Source of the DNA: Candidatus Shapirobacteria bacterium
GTDB lineage: Bacteria > Patescibacteriota > Microgenomatia > UBA12405 > JAUWLS01
Reading direction: 5' to 3'
Assembly (NCBI GenBank): GCA_030613565.1
Contig: JAUWLS010000004.1
Location: forward strand, 1-46,324
Length of the DNA stretch: 46,324 bases
The translations under genes were made by a program, and so were the position numbers. Below are positions 1 to 46,324 of the stretch, piece after piece; position 1 is the stretch's first letter, and each line of letters opens with the position of its first letter. The notes beneath the pieces are model-generated. The model saw only the letters and a list, made by a program, of their open reading frames with translations. It made no database searches and was not told the origin of the DNA.

Positions 1-754
1 TTAGTTTCTTTTTAGGAGAAGATGGAGCTGGAGCAGAAGGGGTTTTGGGGGTGGTAGAGAGAGGGGGGTGGGTTGGAGAAAGATCGGGGGTGGATGGAGT
101 TTCCTCTTTGGGGGGTGAAGTGTCTTTTAGATCAAGAATAATGGCGGCAATATCAGAAGAGTCGGGTTTGGAATAGATTTTTGTAGAAAGAGATTCTTTT
201 AAAGATGTGGTATCTGGGTTTTGAAATTCAGTGGAAACAGAATCCGGAAAAGAGGAAAGAAAAGATGAACTTAAAAGAAGATAGCGGTCAGAATCTTTGG
301 GGGCACCAGAGACAATTTGGGGATTGTTTTTGGTGGGAGAAATAAGAGTGGCGGTTTTTTGGTTTCTAATGAGAGTGATGGTGGAATCTCCAAAGGTGCC
401 AAGATAGATAAAGTCCTTGTAGTGAATAGCGATAGCAAGAGAGGTTTTTAGTTTTCCTTCAACAAAGACAGGATGTTCCTCCCCTACTTTCTTTAAAGTT
501 TCTTTGAGTTGATCAAAGGGGGTGTTTTTGGAATCCGTAAAATAGGATTCGTTGAAGAAAGAAATGAGTTCTTTTCCGATGGTACTAATTTCTTGGTCTT
601 GGTCTTCTTTTTTGATAGTTATAAGACCGAAAAGACGACCTCTTTTTTCCAAAAGATCCGAGTCTTGAGGTTGGTTTTCCCAAAATTGAGACCAAGTAGT
701 GTCCGTGGGATGTCCAATGATGGGACGAGTAGAAAAGGACAGGTTTGCAGGCAT
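1..754 (-). CDS. Partial CDS (runs off the left edge): PP2C/SpoIIE-like fold protein, probably degenerate, followed by a Pro/Ser/Thr-rich linker
   Basis: Not in the ORF track. Manual translation from ATG 754 is open to position 2: MPANLSFSTRPIIGHPTDTTWSQFWENQPQDSDLLEKRGRLFGLITI...IYLGTFGDSTITLIR...DRYLLLSS...SDIAAIILDL, then TSPPKEETPSTPDLSPTHPP. GDS and DIAAIILDL resemble PP2C motifs. Confidence 0.7.
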   Translation of the reverse strand, partial: MPANLSFSTRPIIGHPTDTTWSQFWENQPQDSDLLEKRGRLFGLITIKKEDQDQEISTIGKELISFFNESYFTDSKNTPFDQLKETLKKVGEEHPVFVEGKLKTSLAIAIHYKDFIYLGTFGDSTITLIRNQKTATLISPTKNNPQIVSGAPKDSDRYLLLSSSFLSSFPDSVSTEFQNPDTTSLKESLSTKIYSKPDSSDIAAIILDLKDTSPPKEETPSTPDLSPTHPPLSTTPKTPSAPAPSSPKKKL

Positions 755-773
755 TCTAATTTATGATAGCAGA

Positions 774-989
774 CTAGAGAACAACGAAGGCTAGAATGAG
801 GACAAGGACGGCAAGAATGAAATGGATTTTGGAGAGAAGTTTGATCTGAAGATTAAGATTTCCGGAGACAATTTTGGTCATTACAGAGACTTGTTTAACC
901 ACAACATAGGCAAAAACAAGATAGAGGGAGAGGGCAATAAGACTGATTATTTTGGCAGAGAGTAAAACTAGAGAGCTGATTTGGGTCAT
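774..989 (-). CDS. Small two-TM membrane protein (DUF5657-like, CPR-conserved)
   Basis: 71 aa with two hydrophobic helices and the segment LYLVFAYVVVKQVSVM; overlaps the upstream gene's stop by 4 nt. Confidence 0.7.
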   Translation of the reverse strand: MTQISSLVLLSAKIISLIALSLYLVFAYVVVKQVSVMTKIVSGNLNLQIKLLSKIHFILAVLVLILAFVVL

Positions 990-1726
990 CTTAGTCTCCC
1001 TTCTAGGGCCTCTTGCTTTTCTTCAAGACGCATTAGTTGAAGTATTTTTTGAACCTTGGTGGGATTGGGAACAGAAAGGAATTCAAACTCAGGGACTTCG
1101 GCAGCAGTTTGGATGTAAACATCACCGTAATTGAATAGAGAATGAAGGAGACCGCCTTGCTTAACAGTGACGTCTTGGATGGCTTCTAGTTCAGCATCAG
1201 AGATTTCTTTGTACATGAGGGAGTAAAAGTCGATATCGACAATGCGCTCATCGGTAATAATACTGACGTTAAAGTACCAGGAAAGGAAGTTTTCTAAAAC
1301 AAAGGCAAAAACGAGAAGATACCAACTAATAAGGGCAATGAATTGAAAACGCCAAGGGCAAAGATCAATGAAAGGAAGGGTTTTTATGAAAGAGGGGGCT
1401 AGAAACATAAGAAAGGTGACAAAAGCCCAGGGCAAATTAGTAATCCAATGACGACGAAGGACAACAAGGACTTCTTCATCTTTAAATTGAGATTCGAAAG
1501 CAAACCTCTTTTTAGGACGGGCTATGAAGGAAGTAAAAGAACCATTATTAGTTCCAATGAGGCGGTAGACCTGTTTTCTGAACTGATTGACAGCAGATTT
1601 AGTTTTCTTTTTTATTTTTTTCTTGGTGGAGGTTTTGGATTTTTGGGGAGAAGATGGTGTCTTTTTAGGTTTGGTTCGGGGTTCGTCAGGGGCTATATCG
1701 TCAAGATTTTTGGCTCGAGGTGACAT
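986..1726 (-). CDS. Membrane protein with bacterial PH domain (bPH_2/DUF304-like)
   Basis: Motifs RRHW, two TM helices, IITDERIVDIDF, IQDVTVKQGG, FNYGDVYIQTA, VPNP; TATAAT 5 nt before ATG. Confidence 0.8.
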   Translation of the reverse strand: MSPRAKNLDDIAPDEPRTKPKKTPSSPQKSKTSTKKKIKKKTKSAVNQFRKQVYRLIGTNNGSFTSFIARPKKRFAFESQFKDEEVLVVLRRHWITNLPWAFVTFLMFLAPSFIKTLPFIDLCPWRFQFIALISWYLLVFAFVLENFLSWYFNVSIITDERIVDIDFYSLMYKEISDAELEAIQDVTVKQGGLLHSLFNYGDVYIQTAAEVPEFEFLSVPNPTKVQKILQLMRLEEKQEALEGRLR

Positions 1727-1756
1727 GAGTAATTATAGCAGTAAAAAGAGTTGGTT

Positions 1757-2107
1757 TTATCCCCGTTTTTTTTGGACCCAGACAAGAAGTCGTGACCCAC
1801 TAGAGAAAGGTCTTTGTTGTATTTTGGCAAGACTTTTGGACCTGGTGGTGACAACTGGGTAAATGCAATCAAGGGGACCACCTGCTCTTTTGCTTGAGAT
1901 TCTTCCACAAACACCATTAGGTCCGCGGACTTGGGTACAGGCAGTTAATTCTTTTTTATCAGAAAGGCTTAAGTTAGAAGCAAGGTCCACAGTAGCGGTA
2001 CGAATAGATTGAGGATTACGAGAAAGAATTCTTTTTGGACCTAAACAGGTAGTGCTTCTTAAATTGCCGACACCGTATATTGTTAAATAGTCTTTTGATC
2101 TTGCCAT
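1757..2107 (-). CDS. Orphan 116-aa protein with 4 Cys
   Basis: Fills the gap between genes; TAACAT -10-like box 8 nt before ATG; no recognised family. Confidence 0.6.
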   Translation of the reverse strand: MARSKDYLTIYGVGNLRSTTCLGPKRILSRNPQSIRTATVDLASNLSLSDKKELTACTQVRGPNGVCGRISSKRAGGPLDCIYPVVTTRSKSLAKIQQRPFSSGSRLLVWVQKKRG

Positions 2108-2152
2108 AGGAAGTTATGTTAACAAAAGATTTGGGTGGAAAAAAGGGGGAAA

Positions 2153-2920
2153 TTAGAACTTGAGTTCTATTCCGACAGGACAGTGATCTGAGCCTTCTGC
2201 GGAAGGCAAGATGAAAGCTTTTTTAAGATGAGGGAGAAGTTCTTTTTGAATAAAAAAGTAGTCAATACGCCAGCCAACATTGCGTGATCTAGCTCCTGAG
2301 CGCATGCTCCACCAGGAGTATTGGTCTGGTTTTTGAGGATGAAAATGACGGAAAGTGTCAATGTATCCTTTTTTCTCTAACTTGTCGATCCAGACTCTTT
2401 CTTGGGGTAAAAAACCTGATATTTTTTCGTTTTGTTTAGGACGAGCGAGGTCAATGGGGTGATGGGCGGTGTTAACATCACCGCAAAAGATAATTTTTTC
2501 TCCTTTTTTTCTTAAGGATTTGATGTGATCTAAAAATTTTTCGTAGAATTCGAGTTTGTAGTTAAGTCTAACTTTATCTTTTTTTCCGTTTGGAAAATAG
2601 ACGTTTAGGAGAGTGAATTCTTTAAATTTGGTGGTAATTACCCTTCCCTCTTGGTCGAATTTTTTTAGGCTCATTCCGTTTTCGATAGAGATGGGTTTTG
2701 GTTTTGAGAAGGTAGCAACACCAGAATAACCGGGGCGATCAGCTGAATTCCAATAAGTGTAATAGTCTTTTGGCTCATCAAGAGAAGGAGGGACTTGTTC
2801 GGCTCTGGCTTTAGTTTCTTGAAAGCAAATAATGTCTGGTTTTTCTTTATTAACCCAAGGCCAAAGACCTTTTCTTATGGCAGCTCTGATTCCATTTACA
2901 TTCCAAGAAAGGATTTGCAT
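2153..2920 (-). CDS. xth: Exodeoxyribonuclease III / AP endonuclease
   Basis: Motifs SWNVNGIRA, QETK, GDVNTAH, GWRIDYF, GSDHCP; start moved to ATG 2920 (TACAAT-5nt-ATG). Confidence 0.95.
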   Translation of the reverse strand: MQILSWNVNGIRAAIRKGLWPWVNKEKPDIICFQETKARAEQVPPSLDEPKDYYTYWNSADRPGYSGVATFSKPKPISIENGMSLKKFDQEGRVITTKFKEFTLLNVYFPNGKKDKVRLNYKLEFYEKFLDHIKSLRKKGEKIIFCGDVNTAHHPIDLARPKQNEKISGFLPQERVWIDKLEKKGYIDTFRHFHPQKPDQYSWWSMRSGARSRNVGWRIDYFFIQKELLPHLKKAFILPSAEGSDHCPVGIELKF

Positions 2921-2949
2921 ATTCAATTGTAACCCAGGTATGCTTTTTT

Positions 2950-3615
2950 ATGGACGGGTGGAAGAAGGTTTTGGTGGGATTTTTAGTTTTGGATCTTTTG
3001 ATTCTAAATGGGGTGATGGGTTGGGTGGTTTTTGAAAAGGAGGAGGTGGTTTCTAAAGAGATGGCGGAAAATGTTTTGAAGGAAGAGGTTTTAGTAAGAG
3101 AGGAGGAAAATGAAATAGAGATGGAGGAAGAGGATGAAGGTATTGAAAAAAGAATTTCCCAACTAGAAGATAGAGTAGAGGCAATTGAAGATGAAGGAGG
3201 AAAGGTGGTAGAGAAGGTAGCAACAGCAAAAGAAGTGGTCAAAAGTGAAAAAGTGTTTTACGTACCAATACCTGATGGAGAAGGGGTATCGAGCACGGAA
3301 TGGATAGATGTTGTGGGAAGTGGGTTTATTTTAGATAAGGCAAGTTATGATGGAATGAAGAAGGTGTATTTGGAAGGGAATATAAAAGTGCTTAACGGAA
3401 ACGGAATTGGAAGAGTAAGACTGTGGGACGAAAGTAATAAGAGAGCGGTGGATGGATCAGAGATTAGTAGTAATAGTGGAGACTGGGAGTCGAAAGAGTC
3501 GGGCAGTTTAAGTTTATGGAATGGAAAGAACGAATACATTTTGCAAGCCAGGTCGGAGACGGGATATAGGGTGGATGCAGGAGGAATAAAGCTGAGGATA
3601 ATAGTAGAAAATTGA
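2950..3615 (+). CDS. Membrane-anchored hypothetical protein (N-terminal TM, acidic coiled coil, beta-rich C-terminal domain)
   Basis: 221-aa ORF; TATGCT-5nt-ATG; codon usage typical of + strand genes here. Confidence 0.75.
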   Translation: MDGWKKVLVGFLVLDLLILNGVMGWVVFEKEEVVSKEMAENVLKEEVLVREEENEIEMEEEDEGIEKRISQLEDRVEAIEDEGGKVVEKVATAKEVVKSEKVFYVPIPDGEGVSSTEWIDVVGSGFILDKASYDGMKKVYLEGNIKVLNGNGIGRVRLWDESNKRAVDGSEISSNSGDWESKESGSLSLWNGKNEYILQARSETGYRVDAGGIKLRIIVEN

Positions 3616-3616
3616 A

Positions 3617-4483
3617 CTATTTAGTTGATTCGATTCTGGTCCAGACTTTTTTGAGGGTAGGTTTTTTGAGTTTAAGATCGATGAAGATTTTGATCCAAAG
3701 GTAGAGCCTGAAAAGAAGAGCTAAAAACCAGTAGATGAATTGTTGGGGAGATCTTATGAGAGTGAGGGTGGTAAAAAGATGAGGAATTTCTTTTAGAGGT
3801 CCACGCATGACAGAATTTTTGATTTGAAAAGATGCACCACCGACTGACCTTACTTTTTGACTGATCCAGTCTTTTAAATTGGTGGGGTATTTGACAAACA
3901 CTTGAGCGTTGGGTGCATAGGCGGTTTTATAGCCTTGTTTGATTACATTTTGAGTAATAAGGGCGTCGTCAGCTAGGGTGTCTTTAGGAAGAGGTTTGAA
4001 AAGACTTTTTCTTAAGGCCAAAAGATATCCTGAACAATCAAGAGGAAGATTTTTTTTATAGAGGGTGGTGCGTTGAAGATGAGCGGTTTGAGTAGCAAGA
4101 TAGGCCCAGAAACCATAAAGAGAGTCTCTGGAATTGGTTGGGGTTGGAAAACTAGAAACTATTCCGACTTTTGAATCTTTGAAAGGGGGAAGAAGGTGTT
4201 TTAAGGAATCAGGAGAGGAGTAAACATCACCGTCAGTGAGAACAAGAATAGGATTTTTGGCAACTTTTATAGCTTGATTTAAGGCAGAAGGCTTACCTTG
4301 TCCTGTGTCAGTAATGGTTTTGACTTTGGAAGATGATTTTTTAGCGGCAGTGAGGGTGGGTTTGTCGGGGGCAATGACAATAAGTTCGTCTTTAGGAGTT
4401 AGTTGGGGAAGAAAAGAAGAAATGGCTTTTTTTATGGTTTTTTCTTCTTTAAAGGTAGTAATGATTACAGAAACCGGGGTCAT
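3617..4483 (-). CDS. Glycosyltransferase family 2
   Basis: VSVIITTFKEE, GKPSALN, LTDGD (DxD), ADD, QKVR (QxxRW-like), C-terminal TM. Confidence 0.9.
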   Translation of the reverse strand: MTPVSVIITTFKEEKTIKKAISSFLPQLTPKDELIVIAPDKPTLTAAKKSSSKVKTITDTGQGKPSALNQAIKVAKNPILVLTDGDVYSSPDSLKHLLPPFKDSKVGIVSSFPTPTNSRDSLYGFWAYLATQTAHLQRTTLYKKNLPLDCSGYLLALRKSLFKPLPKDTLADDALITQNVIKQGYKTAYAPNAQVFVKYPTNLKDWISQKVRSVGGASFQIKNSVMRGPLKEIPHLFTTLTLIRSPQQFIYWFLALLFRLYLWIKIFIDLKLKKPTLKKVWTRIESTK

Positions 4484-4540
4484 GGGGTTATTTTAGCAAG
4501 TTTGGGTTGACTAGGTTTGATTTTAAGGGTAGTTTAAGTT

Positions 4541-5269
4541 ATGAAAAAAAATTGTGGAGGTTTGGGTGGAGTAGTAGTGATTTTGTTACTAGCACTTTAT
4601 TTTGTTCCCTGGAAGAATATAAATTGGGGAAAGTTAGAAATGTCCTCTGTTCAGACAGTAACTGTAACCGGAGAGGCGGAGTTAAGAGAAAAAAATCAGA
4701 TTGCTAGTTTTTCAGCAGGAGTAACAAAAACGAAAGATGTGAAAGAAGAAGCAGTAAGTGAAGTAAATGAAGAGGTTGATAAGTTAATAGAATCAGTAAA
4801 GGATTTTGGAGTAGATAAAGAGGATATAAAAACACAGAGCTTGAATATCAATCAAAGGGAAGACAGTGTTTATGAAGAAGGAAAGCAAAAAGTTGAAGCA
4901 GGACAATGGAGAGTGAGTAATACGATAGAAATAATATTGCGAGATGTGGACAGGGCTTCGGAATTAGCAGACTTATTAGCTGGTAGTGGAGCAAGTAATG
5001 TTTACGGACCTAATTTTTCTCTGGATGACACTGGTAGTCTTGAAAATGAGTTAATGACTGACGCAATGAAGGACGCAAAAGAGAAGGCAGAGATAATAGC
5101 GGAAGCAAGTGAGAGGGGCTTGGGAAAAGTGGTGTCAGTAAGTGAAGGGGTTGGGGGAAGTAATTATGGAATAAGAATGGCTTATGGGGAGATGGGGGGA
5201 GGTGCCCCGATGGAACCAGGAGCAGGAACAGTAAGTAAAAGTCTGACGGTGATTTTTGAGCTGAAATAG
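4541..5269 (+). CDS. SIMPL domain (DUF541) membrane-anchored protein
   Basis: TVTVTGEAE, DIKTQSLNI, AMKDAKEKAEIIAEA, LGKVVSVSE. Confidence 0.85.
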   Translation: MKKNCGGLGGVVVILLLALYFVPWKNINWGKLEMSSVQTVTVTGEAELREKNQIASFSAGVTKTKDVKEEAVSEVNEEVDKLIESVKDFGVDKEDIKTQSLNINQREDSVYEEGKQKVEAGQWRVSNTIEIILRDVDRASELADLLAGSGASNVYGPNFSLDDTGSLENELMTDAMKDAKEKAEIIAEASERGLGKVVSVSEGVGGSNYGIRMAYGEMGGGAPMEPGAGTVSKSLTVIFELK

Positions 5270-5305
5270 GACAAAACTTTTTCTTTCTGATAGACTCTTT
5301 TACTT

Positions 5306-6190
5306 ATGGAAAAAGTAAAAAAAGGACTGATTGCAGCTGGTGGGTGGTCAACTAGATTTTTACCAGCAGTTAAGACATTTGCTAAGCAAATGGTTCCCAT
5401 TTTAGATAAACCAGGAATTCATTACCTGGTGGAAGAAATGATTGGGGCAGGTGTGGAAGAAATAGCAGTGGTTTCTAGACCAGGAGAAAAGAGTATTGAA
5501 AAGTATTTTAAAGAAGATAAAGAACTTTTTGAATATCTAAAAAAGAGTGGAAAAGAAAAGTGCATGGAAAGCTGGAGGGAAGTAAAAAAGAAGATAAAAA
5601 AATGGGAGTTTTTTGAACAGGGAGATGACTTACCTTATGGGAACGCAAGTCCAATTTTGGCAGCAAAAAGTTTTATTGGAAATGAAGCATTTGTTTACAT
5701 GTTTGGAGATGATTTTGTTTTGGAAGAGGAAGCGGGAGAATATCTTTCTCATTTAATCTCTGTTTTTTCAGAGCATGACCCTGATGTGGTTTTGGGAGTA
5801 CAAGAAGTGCCCACAGAAGAAATAGATAGATACGGAATTGTGGAGTACATGAAAGATAATAAGTACCCCAACAGAGTAAAAAGGGTCATAGAAAAACCGG
5901 CTGCGGATAAAGCCCCGTCTAATATGGCACAGTTTGGAAGGTTTATTTTATCTACTGAGGTGTTAGAGGTCTTAAAAAGACTAGAACTAGGAATCGGAGG
6001 AGAGCTTTGGTTGGCTGATGCAAACAATATGATGGCAAAAGAAGGAGTGGCAATAGCAGAACCGATTAAAAATGGTGAATGGATGACGACTGGAGATCCG
6101 TTGCGATGGTTGAAGGCGAATATAAAAGTGGCTTGGGGAAAAGAAGAATACAGGAAAGAACTGGAAGAACTAATGAAAGAATTAAAGTGA
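5306..6190 (+). CDS. galU: UTP-glucose-1-phosphate uridylyltransferase-like sugar-phosphate nucleotidyltransferase
   Basis: AAGGWSTRFLPAVK..KQMVPILDKP, GDD, RYGIV, IEKP, GELWLAD, TGDP. Confidence 0.8.
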   Translation: MEKVKKGLIAAGGWSTRFLPAVKTFAKQMVPILDKPGIHYLVEEMIGAGVEEIAVVSRPGEKSIEKYFKEDKELFEYLKKSGKEKCMESWREVKKKIKKWEFFEQGDDLPYGNASPILAAKSFIGNEAFVYMFGDDFVLEEEAGEYLSHLISVFSEHDPDVVLGVQEVPTEEIDRYGIVEYMKDNKYPNRVKRVIEKPAADKAPSNMAQFGRFILSTEVLEVLKRLELGIGGELWLADANNMMAKEGVAIAEPIKNGEWMTTGDPLRWLKANIKVAWGKEEYRKELEELMKELK

Positions 6191-7047
6191 AGAAAGTAAG
6201 AATATGGGGAGTGAAACTTCGGCCCAACAGTCCTGAGTTGAAGAAAGTTTATCTTAAACTGGAAAGGTTTTTGAAGAGTAAGGGAGAAGAGGCGATGATT
6301 GAAAAGGAAAGTGGAAACATGATTGGGATAAAGGGAGGGCAGATGAAAGAGGTTCTTAAAAAGGTGGATGGTTTGATTTCGATTGGAGGGGATGGGACTT
6401 TTTTAGGATTGGCAAGGGAAAGTTTTTTGTCCGGAAAAACAATATTGGGGGTAAATGCTGGAAGTTTAGGGTTTTTGACGGAAGTGTCTTTGGAGGAAGT
6501 GGAGGAAGTTTTGGAAAAAATTATTTTAGGAGAATGTGTAGAAAAGGAAAGAATGGTAATGGAAATAGAATTACCGTCCAGCAAGAACGAGAAAGTGTAT
6601 GCAGTAAATGAGATTGCCATAAAAGGAAAGAATGTGGCAGAACTTGTTCGACTGGAACTTTGGATGGATGGAAAGTATGTGAACACTTATAGTGGAGATG
6701 GACTAATAGTGGCGACACCAACAGGATCAACGGCTTACAGTCTTTCAGCTGAAGGACCAATTTTATATCCCTTTGCGAAAAATTTTATTTTTACACCAAT
6801 TTGCCCTCATTCTTTTTCTCAAAGACCTCTGGTAATTCCGACAACCTTTTTGGATATTGAGGTAAGAGTGCCGGCAAAAGGAAGAAAGGTGGTAGTGGTA
6901 GTAGATGGACAAGAGGAACATGAACTAAAGAGAGGAAAGGGGTTGAAGATAAGAAAAGCAGAGAAAGGAGTAAGGGTTTTTAGTAACAAAAACAATGATT
7001 TTTTTAAGGTTTTGAGAGAAAAGCTTGGCTGGGGAGAAAGAAATTAA
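6187..7047 (+). CDS. nadK: NAD(+) kinase
   Basis: GGDGT, GSLGFLT, NE, GDGLIVATPTGSTAYSLSA, TPICPHS, DGQ; likely start is GTG 6187 overlapping the galU stop (GTGA). Confidence 0.93.
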   Translation: MKKVRIWGVKLRPNSPELKKVYLKLERFLKSKGEEAMIEKESGNMIGIKGGQMKEVLKKVDGLISIGGDGTFLGLARESFLSGKTILGVNAGSLGFLTEVSLEEVEEVLEKIILGECVEKERMVMEIELPSSKNEKVYAVNEIAIKGKNVAELVRLELWMDGKYVNTYSGDGLIVATPTGSTAYSLSAEGPILYPFAKNFIFTPICPHSFSQRPLVIPTTFLDIEVRVPAKGRKVVVVVDGQEEHELKRGKGLKIRKAEKGVRVFSNKNNDFFKVLREKLGWGERN

Positions 7048-8174
7048 TTAAGAGAGTAAATCGTGGTGGGTTTAGTTTGATGTTTGACTTTAATCTTTCG
7101 GGGAGTAGAACTTATTTTGTCATTTAGGAGATCTTTTACATCTTTACTGATATAGATTTGATTTGAAGGGGTCTGTTTTTGAATGTGGGCGGCAACATTG
7201 ATAGTAGACCCAATAACTTGATAGTTTTTGTAGTACTTTCCACCTATGAAACCAACATTAACAGATCCATAGTGGATTCCGAAACTGAGAGAAAGACTGT
7301 ATTTAGAAAAAGCAAGTTGACAGGCTTTGTTTAGTTTTTTCGTAGCAAGACAGGCATCGGAAGGATTAGGAAAGGTTAAAAGAACTTCGTCTCCCCTAGT
7401 CTCATGTAATCGACCGCTATGTTTCTTGGCAATTTTTGAAGAGAGGTCATAAAGAGTTGAAAAGGTTTCAATAACTGTTTCGACTGGAACTTTTAAACTA
7501 AAGGCAGTAGAGTCTTTGAAATCTCCAACAACAATGGCTAGATTTTTTTCTTCTAATTTTTGGTGAAAATCTTTGTCTTCATCTAATTTTTCTAAGATGT
7601 CTTTTCCAAGAAGCCAAGAAAGGTAGCGGCGAGAGAAGTTTAAAAGACGTTTATTTTTTTTAATAAGATGAAAGCGATAGAGAGTGTCTGATATTTCTTC
7701 AGTCATAAGATGAGCAAGACGAATATCTTTTTTAGAAAAAGATTTTTTAGGTTTGGTGCGATCAAAACAAATAGTTCCAAAAATTTCTTTTCCTGACTTT
7801 AAAGGTAAGCCCAAAAAGGAGTGAACAGAAACTTTTTTAAGAACCTTTTGAGGAGTAGCTGATATTTTTTGTAGATCATTTACAAGAACTGTTTTTCCTC
7901 CTATTATCTTTCTATCTAAAGGATGGGCAGAAAGGGAGTGCCTTTCACCTAAGGCTGAAACATGGTTAGGGTCCTGATCATATTCCCCGATGAGAGTTAG
8001 GTTTTTTTGTTCTTTGTGATAGTGGAAGATAACAACTCTCTCGATTTTTAAGATTTTGCCCATGAGGTGACATGCTTTTTGAGCAGCAGATTTCATACTT
8101 TTTTGAGCTTGGATGGCTTTGGTAAGCTCGTAGAAATGAAGCAGTTGTCGGTGATTTAGTTTTGGTTTGGACAA
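7044..8174 (-). CDS. GAF domain + class III nucleotidyl (adenylate/guanylate-type) cyclase
   Basis: GAF: SFLGLPLKSGKEIFGTICFD...FSKKDIRL. Cyclase: VGDFKDST, ETRGDE, FGIHYG, YQVIGSTINVAAHIQ, IYIS, IKVK. TTG start 12 nt after the HD gene stop. Confidence 0.85.
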   Translation of the reverse strand: MSKPKLNHRQLLHFYELTKAIQAQKSMKSAAQKACHLMGKILKIERVVIFHYHKEQKNLTLIGEYDQDPNHVSALGERHSLSAHPLDRKIIGGKTVLVNDLQKISATPQKVLKKVSVHSFLGLPLKSGKEIFGTICFDRTKPKKSFSKKDIRLAHLMTEEISDTLYRFHLIKKNKRLLNFSRRYLSWLLGKDILEKLDEDKDFHQKLEEKNLAIVVGDFKDSTAFSLKVPVETVIETFSTLYDLSSKIAKKHSGRLHETRGDEVLLTFPNPSDACLATKKLNKACQLAFSKYSLSLSFGIHYGSVNVGFIGGKYYKNYQVIGSTINVAAHIQKQTPSNQIYISKDVKDLLNDKISSTPRKIKVKHQTKPTTIYSLN

Positions 8175-8186
8175 TTTGGGTGAGAT

Positions 8187-8846
8187 TTAAACTTTATGTT
8201 GAGGATTGGTCTGTTTTTGAGGTTGGGCGAGAAAAATATTATAAGGTTTGGAGTTTTTTTTGCAGGCCCTGCCGATTTCTTTGGTTAGGGCAGGAATGAA
8301 TGGTAGGTCGATTTTTTTAAGACGGTCAAGAGTGTTGAACCAAACCATTTCCCAGCCATCGTGTTTGAACCCAGCGTATTTCCATTCCAGCATGGAAATA
8401 AGCATGGCAGAGATATTGGCGGCAGAATAGATTTGTTTTTCTAAATTATTAAGATTGATTTCTCGATAATCTGAAACGTCTATTTCTTCTTTTATCAAGT
8501 CAAGCATGGCCTGATGAGCGTTTTGGTTGGCTTGTTTTATTTCTTTACGAATTTCAATGTTCCAAAATGTTTGCCAACTGGGGCTACCAGAGGGCAAATC
8601 CCCTATTATGGATTCAGACCAATCGTGAACAAGGCAATATTTGAGAAGTTTAGATTGGTTTATTTTTTCTTTTTTGGTTTTTGGGAGACTGTCGGCAAAA
8701 AGCATGGCTAGATAAGTCACAAAATAAGAGTGTTCAGCAATGGACATGTTTAGTTCAGATGGTAAACCCATAAAGAGAGTGCCTCCGGCACGTTTGAGAT
8801 GATTTAGGTTTTGGAGGATTTGAATAAGTTTGAAAGTGTTTTTCAT
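8187..8846 (-). CDS. YfbR/HDDC2-like HD-domain protein (5'-deoxynucleotidase family), final metal-ligand Asp replaced by Asn
   Basis: LKR, SIAEHSY, LVHDWSESIIGDLPS, YSAANIS; TATAAT-6nt-ATG. Confidence 0.85.
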   Translation of the reverse strand: MKNTFKLIQILQNLNHLKRAGGTLFMGLPSELNMSIAEHSYFVTYLAMLFADSLPKTKKEKINQSKLLKYCLVHDWSESIIGDLPSGSPSWQTFWNIEIRKEIKQANQNAHQAMLDLIKEEIDVSDYREINLNNLEKQIYSAANISAMLISMLEWKYAGFKHDGWEMVWFNTLDRLKKIDLPFIPALTKEIGRACKKNSKPYNIFLAQPQKQTNPQHKV

Positions 8847-8866
8847 AGTTTTATTATACTTCTTTT
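8808..8866. repeat. 59-bp direct repeat, copy A (HD gene -10 box and first 13 codons)
   Basis: gttttggaggatttgaataagtttgaaagtgtttttcatagttttattatacttctttt; 52/59 identical to 9593-9651. Confidence 0.9.
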
Positions 8867-8891
8867 TACTATGTGACTTGTGGTTTGCGGA

Positions 8892-9563
8892 TTAAGATAA
8901 AAATAGAGACTTTTGGCCAGATAAAGGGGTTAAACAAATGGAGTGAATGTGGTGATAAGCACTAACCGCCTTGTTAAATAGATCGATGTTGAACTGCATA
9001 CTTGTTTTGGATTTAATTTGTTTTTTGGAAACTAAATCCCAGTTTGAGCGAAGTAGTTTTCGTCCTTCCTTTTCATTAACCCAGCGATAGTCTATGGTTT
9101 CTTTGTTTTTGGGATCTTTTAAAAGAGGTATCTTATCAGATCCTTGATATTCAATAATGGCAAGATGGTAGATTTTTCCTCTGTTTGGCCTGTTTTTTTG
9201 GGTTTCGTCTTTTGATCGATGATGATCGTAGACTTGTTTGGCAAAGTCAAAAAGGATGGCTAATTGCTTAAATTGAGCCTTGGTTTCTATAACTTTTAGA
9301 CCTCTAAAACCTTGTTCTTCGTCTAGATTGCGAGCAATGGTGGTAAAAATATCATCAACAATGTTTTTGGATTTAATACCTTCTTTTGGTAAACCCCAGG
9401 AGCGGATATATTGACGAATCAGAAGATATTTGTTTTTGTTGGCGGTTGCGTTTTTGTTTATCAGAAGGAGAATAATGCTATTTCGATACCCGGAAGGGGT
9501 TGGTCTGTGAAGTCGTGGGTTTAGAAAATAATAAGAAAGAGAAGGATTGGTTATTAAGGACAT
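8892..9563 (-). CDS. Divergent Nudix-fold protein
   Basis: KYLLIRQYIRSWGLPKEGI...IARNLDEEQGF (degenerate Nudix box), ETIDYRWV; C-terminal QKSLF. Confidence 0.7.
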   Translation of the reverse strand: MSLITNPSLSYYFLNPRLHRPTPSGYRNSIILLLINKNATANKNKYLLIRQYIRSWGLPKEGIKSKNIVDDIFTTIARNLDEEQGFRGLKVIETKAQFKQLAILFDFAKQVYDHHRSKDETQKNRPNRGKIYHLAIIEYQGSDKIPLLKDPKNKETIDYRWVNEKEGRKLLRSNWDLVSKKQIKSKTSMQFNIDLFNKAVSAYHHIHSICLTPLSGQKSLFLS

Positions 9564-9592
9564 AGAGGATCGTTTATTTTACCATTTGAGAA

Positions 9593-9651
9593 GTTTTGGA
9601 AGATTCAAACAAGCTTGAAAGTGTTTTTCACAGTTTTATTGTACTTCTTTT
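9593..9651. repeat. 59-bp direct repeat, copy B (decayed copy of the HD gene 5' end)
   Basis: gttttggaagattcaaacaagcttgaaagtgtttttcacagttttattgtacttctttt; the minus strand reads GTG-K-N-T-F-K-L-V-stop. Confidence 0.9.
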
Positions 9652-10052
9652 CGCCAGGCGGTTTTGAGTTTTTGGTCCAGAGTTAAAAGCTTTACCCTTC
9701 TGGCAAGGGCGAGAGATAAGTAAGAAGCGTCGTAAAAGGAAAGATGGTGCTTTACGGCTAAGGAAAGAGTCTTTTGATAATCAACTTCCAGATAATTGAT
9801 GGGCAGAGCAAGAAAGTTTTTGAAAATTTTTTGAGCAATGTCATTTTTAAGACGTTTTTGTAGACGAGCCGATCTTATGGCATTTCCAACTTCATATTTT
9901 AGTAAAGGCGGAGAAATAAAGTCGGATAGGTTTTGGGCATAATGGGAAAAGAGTTTTTTGATTTCGATAGGCAGTTTTTCATCGGGAAAGAGTTTGGCGA
10001 GAATGACGGAACTATCGATAACGTAGGTAGGGTGATCAGTAGCGACGGCCAT
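9636..10052 (-). CDS. vapC: PIN-domain VapC-family toxin
   Basis: YVIDSSV, LKYEVGNA, LSFYDASYL, LLTLD; overlaps the antitoxin 3' end. Confidence 0.9.
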   Translation of the reverse strand: MAVATDHPTYVIDSSVILAKLFPDEKLPIEIKKLFSHYAQNLSDFISPPLLKYEVGNAIRSARLQKRLKNDIAQKIFKNFLALPINYLEVDYQKTLSLAVKHHLSFYDASYLSLALARRVKLLTLDQKLKTAWRKEVQ

Positions 10053-10275
10053 GTTCAACTAAGGCTTTATAATCAATGTTTTTAGTGTCAACTTTTGCAG
10101 ATAAAGTCTCCAAATTTTGTAATAATTCTTGGCGATGATTGGGTCTGGTTTGGTAAGTTTGTCTCAATGCCTCGCGAATGAGGGCGGCAATGGTTTTTTT
10201 GTGTTTAGTGGCCAAAAAAGATAGGGTTGAATAGTCCTGCTCGGTTAACAACACATTGGTTCTTCTGGTAAGCAT
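10036..10275 (-). CDS. RHH/CopG-type antitoxin
   Basis: RRTNVLL...IAALIREAL ribbon-helix-helix pattern; directly upstream of the PIN toxin. Confidence 0.85.
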   Translation of the reverse strand: MLTRRTNVLLTEQDYSTLSFLATKHKKTIAALIREALRQTYQTRPNHRQELLQNLETLSAKVDTKNIDYKALVEHGRRY

Positions 10276-10280
10276 GTTTT

Positions 10281-10309
10281 AAAGTAACATGTTACTTTGT
10301 GTTTGTCAA
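10281..10309 (-). promoter_or_regulatory. Sigma70 promoter of the vapBC pair with an 18-bp perfect palindromic operator
   Basis: TTGACA-17nt-TACTTT-5nt-ATG; palindrome AAAGTAACATGTTACTTT at 10281-10298 overlaps the -10. Confidence 0.85.
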
Positions 10310-10366
10310 ATTGGTTTAGTTTGATATGTTCTCAGCTTGCTTTTATTACAGTCAAGAGAGGGAAGA

Positions 10367-12112
10367 TTACTTTTTCTCAATATTGAAGAGCATGGATTTT
10401 AGATGGATGGCACCTGGAGCACGAAGAGTAAAGATTTCTTTGAAGTCCTCTCCAGAAATAGAGACTGTTCCACGGTTGGTTTGGAAACGAAGTTGGCTAA
10501 CATAGCCTCCAGTAGAATAGTCAGTATCAACAGTAGAGATAGAAGTAACTGCACCACCGAAACGATTGGCTTCTTGCCTCACTTTTTCTTTAGACCAAGT
10601 GTTGGGATCTACCCCACCCCAACATCCACCCGAATCAACTTGAGAAAGATAAGGAAGAGTCCCTCTATCGTTTGAGTAAACAAGGGCGGCATTGACGATA
10701 TCGGAAAATTCTTCTTCTGTTAGCCAAGGATGAGAACGACCACAAGAAACATTGGAACGAGTTTTGTACCAACCCTTGTAGTACCAAGGGGAGGCGGAAA
10801 CTTTTTCATAAGAATCAGCAGGCCAACAACTTTGAGATCCACAGGTAGTATCCCAAAGACCGGGGGTGTTGTGACCCAAGGTGTTATAGGAGTATTGGTA
10901 TCCTCCAGAAGTGGAAGCGTACCAAGTACTGATGATTTCATTGGTTTGATTGCTGACAACAATTTTTCCTCTGGTTTCAGCAACGGCTTTGCGCCAAGTT
11001 TCAGGAACAGAAGAAGCTTTGGAAGAAGAGTAGACCTGACAGGCTTCGGTGGTACAAATGGAACCGGAAGCATTTCTATTACCCATACGCCAGCCCATGT
11101 AAGAAAGGGCGTAGGTGCGAGCAGCAATGGCTTGGGCTTTTAGGGCCTCCATTCCGCCTTTATCTCCCCAAGAACTAGGCATTTCGGCGATACCCAATAG
11201 ATAGTTGTCTTCGAAAGGAAGCGATCCGACGGTGGTAGAAACTGATCCAGGAGAGTCGATGGACTCGAGACGAATGTCTCCGTAGTAAGCTCTTAAAATG
11301 GCTTCGTAGTTTTGTCCAGACTTGGCTCGACCAAAGGCTCCGAATTGACTCATACCCTTTCGGTGAGGGGCGCCAAAGGAAAAAGCAGCAAAGGCGGGGG
11401 AGAAACCAGGATTGTAGTCAGCTCGAGAGGCGGGGTCTTGAGAAGAGGAGACGTCTCCAACAGAAGTAGAGAAAAGAGCAGTTTTTTGAGCAATTAGGTC
11501 TTGTTGTTTTTGAGAAAGTTCAGCTTTATAGTCCTCGGCTTTTTTAATTTCTCCGCCTAGAAAGTCAGATCTTTGTTCAAGATCTTTTTTAAGAACAGCT
11601 AGTTTTTGAGTTTCAGCTTCAAGGCGAGTTTTGTTGTCGTTTAAGGTAGCTATTTTCTGACCAAAGTCAGTAATTAAGCCTCTGTCTTTTTCGATGATGG
11701 CTTGATACCAAGAGTACTGGCGAATAAGATCAGAGGAAGAGTTGGAGAGAAGGATCAGTAAGGGATCGAACTTTTGTTGGTTTTTATAGTAGCGCTTGAC
11801 ACGAGAAGAAAGAAGGATCTTTTGAACTTCAAGGTCGGATTCATTTTCTAGAAGTTTAGTTTCAAGATCAGTAATCTGGTTGGTAATAGAAATGATTTGG
11901 GATTGGGAATACTTTACTTTCTGGGAGATGTCTTTTTGTTCATCTTTTAAGGGACTAATGGCTTTTTCAAGATCGGCGATTTGCTGTTCAACTTCGGCGA
12001 TTTGTTCGTCTAAAGATTTCCCTAATACCTGAAGAGACGGTGAGAGTAGGGATGAGAAGGTGAAAAGAAAGAGGAGGGTAATGATAAAGAGGGATTTAGT
12101 TTTTAGTTTCAT
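10367..12112 (-). CDS. Secreted coiled-coil + SpoIID/LytB-domain peptidoglycan hydrolase
   Basis: Signal peptide, about 180-aa coiled coil, HRKGMSQFGA, YLLGIAEMPSSW, EALKAQAIAARTYA, CQVY. Confidence 0.88.
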   Translation of the reverse strand: MKLKTKSLFIITLLFLFTFSSLLSPSLQVLGKSLDEQIAEVEQQIADLEKAISPLKDEQKDISQKVKYSQSQIISITNQITDLETKLLENESDLEVQKILLSSRVKRYYKNQQKFDPLLILLSNSSSDLIRQYSWYQAIIEKDRGLITDFGQKIATLNDNKTRLEAETQKLAVLKKDLEQRSDFLGGEIKKAEDYKAELSQKQQDLIAQKTALFSTSVGDVSSSQDPASRADYNPGFSPAFAAFSFGAPHRKGMSQFGAFGRAKSGQNYEAILRAYYGDIRLESIDSPGSVSTTVGSLPFEDNYLLGIAEMPSSWGDKGGMEALKAQAIAARTYALSYMGWRMGNRNASGSICTTEACQVYSSSKASSVPETWRKAVAETRGKIVVSNQTNEIISTWYASTSGGYQYSYNTLGHNTPGLWDTTCGSQSCWPADSYEKVSASPWYYKGWYKTRSNVSCGRSHPWLTEEEFSDIVNAALVYSNDRGTLPYLSQVDSGGCWGGVDPNTWSKEKVRQEANRFGGAVTSISTVDTDYSTGGYVSQLRFQTNRGTVSISGEDFKEIFTLRAPGAIHLKSMLFNIEKK

Positions 12113-12199
12113 TTAGTTAATTATAGAGGAGAGGAGGGGGAAGAAGAAAAACAGGTTTGCACTGTTCACACCAAAGTTGTCTTGGTATAATCCACATTA

Positions 12200-12739
12200 A
12201 TGAGAAAGTTGATTTTTGGAGTAGTTTTTTTGGCCCTTTTTATGTTTGTGGGGGCAGTTAGTCCTTCTGGTGTAAGGGCTTGTGTTTGTGACGCGAACAC
12301 AGACAATGTTTGTGTGGTAGTTACAGATAGTAGTGATTGTAACTCTGATGAGGTTCCAGTTTGCCAGTCAGGAGGAACGGCAAGTGGTGGGTGTAGAATT
12401 CCAAGTTGTGTTTGCAGAGATGCAAGTAGGACAGTTTTTTGTGCAACAGGAGGTGGAGAGGATGGAATAGATACAGCAATTGGATGTATACCGATTGCTA
12501 GAGAAAGTTTTGTTAACTGGCTTTTGAATAGATTGTTTGGGATTATTGGAGGAATCGCATTTGTGTTAATGGTGGGAGGAGGAATACAAATGGCAATGAG
12601 CGGAGGAGATCCACAAAAATTAAAGGCGGGGCAAGAAGTACTTTCTTCGGCTTTGGCGGGACTTTTGTTTGCTTTGTTTTCCTTGTTTATCTTAAGATTG
12701 ATAATGGTAGATATATTACATATTCCAGGATTAAGTTAA
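12200..12739 (+). CDS. CPR pilin (TrbC/VirB2-like) with a Cys-rich N-terminal domain
   Basis: Signal peptide, 10 Cys, IDTAIGCIP, then TM-GG..MSGGDPQKLKAGQE-TM pilin signature. Confidence 0.8.
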   Translation: MRKLIFGVVFLALFMFVGAVSPSGVRACVCDANTDNVCVVVTDSSDCNSDEVPVCQSGGTASGGCRIPSCVCRDASRTVFCATGGGEDGIDTAIGCIPIARESFVNWLLNRLFGIIGGIAFVLMVGGGIQMAMSGGDPQKLKAGQEVLSSALAGLLFALFSLFILRLIMVDILHIPGLS

Positions 12740-13063
12740 ATGAAATTAGTTAAAGAAGTATGGGCTCAAACAGATCTTCCGGATTATAGTGGGGTTAATG
12801 GATGGAGATTAGGAAACAGACCATTGCTGGGAGATGTAATTAGTCAGATTTTGCCTTATGTGTTTGTAGCGGCGGGAATGGGAATGTTTGTTATGCTTAT
12901 TATTGGGGGATTTGAATTGATGGTAAGTGGAGGAGACTCAGGGAAGATGAAGGCGGCACAAGGGAAGCTAACAGGAGGAATTGTGGGATTTTTATTGGTA
13001 GTTTTTGCTTATTTTGTAACCCAGATAATAGAGTCAGTATTTAGTGTGAATATATTAGGATGA
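12740..13063 (+). CDS. CPR pilin (TrbC/VirB2-like)
   Basis: TM-GGFELMVSGGDSGKMKAAQGKL-TM; starts immediately after the first pilin's stop. Confidence 0.8.
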   Translation: MKLVKEVWAQTDLPDYSGVNGWRLGNRPLLGDVISQILPYVFVAAGMGMFVMLIIGGFELMVSGGDSGKMKAAQGKLTGGIVGFLLVVFAYFVTQIIESVFSVNILG

Positions 13064-13168
13064 GTAGTCAAAGAAAAAAGGAAACAAGAGGCGGTGTGAT
13101 TTTAGTGGTTGAAAGTAACCCTGCGAAAGCAGATCAAAAGATGTTGAAAGTATTAAGAAGACCTTAAC

Positions 13169-13912
13169 TTATTTTCCTTTTCGACGATTGCGCTGTTGAT
13201 ACCAGTGAATGGCTTTTTCTAGTTTTTTGGGTCCAAAATCAGGCCAGAGGGTCTCGGTAAAATAGAGTTCGGCATAAGACATCTGCCAGAGAAGGAAATT
13301 ACTGAGTCTAAACTCCCCTCCTGGACGAATAATAAGGTCGGGGTCGGGTTGACCGTTGGTATAGAGATATTGGGAAACTAGTTTTTCGTTAATTTTTTTG
13401 GCGGGTATACCATCTTTGACAATGTTTTTGATGGCATTGACTATTTCATCTCGTCCACCGTAGTTTAGAGCAACGTTAAATTTGATACGTTCATTTTTTA
13501 AAACAATATCAAGCATTTCCCTAATAGCGGCTTTTACTTTTCGAGGAAAGGCTTGAAAGTTCCCTAAGACAATTATTCTGATTCCAGCGTTTTTATATTC
13601 TTCTTTTTTTTCTTTAACAATGTTTATAAGGAGTCCAAAGATACCTTTTACTTCATCAACAGCTCTTTTTTTCCAGTTTTCAGTAGAGAGGGCATAAACA
13701 GTAATGTGTTTAATGCCAATGTCTTTAGCGTGCTGAACTATTGCTTCAAGATTTTTTGTCCCTGCTTCATGTCCTTGGGTAGTAGAAAGCCCTTTAGCTT
13801 TTGCCCAGCGACGATTGCCATCCATAATGATACCGATGTGTTTGGGCATTCCATTAGGATCGATTTTAAGTTTGGTTACAAAGGGAAGTTTTTTAGTTTT
13901 TTTTCGAGGCAT
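13169..13912 (-). CDS. uppS: Undecaprenyl diphosphate synthase (cis-prenyltransferase)
   Basis: HIGIIMDGNRRWA, STENW, NYGGRDEI, PDLIIR, RLSNFLLWQ. Confidence 0.97.
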   Translation of the reverse strand: MPRKKTKKLPFVTKLKIDPNGMPKHIGIIMDGNRRWAKAKGLSTTQGHEAGTKNLEAIVQHAKDIGIKHITVYALSTENWKKRAVDEVKGIFGLLINIVKEKKEEYKNAGIRIIVLGNFQAFPRKVKAAIREMLDIVLKNERIKFNVALNYGGRDEIVNAIKNIVKDGIPAKKINEKLVSQYLYTNGQPDPDLIIRPGGEFRLSNFLLWQMSYAELYFTETLWPDFGPKKLEKAIHWYQQRNRRKGK

Positions 13913-13945
13913 GTTTAGGGATTATATAACGGAATGAATAGTATC

Positions 13946-14239
13946 TTATGACTTGGTCGTAGTTAAGGAGTTAAAACCTTCGAACCAGTCTTTATCTTCT
14001 TGCTTACAGGTCGAACAAACACCAAGCGGGTCTCCATCGTCAGGGGGTTTAGCTCCATTATCTATAAAAGCTCTACAAAAAAGAAGTCTTTCTTGAATAC
14101 GAGAGACTGACTCTTCTTCAAGTGGAGTTAGTCCATTGTCTGTTTCATTAAGAAGTGGGCATCCTTGTTTTTGAAGATTAGGCAGAAGAATTGACAGGAG
14201 AGGGATTTGTTCTGCTATTTCAGCTGGGTGAATTTCCAT
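13946..14239 (-). CDS. Orphan 97-aa protein with 4 Cys including CxxC
   Basis: Fills the gap between the 16S terminator and uppS; TATTTT 8 nt before ATG; C-terminal VCSTC. Confidence 0.6.
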   Translation of the reverse strand: MEIHPAEIAEQIPLLSILLPNLQKQGCPLLNETDNGLTPLEEESVSRIQERLLFCRAFIDNGAKPPDDGDPLGVCSTCKQEDKDWFEGFNSLTTTKS

Positions 14240-14252
14240 TTTGATATAAAAT

Positions 14253-14275
14253 AACCCCGCATTGTAGGCGGGGTT
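14253..14275 (-). terminator. Intrinsic terminator downstream of 16S rRNA
   Basis: AACCCCGC-7nt-GCGGGGTT hairpin followed by a T-rich tract on the minus strand. Confidence 0.75.
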
Positions 14276-14292
14276 TAATTTATTGTTTTTTT

Positions 14293-14320
14293 GAAATCAT
14301 CAATGTAAGTGACAGAAAGC
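14293..14320. repeat. 3' arm of the 16S processing stem (inverted repeat with 15942-15969)
   Basis: gaaatcatcaatgtaagtgacagaaagc versus reverse complement of 15942-15969, gaagtcactaatgtaagtgacgggaagc; 12-bp perfect core. Confidence 0.8.
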
Positions 14321-14338
14321 TACTTTATTTCCCCTTAG

Positions 14339-15800
14339 AAAGGAGGTGATCCATCCGCTCCTTCCAGAACGGATACCTTGTTACGACTTAACCCTCATCG
14401 CCGGATTTGCCTTAGTCCCACAAAAAATATGTGAGGTATCGGGCACCCCCGACTTTGCTGATTTGACGGGCAGTGTGTGCAAGAGGCGAGAACGTATTCA
14501 CCGCAGTCTGCTGATCTGCGATTACTACCAATTCCAAGTTCATGCAGGCGAATTTCAGCCTGCAATCCCAACTGAGAACTGTTTTAAGGATTAGCTCCAC
14601 CTCGCGGTTTGGCAACCCTCTGTACAGCCCATTGTAGGATGTGTGTAGCCCTGGACATAAGCATCATGCTGACTTGACGTCTTCCACTCCTTCCTCCCAA
14701 CAAAATAATGCTGGGCAGTCTCTCGTGACATAGTAACACGAGACATGGGTTGCGTTCGTTACCCCACTTAAGGGAACAACTCACGTCACGAACTGACGAC
14801 AGCCATGCAACAGCTGTGTACCACTCTCGAAGAAGTCCACCTTTCGATGGATTTGCAGGTACATGTCAAGCCCAGGTAAGGTACAGCGCTTCATATCGAA
14901 TTGAACCACATGCTCCACTGGTTGTGCGCCTCCCCGCCAATTCGTTTGAGTTTCAACCTTGCGGCTATACTCCCCAGGCGGCTCGCTTAACGCGTTAGCT
15001 TGCGCCTCACAGATAAATCCATAAGGCTAGCGAGCATCGTTTAGGGCTAGGACTACCTGGGTCTCTAATCCAGTTTGCTACCCTAGCTTTAGTCTCTCAG
15101 TGTCAGTACATACCTAGCTACCTGCCTTCGCTCTTGGTGTTCTTGATGGTATCCACGGATTTCACCCCTACACCATCAATTCCAGTAGCCCCGATATGAC
15201 TCAAGTCTAATAGTATTTCGCCCCTTTCCCCAGTTAAGCCGGGGTATTTAAAACGAAACTTTTTAAACCACCTACAGACGCTTTACGCCCAGTAAATCCG
15301 GGTAACGCTTGCAACCTACGTATTACCGCGACTGCTGGCACGTAGTTAGTAGTTGCTTATTCTGCCCCCGATATGGGGGCTAAAAGAGGTTTACAACCCG
15401 AAGGCCGTCATCCCTCACGCGGTGTCGCTGCGTCAGACTTTCGTCCATTGCGCAAGATTCCTAGCTGCTGCCTCCCGTAGGAGTATGGGCCGTGTCTCAG
15501 TCCCATTGTGTCGGACCCTCCTCTCAGAGCCGATATCCGTCATAGCCTTGGTAGGCCATTACCCTACCAACAAGCTGATAGAACGCACGCTCCTCCCTGA
15601 GCGGATAGTTACATCCTTTACTCTTTCGAGAACTATGGAGAATTACCCTCGATTTCTCGAGGCTATGCTCCTCTTAGGGGTAGATTCGTACGCGTTACTC
15701 ACCCGTTCGCCACTGCCTATCCGAAGATAAGCCGTTCGACTTGCATGCCTTAGGCACACCGCCAGCGTTCACCCTGAACCACGATCAAATTCTTAGTGAC
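14339..15800 (-). rRNA. rrs: 16S ribosomal RNA (solitary, no large intron)
   Basis: 5' AGAATTTGATCGTGGTTCAG; ACTCCTACGGGAGGCAGCAG; GTGCCAGCAGTCGCGGTAA; AAGTCGTAACAAGG; 3' GGATCACCTCCTTT; about 1460 nt. Confidence 0.99.
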
Positions 15801-15941
15801 AAACAAATCTTGATCACCAAAAGTAGACTCAAGATTTGCACATCAGATTAACTCTGATGATTCAGTTTAGGATCAAAAGATCCTAATTCATTTTTTTAAA
15901 ACGGCCCGAAGGCCATTTTCTCTAAACGAAATGAAAGTTTG

Positions 15942-15969
15942 GCTTCCCGTCACTTACATTAGTGACTTC
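15942..15969. repeat. 5' arm of the 16S processing stem
   Basis: Complementary to 14293-14320 and lies in the rRNA leader. Confidence 0.8.
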
Positions 15970-16015
15970 GTTGATGTTAACGTGCGAAGAACCCAAATCT
16001 TCTTCGGGTAGAGGG

Positions 16016-16044
16016 ATTTTAACCTAGACAGGGGTTTAATTCAA
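16016..16044 (-). promoter_or_regulatory. 16S rRNA sigma70 promoter
   Basis: TTGAAT-17nt-TAAAAT, about 215 nt upstream of the mature 16S 5' end. Confidence 0.75.
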
Positions 16045-16052
16045 GAAGAGAC

Positions 16053-16298
16053 TTAAGAAGAATAGGCAGATTGACGATGCTGGATAATGATGATTATAAG
16101 AGTGGATTTCTTATGTTGATAGATAATTCGATAAGGCCAGGCACGGTAAGAAAAGAGTCCTTTAAGATTACCTTTTAATTTTTTCCCTTGAAGAGGGCTT
16201 TTTTTAAGAAGACTTAGTCTTTTTTTAACCTTTTTTTGATCTGAAGAAGACAGTTTTTTAATTTGCTTTACTGCTTTTTGAGTAAAAAGAAGAGTCAT
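16053..16298 (-). CDS. relE: RelE/ParE-family toxin
   Basis: FTQKAVKQIKKL, PLQGKKLKG, YRAWPYRIIY, HRQSAY. Confidence 0.88.
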   Translation of the reverse strand: MTLLFTQKAVKQIKKLSSSDQKKVKKRLSLLKKSPLQGKKLKGNLKGLFSYRAWPYRIIYQHKKSTLIIIIIQHRQSAYSS

Positions 16299-16300
16299 TT

Positions 16301-16564
16301 TTAAAAAAGGTTTTTTTCAGAAACAAGATTACCTTGCTCTAGGTCTTTTAGTCCTTGTTTAATGTCTTTAGTGAGTTTTTTATCGCTAAGAATACTGATT
16401 GTTTCTTCCCAGGACTCTAGTTCTTCTAAAGAAATTAGAGCGGCTTTGGCTTTGCCTTTTTTGGTTATTATGTAGCGTTTGAACTCGTTAGCAGTAGTGT
16501 CTATAAGGTTATAAAGTTTGGATCTGGCTTCGCTAGCAGAAATGGTTATGTTCTGAGATAACAT
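16301..16564 (-). CDS. Phd/YefM-family antitoxin
   Basis: ISASEARSKLYNLID, ITKKGKAKAALIS, ESWEETISIL. Confidence 0.9.
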   Translation of the reverse strand: MLSQNITISASEARSKLYNLIDTTANEFKRYIITKKGKAKAALISLEELESWEETISILSDKKLTKDIKQGLKDLEQGNLVSEKNLF

Positions 16565-16569
16565 AAGTT

Positions 16570-16598
16570 ATCGTACTAAAAAGCGTACGCTTTGTCAA
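16570..16598 (-). promoter_or_regulatory. Sigma70 promoter of the Phd-RelE pair with a 14-bp palindromic operator
   Basis: TTGACA-17nt-TACGAT-5nt-ATG; palindrome AAAGCGTACGCTTT at 16580-16593. Confidence 0.85.
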
Positions 16599-17668
16599 GG
16601 AGTTTTGAGGGAGATTAGCTTTACCCCGGAAAAAGAGGCTTTTAAGGCAGGATCAGCAGAAGTAATGATGGTTTGGTGAGAATCTATGAGAGAAAGGACG
16701 AGATGTTGGTGGTCGGGATCGAGCTCAGAAAAGATATCGTCAAGTAAAAGAAGAGGTGTTTCATTAGTTTTTTCTTTTAAAAAGTGAATTTGGGCAAGGC
16801 GGAGACCCAAAACACCGAGGCGCTGTTGACCACGACTGCCCCAGGCAGCAAGGTCTTTGAGGTCCTGGGGAATGCGAGAGTCAGTGATATGAAAGTCGTC
16901 ACGGTGGGGACCAATAGAGGTAGAGCCTCTAAAAAGATCTTTTTGAAGAGATGAGTCGAGGCTTTTTTGAGTGAGAGGGACGGGTTTGTAGTGGAGTCGA
17001 AGATAAGAGAAGTCTTTTTTATAGTCTTTTAGAAATTGATTAGCAAAATCAAAGAATTGATGGCGAAAATGAAGAATAATGTCGGCGTTTTTAAGGAGAG
17101 ATTGGTCCCAGAAAAGGAGTTCTTCAGGACGGGCTTGGTGGTCACGGACAAGATCAAGGAGTTTGTTTCGGTGAGTAAGGGCGCGGCGATATTGACTAGA
17201 GGCTCGGGCATATTCCCAATCAAGTTGAGAGAGAATTTGATCAAGAAAGTCGCGACGTCGAGAAGGAGAGCCAGTAACAAGGCGGATGTCTTCGGGCTGG
17301 AAGATAACAGATTTTAAGGTTCCTAAATAGTGACGACGGGTTTTTAGAACCTGGTTTTTCAAAAATCGTCTTTTGGGAGTTTTTTTACCAAGGATTTCTC
17401 CAAAAGTAATTTGGACTTCAAGATTAAATTCTTGATTGTCTTTTTCTAAAAGGCCCTGGGCGGAAGCTAGAGGTTGACCCCAGCGGATAAGTTGAGTGAT
17501 ACGTTGGGCACGGAAACTTTTTCCAAGAGAAAGAAGGTGGATGGCTTCCAAAAGATTGGATTTACCAACGCCATTATCCCCTAGAACTAAGTTTATTTTA
17601 GGATCAAGGGTGAAGGTCTTTTGATCGTAGTTTCTGAAGTTTTTTAGAGTGAGAGATTTTAAGTGCAT
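16595..17668 (-). CDS. recF: DNA replication and repair protein RecF
   Basis: NFRNY, GDNGVGKSNLLEAI, SFR, RRRDFLD, GPHRDD, SRGQQR, LLLLDDIFSELD. Confidence 0.96.
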   Translation of the reverse strand: MHLKSLTLKNFRNYDQKTFTLDPKINLVLGDNGVGKSNLLEAIHLLSLGKSFRAQRITQLIRWGQPLASAQGLLEKDNQEFNLEVQITFGEILGKKTPKRRFLKNQVLKTRRHYLGTLKSVIFQPEDIRLVTGSPSRRRDFLDQILSQLDWEYARASSQYRRALTHRNKLLDLVRDHQARPEELLFWDQSLLKNADIILHFRHQFFDFANQFLKDYKKDFSYLRLHYKPVPLTQKSLDSSLQKDLFRGSTSIGPHRDDFHITDSRIPQDLKDLAAWGSRGQQRLGVLGLRLAQIHFLKEKTNETPLLLLDDIFSELDPDHQHLVLSLIDSHQTIITSADPALKASFSGVKLISLKTP

Positions 17669-17709
17669 AAAAAAGGGGTAGGGGTATTATAACTTGATAT
17701 ACTTTTTTA

Positions 17710-18774
17710 GTGAAAAAAATTGTTTTAGGAATTTTTGTTGGTTTGTTGCTGTTATTGAACAGGTCAGGGGTGGCTTGGGCGCAAGGAGAGATGGAGTTTT
17801 ATAAAGCAGAGGTGATAAGAGTGGAAGAAGAAGGAGAGCAAGAGAGTGAATACGGAGAGGAAATTGGGTATCAATGGTTGTTTTTAAGAGGAGAAGAGAT
17901 AGGAGATAAAACAATAAAACATTTTTTAAATCCGGGAGAAAAGAGTTTTTCTGAAAGAGAAAAAGTGGTTTTAATGAAGATGGGAGAAGAATTTAGAATA
18001 ATTGATAGATATAGATTGGATTTGGTTATTAATATAGCAATAGGGCTGGTAATACTAGTGGTTTTGGTGGCCGGGTGGAGAGGTTTTGGTTCACTTTTGG
18101 GAATGGGGCTAAGCTTGGGGGTGATTGTGGGATTTATAGTTCCTAGGATAATAGCCGGCAAGCCTCCTTTGGAAACAACAATAGTGGGATCTATTTTGAT
18201 TTTGGGATTTACAATTTTCCTATCTCACGGGATAAACAAAAAAATCAGTGTGGCCGTGCTTTCAACGGTGGTTTGTTTGATTTTGGCAGGAATAATGTCG
18301 GTGTTATTTGTAAAGCTAACTGGAATAGATGGGCTGGGGTCAGAGGAGGCGTTTTCTTTGAGTTTAGGATTTGGAAAGAAGATCAATTTTGAAGGATTGT
18401 ATTTGGCTTCAATTATTATTGGAACACTGGGAGTACTGGATGATGTGACAGTGGCTCAGAGTTCAACAATATTTGAGATAGCTAGGGCAAATAAGAAATT
18501 GGGAAGGTGGGAATTGTTTTTAAGAGGAATGCGGGTAGGAAGAGAGCATGTGGCATCAATGATTAATACTTTAGTTTTAGCTTATGCAGGATCAAGTTTG
18601 GTTTTGTTTTTGTTGTTTTATATAAACAGAGATAGTCAGCCAGTGTGGGTAGTTTTAAATAGTGGATTGGTAGTAGAAGAAATAGTTAGGTCTTTGGCTG
18701 GAAGTTTGGCAATAGTAATGGCAGTACCTTTGACAACAATGATGGCAGCAGGAGTGTTTGGAAAGAGAAAGTAG
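17710..18774 (+). CDS. YibE/F-family multi-pass membrane protein
   Basis: IIDRYR, IIIGTLGVLDDVTVAQSS, GREHVASMINTLVLAYAG, EEIVRSL. Confidence 0.9.
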   Translation: MKKIVLGIFVGLLLLLNRSGVAWAQGEMEFYKAEVIRVEEEGEQESEYGEEIGYQWLFLRGEEIGDKTIKHFLNPGEKSFSEREKVVLMKMGEEFRIIDRYRLDLVINIAIGLVILVVLVAGWRGFGSLLGMGLSLGVIVGFIVPRIIAGKPPLETTIVGSILILGFTIFLSHGINKKISVAVLSTVVCLILAGIMSVLFVKLTGIDGLGSEEAFSLSLGFGKKINFEGLYLASIIIGTLGVLDDVTVAQSSTIFEIARANKKLGRWELFLRGMRVGREHVASMINTLVLAYAGSSLVLFLLFYINRDSQPVWVVLNSGLVVEEIVRSLAGSLAIVMAVPLTTMMAAGVFGKRK

Positions 18775-18778
18775 GGTT

Positions 18779-19057
18779 TTAATTCTTTTTAATACGAATA
18801 ACATAACCTTTGACAAGGGCGGTGGCAGTTTTTTTGTAGGCAGAGGCAAGGATGCGATGAAAAGTGGGCTGAGAAACTCCCATTCTCCGGGCTGAATCTT
18901 TTTGGTTAAGAGATTTTACTTCATGAAGATCTAGAGCTTCTAGCTCATCATGATTGAGAATTACTTCTTTTAGTTGTCTGGCTGGAACACCTCTGGGTTT
19001 AAAACAAATACAGGAAGGGTTACAGCTTAAAAGACGTTTTATTTTAGGGCGTGGCAT
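18779..19057 (-). CDS. DUF134 (UPF0251) HTH protein
   Basis: MPRPKIKR, FKPRGVP, DELEAL, NQKDSARRMGVSQPTFHRIL. Confidence 0.9.
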   Translation of the reverse strand: MPRPKIKRLLSCNPSCICFKPRGVPARQLKEVILNHDELEALDLHEVKSLNQKDSARRMGVSQPTFHRILASAYKKTATALVKGYVIRIKKN

Positions 19058-19071
19058 ATTAAGAAAGAATA

Positions 19072-19100
19072 CTACACTCAGAGTTTTTCTCCGAGTGTAG
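19072..19100 (-). terminator. Hairpin / intrinsic terminator after the DUF5320 gene
   Basis: CTACACTCGGAG-AAAAA-CTCTGAGTGTAG followed by TATTCTTTCTT on the minus strand. Confidence 0.65.
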
Positions 19101-19117
19101 GATTCCTGGTTGAAAGA

Positions 19118-19393
19118 TTATTTGAAATCTTTAATCATTTGGTCCAATTGGTCTAGTTCCTCTTGGTGGGAGTCTTTTAGATTCTTTTTACAGTCCTCTA
19201 AATCTTTTTTGGTTGGTTTTTGGTTCCACCCAAAACAGAAAGGACAAGGTCTAAAACAACCCCGACCGAAACCGAATCCTCGACCGAAATTTTGTCCAAA
19301 ATTTGAACGACCGAGACGAGGGGGAGGATTTCCTCCTTTTCGACCGGTAAAAGGTCCTTGACCCGAAGGTCCTGTTTTATCTCCTGCTGGCAT
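19118..19393 (-). CDS. DUF5320-family Gly/Arg-rich small protein with a C-terminal coiled coil
   Basis: MPAGDKTGPSGQGPFTGRKGG, GRGFGFGRG; strong SD AAGGAGGTG 6 nt before ATG 19393. Confidence 0.8.
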   Translation of the reverse strand: MPAGDKTGPSGQGPFTGRKGGNPPPRLGRSNFGQNFGRGFGFGRGCFRPCPFCFGWNQKPTKKDLEDCKKNLKDSHQEELDQLDQMIKDFK

Positions 19394-19421
19394 ATTTTTC
19401 ACCTCCTTTTAGGTTTGTTAA

Positions 19422-19467
19422 ATGAATATATATTCATATAATAACAGGGTGAAAGACCATATGTCAA
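19422..19467 (-). promoter_or_regulatory. Promoter of the DUF5320/DUF134 unit with a 16-bp palindrome
   Basis: TTGACA-18nt-TATTAT (extended TG), immediately followed by the perfect palindrome ATGAATATATATTCAT (19422-19437). Confidence 0.75.
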
Positions 19468-19476
19468 GTGTTGAAT

Positions 19477-20166
19477 TTATTTAATAAGAGGAAGAAGATC
19501 TTTTAGATGTTTTACGGAAGGGATGTTTATATCTTTGGGGGGGGTACCATGTCTTTTACTTTCAAAATGGATTGCTTGGATTTTTAGATCAAGAGCTGGG
19601 GCAAGATCATGTTCGTAGTGATCCCCTACTACGAGAGCTTCTTGAGGAATGAGATTGAAATAGTCGAGAGCGTATTGGTATGGGACAGAAGTGGGTTTAT
19701 CTTGATGAAAAAGGTCAGTAGAAAGAAGGAGGTCGACATGAGGAAGAAGACCAGATGACTCTAGTTTTAGATGTTTGTTGATGAATCCTCCGGAACTGAC
19801 AATGGCAATTTTTAAGCCTTTTTCATGAAGAGTTTTTAAGACTTTTAGAGCATCAGGAATGAGAATGATTGTTTCGGGGAGAAATTCGTGCCACCAAGTG
19901 AGAAAGTCAGCAGTGTCCTTTGTAGAGAGCTTTAGGTTGTGGGCAATTCTAGACCAAATATAGTAGCCGATTGATCCGACACGGAGGGTTTTTGGTTCTT
20001 GTCTGGCAAGAGCTAGGTGTTTTTTGTTAAGTTCAATGATTTTCCCTTTGGGAAGGTTGAATCTTTCTTGAGCACGCTGATCTATTTTTTCAAGGATTTT
20101 GGGCCAGGAAGAAATGTTATCAATAAGAGTGTCGTCAAGATCAAAAATGATGAGTTTTTTGGACAT
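19477..20166 (-). CDS. HAD-superfamily hydrolase (subfamily IA)
   Basis: IIFDLDDTL, IVSS, KP, VGDHYEHD; start moved to ATG 20166 (TATTAT-5nt-ATG). Confidence 0.92.
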   Translation of the reverse strand: MSKKLIIFDLDDTLIDNISSWPKILEKIDQRAQERFNLPKGKIIELNKKHLALARQEPKTLRVGSIGYYIWSRIAHNLKLSTKDTADFLTWWHEFLPETIILIPDALKVLKTLHEKGLKIAIVSSGGFINKHLKLESSGLLPHVDLLLSTDLFHQDKPTSVPYQYALDYFNLIPQEALVVGDHYEHDLAPALDLKIQAIHFESKRHGTPPKDINIPSVKHLKDLLPLIK

Positions 20167-20219
20167 AGGAAATAATAGCATGGTAGATGAAGTGAAAAAG
20201 AAGCTCTATAATGGACTTT

Positions 20220-21134
20220 ATGAAATATGATGTGGTGATAGTCGGGTCAGGACCTGCGGGATGGACAGCAGGGATTTATGCGGTACGAGCGGATTTGAAG
20301 GTGTTAGTAGTTGAAGGAGATCAACCAGGAGGACAGTTAACGATCACGACTAAAGTAGATAATTACCCAGGATTTTCGGAAGGAATAAATGGGCCAGAAT
20401 TAATGGAGGTAATGAAGAAACAAGCGGTGAACTTGGGGGTGGAGGTCAAAGGGGGGTTGGTTTCTGGAATAGAAAAGACAGAAAGTGGTTTTGTGGTGAA
20501 AATGGGAAGGGAAGGAATAGAAACAAGATCAGTGATAGTGACTACAGGGGCTAGAGCAAGGTGGTTGGGAGTGCCCGGAGAGAAGGAGTTGATGGGTAAA
20601 GGAGTGTCAGGGTGTGCCACCTGTGATGGAATGTTTTTTAAAGATAAAGAAGTAGCAGTAATTGGAGGAGGAGACAGTGCAGTAGAAGAAGCGACGTTTT
20701 TAACAAGGTTTTGTAAAAAAGTTTATATAGTACATAGAAGAGATAGTCTAAGAGCGACGGCAAGTGAGCAAAAAAGGGTTTTTTCTAACAAAAAGATTGA
20801 AATGGTATGGAATAGTCAGGTAAAAGAATTTGTAGGGAAAGAAAGATTAGAGGGAGTGAAAATTGTAGATAAGGATGGGAAAGAAAGTCTACTAAAAGTG
20901 GAAGGGGCTTTTGTGGCCATAGGGAGAGATCCAGCAACTGAGTTTTTGGAAGGAAAAGTTGAATTGTTTGAGAGTGGACATATAAAGGTGGGATTCTTGG
21001 AGAGAGAAACAATGACAAGTGTGGAGGGAATATTTGCGGCAGGAGATTGTGTAGATCAGAAGTTTAGACAGGCAGTAGTTTCAGCAGGAATGGGATGTAA
21101 GGCGGCGATGGAAGTAGAAAAATGGTTGGGATAG
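20220..21134 (+). CDS. trxB: Thioredoxin-disulfide reductase
   Basis: GSGPAG, GGQL, CATCDG, GGGDSA, HRRD, FAAGD; start moved to ATG 20220 (TATAAT-7nt-ATG). Confidence 0.97.
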   Translation: MKYDVVIVGSGPAGWTAGIYAVRADLKVLVVEGDQPGGQLTITTKVDNYPGFSEGINGPELMEVMKKQAVNLGVEVKGGLVSGIEKTESGFVVKMGREGIETRSVIVTTGARARWLGVPGEKELMGKGVSGCATCDGMFFKDKEVAVIGGGDSAVEEATFLTRFCKKVYIVHRRDSLRATASEQKRVFSNKKIEMVWNSQVKEFVGKERLEGVKIVDKDGKESLLKVEGAFVAIGRDPATEFLEGKVELFESGHIKVGFLERETMTSVEGIFAAGDCVDQKFRQAVVSAGMGCKAAMEVEKWLG

Positions 21135-21170
21135 TTTTAATTTTTGCGTAGGGGATGGTATATTTTGAGC

Positions 21171-21326
21171 ATGTGTGAAGGTAAAAAGGAAGGCTGTGGG
21201 CTCTGCGCTCGTCAAGGACTGATCGAGTTAAGAGAAGTTACGGTTTTACCTCAAGGTAAGGTACCAGAAATAAGAGAATGTAGTGGTAAAAAACAGGAAG
21301 TGGTTATAGTAGTGAAAACAGGTTAA
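21171..21326 (+). CDS. Orphan 51-aa microprotein with 4 Cys
   Basis: MCEGKKEGCGLC...REC; TG-G-TATATT-6nt-ATG. Confidence 0.55.
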   Translation: MCEGKKEGCGLCARQGLIELREVTVLPQGKVPEIRECSGKKQEVVIVVKTG

Positions 21327-21346
21327 GTTTTGGTATAATATATATT

Positions 21347-21625
21347 ATGGGATTCAATAGCTGGAGATTGAGACAAAAACTAGAGGGAAGAAACGGGAGA
21401 CCAGCGAGTGTTAGTTTGTCAAAAATTGCAAATATTGCGTGCTATTCAGGGAGTGGGGGTTGTGCACAAGGCGAAAGGTGTTTTGCTCAGCGTGTAAGAT
21501 TTGGGGCAGGACCTTTACCAGAAAGAACTGATAGTAGAGGAAGAAAGGTTTATACGGGACGGTGCCCTGAAAGTGGCCAGTTGGTACAGGTGAGAGTACA
21601 AAGAAAAAGAGGAATAAGATGGTAA
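21347..21625 (+). CDS. Orphan 92-aa basic protein with 4 Cys
   Basis: C-x6-C-x5-C...CP; TG-G-TATAAT-7nt-ATG. Confidence 0.65.
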   Translation: MGFNSWRLRQKLEGRNGRPASVSLSKIANIACYSGSGGCAQGERCFAQRVRFGAGPLPERTDSRGRKVYTGRCPESGQLVQVRVQRKRGIRW

Positions 21626-21635
21626 AATCCTTTAG

Positions 21636-22739
21636 ATGAAAATAGCTTTAGTTCATGACTATTTAAGGGAATTTGGAGGAGCAGAAAGAGTATTAAAAAC
21701 CTTATCAGAAATGTATCCTGAGGCGCCGATTCATACAGCATTTCGGGTTAAAAATTCGAGAGCTGGAAAAGCGTTTTCAGGTAAGAAGATAAAGGAAAGT
21801 TGGTTAGCACCTTTGTTAAAGTTGGGAAAATTTTATAGTCCATTGAGGTTTTTAGCCCCGGTAGTGTGGAGAAGTATGGATTTATCCGGGTACGACGTAG
21901 TGATCACATCAGCTAGTTGGTATATAACAAGGGGTTTTAGGGTGGGAAAGAATACGAAAGTGATTTGTTATTGCCATACTCCCCCGCGGTATTTATATGG
22001 CTACAAGACATCGGTGGAGTGGCAGAAATATTTTATAGTCAGATTGTATGCTGTAGTGGTTAATCATTTTTTGAGGCTTTACGATTTTTGGTCAGCTGGA
22101 ACAGTAGATAAATGGTTAGTTAACTCAAAAAATGTAGAAAAAAGGGTAAAGAAGTTTTACAAGAAGAATTCAGAGGTGGTTTATCCGCCAATAAAAGTGA
22201 AAGAATTGGTTGAGGCAAGTAAAGGGGTAAAAAAGAAGGACTACTTTTTGATTGTTTCAAGGCTAGTAGGAGCAAAAGGATTAGAGGAGGCAGTGAGAGC
22301 AGCAAATAAGTTGGGCTTTGAACTAAGGATTGTAGGAGAGGCAGCTGGATTTTCAGGAGTGGAAGAGAGGATTAAAAAGATGGGAGGCAAAAAAGTAAAA
22401 CTTTTGGGAAGAGTGAGTGATAAAAGACTTTATGAACTGTATGCAGAAGCAAGGGGTTTTATTGCACTGGCTCAAGAAGAAGATTTTGGGATGACGGTAG
22501 TAGAGGCAATGGCGGCTGGGACAGCAGTGATTGGATTTGCCGGGGGGGGATTTAAAGAATCAATAGTTGATGGTAAAACAGGAGTGTTTATAGAGGGAGT
22601 GGATGAAGAGACCATAGGAAAGGCGATGAAAAGATTTTTTAAAATTAAGTGGAAAAAAGAGGAGATACAAAAGTGGGCAAAGAATTTCTCAAGAGAAGAA
22701 TTTGAGAAGAGAATAAAAAAGACAGTAGGATCAGTTTAG
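21636..22739 (+). CDS. Glycosyltransferase family 4 (GT-B)
   Basis: MKIALVHDYL..FGGAERVL, YCHTPPRYLY, EDFGMTVVEAMAAG. Confidence 0.93.
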   Translation: MKIALVHDYLREFGGAERVLKTLSEMYPEAPIHTAFRVKNSRAGKAFSGKKIKESWLAPLLKLGKFYSPLRFLAPVVWRSMDLSGYDVVITSASWYITRGFRVGKNTKVICYCHTPPRYLYGYKTSVEWQKYFIVRLYAVVVNHFLRLYDFWSAGTVDKWLVNSKNVEKRVKKFYKKNSEVVYPPIKVKELVEASKGVKKKDYFLIVSRLVGAKGLEEAVRAANKLGFELRIVGEAAGFSGVEERIKKMGGKKVKLLGRVSDKRLYELYAEARGFIALAQEEDFGMTVVEAMAAGTAVIGFAGGGFKESIVDGKTGVFIEGVDEETIGKAMKRFFKIKWKKEEIQKWAKNFSREEFEKRIKKTVGSV

Positions 22740-23656
22740 AAAAGAGAGGGTTGAGAAGATGGTGGTTTTTCCTTCTTGGGAAGAGGTTTTTGCTGTTTTT
22801 CAACACGAGAGACAAGGGATCTGAAGTTTAGGCGTTGGAAAGTGGTTTTGAAATGGTCAAGGTTTTTGGGTTGCCAACGGACTTTTTTTAAAGATAGTTT
22901 TGAAGGTACGGTATCGATAATTTGAGCAAGGGATTGAGAAAGGTAAGCGTCATCCTTGGCTTTCTCTATCTTTTCTTTTAGATTGGGTTTAATTTTGTTG
23001 AGGTTATTGTAGATATTATCCAGAGAACCAAACTCATCAAGGAGAGTGGTGGCAGTTTTGGGCCCAACACCGACAATGCCAGGGTAGTTATCGGATGGAT
23101 CCCCCATTAAAGCTTTGAGGTCGACAACTTGGGAAGGTTTAACACCAAGTTTTTGTTTAACTTCTTTTGGTCCAAAGGTTTGAGTGACAGAGAGGCCACG
23201 GATGGGCATGTAGAGACTGACTTTTTTGGTGACTAGCTGCATAAGATCTTTATCACCAGTAATAATGGTTACTCTGGATTTAGGTTTTAATTTCATGAAT
23301 TTTTTGGCAAGAGTGGCCAAGAGATCATCGGCTTCGTAACCTTTTCTCATGAAGGTGGCGATTTTTAAGTCAGACAAAAGTTCGTGAGCTAAGGGAAACT
23401 GAGAGATGAGGTCAGGGTCAGTTGGTTTTCGATTAGCACGATAGGCAATGTAAAGATCGTTTCTAAAGTTAGGTCCTGGAGGATCCATACAGACAGCAAA
23501 ATAGTCGGGTTTTAAATCTTTTATGCTTTTTAAAAGCATAGTAGAAAAACCATAAATGGCATTAGTGGGGCCAAGACCAGAGGTATTTAATTTAGGAAGA
23601 GCATGGTAAGCACGGTGAAGAATGGCGTGACCATCAATTAAAAGAAAGTGGGACAT
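22736..23656 (-). CDS. Stand-alone 5'-3' exonuclease / flap endonuclease (PolA N-terminal domain only)
   Basis: LIDGHAILHRAYHA, YRANR, EADD, TGDKD, GDPSDNYPG, GPKTA; no polymerase domain; C-terminal QPSLF. Confidence 0.93.
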   Translation of the reverse strand: MSHFLLIDGHAILHRAYHALPKLNTSGLGPTNAIYGFSTMLLKSIKDLKPDYFAVCMDPPGPNFRNDLYIAYRANRKPTDPDLISQFPLAHELLSDLKIATFMRKGYEADDLLATLAKKFMKLKPKSRVTIITGDKDLMQLVTKKVSLYMPIRGLSVTQTFGPKEVKQKLGVKPSQVVDLKALMGDPSDNYPGIVGVGPKTATTLLDEFGSLDNIYNNLNKIKPNLKEKIEKAKDDAYLSQSLAQIIDTVPSKLSLKKVRWQPKNLDHFKTTFQRLNFRSLVSRVEKQQKPLPKKEKPPSSQPSLF

Positions 23657-23675
23657 ATTGGATTTTATCATTGGT

Positions 23676-23709
23676 TTGACAATTCATAACTAATGTAATA
23701 GAATTACAT
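23676..23709 (+). promoter_or_regulatory. Sigma70 promoter of the second vapBC pair with an inverted-repeat operator
   Basis: TTGACA-17nt-TAGAAT; ATGTAAT-aga-ATTACAT (23693-23709) overlaps the -10. Confidence 0.8.
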
Positions 23710-23714
23710 CACTT

Positions 23715-24002
23715 ATGAAAACAGCAGTACATACAGTAAGAACTCAAATATCACTTTCTCCTGAACTTAAAAGTCTTATCGAAAAAGAAGGCAAGGAATT
23801 AAAGGAAAGTTTGAGCCAGTATCTGAGAAGGGCAGCAATTTTAAGATTGGCCCTGACTGAAATTGATGATACGAATTTAAAAGATTTAAGGGCAATGGTG
23901 ATAGGCAGTGTTAGTAAAGATGAAAGTGGGTGGAAAAAAACAGAAAACATTAGTGATTGGCAAAGAAATAGAAGAAAAGAAGAGGATGGGCACCGAAACT
24001 AA
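23715..24002 (+). CDS. RHH-type antitoxin
   Basis: RTQISL...ESLSQYLRRA; C-terminal W..RR; upstream of and overlapping the PIN gene. Confidence 0.75.
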   Translation: MKTAVHTVRTQISLSPELKSLIEKEGKELKESLSQYLRRAAILRLALTEIDDTNLKDLRAMVIGSVSKDESGWKKTENISDWQRNRRKEEDGHRN

Positions 24003-24384
24003 ATATTTATTGGATACAAATGTAATTCTGGAAGCTTTTTGGGGTAAAAAAAGAGTTGCAGATAAGGTTGGTGAGTGGATTGAGTCGGGTAAGATAGTGA
24101 TTTCAGTGGTTTGTATGGCCGAAATATTGTCAAAGTCTTCAAAGAAAGAGGAAGAGATGTTAAGAATGTTGATTAAAAAGTTTGGAGTGCTTGAGATAAA
24201 CCAAGAAATCGCCGAATTAGCAGGAAAATATAGGTTTGAATTTTTAAGAAAAAAGAAAAGAGTTTATCTTTTGGATTGCTTCATAGCGGCTACAGCCAAA
24301 CTTCATGGATTAACTTTAGTCACGAGAAATGTAAAAGATTATCCAATGAAAGATATAAAGGTTTTGAACCCAAGCAAGGACTAA
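23986..24384 (+). CDS. vapC: PIN-domain VapC-family toxin
   Basis: YLLDTNV, MAEIL, LDCFIAATA, LVTRNVKDY; start moved to ATG 23986. Confidence 0.92.
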   Translation: MGTETKYLLDTNVILEAFWGKKRVADKVGEWIESGKIVISVVCMAEILSKSSKKEEEMLRMLIKKFGVLEINQEIAELAGKYRFEFLRKKKRVYLLDCFIAATAKLHGLTLVTRNVKDYPMKDIKVLNPSKD

Positions 24385-24429
24385 GTGGGGCTTTTGTGTC
24401 TTAGAGCTTTTGTGTAAGATTAGTTAGGT

Positions 24430-25392
24430 ATGGAACAACATCCAATTCCCCAACAAATATCAAGCTATGAGTTTAAGTTGGTGGGGAATATGACACTGAA
24501 ACAATTTGGGAAACTGGCGGTGGGGGTAGTGTTGGGTTTGATTCTTTTTTCTTCAGGATTACCATTTTTAATTAAGTGGCCATTGATTTTTATATGTGTG
24601 GGAGGGGGGGCAGCAATAGCTTTTGTGCCCTACCAAGATAGACCTTTGGAAATGTGGATTTCTTATCTTATTAAAAGAATTTACTCTCCAACAGTTTACC
24701 TTTATCAAAAGAGTAGTGATCCTAATTGGTTGGATTTGGATAGAAGTCTTTCTTCCAAAAAGGAAGATGAAGAAAGGGTGGAGATGAAATCAAAAGGTAA
24801 GGTAAATGAGTTTATTTCTTCATTACCTGAGGAAAATGATAAAGAGGTAAAGTTTGGGAGGGTGAGATTTCAAAAGACGAAGCAAGAGCTGAAAGTGGAG
24901 GAAGAGGAAAAAAGAAAAGAAAGAAGAAGAAAAATGGAAGCAAAGGCGGTTGAAGCCGTGCAAGATGCTCCCGAAGAAGAAGGAGTGAAAGTAGAAGAGG
25001 TGGGAGCAGCAAGCGAAAAAGCCAGAAAAGAAGTCGGATTAGGGCTAAAAAGAAAGATAAGTCAGGCAACAGCAGATGCCCATCATTCAGATATTCCAAT
25101 GCCTAAAACCCCAACAATACCGAATATTATTGTAGGGATGGTTTTTGACGAAAGGGCAAAGATTGTAGAAAATGCGATCGTAGAAGTTCAAGATATGGAA
25201 GGGAACCCAATGAGGGCTTTAAGGACTAATGCACTGGGTCAGTTTCAAACAGCATCTCCTCTGAGAAGTGGAGAATATGTGATAATCACAGAGAGAGAAG
25301 GAATTACCTTTGATATAATCAAAATTAAGTTAATTGGTGAGGTAGTTGGACCTATAAGAATAAAGGCAAAATCGGAAAAAATATTAAATTAA
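24430..25392 (+). CDS. PrgI-family (VirB3-like) membrane protein with a C-terminal carboxypeptidase-regulatory-like domain
   Basis: MEQHPIPQQISSYEFKLVGNMTLKQF, two TMs, DRPL; C-terminal IVENAIVEV..RALRTNALGQF. Confidence 0.85.
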   Translation: MEQHPIPQQISSYEFKLVGNMTLKQFGKLAVGVVLGLILFSSGLPFLIKWPLIFICVGGGAAIAFVPYQDRPLEMWISYLIKRIYSPTVYLYQKSSDPNWLDLDRSLSSKKEDEERVEMKSKGKVNEFISSLPEENDKEVKFGRVRFQKTKQELKVEEEEKRKERRRKMEAKAVEAVQDAPEEEGVKVEEVGAASEKARKEVGLGLKRKISQATADAHHSDIPMPKTPTIPNIIVGMVFDERAKIVENAIVEVQDMEGNPMRALRTNALGQFQTASPLRSGEYVIITEREGITFDIIKIKLIGEVVGPIRIKAKSEKILN

Positions 25393-25402
25393 CAACCTGT
25401 CC

Positions 25403-26191
25403 ATGAGCAATGATGTACAAATCGCAATCAAAGGTAGTACTCAAGAGCATCTTCCTCTTGAGGATGTAAAGGATGGGATAGCGATCCTTAAAGATGGGTC
25501 TTGTGCAGCAGTGATGAGATTAAGTTCGGTGAACTTTGATTTACTTTCTGAAAGAGAACAAGAAGCCTTGATTTATGCTTATGGAGGAATTTTAAATTCT
25601 CTAACTTTTCCGATACAGATTATGATTAGATCGAACATCAAGGATGTTTCGGAGTATGTAAAAAGTCTTTTAGAAAAAGAAAGAGAACAGACAAATGAGC
25701 TTTTACAGGAAAAAATAAGGTCTTACAGGAACTTTGTAGAAGAGGTGGTAAAGAAAAACAATGTTTTGACAAAGAGTTTTTATGTAATAGTCCCCTTTTC
25801 TTCACTGGAGTTAGGCCTAAAGGCAGCAAAAGCAATTCCAGGGGGCGGGATTAAGAACATGGGAAAAGAAGATGAAAAATTACCTTATTCAAAAGAACAT
25901 ATTTTAGAGAAAGCGAGAGCGTCATTAGATCCTAAAATAGCCCATGTAATCAGGGTTTTTGGAAGATTGGGGTTACAGGTTAAACAACTGGAAACAAAAG
26001 AGTTGATTCAGCTTTTTTACGAGATTTACAATGAAGATACAGCCAGTGTTCAAAAAATTGAAACTACAAACTACACATCTGTTTCAGTGGAGAGTGTGGG
26101 AATGAAAAGGAAGGAAGAAGTGAAGGCAAAACCAGTGGTGGCGGGTGCGCCGGTTGGCGAAGTTAAAAGTGGGGTGGAGGTGAGGAAATGA
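25403..26191 (+). CDS. VirB4/TraC N-terminal-like T4SS accessory protein
   Basis: STQEHL, VNFDLLSEREQEALI, LNSLTFPIQI, FYVIVP; lies between prgI and virB4. Confidence 0.8.
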   Translation: MSNDVQIAIKGSTQEHLPLEDVKDGIAILKDGSCAAVMRLSSVNFDLLSEREQEALIYAYGGILNSLTFPIQIMIRSNIKDVSEYVKSLLEKEREQTNELLQEKIRSYRNFVEEVVKKNNVLTKSFYVIVPFSSLELGLKAAKAIPGGGIKNMGKEDEKLPYSKEHILEKARASLDPKIAHVIRVFGRLGLQVKQLETKELIQLFYEIYNEDTASVQKIETTNYTSVSVESVGMKRKEEVKAKPVVAGAPVGEVKSGVEVRK

Positions 26192-29154
26192 ATCTTTTTT
26201 CGAAGAAAAAAAAGAAAGAAAAAGCGGTTGAAGGAGATAATTTGAAAACAGGAAGCGCTGCTCTTCCTAAGCAGGGAGAGGTTAAGACTAAGCAAGTGAG
26301 TAGTGCAAAAGCCAAGAATAAGAACAATAAACCTTTTACAGATGGATTGGTGTCGGTTAAAGATATTGTGGCACCATCAGCGGTAGAAGTGGACTTCAAC
26401 CACATGAGAATCAACAACAGATATTACCGAACCTTGTTTGCAGCTGGGTACCCAAGGTTTGTTTCTATGAATTGGCTATCAACATTGATTAACTTTGACC
26501 ATTCTTTGAATGTTTCGATGTATGTGTACCCAACGGATGGAAAAGAAATTTTGGATGATTTGCGTAGAAAAATCGCAGAGATGGAGGCAGAACTTTCAAC
26601 AGATTTACAGAGGGGAAAGGTAATTAATCCCTCAACTAAGGCAAAGTTAGAAGACGCTTTGACTTTGCAGGAGGATTTGGTTAAGGGAGAAGAGAGATTT
26701 TTTCAATTTGGACTCTATGTGACAATTTCAGCGGAGAGTAAGGAAGAATTGGATCAGGTGACTAAGGCTTTGGAATCAAGTTTGGGAGCGCTTTTGATAA
26801 TCACGAAAAAGACGACTTTGCAGATGGAAGAAGGGTTTAAGAGCAGTTTGCCAATTTGTCAGGATACAATTTCTGTAACAAGGAACATGGATACGACTTC
26901 TTTGGCATCAACTTTCCCCTTTGTGTCCTCAGATCTTTCGGATGATAAGGGGATAATGTATGGAATCAATGAACATAACGGGAGTTTGGTGATTTTTGAT
27001 AGATTTGAAATGGAGAACTACAACTCAGTAATTTTTGCTACATCTGGTGCCGGAAAATCCTATTTAGTTAAATTAGAAGCCTTAAGATCTTTAATGTTTG
27101 GATCAGAAGTGTTGGTGATTGATCCGGAAAATGAGTACGAGAATCTTTGCGAGTCAGTGGGGGGGCAATATGTGGCGTTTGGATATGATGAAAAGTCGAA
27201 GATTAACCCTTTTGAACTATCAAGCTTTAAGGAAGGTGGAGAGAATGAGTTAACTAGAAAGATCCTTTCTTTACATGCTTTATTTAAAATTGTGATGGGA
27301 GAAATGAACCCAGAAGAAGAAGCAATTTTGGATAGAGCTTTAATGGACTCTTACAAGATGAAGGGGATAACACCAGACCCAGAAACACAGGACAAGGAAC
27401 CACCTTTAATGGAAGATCTTTACAAGGCATTGATTGGAAGAGAGGAAGACATGGCAAAGAGTCTGGCGGCAAGGCTGGAGAGATTTATTAAAGGCTCGAT
27501 GATGGGGATATTTAACAGTCAATCGACGGTGGACTTGAATAATAAGTTTGTGGTGTTTGGAATTAAAAACCTTGAAGAAAGTTTGAGACCAATTGCAATG
27601 CACATTATTCTTGAGTACATCTGGAATAGGGTAAGAAAAGACATGAAAAAGAGGCTTTTGATCGTAGATGAGGCCTGGTTAATGATGCAACACAAGGATT
27701 CGGCGACATTTCTTTATGGAATCACAAAGAGGGCTAGAAAATACTTTTTGGGAGTGACAACAGTTACACAAGATGTGGAAGACTTTTTAAACGCAGATAA
27801 AGGAAAAGCAATCGTGACCAACTCAGCTTTAAGAATTCTTTTAAAACAACATACGGCAGCAATAGATAAGTTAAGTGAAGTGTTTTACCTTTCTGAAGGA
27901 GAAAAACAACTTTTACTGTCGGCAGATGTGGGAGAGGGAATCTTTTTTGCAGGACAGAATCACGTAGCAATTCGCGTGATTGCCTCTGAAGAGGAACATG
28001 ATTTGATTACTTCAAAACCAGAAGATCTTTTGAGAATTAAAGAAGAGAGAAGAAAAAGGGAAATAGAAAAAGAAGGCAGGATGAAAGATTCCGAACAAAA
28101 AAGATTAGAGCTGGTTAAAGAAAAGGCAGCTTTGGAAAACAGGTCGGCAAACATGGAAGAAAGTGAAGTGACACCAGTAAGTGGTCCAAGTATGGATCTT
28201 TTGGGTAATAGTGAAAAAAAGAAAGAACCTGAGATGGTGGAAGAAAAAGTGGTTGTTCCTACGACTCCCCCAGTAAGTCCAGTAGAAAAAACAGAAGAGA
28301 TTCCAATAATAGAAATGCCAAGTCCAGTGAAAGAAGTTGAAGGTCCTCCTGTCAAGATTCCTGAACCAGTAGCAACAGAGGGTCTGAATGTTTCTCCTGC
28401 TCCCACAGTCTCAACAGAAGAAGAAAAACCAATAGAGGATGATCAGACAACTCTGGCTCTAGAAAAAAAGATTGCAGGATTAGAGGAAGAAGAGACAAAG
28501 AGAATAAAAGAGGCTGAAGAGAAGGAAAAAGTAAGGGAGATGGGAGGAAGAGATGTAGGGAGTGGAGTAGGAGGATTAGCAAAAAATAAGGACTTATTTA
28601 CAGGAACTGGCACTAGGGGCGGGATTAAAGGAGGAGGTGACGTTTATAAAGCAAAAACAGATCCGGTGGCTGAGATGAAAAAGAAATTGATAGCGGAACC
28701 AGCTGGAAAAACCAATGTTTCAGATGAAGAAGTAGATAATTTGGCAGAAGTTGTGGTTAATAAAGCGGAAGAAGTTAAGAGTGTTGAGACTCTGACTGCT
28801 CCGGTCAGTGAAAAAGAAAACAAGGCGGGGTCAGGTAAACCAGTGACTGAATTACAGGGAGGAATAAAGCAAAACCCAATACCAGCAGGAGTAAAGCCAG
28901 TGGAAGTTAACCCAGTTGCTCCGGTGAAAAAAGTAGATGAAAAGAAGCCTGTGGTAGCAAAAAGCAAAGATGATGGAAACAAAGGGGGTTTTAATTATTC
29001 AAAAATAGCTCAAGAAGTATGGGGAGAAGATGGAGATAATAACGTAGGGCAAAATGGAAAAGCAAAAGAGAACAAGCCCGTGGCGGGAGGAGGAAAGAAA
29101 GCAGACAGTAAAACAGAGACGGGGAAGATAAAAAGCTATGAAGATCTTTTTTGA
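26188..29154 (+). CDS. virB4: VirB4-like T4SS ATPase with a long low-complexity C-terminal tail
   Basis: Walker A ATSGAGKS, IDPENEY, INPF, Walker B IVDEAW, RARKY, TQD; about 370-aa E/K/P/V-rich tail. Confidence 0.92.
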   Translation: MNLFSKKKKKEKAVEGDNLKTGSAALPKQGEVKTKQVSSAKAKNKNNKPFTDGLVSVKDIVAPSAVEVDFNHMRINNRYYRTLFAAGYPRFVSMNWLSTLINFDHSLNVSMYVYPTDGKEILDDLRRKIAEMEAELSTDLQRGKVINPSTKAKLEDALTLQEDLVKGEERFFQFGLYVTISAESKEELDQVTKALESSLGALLIITKKTTLQMEEGFKSSLPICQDTISVTRNMDTTSLASTFPFVSSDLSDDKGIMYGINEHNGSLVIFDRFEMENYNSVIFATSGAGKSYLVKLEALRSLMFGSEVLVIDPENEYENLCESVGGQYVAFGYDEKSKINPFELSSFKEGGENELTRKILSLHALFKIVMGEMNPEEEAILDRALMDSYKMKGITPDPETQDKEPPLMEDLYKALIGREEDMAKSLAARLERFIKGSMMGIFNSQSTVDLNNKFVVFGIKNLEESLRPIAMHIILEYIWNRVRKDMKKRLLIVDEAWLMMQHKDSATFLYGITKRARKYFLGVTTVTQDVEDFLNADKGKAIVTNSALRILLKQHTAAIDKLSEVFYLSEGEKQLLLSADVGEGIFFAGQNHVAIRVIASEEEHDLITSKPEDLLRIKEERRKREIEKEGRMKDSEQKRLELVKEKAALENRSANMEESEVTPVSGPSMDLLGNSEKKKEPEMVEEKVVVPTTPPVSPVEKTEEIPIIEMPSPVKEVEGPPVKIPEPVATEGLNVSPAPTVSTEEEKPIEDDQTTLALEKKIAGLEEEETKRIKEAEEKEKVREMGGRDVGSGVGGLAKNKDLFTGTGTRGGIKGGGDVYKAKTDPVAEMKKKLIAEPAGKTNVSDEEVDNLAEVVVNKAEEVKSVETLTAPVSEKENKAGSGKPVTELQGGIKQNPIPAGVKPVEVNPVAPVKKVDEKKPVVAKSKDDGNKGGFNYSKIAQEVWGEDGDNNVGQNGKAKENKPVAGGGKKADSKTETGKIKSYEDLF

Positions 29155-29209
29155 TCAAGATAGTTTTTTTTAGGAAAAGATAAGAGTGGTTTGAATGATA
29201 GAATTGGGA

Positions 29210-31762
29210 ATGAATAGAGATGATGTTTTTGCGGGTTTAGAACAGACTTTGGGTCAGGTAAGAAATCAGGTTCGTCCAGGTGTAAATGTAAGAAATATTG
29301 AAGGATTAAATATCCTAGTGATGTTTATTTTGATGGCAAAACAGGGACAAGTTGAAGAAAATCAGGTTCAAGAAAATTTTGAATTAGTTTTAAAAGGTAA
29401 GGTAACGGCGGGGCAAATTGTAAAAGAGGCAGAAGGACTTTTGAAAGAAGGAGGACAAGAAGGAATGGACGCGGTGGTTTTAAACAGAGAGAAACTTTCA
29501 GCTTTGGAAAGTGCACTTTCAGATAGAAAAAGAAGGCAAGAGGAAATGAGAGGAAGGGTGAGGCAAGAAATAGGAGAAGAACTTGAAGAGAGTGAAGTAG
29601 GCAAGATGGTTAGGGTTTTTTCCAGACAAAGAGAGGAAATAAGAGAAGGGATAGAGAGCGAGGTAAAAAAGGTGTTGGAAGAAAGCAATCTTTCAGAAGG
29701 AGAAGAAGCAGCAATCATGGAGGCAATGGTTTCTGAAAATTGGAGGAGTGAAAGCAGGGAAACAAGAGTAAAAGAAGTGGAAGCAAAAGTTAGAGAAATA
29801 GTGAGTAGTGCGGGAGTAGAAATAGAGGAAGGGCAACTAAAGCTGTTGAGAGCGGTGGGAGTAAGGGTGGCAACAGAGGAAAGTATATTGGGACAAAGAG
29901 CTAGAAACAGTGTTAAAACTGGAAAAGAAAAAGGGGTGGGAGCAGGAGGACTTTTGGAGGCGAAAGTTAAAGCTGATACTGGATTCAGAACAACAGGAGA
30001 AAGACTGTTGGAAGAAAGGTTGGGAGGCAAGACTGAAACAGAAATTTATTCTGAAGTTTTGGCTAGATTAGTAGTGGAAGGCAGGGTAGATGATCTGGAA
30101 AGATTGTCAGGAGAGATGGGGATAAAGATAAGACCAGAAGAAATCGAGAGGGTGGGGATATATGACAGTGAAATGGAAAGAATTGAGGGAGCGGTGGCAG
30201 TGGCGACGGCAAGAATCTCAGAGAGAACAGGGATTGGGGTAGATGGGTCAATGGAAATGGTTGAAAGAATAGCAGGATTAGCAGCTCGGGGAGAAAGTGT
30301 GGTGGGTATACATGAGGAGTTAAGGCAAATTAGTCAAAGAAGAGAAAAAATAGAAGGAGAAAGAGGTGGTATAAGAGAATTAAATACAGCTTCCGGAAGA
30401 GGACTTGTAGCAAGAGAGGTGGGTGTTTTTAGAAAACTTGATAAAAGGGTGGGGATAAGTCCGATGGTAAGGGGTTTAAGAGTTAAAAATGAACTTGAGG
30501 GGGCGGTGGAAAGTGATGTAGTCAGGAGGATTGGAGAAACTAATGTGAGGGTGACTTATGGAAGTCCCTTTAAGGGAGAGGAGAAAAAGAAAAGTGTACT
30601 AAGGAAGATAAGTTGGATAGATTTAGAGGCTCATGGCCCTGAGAAAAGAAGGGTGGCGGATCAATTTCTTAATATACTGAGAGTTTCAGAACAGGCACTT
30701 GGTCTTAGTGAAGGAGAAGTTGGTGAAATAGGGATTTTATTGGAAGAATATGGAAATGATCTGATAAAAGCAGAGGAACAATCTTTGGGCTATATAGGAA
30801 GTGGTGAAATAATTGAAGAACTTAGTCAAATAAAAACAGCAGCAAAAACAGCGATAGACTTAGTTCCAGGAGGAGTAAAAAGGGGCGCGGGTGGGGCAGT
30901 GGGAAAGTGGTTTTTTACAAAAACAGCAGTTGGGAGAAAGATTTGGTGGCAGGGAGCCAGGTTTTTAATAAAAAAGTTTGGAAAAGAAGCAGTAAAACAA
31001 GGAGTGAAAGGGATGAGTTCAGCTTTGATAAAAAAAGTGGCAGCTTGGGGAGCAAGTACTTTGGCAGCGGCTCCTTCGGCGGGATTGACTTTGGTAATAA
31101 TGGCAGTGGTAGAGGCAGGAAACTGGATCTGGAATAAAATTAAGAAACCAATAGAGAAATTTGTTTTGGGAATAGCTAGCTTTTTGGGAATAGAGTTTAA
31201 GAGATTAGGATTAAAAGAGAAGTTAATGATCGGAGGAGGAGCTTTAATGGTGGGTGGTCTGGCAGTTCCAGCTTTGGCTTTAGGAGGAGCTTTAATGATC
31301 GGAGGAGGATTACTAACAGGAGGTGGACTGGCAGTTGCTGGAGGAGCTTTAGCAGCTTTTATGGCCAGTTTAGGAGCAGGACTGATGGCAGTGGGGGCCC
31401 CAGTGGCTTTAGCAATAGGAATTACTTTTGGATCAATTTTCTTTTTTCAAAAAGGAGTAATGGACAAGGCAATGATATTGGCTCCTTTAAATGAAGGAAT
31501 GGGGGCGAGTAATAGTCCAGGAGGGCCGATACCAGGACTAGGAGGAGATACAACAGGGACAAGTTGTATGGATCATTTGGCTTGTAGGGTACAGAATATA
31601 TTGGCACAGTGTACTGATAATCAAGGAAGGTCTGTAACAGCTTGGACAAGCAGGACAGATGAAACTGTAGGAAGATGTATGCAGGAGGCAGGAATCCCCA
31701 ACTCAGTAATCAGCACAATGAGCTGGTCAGCTAATCATTATGATTACCTGCAGTGCGTGTGA
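29210..31762 (+). CDS. Large helical protein with glycine-zipper TM segments and the start of a CHAP-like domain (interrupted by TGA)
   Basis: E/R/G-rich helical N-terminal part, Gly/Ala-rich TMs, Cys-rich exported part ending LQCV*; start at ATG 29210 (TAGAAT-5nt-ATG). Confidence 0.8.
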   Translation: MNRDDVFAGLEQTLGQVRNQVRPGVNVRNIEGLNILVMFILMAKQGQVEENQVQENFELVLKGKVTAGQIVKEAEGLLKEGGQEGMDAVVLNREKLSALESALSDRKRRQEEMRGRVRQEIGEELEESEVGKMVRVFSRQREEIREGIESEVKKVLEESNLSEGEEAAIMEAMVSENWRSESRETRVKEVEAKVREIVSSAGVEIEEGQLKLLRAVGVRVATEESILGQRARNSVKTGKEKGVGAGGLLEAKVKADTGFRTTGERLLEERLGGKTETEIYSEVLARLVVEGRVDDLERLSGEMGIKIRPEEIERVGIYDSEMERIEGAVAVATARISERTGIGVDGSMEMVERIAGLAARGESVVGIHEELRQISQRREKIEGERGGIRELNTASGRGLVAREVGVFRKLDKRVGISPMVRGLRVKNELEGAVESDVVRRIGETNVRVTYGSPFKGEEKKKSVLRKISWIDLEAHGPEKRRVADQFLNILRVSEQALGLSEGEVGEIGILLEEYGNDLIKAEEQSLGYIGSGEIIEELSQIKTAAKTAIDLVPGGVKRGAGGAVGKWFFTKTAVGRKIWWQGARFLIKKFGKEAVKQGVKGMSSALIKKVAAWGASTLAAAPSAGLTLVIMAVVEAGNWIWNKIKKPIEKFVLGIASFLGIEFKRLGLKEKLMIGGGALMVGGLAVPALALGGALMIGGGLLTGGGLAVAGGALAAFMASLGAGLMAVGAPVALAIGITFGSIFFFQKGVMDKAMILAPLNEGMGASNSPGGPIPGLGGDTTGTSCMDHLACRVQNILAQCTDNQGRSVTAWTSRTDETVGRCMQEAGIPNSVISTMSWSANHYDYLQCV
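31223..31309 (+). repeat. Intragenic 18-bp direct repeat, 69-bp period, encoding duplicated LMIGGG glycine-zipper units
   Basis: ttaatgatcggaggagga at 31223-31240 and 31292-31309. Confidence 0.8.
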
Positions 31763-32122
31763 TTTAAAGTGGGAGTGGAGCCTTATTTTGACGGAGGATA
31801 CAATGCAGAATGGTTTTCAAGGGAGGCGAATATAAGATCAATTGGATGTTGTAGCATTGAGCCAGAAGAGGCAAGAGCAGGTGACAATGTAGCTTGGGGC
31901 GTGGGGGCAAGTTGTGGTGGGGGGAGTTGTACCAGCAACATTGCCTGTTGCGGTCATATTGGAGTTTTGACGGAAAACTTAGGAAGTGGAGAGGCAGGAA
32001 TAAACTGGTTTTTGTATACGTCAGCCAATGGAGGGAACGGAACAATGTCGACAACAAGAATTAACCCAGCGGACACAGGAAGTGTATTTAGTTGTGATCC
32101 AGCAAGGTGTGTAGGACAATAA
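31763..32122 (+). pseudogene. In-frame C-terminal half of the CHAP-like domain, separated from the upstream ORF by one TGA
   Basis: CAG TGC GTG TGA TTT AAA GTG = QCV*FKV; the frame continues with YNA, ARAGDNVAW, CCGHIGV, TSANG. Confidence 0.75.
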
Positions 32123-32138
32123 AATGTAGAATAAAGAA

Positions 32139-32780
32139 ATGAAAGAATTTTTTAAAAAATATCAAATCATTTTAGGACTAGCCTTTCTGACAGTAGTACT
32201 TTTGATGGTGAAAGTACTTTATGTTGAGAAAGAGGGAGAAAAGTTGATAGTAAAGAAACTGGTTCCAGCAGTGGAGGAAGAGTTTTTTGAAAGAAGAGAT
32301 TTTAAATTTAAGGTTTACTTTTCTCAAGACATAGTAAAAGACTGGGAGAAGTTAAAGTTGACAGTAGAACCAGAGTTAGAATTTAGAAAAAGTTTAGGAG
32401 AAGAACCAGGAGTTTTAGAGGTCTGGGTAAATGGAAAGATAGAAGCAGGAGTAAGGTATAAGTGGAGTGTAAGTTTGAAAAATGAGTTAGTTGGAGAGTG
32501 GGAGTACAGGAGTAGTGATCTAAGTGAGGGAGAAAAAAAGAGCAGAGGTCTGGGTAATCCAGAGCAAATAATAGAAATAGCAGTGGATCAGTATATGAAA
32601 TATCCTTTGCTTGATTACATGCCCTATTCAAATGAAGACTTTTCTTTAAACTATTTAGAACCTTTGAGCTTGATAGTAAAAATTAAAGGAAGTGAAAGAG
32701 AAGCAATAATGGAACAGGTGAAGTATTGGATGAGATCTAAAGGAGTGGATCCAGAGAGTCACACAATAGAGTGGAAGTAA
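32139..32780 (+). CDS. Membrane-anchored hypothetical protein with an Ig-like domain
   Basis: N-terminal TM, KVYFSQDI beta-sandwich, C-terminal YPLLDYMPY...WMRSKGVDPESHTIEW; TAGAAT-5nt-ATG. Confidence 0.75.
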   Translation: MKEFFKKYQIILGLAFLTVVLLMVKVLYVEKEGEKLIVKKLVPAVEEEFFERRDFKFKVYFSQDIVKDWEKLKLTVEPELEFRKSLGEEPGVLEVWVNGKIEAGVRYKWSVSLKNELVGEWEYRSSDLSEGEKKSRGLGNPEQIIEIAVDQYMKYPLLDYMPYSNEDFSLNYLEPLSLIVKIKGSEREAIMEQVKYWMRSKGVDPESHTIEWK

Positions 32781-32805
32781 GAGAGAGGAAGAAAGTTTTT
32801 AGTTT

Positions 32806-33663
32806 TTATTTACCACCTTTTAATTTTTCAGCGCTGGGTTGTTTTTTCAACAACTGTCTTTTTTGTTTTTCTAGTTGTTTGATGTGGGTTTCGGGAGGCA
32901 GGTCTTCTGGCATAGTACCCCCAATATCTTTAATCGACTTTCTAACTTTTTGACCGACAACAGTATGTGCGAAGGTTGCCCTACCCTCACCTTTAACCTT
33001 TTCCCTTCTAAGTTTTTCGTCTGTTTGAGTGATACGAAATAGGTTGGCAGCTAATTCTACTGCTCCTGCCCTGTCGAGGACACTGTCAGAGCCAATCCCT
33101 TTCTTTTTTTGTACACTTTTTGCACTCATTCCATAAAGACCTGAGTATCCTGCGTTATTAAATCTTCCGAAGTTTTTAACCCCTGCTTGATATGCAGTAG
33201 TATTTAGTTCCTTGTTGTGAGTTTTAACCTTGCCTCTTAAAGATAATCTTTGCTCGCCTTCTTCGAGTTGTTGAAATAACTCATGTCTTCTGGTTTGAAT
33301 AGCAAAATAGGTTTGAGCGTTGGCAATTTCTTGTTTACTGGGGTCACCATTTTGAGCTATTAAGTAACAAGCATAACGGGATAATTTGTAGTCTTGAATT
33401 TTCCTCTCTGTTTCTTTTAATGTTCCGGCAGCAATTTTTATCATTTTGCCGATGTCGGCAAAATGATCTTCCGTAACTTGACTGCTTTTGTTGCAGGCTA
33501 TTTTTGCCTTTTTAATAACAATTTTCTCAAAATTACTCCACTTCAGATAACCCAATAGAATCATTAATTCGCGAGCTTCCCAGTACTCAACTCCGTTTTC
33601 ATCAATCTTTTTGATTTCCTCAAAGTTTTTATGTGGTGCTGATATTAGTGATCGGTCTGTCAT
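32806..33663 (-). CDS. dinD: DNA-damage-inducible protein D (Bro-N domain)
   Basis: FEEIK, EYWEARELM..LGY..W, LSRYACYLIAQNGDPSK..IANAQTYFAIQTRR, ELAANLFRITQT, GGTMPEDLP. Confidence 0.93.
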   Translation of the reverse strand: MTDRSLISAPHKNFEEIKKIDENGVEYWEARELMILLGYLKWSNFEKIVIKKAKIACNKSSQVTEDHFADIGKMIKIAAGTLKETERKIQDYKLSRYACYLIAQNGDPSKQEIANAQTYFAIQTRRHELFQQLEEGEQRLSLRGKVKTHNKELNTTAYQAGVKNFGRFNNAGYSGLYGMSAKSVQKKKGIGSDSVLDRAGAVELAANLFRITQTDEKLRREKVKGEGRATFAHTVVGQKVRKSIKDIGGTMPEDLPPETHIKQLEKQKRQLLKKQPSAEKLKGGK

Positions 33664-33683
33664 TTTTTTTAAATATCAAGAAA

Positions 33684-34805
33684 TCAATCTTGGAGTCGAA
33701 CCGGCATGATGATGTGAACAAAAGAAGGGTCCTTAGGGTCAGTAAAGACGCCAGGAGAGAGAGAGTCACCGAGTTTAATCTCTAAGACGTCTGATTTACA
33801 AACGTTTAGGAAATCGAGGATAAAGCGATAGTTAAAAGCAATGTCTAATTCAGGTCCCTCAATCTTTGCTGGGACAGTGGCAGTGTTTTGTCCGACTTGA
33901 GGAGAGTTAGCAGTAAGGACGAGAGAATCTTTTTTGACTTTTACTTTGACAACATTGGCAGACTCGCGAGCAAAGACAGAAGCAAGACGAAGATTTTGAG
34001 TGAGCTCTTCTTTGTCGATGGTGATTTTAATTTTATGATCAGAAGGAAGAATTCTTTCGTAGTCTGGGAAGTTTCCGTCAATTAGCCTGGAAGCAAGAGT
34101 AAGATCAGGAAGAGAGAAAATGACTTGGTTTTCATCTTTGGTAAGACCGATCTTTAGGGCATCTTCGGACTTGGCAAGTTTTATGATTTCTTGAAGAGTT
34201 TTGGCTGGAATCAAGAAAGAGAGTTGGTCTTTTTTACCAATAGACACAGGAGTTTCTAAGGTTAAGTCCTTTAAAGAAAGGCGGTAGCCGTCGGTGGCGA
34301 CCATTCTCAGTTTGTTTTCAAAAAAGTGCCAGTAGACTCCGGTTAAAACGGGACGAGTGTCATCGGTGGCGGCGGAATAAACAATTTGAGGGAGAGTGTC
34401 AGTTAAGAGTTTGGTAGGGATGGAAAAAGATTTTTTGGGATCCATAACTGGAAGTTCAGGAAAGTCTTTGGGGTCTAGGCCGGCAAAAGTGGTTTCAGTT
34501 TGAGGAGAAGTTAATTTCACTTTAAGTTTTTGATCAGTGGCAAAATCTATCTTTCCAGGAGAGAGATAAGAGACATATTCAGCTAATTCTTTGGCAGGGA
34601 GAGTAATGGAGCCTTCTTTTTCTACTTTTGCTCCAAGAGAGAGATTGATGCCGGCTTCGAGGTTGGTGGCAGAGAGATGAAGTCTCCCCTCTTTGGTGGA
34701 AAAGAGAATGTTGCTAAGAATTGGAAGTTGGGTTTTGGTTGAAACAAAGCGAGAAACTGTAGAGAGGGCTTGGTTTAAATTCTCTTGAAGAATGGAGAGA
34801 TTCAT
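33684..34805 (-). CDS. dnaN: DNA polymerase III beta sliding clamp
   Basis: LPILSNI, ATNLE, TRPVLTG, ATDGYRL, GNFPDY, IAFN, IIMPVR. Confidence 0.98.
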   Translation of the reverse strand: MNLSILQENLNQALSTVSRFVSTKTQLPILSNILFSTKEGRLHLSATNLEAGINLSLGAKVEKEGSITLPAKELAEYVSYLSPGKIDFATDQKLKVKLTSPQTETTFAGLDPKDFPELPVMDPKKSFSIPTKLLTDTLPQIVYSAATDDTRPVLTGVYWHFFENKLRMVATDGYRLSLKDLTLETPVSIGKKDQLSFLIPAKTLQEIIKLAKSEDALKIGLTKDENQVIFSLPDLTLASRLIDGNFPDYERILPSDHKIKITIDKEELTQNLRLASVFARESANVVKVKVKKDSLVLTANSPQVGQNTATVPAKIEGPELDIAFNYRFILDFLNVCKSDVLEIKLGDSLSPGVFTDPKDPSFVHIIMPVRLQD

Positions 34806-35124
34806 ATGGTTTAGGATATCATGAATTTAAGGGTGGAAATGAGTAAGGTAGAGAGAATGTGGATAAAGGAATGTATTAAATAAATAAGATAAAAGAAATA
34901 GTAGACGTAGTATTAGGGGGTGTTGATAAGTAGGAAAGGTTGAGTGGGTGAACTTGGAAAAACGGGGGGAAAGTAAAAAAAGGCGGAAAGTTTAGATTGG
35001 AGAAGAAGGAATTGACTTATAAGAAAGACAGGGGTTTGGGTTATGTTTGGTTGAAAAAAGAGAGGAGTTGGTGGAAATGTTTGTGGATAAAAAAGAGAAG
35101 GATGTGGAAAAGTATTTTTAAAGA
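34806..35124. other. oriC: Putative replication origin oriC (dnaA-dnaN intergenic region)
   Basis: DnaA boxes TGTGGATAA (34858, 35082), TGTGGAAAA (35103) and TGTTGATAA (34921); AT-rich tract 34871-34900; DnaA-trio-like TAG TAG ACG TAG TAT TAG plus GGGG abutting the 34921 box. Confidence 0.85.
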
Positions 35125-36498
35125 TTAGTAGTTTTTTCTAATAGTGACGATTTCGTGTCGAATTTGTTGATTTGTTGAAAAGAGGTGTTTTATTTTGTCG
35201 ACAGCGTGCATGATACTAGTGTGGTCTCGTCCACCAAGGATTCTTCCAATTTCTTGTAAAGGTAGGTCTAAATCAGTTCTTAAAAGGTAAGCAGCAATGT
35301 GGCGAGCTGTGACTAGATCTTTTTTTCGACTTTTCCCCAAAAGGTCAGAGGTTTTAATTTTGAAGTGTTTGGAAACTAGGGAGATGGCATGGCGGTGAGT
35401 GATCTTCTTTGTCTCCCCTATTTTGGCTTTTAGGCCAAAGAATTGTTGGACAGAGTTTAAGTTAATTTGGGCAATGTTTTGAGAAGAAGTTTGGAGAGTT
35501 AGTTCTCTAAATTTCCCTTCAATTTCCCTAACGTTTGATTCAACTGTGGTAGCAAAGAGATTTAAGGCATCGGGATTGATAGAGATGTTTTTTTCAGAGA
35601 TGTATTGCTTTAATATGGCTAGTCTGGTTTCGTAGTCAGGATGTTGAATATCGACAGTTAATCCTCCTTGGAAACGGGAAACAAGACGGTCTTCGAGTTG
35701 CTGGATTTCTTCAGGCTTTTTGTCTGAGGTAAGGATGATTTGTTTACCGGCCATATAGAGGGCGTTGAAGGTATGGAAGAATTCTTCCTGGGTGTATTCT
35801 TTGCCGGCAATGAATTGGATATCGTCGATGAGAAAGACGTCCAGTTTTCGGTATTTGTTTTTAAATTTAGAAACGGTTTTTTGTTGGATGGAAGCAATAA
35901 GTTCGTTACCAAAAGTTTCAGCAGAAGCGTAGAGAAGTTTTAGATCAGGATTCTTTTCTAAAATGGCGTGACCAGTGGCTTGCATAAGATGGGTTTTACC
36001 TACTCCTACCCCACCCCAGATAAAAAGTGGATTGTAGGCGAGACCGGGATTTTCAACGACGGCTTGGGCGGCAGCGTAGGCAAAGTTGTTGCTGTTTCCG
36101 ACAATGTAGTTATTAAAGATATATTTGGGATGAAGAATAGAAGGGGGCTTGGGAGGAGAAAATGTGGGTGCAGATGAGGTGGGGGTAGAAGTGGTTTTGG
36201 GAGAAACCTGATCAAAGAGAGGAGATGGTTGACCGTTTTTTTCTTCAGGGGGTCTTTTGTAGGTTATAAAGAGAAGGGAGTTATTGGCTTTGGTTTGATT
36301 GTCGAGGGCGGATTTTAAGAGAGAGTAATAGCGCTTTTGAGCAAGGTCGGCAAGATAGGGATTAGGAAAGGCAATGGTAGCTATATCCCCTTCTTTCTTT
36401 TTAAGGACAGATTGACTGAAAAAGGTTTGAAAAACGGAAGGAGAAACAGAGACTTTGATTTCCTCTAGGGTGTTTTTCCAGATTGTGTTTTGGTCCAT
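35125..36498 (-). CDS. dnaA: Chromosomal replication initiator DnaA
   Basis: YNPLFIWGGVGVGKTHL, IDDIQF, QEEFFHTFN, NVREIEG, GGRDHTS. Confidence 0.99.
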   Translation of the reverse strand: MDQNTIWKNTLEEIKVSVSPSVFQTFFSQSVLKKKEGDIATIAFPNPYLADLAQKRYYSLLKSALDNQTKANNSLLFITYKRPPEEKNGQPSPLFDQVSPKTTSTPTSSAPTFSPPKPPSILHPKYIFNNYIVGNSNNFAYAAAQAVVENPGLAYNPLFIWGGVGVGKTHLMQATGHAILEKNPDLKLLYASAETFGNELIASIQQKTVSKFKNKYRKLDVFLIDDIQFIAGKEYTQEEFFHTFNALYMAGKQIILTSDKKPEEIQQLEDRLVSRFQGGLTVDIQHPDYETRLAILKQYISEKNISINPDALNLFATTVESNVREIEGKFRELTLQTSSQNIAQINLNSVQQFFGLKAKIGETKKITHRHAISLVSKHFKIKTSDLLGKSRKKDLVTARHIAAYLLRTDLDLPLQEIGRILGGRDHTSIMHAVDKIKHLFSTNQQIRHEIVTIRKNY

Positions 36499-36577
36499 AG
36501 TTTACAAGAAAATTAAGATATGAAAATGGCAGAAGTGGTGGGACAGAGGGGGTCAGACCTGATTTATTCTAGATGAG

Positions 36578-36586
36578 TTTTCCACA
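36578..36586 (+). promoter_or_regulatory. DnaA box upstream of dnaA
   Basis: TTTTCCACA matches the consensus TTWTNCACA; lies in the dnaA-rpmH intergenic region. Confidence 0.65.
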
Positions 36587-36673
36587 ATGAACAAGAGGGT
36601 AAGTGGGGATGTTTTTGGTTTTATTTGGGATAAGGATTCCTAAGAAGAGTAAGGTTTGGTATAATAGCGCGTT

Positions 36674-36829
36674 ATGCCTAAAAGAACATATCAGCCAAAG
36701 AAGAAGAAAAGAGTGAGAAAACATGGCTTTTTAAAGCGCATGTCAACTGCTATTGGAAGAAAGACTTTGAAGAAAAGAAGAGCTAAGGGAAGAAAAATGC
36801 TAACCGTAAAGAAAAAGATGAGGTACTAG
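36674..36829 (+). CDS. rpmH: 50S ribosomal protein L34
   Basis: Not in the ORF track (51 aa): [51 protein letters not shown]; TATAAT-8nt-ATG. Confidence 0.97.
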
Positions 36830-36842
36830 GTTAAAATAGAGT

Positions 36843-37187
36843 GTGCTTTTAAAGGAAAGAATGATTTCTCTAGATAAGGATTTTAAAGAGGTATTGGCGG
36901 ATGGAGTAATGCAGCAATCTCCCCTATTTGGAATGTTGGTTTTAAAAAGAGAAGGAGAGAAAACTAGGTTTGGAGTGATAGTTTCTAAAAAGATTGATAA
37001 GAGGGCAGTTACTAGAAACAGAATAAGGAGAGTGATTTTGGAGTCAGTGAGACTTTCACTGAGCAGTGTTAAAGATGGTTATTTGGTAGTTTTTTTAGCA
37101 AAGAAGAGATTGGTGGGTTTGGGATTGGAAGAAGTGGGGAAAGAAGTGATAGAGAGTTTTAAAAAGGCAGGATTGATTTTGAAATGA
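36843..37187 (+). CDS. rnpA: Ribonuclease P protein component
   Basis: RFGVIVSKKIDKRAVTRNRIRR; conserved position after rpmH. Confidence 0.95.
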   Translation: MLLKERMISLDKDFKEVLADGVMQQSPLFGMLVLKREGEKTRFGVIVSKKIDKRAVTRNRIRRVILESVRLSLSSVKDGYLVVFLAKKRLVGLGLEEVGKEVIESFKKAGLILK

Positions 37188-37420
37188 AAAGAGGAGTTTT
37201 AGGATTGATTAGATTTTATAAGAGATGGCTTAATATAGACTCCCCTATTTTAAAAGGTCTTTTTGTAGTTGATAAGGCTTGTAGATTCAGACCCAGCTGT
37301 GCAGATTACACGTATAAGGCGGTAGAAAAGTATGGAGTTTTAAAAGGATTGAGGATGGGATTTTTGAGAGTTATTAGGTGTCACCCGTTTTCTAAGGGTG
37401 GTTGGGATCCAGTGAAATGA
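37184..37420 (+). CDS. yidD: Membrane protein insertion efficiency factor YidD
   Basis: CRFRPSCADY, RCHPFSKGGWDPV. Confidence 0.95.
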   Translation: MKRGVLGLIRFYKRWLNIDSPILKGLFVVDKACRFRPSCADYTYKAVEKYGVLKGLRMGFLRVIRCHPFSKGGWDPVK

Positions 37421-37445
37421 AACTGAGTTTGATAGAATATAGCTT

Positions 37446-38222
37446 ATGAAAGAATTATGGACAACAGTTTTATACCAACCCTTGATCAATGCTTTATTTG
37501 GTCTTTACATGGTGACGGGGAATTTGGGGGTGGCCATTATTGGATTAACAATCGGAATTCGATTTTTAATGATGCCTTTGACTTTACCTTCAATGAAGTC
37601 AGCTCAGAAGATGAAGGACTTGGCGCCAGAATTAGCTAAGCTTAAGAAAAAGTGGGGGCATGATAAAGAAAAGATGGCTAAAGCCCAGATGGATTTTTAC
37701 AAAGAAAGAGGAGTAAATCCAGCTTCGGGGTGTTTGCCTCAGATTGTTCAGATCATAGTTTTGTTGGCCATGTTTCAGGCTTTTAGGAATGGTTTGAATC
37801 TAGAAGGAACAGAGGCAGTTAGCAAAATTAATGAAAGTTTGTATTCCTTTTTACAGTTACCTAGTGACTTTTCATTCAACCTAAAGTTTTTATATTTAAA
37901 TTTGGCTGAACCAGATTTAATCAAAATTGGGGCAATATCAATACCGGGATTGTTTTTGACAGGATCAGCAATTTTCCAGTTTATATCAGCAAAGCTAATG
38001 ATGCCTAAAGCGGAGAAAGATGTGAAGATAGCTAAAAAAACAGAAGAGAAGAAAGATGACATGATGGCAGCAATGCAGAAACAATCTTTGTTTTTGATGC
38101 CTTTATCAACTTTGTTCATTGGTTATAGTTTCCCTTCAGGATTAGTACTTTATTGGTTTGTTTTTTCGGTATTTAACACGATTCAACAGTTAGTGCTTAA
38201 GAAGGTTGGGTCAAAAAAGTAA
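37446..38222 (+). CDS. yidC: YidC/Oxa1 membrane protein insertase
   Basis: GVAIIGLTIGIR, NPASGCLP, FPSGLVLYW; conserved synteny. Confidence 0.95.
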   Translation: MKELWTTVLYQPLINALFGLYMVTGNLGVAIIGLTIGIRFLMMPLTLPSMKSAQKMKDLAPELAKLKKKWGHDKEKMAKAQMDFYKERGVNPASGCLPQIVQIIVLLAMFQAFRNGLNLEGTEAVSKINESLYSFLQLPSDFSFNLKFLYLNLAEPDLIKIGAISIPGLFLTGSAIFQFISAKLMMPKAEKDVKIAKKTEEKKDDMMAAMQKQSLFLMPLSTLFIGYSFPSGLVLYWFVFSVFNTIQQLVLKKVGSKK

Positions 38223-38255
38223 GGCTGAAAAGGACTTGTGATAAAATTGGTGGAT

Positions 38256-38759
38256 ATGGCCAGCAAAATAACAATTGATCAGGACACAGTTTCCAAAATA
38301 GAAGAGAAGGTTCGAGGACTTTTAACTTTGATGAATAGAGTGGGAACAGAGGTAGAGATAAACGTGATTGAGGAAGAGGGCGAAGAGAAAATAATGGTTA
38401 AGTTTTTAACTGATGATCCAGGACCAATGATTGGGTTTAAAGGTAAACATTTGGCAGCAATGCAGATGATGTTGGGGTTGATGGTGAATAACAACAGAGA
38501 AGAGTGGATAAGAATATTGGTGGATATAAATGAATACAGAGATGAGCAGAAAGTAAGACTGGAAGAGAAGGCAAGAAACTTTGCCCAACAGTGCTTGGAT
38601 ACAGGAAGACCAGTAGGACTTGAAAGAATGAGTTCTTTTGAGAGAAGGATTGTTCATATGACTTTGGCTGAAGTTGAAGGAGTAGAGACAGGGTCTGAAG
38701 GTGAAGGAGAGATGAGAAGAGTGGTGATTAGACCTGCCGGCTCTTTAGATGCAGAATAA
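38256..38759 (+). CDS. jag: Jag/KhpB-like KH + R3H RNA-binding protein (no Jag_N domain)
   Basis: MIGFKGKHLAAMQ, VDINEYR, MSSFERRIVH, SEGEG..RRVVI; start moved to ATG 38256. Confidence 0.9.
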   Translation: MASKITIDQDTVSKIEEKVRGLLTLMNRVGTEVEINVIEEEGEEKIMVKFLTDDPGPMIGFKGKHLAAMQMMLGLMVNNNREEWIRILVDINEYRDEQKVRLEEKARNFAQQCLDTGRPVGLERMSSFERRIVHMTLAEVEGVETGSEGEGEMRRVVIRPAGSLDAE

Positions 38760-39978
38760 GAAGAAGATTTTAAATTGGGTGTGGTTTGGTTTTTTACTGT
38801 TTATTGTTAGTCAGTTAGGGCGGCATTTTTGGTTTAAGGAGAGTTATGTATTGGGAATTAGAGTGGACTATCTGTCCCCCACTATCTATTTTTTGGATAT
38901 CTTATGGATAGTTCTTTTTTGGTTTAAGAGAAAGGATCTTTTTAAGAGTAAGAAGAATTGGAAATGGTGGGGAATGTTTCTGGGAATAGGGATTTTAAAT
39001 ATCTTAGTTTCAGAAAGGAAAGGGATTTGTTTTTATAAATGGTTAAGGTGGGGGCAGTTATTACTAACAGTAGAGATGGTGAGGCAGGACAGAAAGATAG
39101 TGTGGAAGAGTCTTGGGAAAGTAATTCCCTTTTGGATAATAGGAGAGGTATTTTTGGGATTAATTCAGGTGTTCTTGGGAAAGAGTGTGGGAGGGGTTTG
39201 GTGGTGGTTGGGAGAAAGAAGTTTCAGTTTAGTAGGTCCAGGGATTGCAAAAGTTTCTTTGTGGGGAGTGAGAGTGTTAAGAGCATATGGTACTTTTTCT
39301 CATCCTAATTCTTTGGCTGGATTTTTACTAGTTTCTTTAATGTTGTGGTGGAGTTTTAAGAAAAAAAGAAAGGGAGGAGATTTATTATTTTGGTGGGTGG
39401 TGTGGTGGATAGGAATAGTAGGACTTTTGATTTGTGGTTCAAGGTTAGTTTGGTTAGTGGGATTGGGAGTTTTAAGTTGGGAGATGGTTAGAGATAAAGT
39501 AGAAGGATGGAAAGGGTTAGTGGGAGTTTTAATGTTGGGAATGGGAATAGGAGTAATAGTGATGGGTTTATCGGGAATAGTGGGAGGATGGGATGTGGGA
39601 TCATTAAGTAAAAGAGTAGAGTTATTGAAAGTAGGAGGAAAGATGCTTAGAGATTCCCCTCTTTTGGGAATAGGGATGGGGAATATGGTGGGAAGATTAC
39701 CAGAGTATTGGAGAGAGAGGAATTTAATTAAAGGGTGGTTACAGCCAATACATAATATTTATTTATTAGTTTTAGTTGAGATAGGAGTGTTGGGAGTTTG
39801 GGGACTGTTGGTTTATCTGAAGAAAGTATTTAGAAACAAAAAAAAGAAGATAGAAAGAGGATTGGTATTAGGGTTGGTGGTGATTTTGATAACCGGCTTT
39901 TTTGATCACTATTGGATCAGTTTGTCTCAGAATTGGTGGTTGATGGGGGTCGTATTTGGTCTAATAACAGGAAGATAG
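38749..39978 (+). CDS. O-antigen ligase/Wzy-like membrane protein
   Basis: RAYGTFSHPNSLAGFL, GSR, PLLGIGMGN, QPIHNIYL, FFDHYW; many TMs. Confidence 0.88.
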   Translation: MQNKKKILNWVWFGFLLFIVSQLGRHFWFKESYVLGIRVDYLSPTIYFLDILWIVLFWFKRKDLFKSKKNWKWWGMFLGIGILNILVSERKGICFYKWLRWGQLLLTVEMVRQDRKIVWKSLGKVIPFWIIGEVFLGLIQVFLGKSVGGVWWWLGERSFSLVGPGIAKVSLWGVRVLRAYGTFSHPNSLAGFLLVSLMLWWSFKKKRKGGDLLFWWVVWWIGIVGLLICGSRLVWLVGLGVLSWEMVRDKVEGWKGLVGVLMLGMGIGVIVMGLSGIVGGWDVGSLSKRVELLKVGGKMLRDSPLLGIGMGNMVGRLPEYWRERNLIKGWLQPIHNIYLLVLVEIGVLGVWGLLVYLKKVFRNKKKKIERGLVLGLVVILITGFFDHYWISLSQNWWLMGVVFGLITGR

Positions 39979-39994
39979 ATGTTAAAATTGGCCT

Positions 39995-40252
39995 GTGGTT
40001 AAAGAAGGAGATATTTTGTTTTGTGAGCCGAATGACTGGAATGGTCGTGTTAAACAAAGAAGACAAGTTTATTTTATAGATGGAGTGGTGGTGTGTTCGG
40101 CGATGGGCGAAGTGAATGTTTGTGGCGAGCTGCCGGTGCAAGTTTGTACTACAGAGGGAGGGTTTAAACCAAGAAGAAAGACATTCTTTCCCCTTTGTGT
40201 GCCAAGATTTTTTAAGGAAGAAGTGGAAAGTAAAGAGGTTTTTGTAAATTGA
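39995..40252 (+). CDS. Orphan 85-aa protein with 5 Cys
   Basis: TG-T-TAAAAT-6nt-GTG; fills the gap between the ligase and flippase genes. Confidence 0.55.
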   Translation: MVKEGDILFCEPNDWNGRVKQRRQVYFIDGVVVCSAMGEVNVCGELPVQVCTTEGGFKPRRKTFFPLCVPRFFKEEVESKEVFVN

Positions 40253-40270
40253 TTGTTGTTAAAATAGAGA

Positions 40271-41482
40271 ATGAAGGAAGTTTTATCTAACACAGGAGTT
40301 CAGATTTTAGGAAAGGTGGTAATGGTGGTGGTGGGGTTTTTAACAACGGGGATTTTGACCAGAAGGTTAGGAGTAGAAGTGTATGGAGATTATTTACTGA
40401 TTCAATCATTACTTTTAGTGGTAGGGTCCTTTTCAAACATGGGGACAGGGGTGATTGGAGTCAGAGAGCTTTCTAGAAAGAAAGAAGAGAAAAAGTTTTT
40501 AAACATAGTGTTTTTAAGAAAGTTTTTGAGTTTGGGAGCAATAGCAGGATTAGTGCTTTTTAGCCTGGTTTGGAGTCCTCTATCAATGATTAGACTACCA
40601 ATTTTAATTGGAGGATTAACAATATTTTTAATTTCTTTTTTGGGAGATTTGGGAATAGTTTTTCAAGTGGATTTGAAGATGGGATGGAAGAGTCTTTTGG
40701 AGCTTTTAAGCCCAGTTTTAATAATGGTGGGATTGATTTGGTGGGCTGATGTGGGATTGGTTGAAGTAATGATAATAGGTCTTTTAGTTCGACTTTTAGT
40801 TTTAGGGATTGGAAAAGGATTAGTTAAAGGATTGGGAAGAAAGATATTTTCTTTATTTTCTGAGATTGATTGGAAGTTGGTTAAAAAGATTTTTGTGATG
40901 AGTTGGCCGATGGGGCTTTATTTACTGGTTTTTACATCTTATGACAAGATGATTGATTCATTGATGATCAGACACTTTTTAGGAAGAGAAGGGGTGGCTT
41001 GGTATGGGTTGGCGTATAAGGTGTACAGTAACTTGGTAATGCCGGCTTACTTTTTAGTAAGTAGTGTGTTTCCCCTACTTTCTAAGAAGAAAGATAATGG
41101 ACAATTAGTTAAACAAGGGTTAATTGTTCTTTTAGGAATGGTAGTAATGGGCCTACCTTTAGTATGGATGGGAGCAGGATGGATAATGGAGGCTTTGGGA
41201 GGTGAAGGATTTTATGAGGGAGTACAGGTGTTAAAGATTTTAGGTTTAGCTTTGGGCTTTTCATACGTGAATCATATGTTTGGTTTTTTACTGATTGCTC
41301 GGGATGGGCAGAAGAAAATGCTTTCTTATGGATTAATAGCAATAGTGTTTAATCTAGCACTTAATCTTTTGGTGATTCCAGTTTGGGGTATTAATGGGGC
41401 GGCAGGGGTAACAATAGCAACAGAGGGGTTGATGACAATTCTTTTGGTTTCAGGGTTAAGACCCTCTTACTTTAAGAGGTGA
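40271..41482 (+). CDS. Wzx-type polysaccharide flippase
   Basis: NTGVQILGK, TRRLGVEVYGDY, YDKMIDSLMI, YGLAYK, LNLLVIPVWGINGAA; about 12 TMs. Confidence 0.9.
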   Translation: MKEVLSNTGVQILGKVVMVVVGFLTTGILTRRLGVEVYGDYLLIQSLLLVVGSFSNMGTGVIGVRELSRKKEEKKFLNIVFLRKFLSLGAIAGLVLFSLVWSPLSMIRLPILIGGLTIFLISFLGDLGIVFQVDLKMGWKSLLELLSPVLIMVGLIWWADVGLVEVMIIGLLVRLLVLGIGKGLVKGLGRKIFSLFSEIDWKLVKKIFVMSWPMGLYLLVFTSYDKMIDSLMIRHFLGREGVAWYGLAYKVYSNLVMPAYFLVSSVFPLLSKKKDNGQLVKQGLIVLLGMVVMGLPLVWMGAGWIMEALGGEGFYEGVQVLKILGLALGFSYVNHMFGFLLIARDGQKKMLSYGLIAIVFNLALNLLVIPVWGINGAAGVTIATEGLMTILLVSGLRPSYFKR

Positions 41483-41672
41483 GGGCCATTTTTCTCCTGA
41501 CAGTTTAGCGAGGGTTATAGCTTTGAAGTTTAGTGGACAGTGTTTGTCTTTTCTTTGTTTTTTTTCTTGACAAGTTCTTTTTCGATAGCTAATTTCCCAT
41601 GTTGCTTCTTGGGATTGGATTTTTACTTGAGTACATTTTGTCCAAAGAAGTGTTTCTAATCCTTTTTACCAT
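41456..41672 (-). pseudogene. Possible frameshifted Cys-containing microprotein gene
   Basis: TG-C-TATTAT-5nt-ATG GTA AAA A|GGA TTA...; removing one A from the A5 run gives a 71-aa ORF (MVKGLETLLWTKC...RTC...KHCPL...VRGS*); as written it stops after 27 aa. Confidence 0.35.
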
Positions 41673-42006
41673 TTAAGATAATAGCATTTTTGATATAGTC
41701 TGGGGTTCATTGTACTGACTTTTTTCTTTCTCTAAAACAGCACGATATAGCAGGGTTCTGACGATTTTTTTCAATAATCCAAACCTAAGAACCCATTAGA
41801 GGAAATTGATTTTAATATGTACAACTTAAGAATTCCCTCATATCAAGTTATGACATTTTTCACGTACCGACTCCCTTAAACTAAAATGGATTTGAGGGTG
41901 GGGGGTGGTTTTTTGGGTGGGGGATTAATAAAATGATAACCGCAGAATAACCGTTTATTCTTCGCAATAGCTTTAAAAAGTGATCTGGTTTGTCTAGAAT
42001 GAATCT

Positions 42007-45000
42007 ATGTCAGAAAGAGGTTTTTCGAAAATTGAGTTTGGGGCTGAGAATCCAGTGACAATAGTTTATGGAATGGGGAGCTTTTTGGCTAAGCATGTTT
42101 GTGAAGAGCTGGTAAGAAAAGGATTGAATGTTTTGGGAGTGGGGGAGGTGGATGAGAAGAGTATTTCTTTTTTGGAAAACGAAAAACAATTTAGACATGT
42201 TAACTATTTGGTGGATAGTTGGGCGGAAAAGATAGATCCTGCTTATGTGTTTGATTTGGAGGGATCAGAAGAGCTTTGGAAGTGGGTAGAGAAGTGGGGA
42301 TCCAGGATAGTTATTTTACAAGATTGGAAAGACAATGAGGAAGGTTATAAGAAAAGAGATATGGACTGGAGAGTGGTGAAAACAGGAATGGTGTATGGGC
42401 CAGGAATGATGTTTTCTGATTCGGGTTGGTTGGGAAAAGTCTTTCAGGAGGCAGTGGGAAACGAAAGGATGATTTTTCCTGGAAAGAAAACAGATGAATG
42501 GCCGGTTTTGTATGTAAATGATTTGGTCGAGCTTTTGATGGGAGCTTGCTTTTTTCCAAATGTTTCAAAAGAGGTTTTAGAAGTAGGAGGAAGAGAGGTA
42601 GAGCTAGGTAAGTTTGCGAAAGTTTTAGAGGATGTAGGAAAGACAACGAAAGGAATGGGTTTTGAGGGTGGAGTATTGCCTTGGAGTGTTGCGAAAGAAA
42701 AGATGGGGATAGAAGAAAGGGTTAGTTGGGAAGCGGAGACGGAGATAGAAGAGGGAGTTCGGTTGACAATGCAGGACTTTTTTCAGAGAAAAGAAAAAGG
42801 AGAAAATTTAGGTAAGACTACCAGGGTAGAAGAAAAGAAAGTGGAGATTAAAGAAGAAGAGCCAATAGAGGAAGAAAAGATTGAGAAGAAAAGATATCAA
42901 ACAGTGGAAGTTTTGGGTTCGGAAAAGGAGGAAGGAGAATCTGAAACCAAAGAAAAGTTTGAAGAGACAGTTGCAGTAACTCCCTTAAAAGAAGAAGTAA
43001 AAGAAGTTGAAGAAGAAATCGACTGGTTAAAGAGAGTGGAGGAGAAAATAGAACGGGAAGTGGAGGAAAAGATGGAGATAGAAAAAGAAGAGATAGCAGC
43101 TCCAGTAGAAAAAAAGAAAGAGTTTGGAATTTCTGAACAAGAAGAAGTGGTTCGTTTCTTTGCAGAAGAGAAGAAGGGGCTTGGGTTTGGAAAGAGAGTA
43201 AAGAAAGAAAAGCAAAAGGTAGAGAAAGTGGGGAAAAAGAGGGGGTGGGGGAAGTGGTTAACAATAGTGTTGTTGGTTGGCTTTTTAAGTTTGATTTCTG
43301 GTCCAATCTTCATGATAGTAGATGGATATTTAGTCTTTAAAGATTTATCCAAAGTTAAATCTTTAGTAGTCTCTAAGAACTGGGGTTTGGCAGAAGAGGT
43401 TCTGGTTACTAGTAAAAAAAGAGTAGAGAGGATGGAGGGAAAAATTGGCCGGTGGGGAGTAAGAGACTGGCTGTGGGGAAGAAGATTTTCAGATTTGGTG
43501 GTTTTAGAAAGAGAAGTTTTGGAGGTAGGGGAGATAGGACTGGAGTTGGTTAAGACAGGGGATACTTTTTCTCAGGGAGTGTTTCAGGCAGAGGTAGTTG
43601 ATTGGGAAGGTGAGTTTTTAAGACTAGGAGAGAACTTGGAAGAACTAGAAGAAGGGTTATCTATGGTTCAGGCGAGAATGATAGGAGATTGGGGATGGTT
43701 GCCTGGTAAGTGGAGAGGAGAACCTAGAAAATGGGGGGAGAGGATAGGAGAAGGAAAAGATAAAATTTCATATTTAAGAGAGAGCTTGCCAGTGTGGGAG
43801 TATGTTTTGGGAGTAGGAGGAGAAAAAAGAGAATTTTTAGTACTTTTACAAAACGAAATGGAGATTAGGCCAACAGGAGGATTCATTGGCTCGGTTGGAT
43901 TTTTGAGTTTTCAAGATGGTCAGTTTTTAGATTTTTCAATTAAGGATGTTTACAGTTTGGATGGTCAGCTTAAGGGACATGTGGATCCACCAGAGGAGCT
44001 GGAGAAATATTTGGGTGAACCAGGATGGTACTTAAGAGATGCAAACTGGGATCCTGATTTTTCAAAGTCAGTAACGGATATAAATTGGTTTTTAGAAAAA
44101 GAAACAGGAAAGAAAGTGGATGGGGTAATAGGAATGAATTTGGCAGTGGCTGAAAAAATAGTGGGGGTGGTTGAGAAAGTTTATATACCAGACTATGAAG
44201 AAGAGATAACAGTAGAAAACCTTTATGAACAGGCAGAGCTTTATTCAGAGAACAAGTTTTTCCCGGGTTCCTCTCAAAAAGCAACATTTTTAGGAATGCT
44301 TGGAAAAGTCCTTTTAGAAGAAGTAAGGCTTTTGGGTCCAGATGGATACTTAAAACTAGGAGAGGCACTTTTGGGATCTTTAGAAGAAGGGGAGTTAATG
44401 ATTTCTTTTAATAAAGGAGAAGGGGTAGAGGAATCAAGAAGAATTCTTTCAGATACAGGGTGGGATGGGCAGTTACAAAAAGTGAGTTGTAGCAAGAGTG
44501 GTTGCGGGGTTAACTATTTACATATTAACGAGGCGAATGTGGGAGTGAACAAAGCCAATTACTTTTTAAAAAGGGGAGTAGAGCAGGTGGTTGATCTTAG
44601 AGTTGACGGTTTTTCAAGTGTAGTAAAGATTAATTATGAGAACACAGCAAGGACTTCGGCGTGGCCGGCGGGAGATTATAAGGCATATGTAAGAGTTTAT
44701 GTTCCAAGAAAATCAAAAGTTGATTGGGTAAAAATTGGAGGAGAAGGAGAAGAGGGGTTAAAAATTTCAGGAGATGATCTTAGCGAAAAGACAGTGGGGG
44801 ATAAAAAAGAATTAGGATTTTTACTAAAAGTTCCAGTTTCAGAAAAGAGAAAAGTAGAAGTTAAGTATAGTTTGGATTTTTCTAAGGCAGGGGAGAGTTT
44901 GTCTTTCATTTATTATCTTCAAAAGCAGGCTGGATGGGGAAATAGAACTCCATTTTCTTTAGTGATTTCAGTTCCTGAAGGATGGAACCCATTGCAGGTT

Positions 45001-45090
45001 TATCCAGAGGCAACAATAGTGAGCGGAAAGCTTTTGTATTCAGATCAGATTGAAAAAGACTTAAAGATTGGGGTGGAGTTGGGAAAGTAG
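42007..45090 (+). CDS. DUF4012-domain membrane protein with an N-terminal degenerate NAD-dependent epimerase-like domain
   Basis: IVYGMGSFLAKHV, VYGPGM, LYVNDLV; Glu/Lys-rich linker; TM; LLQNEMEIRPTGGFIGS, LRDANWDPDF, ANVGVNKAN, YVRVYVP, QKQAG. Confidence 0.85.
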   Translation: MSERGFSKIEFGAENPVTIVYGMGSFLAKHVCEELVRKGLNVLGVGEVDEKSISFLENEKQFRHVNYLVDSWAEKIDPAYVFDLEGSEELWKWVEKWGSRIVILQDWKDNEEGYKKRDMDWRVVKTGMVYGPGMMFSDSGWLGKVFQEAVGNERMIFPGKKTDEWPVLYVNDLVELLMGACFFPNVSKEVLEVGGREVELGKFAKVLEDVGKTTKGMGFEGGVLPWSVAKEKMGIEERVSWEAETEIEEGVRLTMQDFFQRKEKGENLGKTTRVEEKKVEIKEEEPIEEEKIEKKRYQTVEVLGSEKEEGESETKEKFEETVAVTPLKEEVKEVEEEIDWLKRVEEKIEREVEEKMEIEKEEIAAPVEKKKEFGISEQEEVVRFFAEEKKGLGFGKRVKKEKQKVEKVGKKRGWGKWLTIVLLVGFLSLISGPIFMIVDGYLVFKDLSKVKSLVVSKNWGLAEEVLVTSKKRVERMEGKIGRWGVRDWLWGRRFSDLVVLEREVLEVGEIGLELVKTGDTFSQGVFQAEVVDWEGEFLRLGENLEELEEGLSMVQARMIGDWGWLPGKWRGEPRKWGERIGEGKDKISYLRESLPVWEYVLGVGGEKREFLVLLQNEMEIRPTGGFIGSVGFLSFQDGQFLDFSIKDVYSLDGQLKGHVDPPEELEKYLGEPGWYLRDANWDPDFSKSVTDINWFLEKETGKKVDGVIGMNLAVAEKIVGVVEKVYIPDYEEEITVENLYEQAELYSENKFFPGSSQKATFLGMLGKVLLEEVRLLGPDGYLKLGEALLGSLEEGELMISFNKGEGVEESRRILSDTGWDGQLQKVSCSKSGCGVNYLHINEANVGVNKANYFLKRGVEQVVDLRVDGFSSVVKINYENTARTSAWPAGDYKAYVRVYVPRKSKVDWVKIGGEGEEGLKISGDDLSEKTVGDKKELGFLLKVPVSEKRKVEVKYSLDFSKAGESLSFIYYLQKQAGWGNRTPFSLVISVPEGWNPLQVYPEATIVSGKLLYSDQIEKDLKIGVELGK

Positions 45091-45091
45091 G

Positions 45092-45391
45092 ATGAAAAAT
45101 TTTATAAGAAAGAGGGAAGATTTTATTTGTGAGGTTTGTGGGGAAGAAGTTTTGGGGGATGGTTATACAGATCATTGTCCGAAATGTTTGTGGGGGAAGC
45201 ATGTGGATGAGGAGGTTCCAGGAGATAGGAATTCAGAATGTGGAGGATTAATGAGACCAATAAAGGCTTTGCATGAGAAGGGGAGGTTTAAGATATTTTA
45301 TAAATGTGAGGAATGCGATCATGAATTTGGGGTTAAGGAAGGTAAAAATGACAAGAGAGAAAAACTTTTGGAACTATCAAGAATGGTTTAG
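45092..45391 (+). CDS. RNHCP-domain zinc-ribbon protein
   Basis: FICEVCG, YTDHCPKCLWGKHVD..PGDR..ECGGLM, CEEC; start moved to ATG 45092. Confidence 0.9.
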   Translation: MKNFIRKREDFICEVCGEEVLGDGYTDHCPKCLWGKHVDEEVPGDRNSECGGLMRPIKALHEKGRFKIFYKCEECDHEFGVKEGKNDKREKLLELSRMV

Positions 45392-45462
45392 TGCGGATAA
45401 AATTCAGACATTGTGCGGTATTTGTGGAGAAAAGAAGATTAAGGCTTGTGGTAGAATGAGCC

Positions 45463-46265
45463 GTGGCTAGCAAAAAGAAAAAAGAAGTTAAAAAAACAAG
45501 TAAGAAAAAAGGTTTGGACTGGGATAGTTTACCTAAAGAGCTTAAGGATAAATTACCAAAACAAATGAAGGTAAAAAAGATGGTAGTGATTAATCCAAAG
45601 AACGTGATGAGATGGATTTTGTATCTTTTGATTGGGTTTTATTTTTTAGGAATGGTTCTAACTGCACTGGGTCCGGAGGTTTCAAAGATAAGCCTCTCAG
45701 AAGCGATAAGAGACATTAAGGAAGGAAGGGTGGAGAGTATAAAGGTAACAGGGGATAAGATTTCACTGAAACTGACTGACGGAGCAGGAGTGGTAGTAAC
45801 AGAGAAAGAAGAGGACGTTAGTTTTTCAGAAATATTAAATGATGCTGACGTGGACACTTCTAGTTTGGACTTTGAGGTGGATAATATGTCAGGGATGAAG
45901 ACGTTTGGAAATGTGGTTTTAAATTTATTATCAATTGGTTTGCCTCTTATTTTCATCTATTTTATTTTTAGACAAGTCGGAAAGGCACAGGGTGGAGTTT
46001 TTAACTTTGGGAAATCAAAAGCAAAGTTATTTATAAAGGGAAAACAAAAGACGACCTTTAAAGATGTGGCAGGAGTGGAAGAAGCAAAGGAAGAGTTGGA
46101 AGAAATAGTAGATTTTTTGAAGCATCCTGAAAAGTACAGAAAGATGGGAGCGAGGATTCCAAGAGGAGTTTTATTGGTAGGTCCGAGTGGAGTAGGAAAA
46201 ACTCTGTTGGCGCGTGCTGTGGCAGGTGAAACAGGAGTGGCATTTTTTTCAATGGCAGGGAGTGA
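45463..46265 (+). CDS. ftsH: ATP-dependent zinc metalloprotease FtsH, truncated at the end of the sequence
   Basis: Two TMs, [59 protein letters not shown]; homology breaks off after about 46265. Confidence 0.95.
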
Positions 46266-46278
46266 CGCATCTGCACGC

Positions 46279-46323
46279 GATCAGGGCGACCAGCATAGTA
46301 AACTATAGCTGGTCGCCCTGATC
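46279..46323. repeat. Terminal 16-bp perfect inverted repeat (hairpin) in foreign-looking sequence
   Basis: GATCAGGGCGACCAGC-13nt-GCTGGTCGCCCTGATC; GC-rich and lacks the window's skew. Confidence 0.85.
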
Positions 46324-46324
46324 A

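Follow-up and report, generated by a model that had tools for sequence, protein, structure and literature searches.

The window analysed here (positions 1..46324, 46,324 nt) is the origin region of a chromosome of the Shapirobacteria-related Microgenomates (CPR) and covers 35 kb to the left and 10 kb to the right of the dnaA-dnaN locus. To the left and to the right of an origin that looks normal, its + strand is strongly G-rich, a rare pattern that confirms what an earlier note had seen in the letters of this DNA. One-directional replication best explains the one-signed skew; it is suggested rather than proven, and we rate it only a little better than even.

The + strand of the whole window holds 12432 G and 5875 C, giving a GC skew of +0.358 (z = 48.5 against G = C), with an AT skew of +0.041 and a GC content of 39.5%. 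The skew is positive in 32 of the 34 1-kb windows to the left of the dnaA-dnaN spacer and in 10 of 10 to the right of dnaA. Both negative windows fall inside the 16S rRNA gene (14339..15800, on the - strand, which is C-rich; + strand skew -0.15), where the sign is negative because the sequence is constrained. At a resolution of 500 nt, 8 of 184 windows are negative, six in the 16S gene and two in the open reading frame at 32806..33663 (- strand); these are the only two places where the + strand skew turns negative. The latter is a DinD-like gene with a Bro-N domain, inserted beside dnaN, with an overall skew of -0.09 and a four-fold skew of +0.52, and it has a counterpart in none of the 80 related loci described below. 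From a minimum at base 1 the cumulative skew rises monotonically, without a turning point, and peaks at base 46264. The total skew is 0.50 on the right flank, where all genes lie on the + strand, against 0.32 on the left, and 62% of the coding bases of the window are on the G-rich strand. The earlier hand counts of five 60-nt lines (G:C of 32:4, 26:8, 19:10, 26:2 and 27:1) are exact.

The G/C disparity is independent of gene strand: four-fold degenerate sites of both orientations and intergenic DNA are skewed in the same direction. In + strand coordinates, pooling the four-fold sites gives a skew of +0.64 over the 3095 sites of + genes and of +0.83 over the 2215 sites of - genes, while intergenic DNA has a GC skew of +0.32 and an AT skew of about 0. 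Around the origin the values are +0.87 for dnaN, +0.86 for dnaA, +0.82 for rnpA and +0.55 for yidC. The claim that the sign is the same on both sides of oriC and for both coding strands thus stands at four-fold sites, in 1-kb windows and on the cumulative curve, and the inversion near 35 kb that had been named as a potential refutation does not appear at dnaN, dnaA or rnpA. Two - strand genes had been singled out as near neutral, which is correct for uppS (overall skew +0.07) and less so for the cyclase (+0.21); their four-fold skews are strong (+0.78 and +0.76), so they are neutral only at constrained codon positions.

The silent-site composition of the + strand is A 46%, G 29%, T 21% and C 4%, and the G-rich strand is also A-rich (four-fold AT skews of +0.27 and +0.47). 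The asymmetry is one of purines against pyrimidines, unlike the classical cytosine-deamination signature, in which one strand is rich in G and T. The leading strand of PolC-bearing Firmicutes is likewise enriched in G and A, with an inversion at oriC and a much smaller amplitude than in the window. At silent sites the asymmetry is stronger than in normal relatives by a factor of about 4-5 (four-fold skew of 0.6-0.8 against about 0.1-0.25). Mutation is strongly biased, and differently so on each strand.

The candidate oriC is the dnaA-dnaN spacer (34806..35124, 319 nt, 65% AT, GC skew +0.87). It contains the only two perfect DnaA boxes of the window (34858..34866 and 35082..35090) and two boxes with one mismatch (34921..34929 and 35103..35111), all on the - strand. 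The most AT-rich 36-mer of the spacer (34863..34898, 86% AT), on the dnaN side, is a candidate unwinding element, judged by sequence only. Another box with one mismatch lies on the + strand at 36578-36586, within the dnaA-rpmH spacer (36499..36673). Matches with at most one mismatch number 24 in the whole window against 11.7 expected, a count reached in 0 of 100 shuffles. The genes rpmH (ribosomal protein L34; 36674..36829), rnpA (36843..37187), yidD (37184..37420), yidC (37446..38222) and a jag/KhpB-like gene with KH and R3H domains (38238..38759), all on the + strand, diverge from dnaA (35125..36498, 457 aa; TIGR00362, 477 bits) and dnaN (33684..34805, 373 aa), both on the - strand, so that dnaA is on the C-rich strand. 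A type IV secretion-like cluster (24430..32780, + strand; PMC12102498), with PrgI, TrsD-like, VirB4-like and large proteins, converges on dnaN. The origin had been called canonical-looking, and this gene arrangement, the four boxes and the AT-rich stretch bear that out. The locus therefore has the DnaA-box cluster and AT-rich element of a canonical DnaA-dependent oriC and lacks the GC-skew inversion.

Locating dif/ter relative to dnaA had also been proposed as a check; a scan of the window with a dif-like consensus that may not be the CPR motif gave no dif-like or terminator site near the origin. Its one overlapping pair of hits, at 21330-21353, looks like a promoter-like AT palindrome. As stated earlier, the 16S gene, dnaA, dnaN and the true recF (16595..17668, not adjoining dnaN; TIGR00611, 291 bits against a cut-off of 172) are all on the - strand, and all four would be head-on if the G-rich strand leads. 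The rRNA genes of Ch65 would be head-on in the same way. This head-on placement, the purine/pyrimidine type of the asymmetry and the intergenic AT skew near zero count against the one-way explanation.

For comparison, 80 related dnaA loci were fetched from different public records with 10 kb on either side. Loci were classed as inverting when the upstream flank was below -0.03 and the downstream flank above +0.03, a criterion that itself selects for a sign change; in the 22 loci of this class the change occurs at +1 to +2 kb relative to the start of dnaA, where the dnaA-dnaN spacer lies. Normal Microgenomates thus appear to place their skew inversion at the spacer, and these normal relatives, and only they, calibrate G-rich as probably leading. 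The position of their inversion makes the origin ancestral and a recent translocation of dnaA, offered in the earlier note as a refuting alternative, unlikely. Their oriC has the same order as the window (rpmH-rnpA-yidD-yidC-jag / dnaA-dnaN / type IV secretion cluster) and the same spacer boxes; it inverts at the spacer with small amplitude, whereas the window is without inversion and has the 4-5-fold larger silent-site asymmetry.

Among the 16 loci of the window's clade, 13 have both flanks negative, two have a single scorable flank, also negative, and one is too short; no inversion is found in the scorable loci (15 of 16), and dnaA is on the C-rich strand. In the 15 one-signed C-rich rows (14 loci and the window) every 1-kb bin is negative, with a maximum of -0.01. 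The Collierbacteria clade also shows no inversion in its 11 loci, all of which have dnaA on the G-rich strand, and nine of them are positive throughout their 1-kb bins (minimum -0.02). The sign of the skew changes nowhere within the 46-kb contig or within 10 kb on either side of dnaA in the one-signed relatives. Gene order and orientation around dnaA, including the position and orientation of the type IV secretion-like cluster, are alike in all skew classes, and the polarity of the Collierbacteria is therefore opposite to that of the window's clade on identical gene order. When the same orthologues are compared at four-fold sites of the sense strand, normal relatives have a GC skew of about -0.03 to +0.08, or -0.25. 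The corresponding values are +0.20 to +0.59, or -0.68, for the window's clade and -0.41 to -0.82, or +0.40, for Collierbacteria. In the three classes a locus has on average 2.8, 4.9 and 3.4 DnaA boxes within the 600 nt that follow dnaA, where the background is 0.33-0.46 per kb; this density, more than 10 times background, argues that the origin has been retained. In a DnaA tree (a single-gene placement, with supports of 87-95) the window falls in a separate clade of 17 rows, with record titles mostly Shapirobacteria, which is sister to the Collierbacteria clade, and normal-skew lineages branch between the two. The number and orientation of the boxes do not differ from those of normal relatives and no DnaA residue tracks the skew class; the unchanged boxes, the lack of such a residue and the lack of a dif near the origin were counted against the one-way explanation.

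The earlier statement that one-strand skew was reported for Ch65, Collierbacteria and Beckwithbacteria proved correct. Closed genomes of Ca. Chazhemtobacterium aquaticus Ch65, a Collierbacterium and a Beckwithbacterium are described as having a skew inversion nowhere, and the authors proposed one-directional replication (Kadnikov et al. 2020, PMC7143001); skews computed from Table 1 of that paper are 0.33, 0.135 and 0.155, respectively, and its text contains neither dnaA nor oriC. In a set of 17,873 complete genomes, Ch65 is reported as the only one to depart obviously from G = C strand parity (PMC11514846). The window (skew 0.36) resembles the Ch65 type, as described in PMC7143001, in belonging to the Microgenomates, in its strong G/C disparity with no overall A/T disparity, and in having rRNA on the C-rich strand. 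It differs from these three lineages in its separate, Shapirobacteria-like clade by DnaA, and from the Collierbacteria clade in having dnaA on the C-rich strand. Since whole-chromosome one-signed skew is already published, the window represents a further lineage, of reversed polarity; its clade shows the pattern at least as strongly as Ch65, and directly on a conserved DnaA origin. A large one-signed replicon is also known from the Pseudoalteromonas chromids, where marker-frequency sequencing showed one-way replication and the terminus and dif adjoin the origin (PMC7858055), in contrast with the window, where no dif was found near the origin. The chromids derive from plasmids and use a RepA-type initiator, alongside a main chromosome that replicates bidirectionally (PMC7858055); the window, known here from its sequence alone, has a DnaA initiator at a primary chromosomal origin.

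Under one-directional replication, nearly the whole chromosome would be copied by one of two forks launched ancestrally at the spacer origin, through either one-way theta replication or immediate arrest of the other fork, and the same strand would always be leading in either route. If the G-rich strand leads, the window's clade would keep the fork that leaves via dnaA towards rpmH-rnpA-yidC and would have lost the dnaN-side fork; the fork kept in Collierbacteria would be the opposite one. For polarity to differ on identical synteny, either two independent events or a switch of polarity is required. The raised silent-site asymmetry and the opposite polarity of Collierbacteria both lie outside the earlier proposal of a fork blocked or never launched. 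A second change, amplifying the per-site asymmetry, would have to accompany fork loss, because the asymmetry is several-fold above that of relatives and fork loss leaves a factor of 4-5 unexplained. We infer the link between skew and fork direction, the identity of the surviving fork and the cause of the amplification, and the extent to a whole chromosome is extrapolated from the sister lineage, with 46 kb seen here and 10 kb on either side of dnaA in relatives. More tentatively, and with considerable doubt, two neighbouring Microgenomates clades may independently have made a conserved, ancestrally bidirectional DnaA origin one-way, kept opposite forks and raised their asymmetry several-fold with a purine/pyrimidine signature. 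The pairing of one-way copying with raised asymmetry, if true, would favour a changed replisome mode (uncoupled or delayed synthesis of one strand) over a simple fork trap.

A different one-directional mode, such as strand displacement, rolling-circle-like replication or strongly delayed lagging-strand synthesis, is rather unlikely. Here one strand would stay single-stranded for long and accrue damage, which would yield both the single sign and an amplitude as far above that of normal relatives as is seen at silent sites, and the two do co-occur in two clades. Vertebrate mitochondrial DNA, a strand-displacement genome, is skewed in one direction with a similar amplitude that is linked to its asymmetric replication, and its asymmetry is of the type G+T against A+C. 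However, deamination of a displaced strand gives a G+T-rich strand, whereas the signature here is A+G against C+T; normal relatives share the conserved DnaA-box origin, and no Rep, nickase or relaxase domain was found in the 42 open reading frames scanned in the window. The near-linear cumulative skew reported by Kadnikov et al. (PMC7143001) also implies no gradient with distance from the origin. For some bacteria, Chen et al. 2020 attributed monotonic skews to rolling-circle replication (PMC7111523), and Table S7 of that paper lists no CPR genome.

Replication could instead be bidirectional from an origin elsewhere, with dnaA-dnaN a retained, inactive origin within one replichore and the inversion outside the 46 kb. 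A skew without inversion cannot itself place an origin, and the window reaches 35 kb to the left of dnaA-dnaN and 10 kb to the right. This is nevertheless improbable, given one-signed skew at dnaA in every scorable locus of the clade, retention of the box cluster exactly where normal relatives invert, and closed sister-lineage genomes described as without inversion anywhere (PMC7143001); it also leaves the amplified amplitude unexplained. Equally improbable is that both clades retain the same fork and differ in the sign of their mutational asymmetry, possibly through a different polymerase or repair complement, with the C-rich strand leading in one clade, perhaps that of the window. Such a difference would fit the opposite silent-site skew on identical gene order and orientation, and purine loss from an exposed single strand would make the leading strand pyrimidine-rich; the 16S gene here lies on the C-rich strand, as do the rRNA genes and 449 of the 838 genes of Ch65, with 389 on the G-rich strand (PMC7143001). 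Against it, the leading strands of normal relatives are G-rich, as is the strand with most coding bases of the window. We know of no bacterium with a C-rich leading strand. That the skew is non-mutational, arising from gene orientation, transcription, codon or amino-acid selection or an assembly artefact, is very improbable, since the stronger skew of the all-plus right flank fits it but the four-fold and intergenic values already contradict it and the pattern recurs in 15 more loci of the clade from different public records.

The inverting, one-signed C-rich and one-signed G-rich classes form a three-way natural comparison suited to tests of gene content, read depth and mutation spectrum. In these lineages, skew-based origin prediction, skew-based assembly checks and growth-rate estimates that assume two replichores mislead. 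To our knowledge, primary bacterial chromosomes are universally taken to replicate bidirectionally from oriC; if opposite forks are indeed kept in the two clades, these would supply the first examples of such a chromosome copied from oriC in one direction.

The asymmetry extends to the proteins, whose composition depends about two-fold on the coding strand. Products of the + strand had been described as rich in E, G, V and K, which is so for V, E and G, and also for M (about 2-2.4-fold), but not for K (ratio 0.90). For the - strand, the description as rich in L, S, T, P and H holds for H (3.3-fold), P and T (about 1.75-fold) and to some degree S, but not for L (ratio 0.88), and Q is twice as common in - strand products as in those of the + strand.

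The + strand of the window contains 12432 G and 5875 C (GC skew +0.358, AT skew +0.041, GC 39.5%), a G excess lying 48 standard deviations from G = C parity over the whole window. The cumulative skew has its minimum at base 1 and its maximum at base 46264. Among 500-nt windows 8 of 184 are negative, six of them in the 16S rRNA gene (14339-15800, - strand) and two in the ORF at 32806-33663; 1-kb windows are positive in 32 of 34 cases to the left of the dnaA-dnaN spacer and in all ten to the right of dnaA. An earlier note had proposed, from G:C counts on five 60-nt lines, that the skew does not flip at the origin. All five counts were exact on recount, and an inversion near 35 kb, sought at four-fold degenerate sites, is not there. 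In + coordinates, four-fold sites are skewed by +0.64 in + strand genes (3095 sites) and by +0.83 in - strand genes (2215 sites), with individual values of +0.87 for dnaN, +0.86 for dnaA, +0.82 for rnpA and +0.55 for yidC; the intergenic DNA of the window (5783 nt) has a GC skew of +0.32. Since four-fold sites are positive in both gene orientations and intergenic DNA is also skewed, the bias is no coding artefact. The - strand gene uppS is near neutral overall (+0.07), as had been remarked, yet its four-fold skew is +0.78; the neutrality of such genes arises because the first and second codon positions of - strand genes resist the bias. Total skew is higher on the right flank (0.50 vs 0.32 on the left) because all genes there are on the + strand. 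A skew gradient away from the origin was considered and rejected, the four-fold values of the flanks being similar and 46 kb allowing no conclusion.

The composition of the proteome tracks the strand bias: + strand products contain some 2-2.4 times as much V, E, G and M as - strand products, which in turn are richer in H (3.3 times), Q, P and T. Of the strand-specific residues listed in the earlier note, E/G/V and H/P/T are thus borne out, but K and L are equally frequent on both strands. On the - strand, many long ORFs (110-220 aa) run antisense to genuine + strand genes (for example 27960-28406, 29368-30030, 42848-43306 and 43970-44368, all - strand); naive ORF calling over-predicts on the C/T-rich strand because it has few stop codons.

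Judged by Pfam and NCBIfam matches, the surroundings of dnaA are a classical origin neighbourhood, in which dnaA (35125-36498) and dnaN (33684-34805) on the - strand diverge from rpmH (36674-36829), rnpA, yidD (37184-37420), yidC and jag on the + strand. The 319-nt dnaA-dnaN spacer (34806-35124) holds two perfect DnaA boxes, the sole perfect ones in the 46 kb, and two with one mismatch; upstream of dnaA there is one more box with a single mismatch. At 65% AT, the spacer has a GC skew of +0.87 and an 86% AT 36-mer toward dnaN. The presence of recF, also claimed at first reading, is confirmed by Pfam/NCBIfam domain matches at 16595-17668 (- strand), away from dnaN; the ORF neighbouring dnaN is a DinD-like (Bro-N domain) gene, not recF. 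Repeats near the origin (32-38 kb) comprise just short, low-identity matches, none of them a candidate polar terminator.

Three database proteins share 77-80% identity with the DnaA of the window, and many labelled Shapirobacteria or Woesebacteria share 54-59%; several relatives lie on contigs of 0.4-1.1 Mb. An alignment of 28 DnaA proteins served to search a species-representative genome collection, in which 597 dnaA loci were confirmed; the best 80 were taken, with flanks of at most 10 kb and turned so that dnaA is on the + strand. Many of the record titles read ‘uncultured Gammaproteobacteria’, at odds with the DnaA tree, and were taken as submitter labels. Skew was classed by flank, with at least 1 kb per flank and thresholds of our own choosing. 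Fourteen of the 80 loci have dnaA on the C-rich strand, as in the window (both flanks below -0.15), nine have it on the G-rich strand (both above +0.12) and 22 invert (upstream below -0.03, downstream above +0.03); 20 are weakly skewed, four have a single scorable, strongly skewed flank (two negative, two positive) and 11 are undetermined. Binned by 1 kb, the inverting class switches sign in the dnaA-dnaN spacer, +1 to +2 kb from the start of dnaA. This flip shows, by comparison of sequences, an ancestral origin in the spacer and a leading G-rich strand in the normal relatives. All members of the C-rich class (14 loci and the window) stay negative in each bin, the highest value being -0.01, and bins of the G-rich class go no lower than -0.02. 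The 600 nt that follow dnaA carry a mean of 2.8, 4.9 and 3.4 DnaA boxes per locus across the three classes, over a background of 0.33-0.46 per kb; neither their number nor their orientation sets the window's clade apart from normal relatives.

A FastTree phylogeny of all 81 DnaA rows and a quick IQ-TREE phylogeny of 45 rows are mutually consistent, with branch supports of 87-95 for this single gene. The window falls in a 17-row Shapirobacteria-like clade, of whose 16 loci 13 have both flanks negative, two have a single scorable flank, which is negative, and one is too short. Below this clade branch off L015 and L016 (weak or short) and then L013, the closest normally inverting relative among the 80 loci. 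All 11 rows of the neighbouring Collierbacteria clade are positive, and an inverting locus, L046, is basal to both clades. On this tree the skew state would have changed at least three times, the third case being L043, which may represent a third one-signed lineage, as judged from a 4.2-kb contig. Its dnaA and both short flanks are negative (about -0.2), it is remote from the window's clade, and its DnaA sister, L069, has weak skew. Nine DnaA columns looked convergent between the one-signed clades and were rejected as skew correlates; L013, with its normal inversion, carries the derived residue at eight of the nine, so they are clade markers.

Gene order and orientation at dnaA are conserved across all skew classes. 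Upstream, yidC is on the strand opposite to dnaA in 14 of 14, 9 of 9 and 13 of 13 loci having the gene in the three classes; downstream, a VirB4-like gene is likewise opposite in 12 of 12, 9 of 9 and 18 of 19, the exception being L013. A local inversion therefore does not separate the two one-signed clades. Their silent sites were compared on the sense strand in 18 inverting loci, 17 window-clade rows and 11 Collierbacteria rows, excluding L013, L043, non-Patescibacteria and weak or undetermined loci. The four-fold GC skew of DUF4012, Wzy-like, jag, yidC and rnpA genes is -0.03 to +0.07 in normal relatives, +0.36 to +0.59 in the window's clade and -0.41 to -0.82 in Collierbacteria; for dnaN the values are +0.08, -0.68 and +0.40, and for the VirB4-like and PrgI genes -0.22 to -0.25, +0.20 to +0.38 and -0.69 to -0.79, respectively. 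Both one-signed clades thus exceed normal relatives in silent-site asymmetry by a factor of roughly 4-5. As a marker of fork direction, gene orientation close to the origin was rejected, being the same in the normal, C-rich and G-rich classes. For rRNA and tRNA genes as markers, no one-signed locus among the 80 had a 16S match or a tRNA gene; tRNA genes occurred in just five loci (three weakly skewed, two short and unclassed). Near the origin, Collierbacteria-clade loci carry an RNase H gene (6188-6619 in L067, 5421-5867 in L047) where the window's clade has a polysaccharide-synthesis gene.

The closeness of a type IV secretion cluster to dnaA in Microgenomatia has been published (PMC12102498). 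Such a cluster, with PrgI, TrsD-like and VirB4-like genes and, in relatives, a gene for a large peptidase- or CHAP-domain protein, occupies 24430-32780 (+ strand) of the window, 12756-21333 of the related locus L010 and 12796-19915 of L067. It converges on dnaN in nearly all Microgenomates loci of the best 80 of 597 and is thus head-on to a rightward fork, normal-skew relatives included, an orientation absent from the passages of PMC12102498 that discuss its closeness to dnaA. The origin region of L013 is rearranged: here dnaA has the secretion cluster upstream on its own strand, dnaA-dnaN is bordered by pyruvate:ferredoxin oxidoreductase genes, and neither rnpA nor yidC occurs within 10 kb.

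The G-rich strand of the window is also A-rich, with a four-fold AT skew of +0.27 in + strand and +0.47 in - strand genes; averaged over both orientations, four-fold sites of the + strand are about 46% A, 29% G, 21% T and 4% C. In dnaA and dnaN of the window's clade the sense strand is 46-51% T, 29-36% C, 13-15% A and 5-6% G. Bases are roughly even in normal relatives, and Collierbacteria are shifted in the same direction against that baseline. Cytosine deamination alone is expected to leave a G+T-rich signature; the asymmetry here is one of purine versus pyrimidine. Among pyrimidines, the G-rich strand is short of C compared with T, so that there is also a transition component. The asymmetry would be consistent with preferential loss from the C-rich strand of G and, to a lesser degree, of A, and candidate routes of damage are oxidation or depurination followed by A insertion. 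The intergenic AT skew of about 0 argues against mutation as the whole explanation of the A/T part. The closest pairs among the 80 loci are 71-77% identical in DNA, which leaves silent sites too saturated for polarised substitution spectra from close triplets.

To our knowledge, replication direction is the sole candidate for a chromosome-wide polar process that gives the strands their identity. We lean, if only slightly, towards a reading in which essentially the whole chromosome would be copied by one fork from the dnaA-dnaN spacer origin. Were the G-rich strand leading, the window's clade would keep the fork that exits through dnaA toward rpmH, and Collierbacteria the one that exits through dnaN. 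A second change would have to accompany the loss of a fork, since that loss does not explain the amplified bias of purine/pyrimidine type. A serious rival, and a potential common cause, is a replication mode in which one strand stays exposed over long periods. Either strand could be the leading one: a leading G-rich strand would put the 16S gene, recF, dnaN and dnaA of the window head-on, as well as the rRNA genes of Ch65, which lie on its C-rich strand, and its slight gene majority (449 genes on the C-rich vs 389 on the G-rich strand; PMC7143001), but a leading C-rich strand would put 62% of the window's coding bases head-on. An origin relocated away from the spacer is unlikely, given that the DnaA-box cluster is conserved and normal relatives flip at this same spacer; as chromosome-wide strand identity needs a polar process, copying by a single fork is favoured.

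The core of the finding is known, because one-signed Microgenomates skew has been published. Kadnikov et al. 2020 (PMC7143001), in agreement with the earlier note, report a near-linear cumulative skew in three closed genomes, those of Ch65, a Collierbacterium and a Beckwithbacterium (0.33, 0.135 and 0.155 as calculated from their Table 1), and a normal skew in a PJMF01-family genome. They propose that origin and terminus adjoin each other or that theta replication is unidirectional; dnaA and oriC are mentioned nowhere in that paper. Among 17,873 complete genomes Ch65 alone is an obvious outlier (PMC11514846), and none of the 31 genomes with ‘rolling circle’ skew in Table S7 of PMC7111523 is from the CPR. 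Experiments have shown that Pseudoalteromonas chromids, in which dif adjoins the origin, replicate unidirectionally (PMC7858055). In the literature searched, Kadnikov et al. alone treat one-signed Microgenomates skew, and nothing links Shapirobacteria to skew. New within that literature are one-signed skew in a Shapirobacteria-like clade, at the highest value so far; its location right at a conserved, canonical DnaA origin, the place at which relatives flip; a polarity opposite to that of Collierbacteria despite identical synteny; and a silent-site bias amplified several-fold and purine/pyrimidine in type. The three skew classes offer a clean comparative frame for the mechanism.

Several further features of the window were recorded. 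The DinD-like gene (32806-33663, - strand), directly downstream of dnaN, is full-length (NCBIfam NF008573, 342 bits against a cut-off of 242; Pfam Bro-N) and lacks a homologue throughout the 80 related loci; in L001, the closest relative among them, dnaN adjoins the next conserved ORF with nothing between. Its skew is -0.09 overall and +0.52 at four-fold sites, compared with +0.83 in the other - strand genes, and it looks like a recent insertion that would not yet have fully acquired the strand bias of its host. The 16S rRNA gene stands alone, with uppS as the next gene and no 23S or 5S match in the window; ARAGORN finds no tRNA gene in the 46 kb. A degenerate dif-like consensus matched only an overlapping pair at 21330-21353, which was read as an extended -10 promoter in an AT palindrome and rejected as a terminus; by eye the palindrome is strongly promoter-like. 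It lies in a 500-nt ‘intergenic’ stretch (21135-21635) that, likewise by eye, appears to contain short Cys-rich reading frames. The nucleotidyl-transferase ORF (5306-6190) and the NAD-kinase ORF (6079-7047), both on the + strand, overlap by 112 nt as listed, and the true NAD-kinase start is probably further downstream.

Follow-up and report, generated by a model that had tools for sequence, protein, structure and literature searches.

Why do so many start codons in this stretch of DNA stand directly behind what looks like a promoter -10 box? The window, by which we mean the whole stretch of 46,324 nt, belongs to the tiny 858-kb genome of an uncultivated member of Candidatus Shapirobacteria, from the CPR (candidate phyla radiation)/Patescibacteria. 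A preliminary description had reported boxes a few bases before most starts, without Shine-Dalgarno (SD) sites and despite an intact anti-SD, and had read them as signs of mostly monocistronic, leaderless mRNAs. The observation itself, that -10 boxes abut start codons more often than chance would allow, holds. Taken as a whole, the picture is very probably that of an organism with an extended -10 box as its main promoter, mRNAs of the leaderless type and few SD-led genes. Our analysis bears directly on the position, sequence and statistics of the box, on its promoter identity as judged from tRNA genes, and on how far it is conserved, both in relatives and phylum-wide; from the position of the box we infer the transcription start site and the mode of translation initiation, and it is in this sense that 'leaderless' is used here.

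Boxes and start codons in the window

With the pattern TANNNT and a spacer of 5-9 nt, 26 starts in the window carry a box. Eighteen had been quoted in the preliminary description, and every one of these reads exactly as it was given; eight are additional. A TG lies one base ahead of the hexamer at 11 of the 18 quoted sites and at 17 of all 26. On the minus strand, the quoted boxes precede the ATG of a bPH_2-domain protein gene (TGcTATAAT, 5 nt; 1724..1737), of an Exo_endo_phos gene whose longest ORF begins at a TTG two codons earlier (TACAAT, 5 nt; 2918..2931), of a glycosyltransferase family 2 gene (TGcTAAAAT, 6 nt; 4481..4495) and, each time as TATAAT, of genes for an HD/YfbR-like protein (6 nt; 8844..8858), a SpoIID-domain protein (7 nt; 12110..12125) and undecaprenyl diphosphate synthase (8 nt; 13910..13926). 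Among the listed sites, only the one at 16562..16598 on the same strand (TTGACA, 17 nt, TACGAT, 5 nt, ATG) has a complete -35 hexamer. Within 20164..20222, two divergent starts lie 53 nt apart, each behind its own box: the ATG at 20166 of a HAD hydrolase gene on the minus strand (TGcTATTAT, 5 nt) and the ATG at 20220 of a thioredoxin-reductase-like gene on the plus strand (TATAAT, 7 nt).

Further quoted sites on the plus strand lead to the ATG of a glycosyltransferase group 1 gene (TGgTAAAAT, 7 nt; 21620..21638), the ATG of a gene for a 1027-aa DUF4012 protein (TAGAAT, 6 nt; 41995..42009) and the GTG of ftsH (TGgTAGAAT, 5 nt; 45449..45465). Boxes also stand before rpmH, encoding the 51-aa L34 (TGgTATAAT, 8 nt, ATG; 36657..36676), before rnpA, 14 nt past the rpmH stop (TAAAAT, 5 nt, GTG; 36832..36845), before yidC (TGaTAGAAT, 7 nt, ATG; 37430..37448) and before the jag/KhpB-like gene (TGaTAAAAT, 8 nt, ATG at 38256; 38238..38258).

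The eight additional starts lie at 2107, 5306, 12200, 17710, 21347, 32139, 34805 and 40271. Two are on the minus strand: that of a 116-aa ORF (TGtTAACAT, 8 nt, ATG; 2105..2121) and that of dnaN, which has a weak box (TGaTATCCT, 7 nt, ATG; 34803..34818). The others, on the plus strand, belong to an NTP_transferase gene (TGaTAGACT, 9 nt, ATG; 5291..5308), a 179-aa ORF (TGgTATAAT, 8 nt, ATG; 12183..12202), a YibE/F-like gene divergent from recF (TGaTATACT, 6 nt, GTG; 17695..17712), a 92-aa ORF at 21347-21625 (TGgTATAAT, 7 nt, ATG; 21331..21349), a 213-aa ORF (TAGAAT, 6 nt, ATG; 32127..32141) and a polysaccharide biosynthesis protein gene (TGtTAAAAT, 5 nt, ATG; 40257..40273). Scored with the motif matrix, 25 of the 46 called window genes reach at least 4, three of these 25 at implausible internal starts.

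The box can also mislead the choice of start codon. In four apparent N-terminal extensions (MIKSN-M, MIELG-M, MLLFP-M and MIKLVD-M), identified as false in the preliminary description and borne out here, the extended -10 contributes its TG to the apparent (A/G)TG start. Thus the A and TG of the box TGaTAAAAT, 5 nt before the ATG at 23656 of a 5'-3' exonuclease gene (minus strand, 23654..23671), yield the false start MIKSN-M at 23671; TGaTAGAAT, 5 nt before the ATG at 29210 (plus strand, 29195..29212), creates MIELG-M at 29195; and the box of the jag/KhpB-like gene forms a GTG at 38238 that gives MIKLVD-M. Pfam domains start at residues 3-6 of the shorter, unextended proteins.

Excess over background and promoter identity

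Within the 20 nt upstream of starts (-20..-1), the hexamer with the greatest enrichment genome-wide is TATAAT, seen 65 times where 3.2 are expected. At spacer 5-8, 380 of 855 genes score 4 or more with the motif matrix; the corresponding counts are 161-194 when the window is shifted and 159 +/- 12 when the local 30 nt are shuffled. A stricter threshold is passed by 70, compared with 4.1 +/- 2.6 in the shuffles. The genome under test also served to train the matrix, a bias that these same-matrix controls limit but do not remove. The preliminary description had named beforehand, as a test, whether TAnnnT exceeds the A/T-rich background, and by these counts the scored motif does. We also used 158 'verified' starts, fixed independently of the motif by conservation in the relative G001 (DnaA 58% identical), and found a box at spacer 5-8 in 71 of them (45%), where shifted windows gave 12-18. 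Both the gene calls and the verified starts were made with a home-made caller and include its errors: Pfam alignments contradict the start that its heuristic chose at 23671 and, for jag, at 38331. We count 73 occurrences of the strict pattern TGNTANAAT-N5-8-ATG, and 61 of these coincide with an in-frame candidate start of a called gene; the reversed pattern occurs 5 times and the same pattern at N15-18 9 times. We therefore give hardly any credence to chance, with the boxes arising merely from the A/T richness of intergenic DNA and from start choice beside TA-rich sequence, which the shuffle, conservation-fixed-start and reversed-pattern controls already refute, although the loose TANNNT is indeed frequent (211-253 of 856 genes in shifted windows too) and an EM estimate of 72% box genes is inflated by A/T richness. 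Box frequency is about 45% of genes raw and about 36% above chance. 'Most starts' is too strong for this: roughly one gene in two has the box, and so do about 60% of the divergent operon heads.

Distances from TANAAT to the next ATG show a peak that control hexamers lack: 267 of 2581 sites fall at 5-8 nt, and of these 138 open ORFs of at least 80 aa. The EM fit weights spacers of 6, 5, 7 and 8 nt at 0.27, 0.21, 0.15 and 0.10, and the verified set counts 31, 22, 9 and 9 for the same lengths. Box-positive verified starts are 65 ATG, 5 GTG and 1 TTG, so that 70 of 71 are ATG or GTG; since box-negative starts are nearly alike, start-codon usage does not discriminate.

Evidence that the box is a promoter element comes from genes that are not translated. 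In 16 of 44 tRNA genes, a motif with a score of at least 7 is followed after 7-15 nt by the mature 5' end, compared with 0-2 in other windows and 0.43 +/- 0.63 in shuffles. Among 414 sites aligned on TANNNT, and without selection for it, the TG one base before the hexamer appears with T at 0.52 and G at 0.48; with the EM fit included, the values are 0.52-0.54 and 0.48-0.50. Within the hexamer, conservation is highest at the A of the second position (0.94) and in the TA...T frame, as expected of a sigma-70-type -10. The box also prefers operon-first genes: it precedes 17 of 29 divergent genes in the verified set (control, 1) and 127 of 234 in the all-genes set (controls, 52 and 45), whereas overlapping same-strand genes of the all-genes set show no enrichment (49 of 182; controls, 44 and 39). 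A -35 element was looked for as TTG or as at least four of the six bases of TTGACA, and no peak emerged at any gap of 12-23; two-hexamer promoters were likewise not in excess (36, compared with 32.9 +/- 6.9 in shuffles). Extended -10 (TGn) promoters need no -35 element, and those described here appear to have the features of that class, so that a TTGACA-like hexamer located 16-18 nt upstream would be dispensable.

From promoter to start codon

We propose that the main promoter of the organism would be an extended -10 box of consensus TGnTAnAAT without a recognisable -35 hexamer, its end placed 5-8 nt (mode 6) from the start codon at roughly half of the genes and at about 60% of those that need a promoter of their own. 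RNA polymerase would take the first base of the start codon, A or G, as its initiation point, or begin 1-2 nt upstream, and the resulting mRNA would have neither a 5' leader nor a ribosome-binding site; translation would proceed as for the leaderless mRNAs of Actinobacteria and Deinococcus, the ribosome binding directly to the 5'-terminal AUG. The preliminary reading is to this extent supported, if indirectly: the modal spacer of 6, the TG, the tRNA genes and the divergent heads all suit -10 elements from which transcription would begin at the start codon or no more than 1-2 nt away from it.

If the boxes are promoters, most transcripts might still have their 5' ends shortly upstream of the ATG or at more distant sites, giving short-leadered mRNAs whose A/U-rich, unstructured 5' end serves translation. 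We regard this as unlikely. Spacers of 7, 8 and 9 nt are common (64, 57 and 43 of the 414 aligned sites), the tRNA genes place the mature 5' end at 7-15 nt from the box, and at some genes the box lies 11-35 nt upstream; yet the mode of those aligned sites is 6, with 5 the other modal spacer, and box positions show no second peak further upstream. Given that a -10 and its transcription start usually lie about 7 bp apart (PMC12641261), the modal spacers of 5-6 would place the start on the A of the ATG. For spacers of 7-9 nt, a leader of 1-3 nt would be as likely as none. Since some boxes do lie further upstream (17 nt before the ATG of recF at 17668, as TATAAT, and 11 and about 35 nt at others), short-leadered and leadered mRNAs probably coexist with leaderless ones.

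Very unlikely, in our view, is that the A/T-rich box is no promoter and instead acts on leadered mRNAs as a non-SD ribosome-binding or standby site, in the manner of 'group B' Bacteroidetes and perhaps read by a short S1. The near absence of SD sites would suit such a site, as would a four-domain S1 homolog encoded in the genome, the A-rich 6 nt preceding box-negative starts (A at 0.39-0.60) and the box found at 15 of 35 genes located 1-19 nt downstream of a same-strand neighbour. It would leave unexplained, however, the motif at tRNA genes, the TG of extended -10 promoters and the sigma-70-like conservation of the hexamer. The box is, moreover, enriched at divergent heads and not at overlapping genes, whereas the group B upstream motif is described by Lomsadze et al. 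(2018; PMC6028130) as preceding internal and initial genes alike and as not being a promoter.

Leaderless-type promoters would account for only part of the gene complement. No scoring box precedes 87 of the 158 verified starts, 12 of the 29 divergent genes, or dnaA. Many box-less genes, having neither box nor SD, abut or overlap the upstream gene and would probably be carried on its transcript; rnpA and yidD overlap at ATGA. Of the 25 verified genes that overlap or abut a neighbour, 8 have a box (control, 3), and here internal promoters are not distinguishable from read-through. The proposal that mRNAs are mostly monocistronic is thus unsupported by the box-less starts, the unenriched overlapping genes and the rnpA-yidD overlap.

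The original statement that SD sites are lacking needs a similar adjustment. It is right overall, as SD cores are not enriched at the verified starts (8 of 158; control, 15). Strong SD 5-mers, however, occur at 41 first candidates compared with 15-26 in controls, an excess of about 2-3% of genes, and the Pfam-confirmed genes in this set include those for EF-Tu (tuf), EF-Ts (tsf), L24 (rplX), L13 (rplM) and SSB (ssb), which would form a small minority with classical strong SD sites. Two SD-led counter-examples lie in the window: a DUF5320 protein gene on the minus strand (AAAGGAGGTGA, 5 nt, ATG at 19393; 19391..19409), with 11 nt of anti-SD complementarity and without a -10 box in position, and an operon-internal VirB4/TraG-like ATPase gene on the plus strand (GGAGGTGA, 4 nt, ATG at 26188; 26176..26190). 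The anti-SD is intact, as had been claimed: the 16S rRNA gene (14339-15800, minus strand; Rfam SSU match full length, 1-1533) carries CACCTCCTT at 14339..14350, and the rRNA ends in ...GGATCACCTCCTTTCT. It is likely retained because the SD-led minority remains. Some Parcubacteria have SD-independent translation through loss of the anti-SD, with CCTCC missing (Tsurumaki et al., 2022, PMC9297842); that 3' end and the full-length match exclude such a loss here.

Relatives and known leaderless systems

The layout is conserved. In G001, a box precedes 68 of the 158 starts, compared with 10-17 in controls, and its boxed orthologs include dnaN (TGATAATAT, 6 nt, ATG), rnpA (GATATAAT, 6 nt, GTG) and recF; the start of the NTP_transferase gene at 5306 is also kept there. 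In a survey of the phylum, the strict pattern is more frequent at N5-8 than at N15-18 in 143 of 151 genomes and more frequent than its reverse in 150 of 151; none of five non-CPR comparators has an excess.

In type, the layout is the leaderless arrangement known from GeneMarkS-2 as 'group C'. According to Lomsadze et al. (2018, PMC6028130), this group comprises Actinobacteria (Mycobacterium, Streptomyces, Corynebacterium) and Deinococcus-Thermus with leaderless transcription. The first genes of their operons have a Pribnow-type -10 box 6-8 nt from the start codon, leaderless transcripts are predicted to make up 25-50% of the total, and the starts are ATG or GTG, which gene finders that expect SD sites misplace. 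The organism studied here shares a -10 motif near starts above background, the operon-first preference and ATG/GTG starts. It differs in that the remaining genes of group C use SD sites, whereas here only a few percent are SD-led, so that the dual model does not apply, and in that its promoter is an extended -10 without a -35. CPR names are absent from the group lists in the six supplementary files of PMC6028130 that were searched.

Bacteroidetes offer another likeness, with an intact 16S anti-SD, very few SD genes and a few special ones with strong SD sites. Their ribosome sequesters the anti-SD. Their mRNAs are leadered, unlike the leaderless ones we propose here, and their motif, unlike that of this organism as judged from tRNA genes and operon heads, is not a promoter. 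With extended -10 promoters the organism shares the TG one base upstream of the hexamer and the lack of a -35 signal; unlike the usual ones, these are apparently the default class of the genome and are fused to the start codon.

Our literature search found no paper on such a promoter-start layout in CPR bacteria, and the only CPR start-site set that we found cited, that of N. lyticus, was reportedly inferred from RNA-seq coverage. A short -10 element may by itself suffice for expression in this organism, as the preliminary description had suggested, which fits the absence of a detected -35 signal. Leaderless expression is a known mode of gene expression, and it seems to have gone undescribed for this large CPR group.

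Extended −10 boxes ahead of start codons

[quoted passage not shown] The preliminary description had claimed that genes in the window are leaderless, with a −10 hexamer (box) ending 5–9 nt before the start codon and no Shine-Dalgarno (SD) sequence, despite an intact anti-SD. All 18 of its examples read exactly as quoted, 11 of them with TG one base before the hexamer, and a TANNNT at the same spacers precedes eight further window starts, for a total of 26, 17 of which carry the TGn. When scored with a position matrix, 25 of the 46 called window genes reach at least 4 at spacer 5–9, although three of these do so at internal start candidates, which we regard as chance. Four N-terminal extensions suspected of being false (MIKSN-M, MIELG-M, MLLFP-M and MIKLVD-M) proved to be so: the ATG or GTG that opens the longer ORF owes its TG to the extended −10, and with the shorter starts the Pfam domains 5_3_exonuc_N, Pyr_redox_2, HAD_2 and Exo_endo_phos begin at residues 3–6.

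The box observation is real and highly non-random. Among 870 genes called by a simple codon-usage caller, a home-made program that missed rpmH, a yidD-like ORF and a 92-aa ORF at 21347, TATAAT showed the strongest enrichment of any hexamer over the 20 nt preceding starts when no motif was assumed (65 observed, 3.2 expected), followed by TAAAAT (74 vs 10.2) and TAGAAT (34 vs 3.3); SD words were absent from the top 18 in this 20-nt interval. Measured from each TANAAT, the next ATG most often lies 5–8 nt away, with 64, 84, 62 and 57 sites compared with about 19–36 per position at 9–20 nt, and 138 of the ATGs 5–8 nt away are the starts of ORFs 80 aa or longer; no peak at 5–8 nt before ATG was seen with control hexamers of similar composition. 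TANNNT at spacer 5–9 was found before some candidate start of 414 of 856 genes, compared with 211–253 in five shifted windows and 40 of 303 internal decoys. Scored by the learned matrix, 380 of 855 genes reached at least 4 at spacer 5–8 (161–194 in shifted windows, 159 ± 12 in shuffles), while at a score of 8 the count was 70 genes against 6–11 and 4.1 ± 2.6, respectively. An EM mixture estimate that 72% of genes carry the motif was rejected as inflated because the matrix drifted towards A/T-rich sequence, and we therefore rely on the excess over shifted windows and shuffles. It should be noted that 38 of the 108 matrix sites scoring at least 9 lie more than 300 nt from any start candidate and that many strong sites are intragenic, so that the matrix by itself does not define promoters.

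Start codons can be fixed independently by conservation, for which we used a relative, G001 (a 735-kb contig, G+C 32%, DnaA 58% identical). A start was accepted as verified when the candidate starts of both members of a reciprocal-best-hit pair lay on the same alignment diagonal, as in 161 of 414 pairs, 158 of them usable; for 140 of the 161 the start codon coincides exactly with the beginning of the alignment. A box at spacer 5–8 precedes 71 of the 158 verified starts in the source genome (45%; 12–18 in six shifted windows) and 68 in G001 (10–17), the pairs dividing into 39 with a box in both genomes, 32 in the source genome only, 29 in G001 only and 58 in neither. The G001 orthologs of dnaN, recF, rnpA and a thioredoxin-reductase-like gene, among others, have well-placed boxes of their own. 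At least two heuristic starts, at 38331 (jag) and 23671 (5′-3′ exonuclease), are contradicted by Pfam alignments; such errors would dilute the box signal rather than create it. In 10 of the 71 box-positive cases the verified start is not that of the longest ORF. Start-codon usage was uninformative as a discriminator, the proportions of ATG, GTG and TTG at box-positive verified starts being close to those at box-negative ones.

A promoter rather than a ribosome site

Sites aligned on TANNNT alone show T at −3 (0.52) and G at −2 (0.48), that is, an extended −10 element, TGnTAnAAT. No −35 element accompanies it: neither TTG nor matches to at least four of the six TTGACA positions peak at gaps of 12–23, and a scan of positions 1–20000 for consensus two-hexamer promoters gave 36 hits, not above shuffles (32.9 ± 6.9). 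In the same 20 kb, terminator-like sites are in mild excess (26 vs 17.3 ± 4.4).

A motif placed so close to start codons might be read as a site for the ribosome rather than for RNA polymerase, and the tRNA genes provide the decisive test against that reading. At 16 of 44 tRNA genes a motif scoring at least 7 ends 7–15 nt before the mature 5′ end, compared with 0–2 in other tRNA upstream windows and 0.43 ± 0.63 in shuffles. The genomic setting of the boxes was also recorded: among all genes, divergent ones carry a box in 127 of 234 cases (52 and 45 in controls), and no enrichment is seen where a gene overlaps its neighbour on the same strand (49 of 182, compared with 44 and 39). For the box as a promoter, the usual distance from −10 element to start site of about 7 bp (PMC12641261), together with a modal spacer of 6 and then 5, would make the A of the ATG the first base transcribed. 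Leaderless transcription is the best explanation, and on the strength of box position we consider it probable. The boxes at tRNA genes would also leave precursor 5′ leaders of only about 1–9 nt for RNase P, and transcription in this organism seems in general to produce very short 5′ extensions.

The intact anti-SD was confirmed, the 16S rRNA 3′ end reading ...GGATCACCTCCTTTCT. That SD sequences are lacking holds overall, since cores (GGAG or GAGG) at −18 to −4 are not enriched at verified starts (8 of 158 vs 15 in the control; G001, 8 vs 6), but as a general statement it goes too far, for a small set of strong SDs exists. Strong 5-mers at spacer 4–10 precede 41 first candidates genome-wide compared with 15–26 in shifted windows, which puts the excess at about 2–3% of genes, and 36 genes show anti-SD complementarity of at least 6 nt, including those for EF-Tu, EF-Ts, L24, L13, SSB and a VirB2-like pilin (Pfam where given) and, in the window, the VirB4-like ATPase starting at 26188. 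A DUF5320 protein gene (19118–19393, minus strand) has 11 nt of complementarity; outside the window, strong-SD loci of the source genome lie at C12:13947–14198 and C14:3504–3836 and on contigs C34 and C18. The strongest SDs are complementary to the 16S 3′ end over up to 12 nt, and a small EF-Tu-domain-2-like protein is among their bearers. SD-dependent initiation thus appears to survive in a small gene set that includes very abundant proteins, which would be sufficient reason for keeping the anti-SD intact. Ribosomal protein S1, whose presence had been put forward as a check, is encoded by a single ORF, no longer than 407 aa and with four S1 domains, likewise in relatives, in agreement with the three or four domains of most CPR bS1 proteins (PMC9297842). 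One relative, G003, has beside its short four-domain form a much better match (G003:C8:2123–3262, 454 bits) in a 618-aa ORF, which could be a long paralog or bin contamination.

Operons, leaders and the content of the window

The claim that most genes are boxed was overstated: about 45% of verified starts have a box, about 36% above chance, and a majority is reached for divergent genes, with 17 of 29 verified starts (~59%) against 1 in the control. Among verified same-strand genes, boxes occur at 13 of 31 whose gap is 60 nt or more, 16 of 34 at 20–59 nt, 15 of 35 at 1–19 nt and 8 of 25 that overlap (controls, 2–6); with boxes in every class, transcription units look short and many internal promoters are suggested. 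The further proposal of mostly monocistronic mRNAs is not supported, given that a box is missing from over half of the genes, that 297 of 596 same-strand pairs lie less than 15 nt apart (longest-ORF starts) and that the yidD-like 78-aa ORF (37184–37420, plus strand) overlaps the rnpA stop in an ATGA. This ORF has no box of its own and is likely to be translationally coupled inside the rpmH-jag block. Boxes lie 11–35 nt upstream at some operon heads. At dnaA (35125–36498, minus strand), separated from rpmH by 175 nt (36499–36673) and with a start, MD..IWKNT, conserved in eight relatives, no −10 box at leaderless spacing was found here or at most of the eight relatives' loci. Leadered mRNAs would therefore coexist with leaderless ones.

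Besides dnaA, the window holds dnaN, recF, rpmH-rnpA-yidD-yidC-jag, ftsH, one 16S rRNA gene, cell-envelope genes and a type-IV-secretion-like cluster (24430–31762, plus strand). The latter comprises a PrgI-family protein, a 262-aa ORF, a VirB4/TraG-P-loop ATPase of 988 aa whose tail is long and of low complexity, and a protein of 850 aa with no Pfam match. A GAF domain fused to an adenylate/guanylate cyclase catalytic domain (7044–8174, minus strand; Pfam) is a signalling enzyme within a very small genome. The two strands differ to an extreme degree in G and C: GC skew is +0.36 across the window, positive in all 2-kb bins but the 16S region and on either side of dnaA, independent of gene strand; the remaining contigs range from −0.41 to +0.33, and in G001 cumulative skew climbs without a turn along the entire 735-kb contig. 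A like oddity in other Microgenomates (order UBA1400) has been tentatively attributed to unidirectional replication (Kadnikov et al., 2020, PMC7143001).

Spread across the Patescibacteria and its meaning

A strict pattern, TGNTANAAT-N5-8-ATG, occurs 73 times in the source genome, 61 of them on in-frame start candidates, compared with 5 times reversed and 9 times at N15–18. We searched for it in 151 genomes of at least 80% completeness sampled evenly from the phylum, including the source genome, which ranks fourth, and G153, a genome flagged as unpublished, with two matches. The totals were 5165 at N5–8, 2152 at N15–18, and 1348 and 1279 for two reversed controls. N5–8 exceeded the reversed pattern in 150 of the 151 genomes (at least 3-fold in 104) and N15–18 in 143 (at least 2-fold in 93), a uniform direction, with the proviso that related genomes are not independent and that the strict pattern is a crude proxy. 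Five comparators from outside the phylum, four cyanobacteria and one Sphingobacterium MAG, showed no excess (11/17, 31/35, 2/1, 17/17, 7/8).

The mechanism itself is well known, and what the window adds is a clean, well-controlled example and a whole-phylum view, a new lineage for a known mechanism rather than a new kind of system. The layout is that of GeneMarkS-2 'group C', with a Pribnow box 6–8 nt from the start of operon-first genes, a layout frequent in Actinobacteria (90%) and Deinococcus-Thermus (97%), with 25–50% of transcripts leaderless (PMC6028130). Unlike in the actinobacterial model, non-box genes in the source genome almost lack SDs, and the promoters are extended −10 elements without a −35. 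Our full-text literature search returned no paper, reference lists aside, that ties leaderless genes or SD usage to CPR lineages. Tsurumaki et al. (2022, PMC9297842) discuss anti-SD loss in Parcubacteria without using the word 'leaderless', and a cited CPR start-site set, 188 sites in N. lyticus, was inferred from RNA-seq coverage (PubMed id 35975994). With moderate confidence, we propose that leaderless, −35-less and almost SD-free expression is a phylum-wide trait of the Patescibacteria, which would make them the third large lineage of this type, more extreme than the other two, Actinobacteria and Deinococcus-Thermus. Under this proposal, a TGnTAnAAT of about 9 nt placed 6 nt before the ATG would suffice for expression, with SD-dependent initiation retained by no more than a few highly abundant proteins (such as EF-Tu, EF-Ts, certain ribosomal proteins and SSB).

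Gene finders that expect SDs or take the longest ORF mis-place starts, as in the four cases of 5–6 false codons in the window; if the phylum-wide reading is true, CPR start codons would be systematically mis-called, for instance through extensions of this length from the box TG. Expression signals are needed for the few CPR bacteria now amenable to culture and transformation, and the 9-nt box 6 nt before ATG is a concrete candidate design. A phylum-wide expression signal this minimal may also help tiny genomes to stay compact. Ribosomes are reduced in CPR bacteria, and the S1 protein is short, with three or four domains (PMC9297842); leaderless initiation as the default would fit this reduction, and it touches the long-standing question whether initiating without a leader is the ancestral state.
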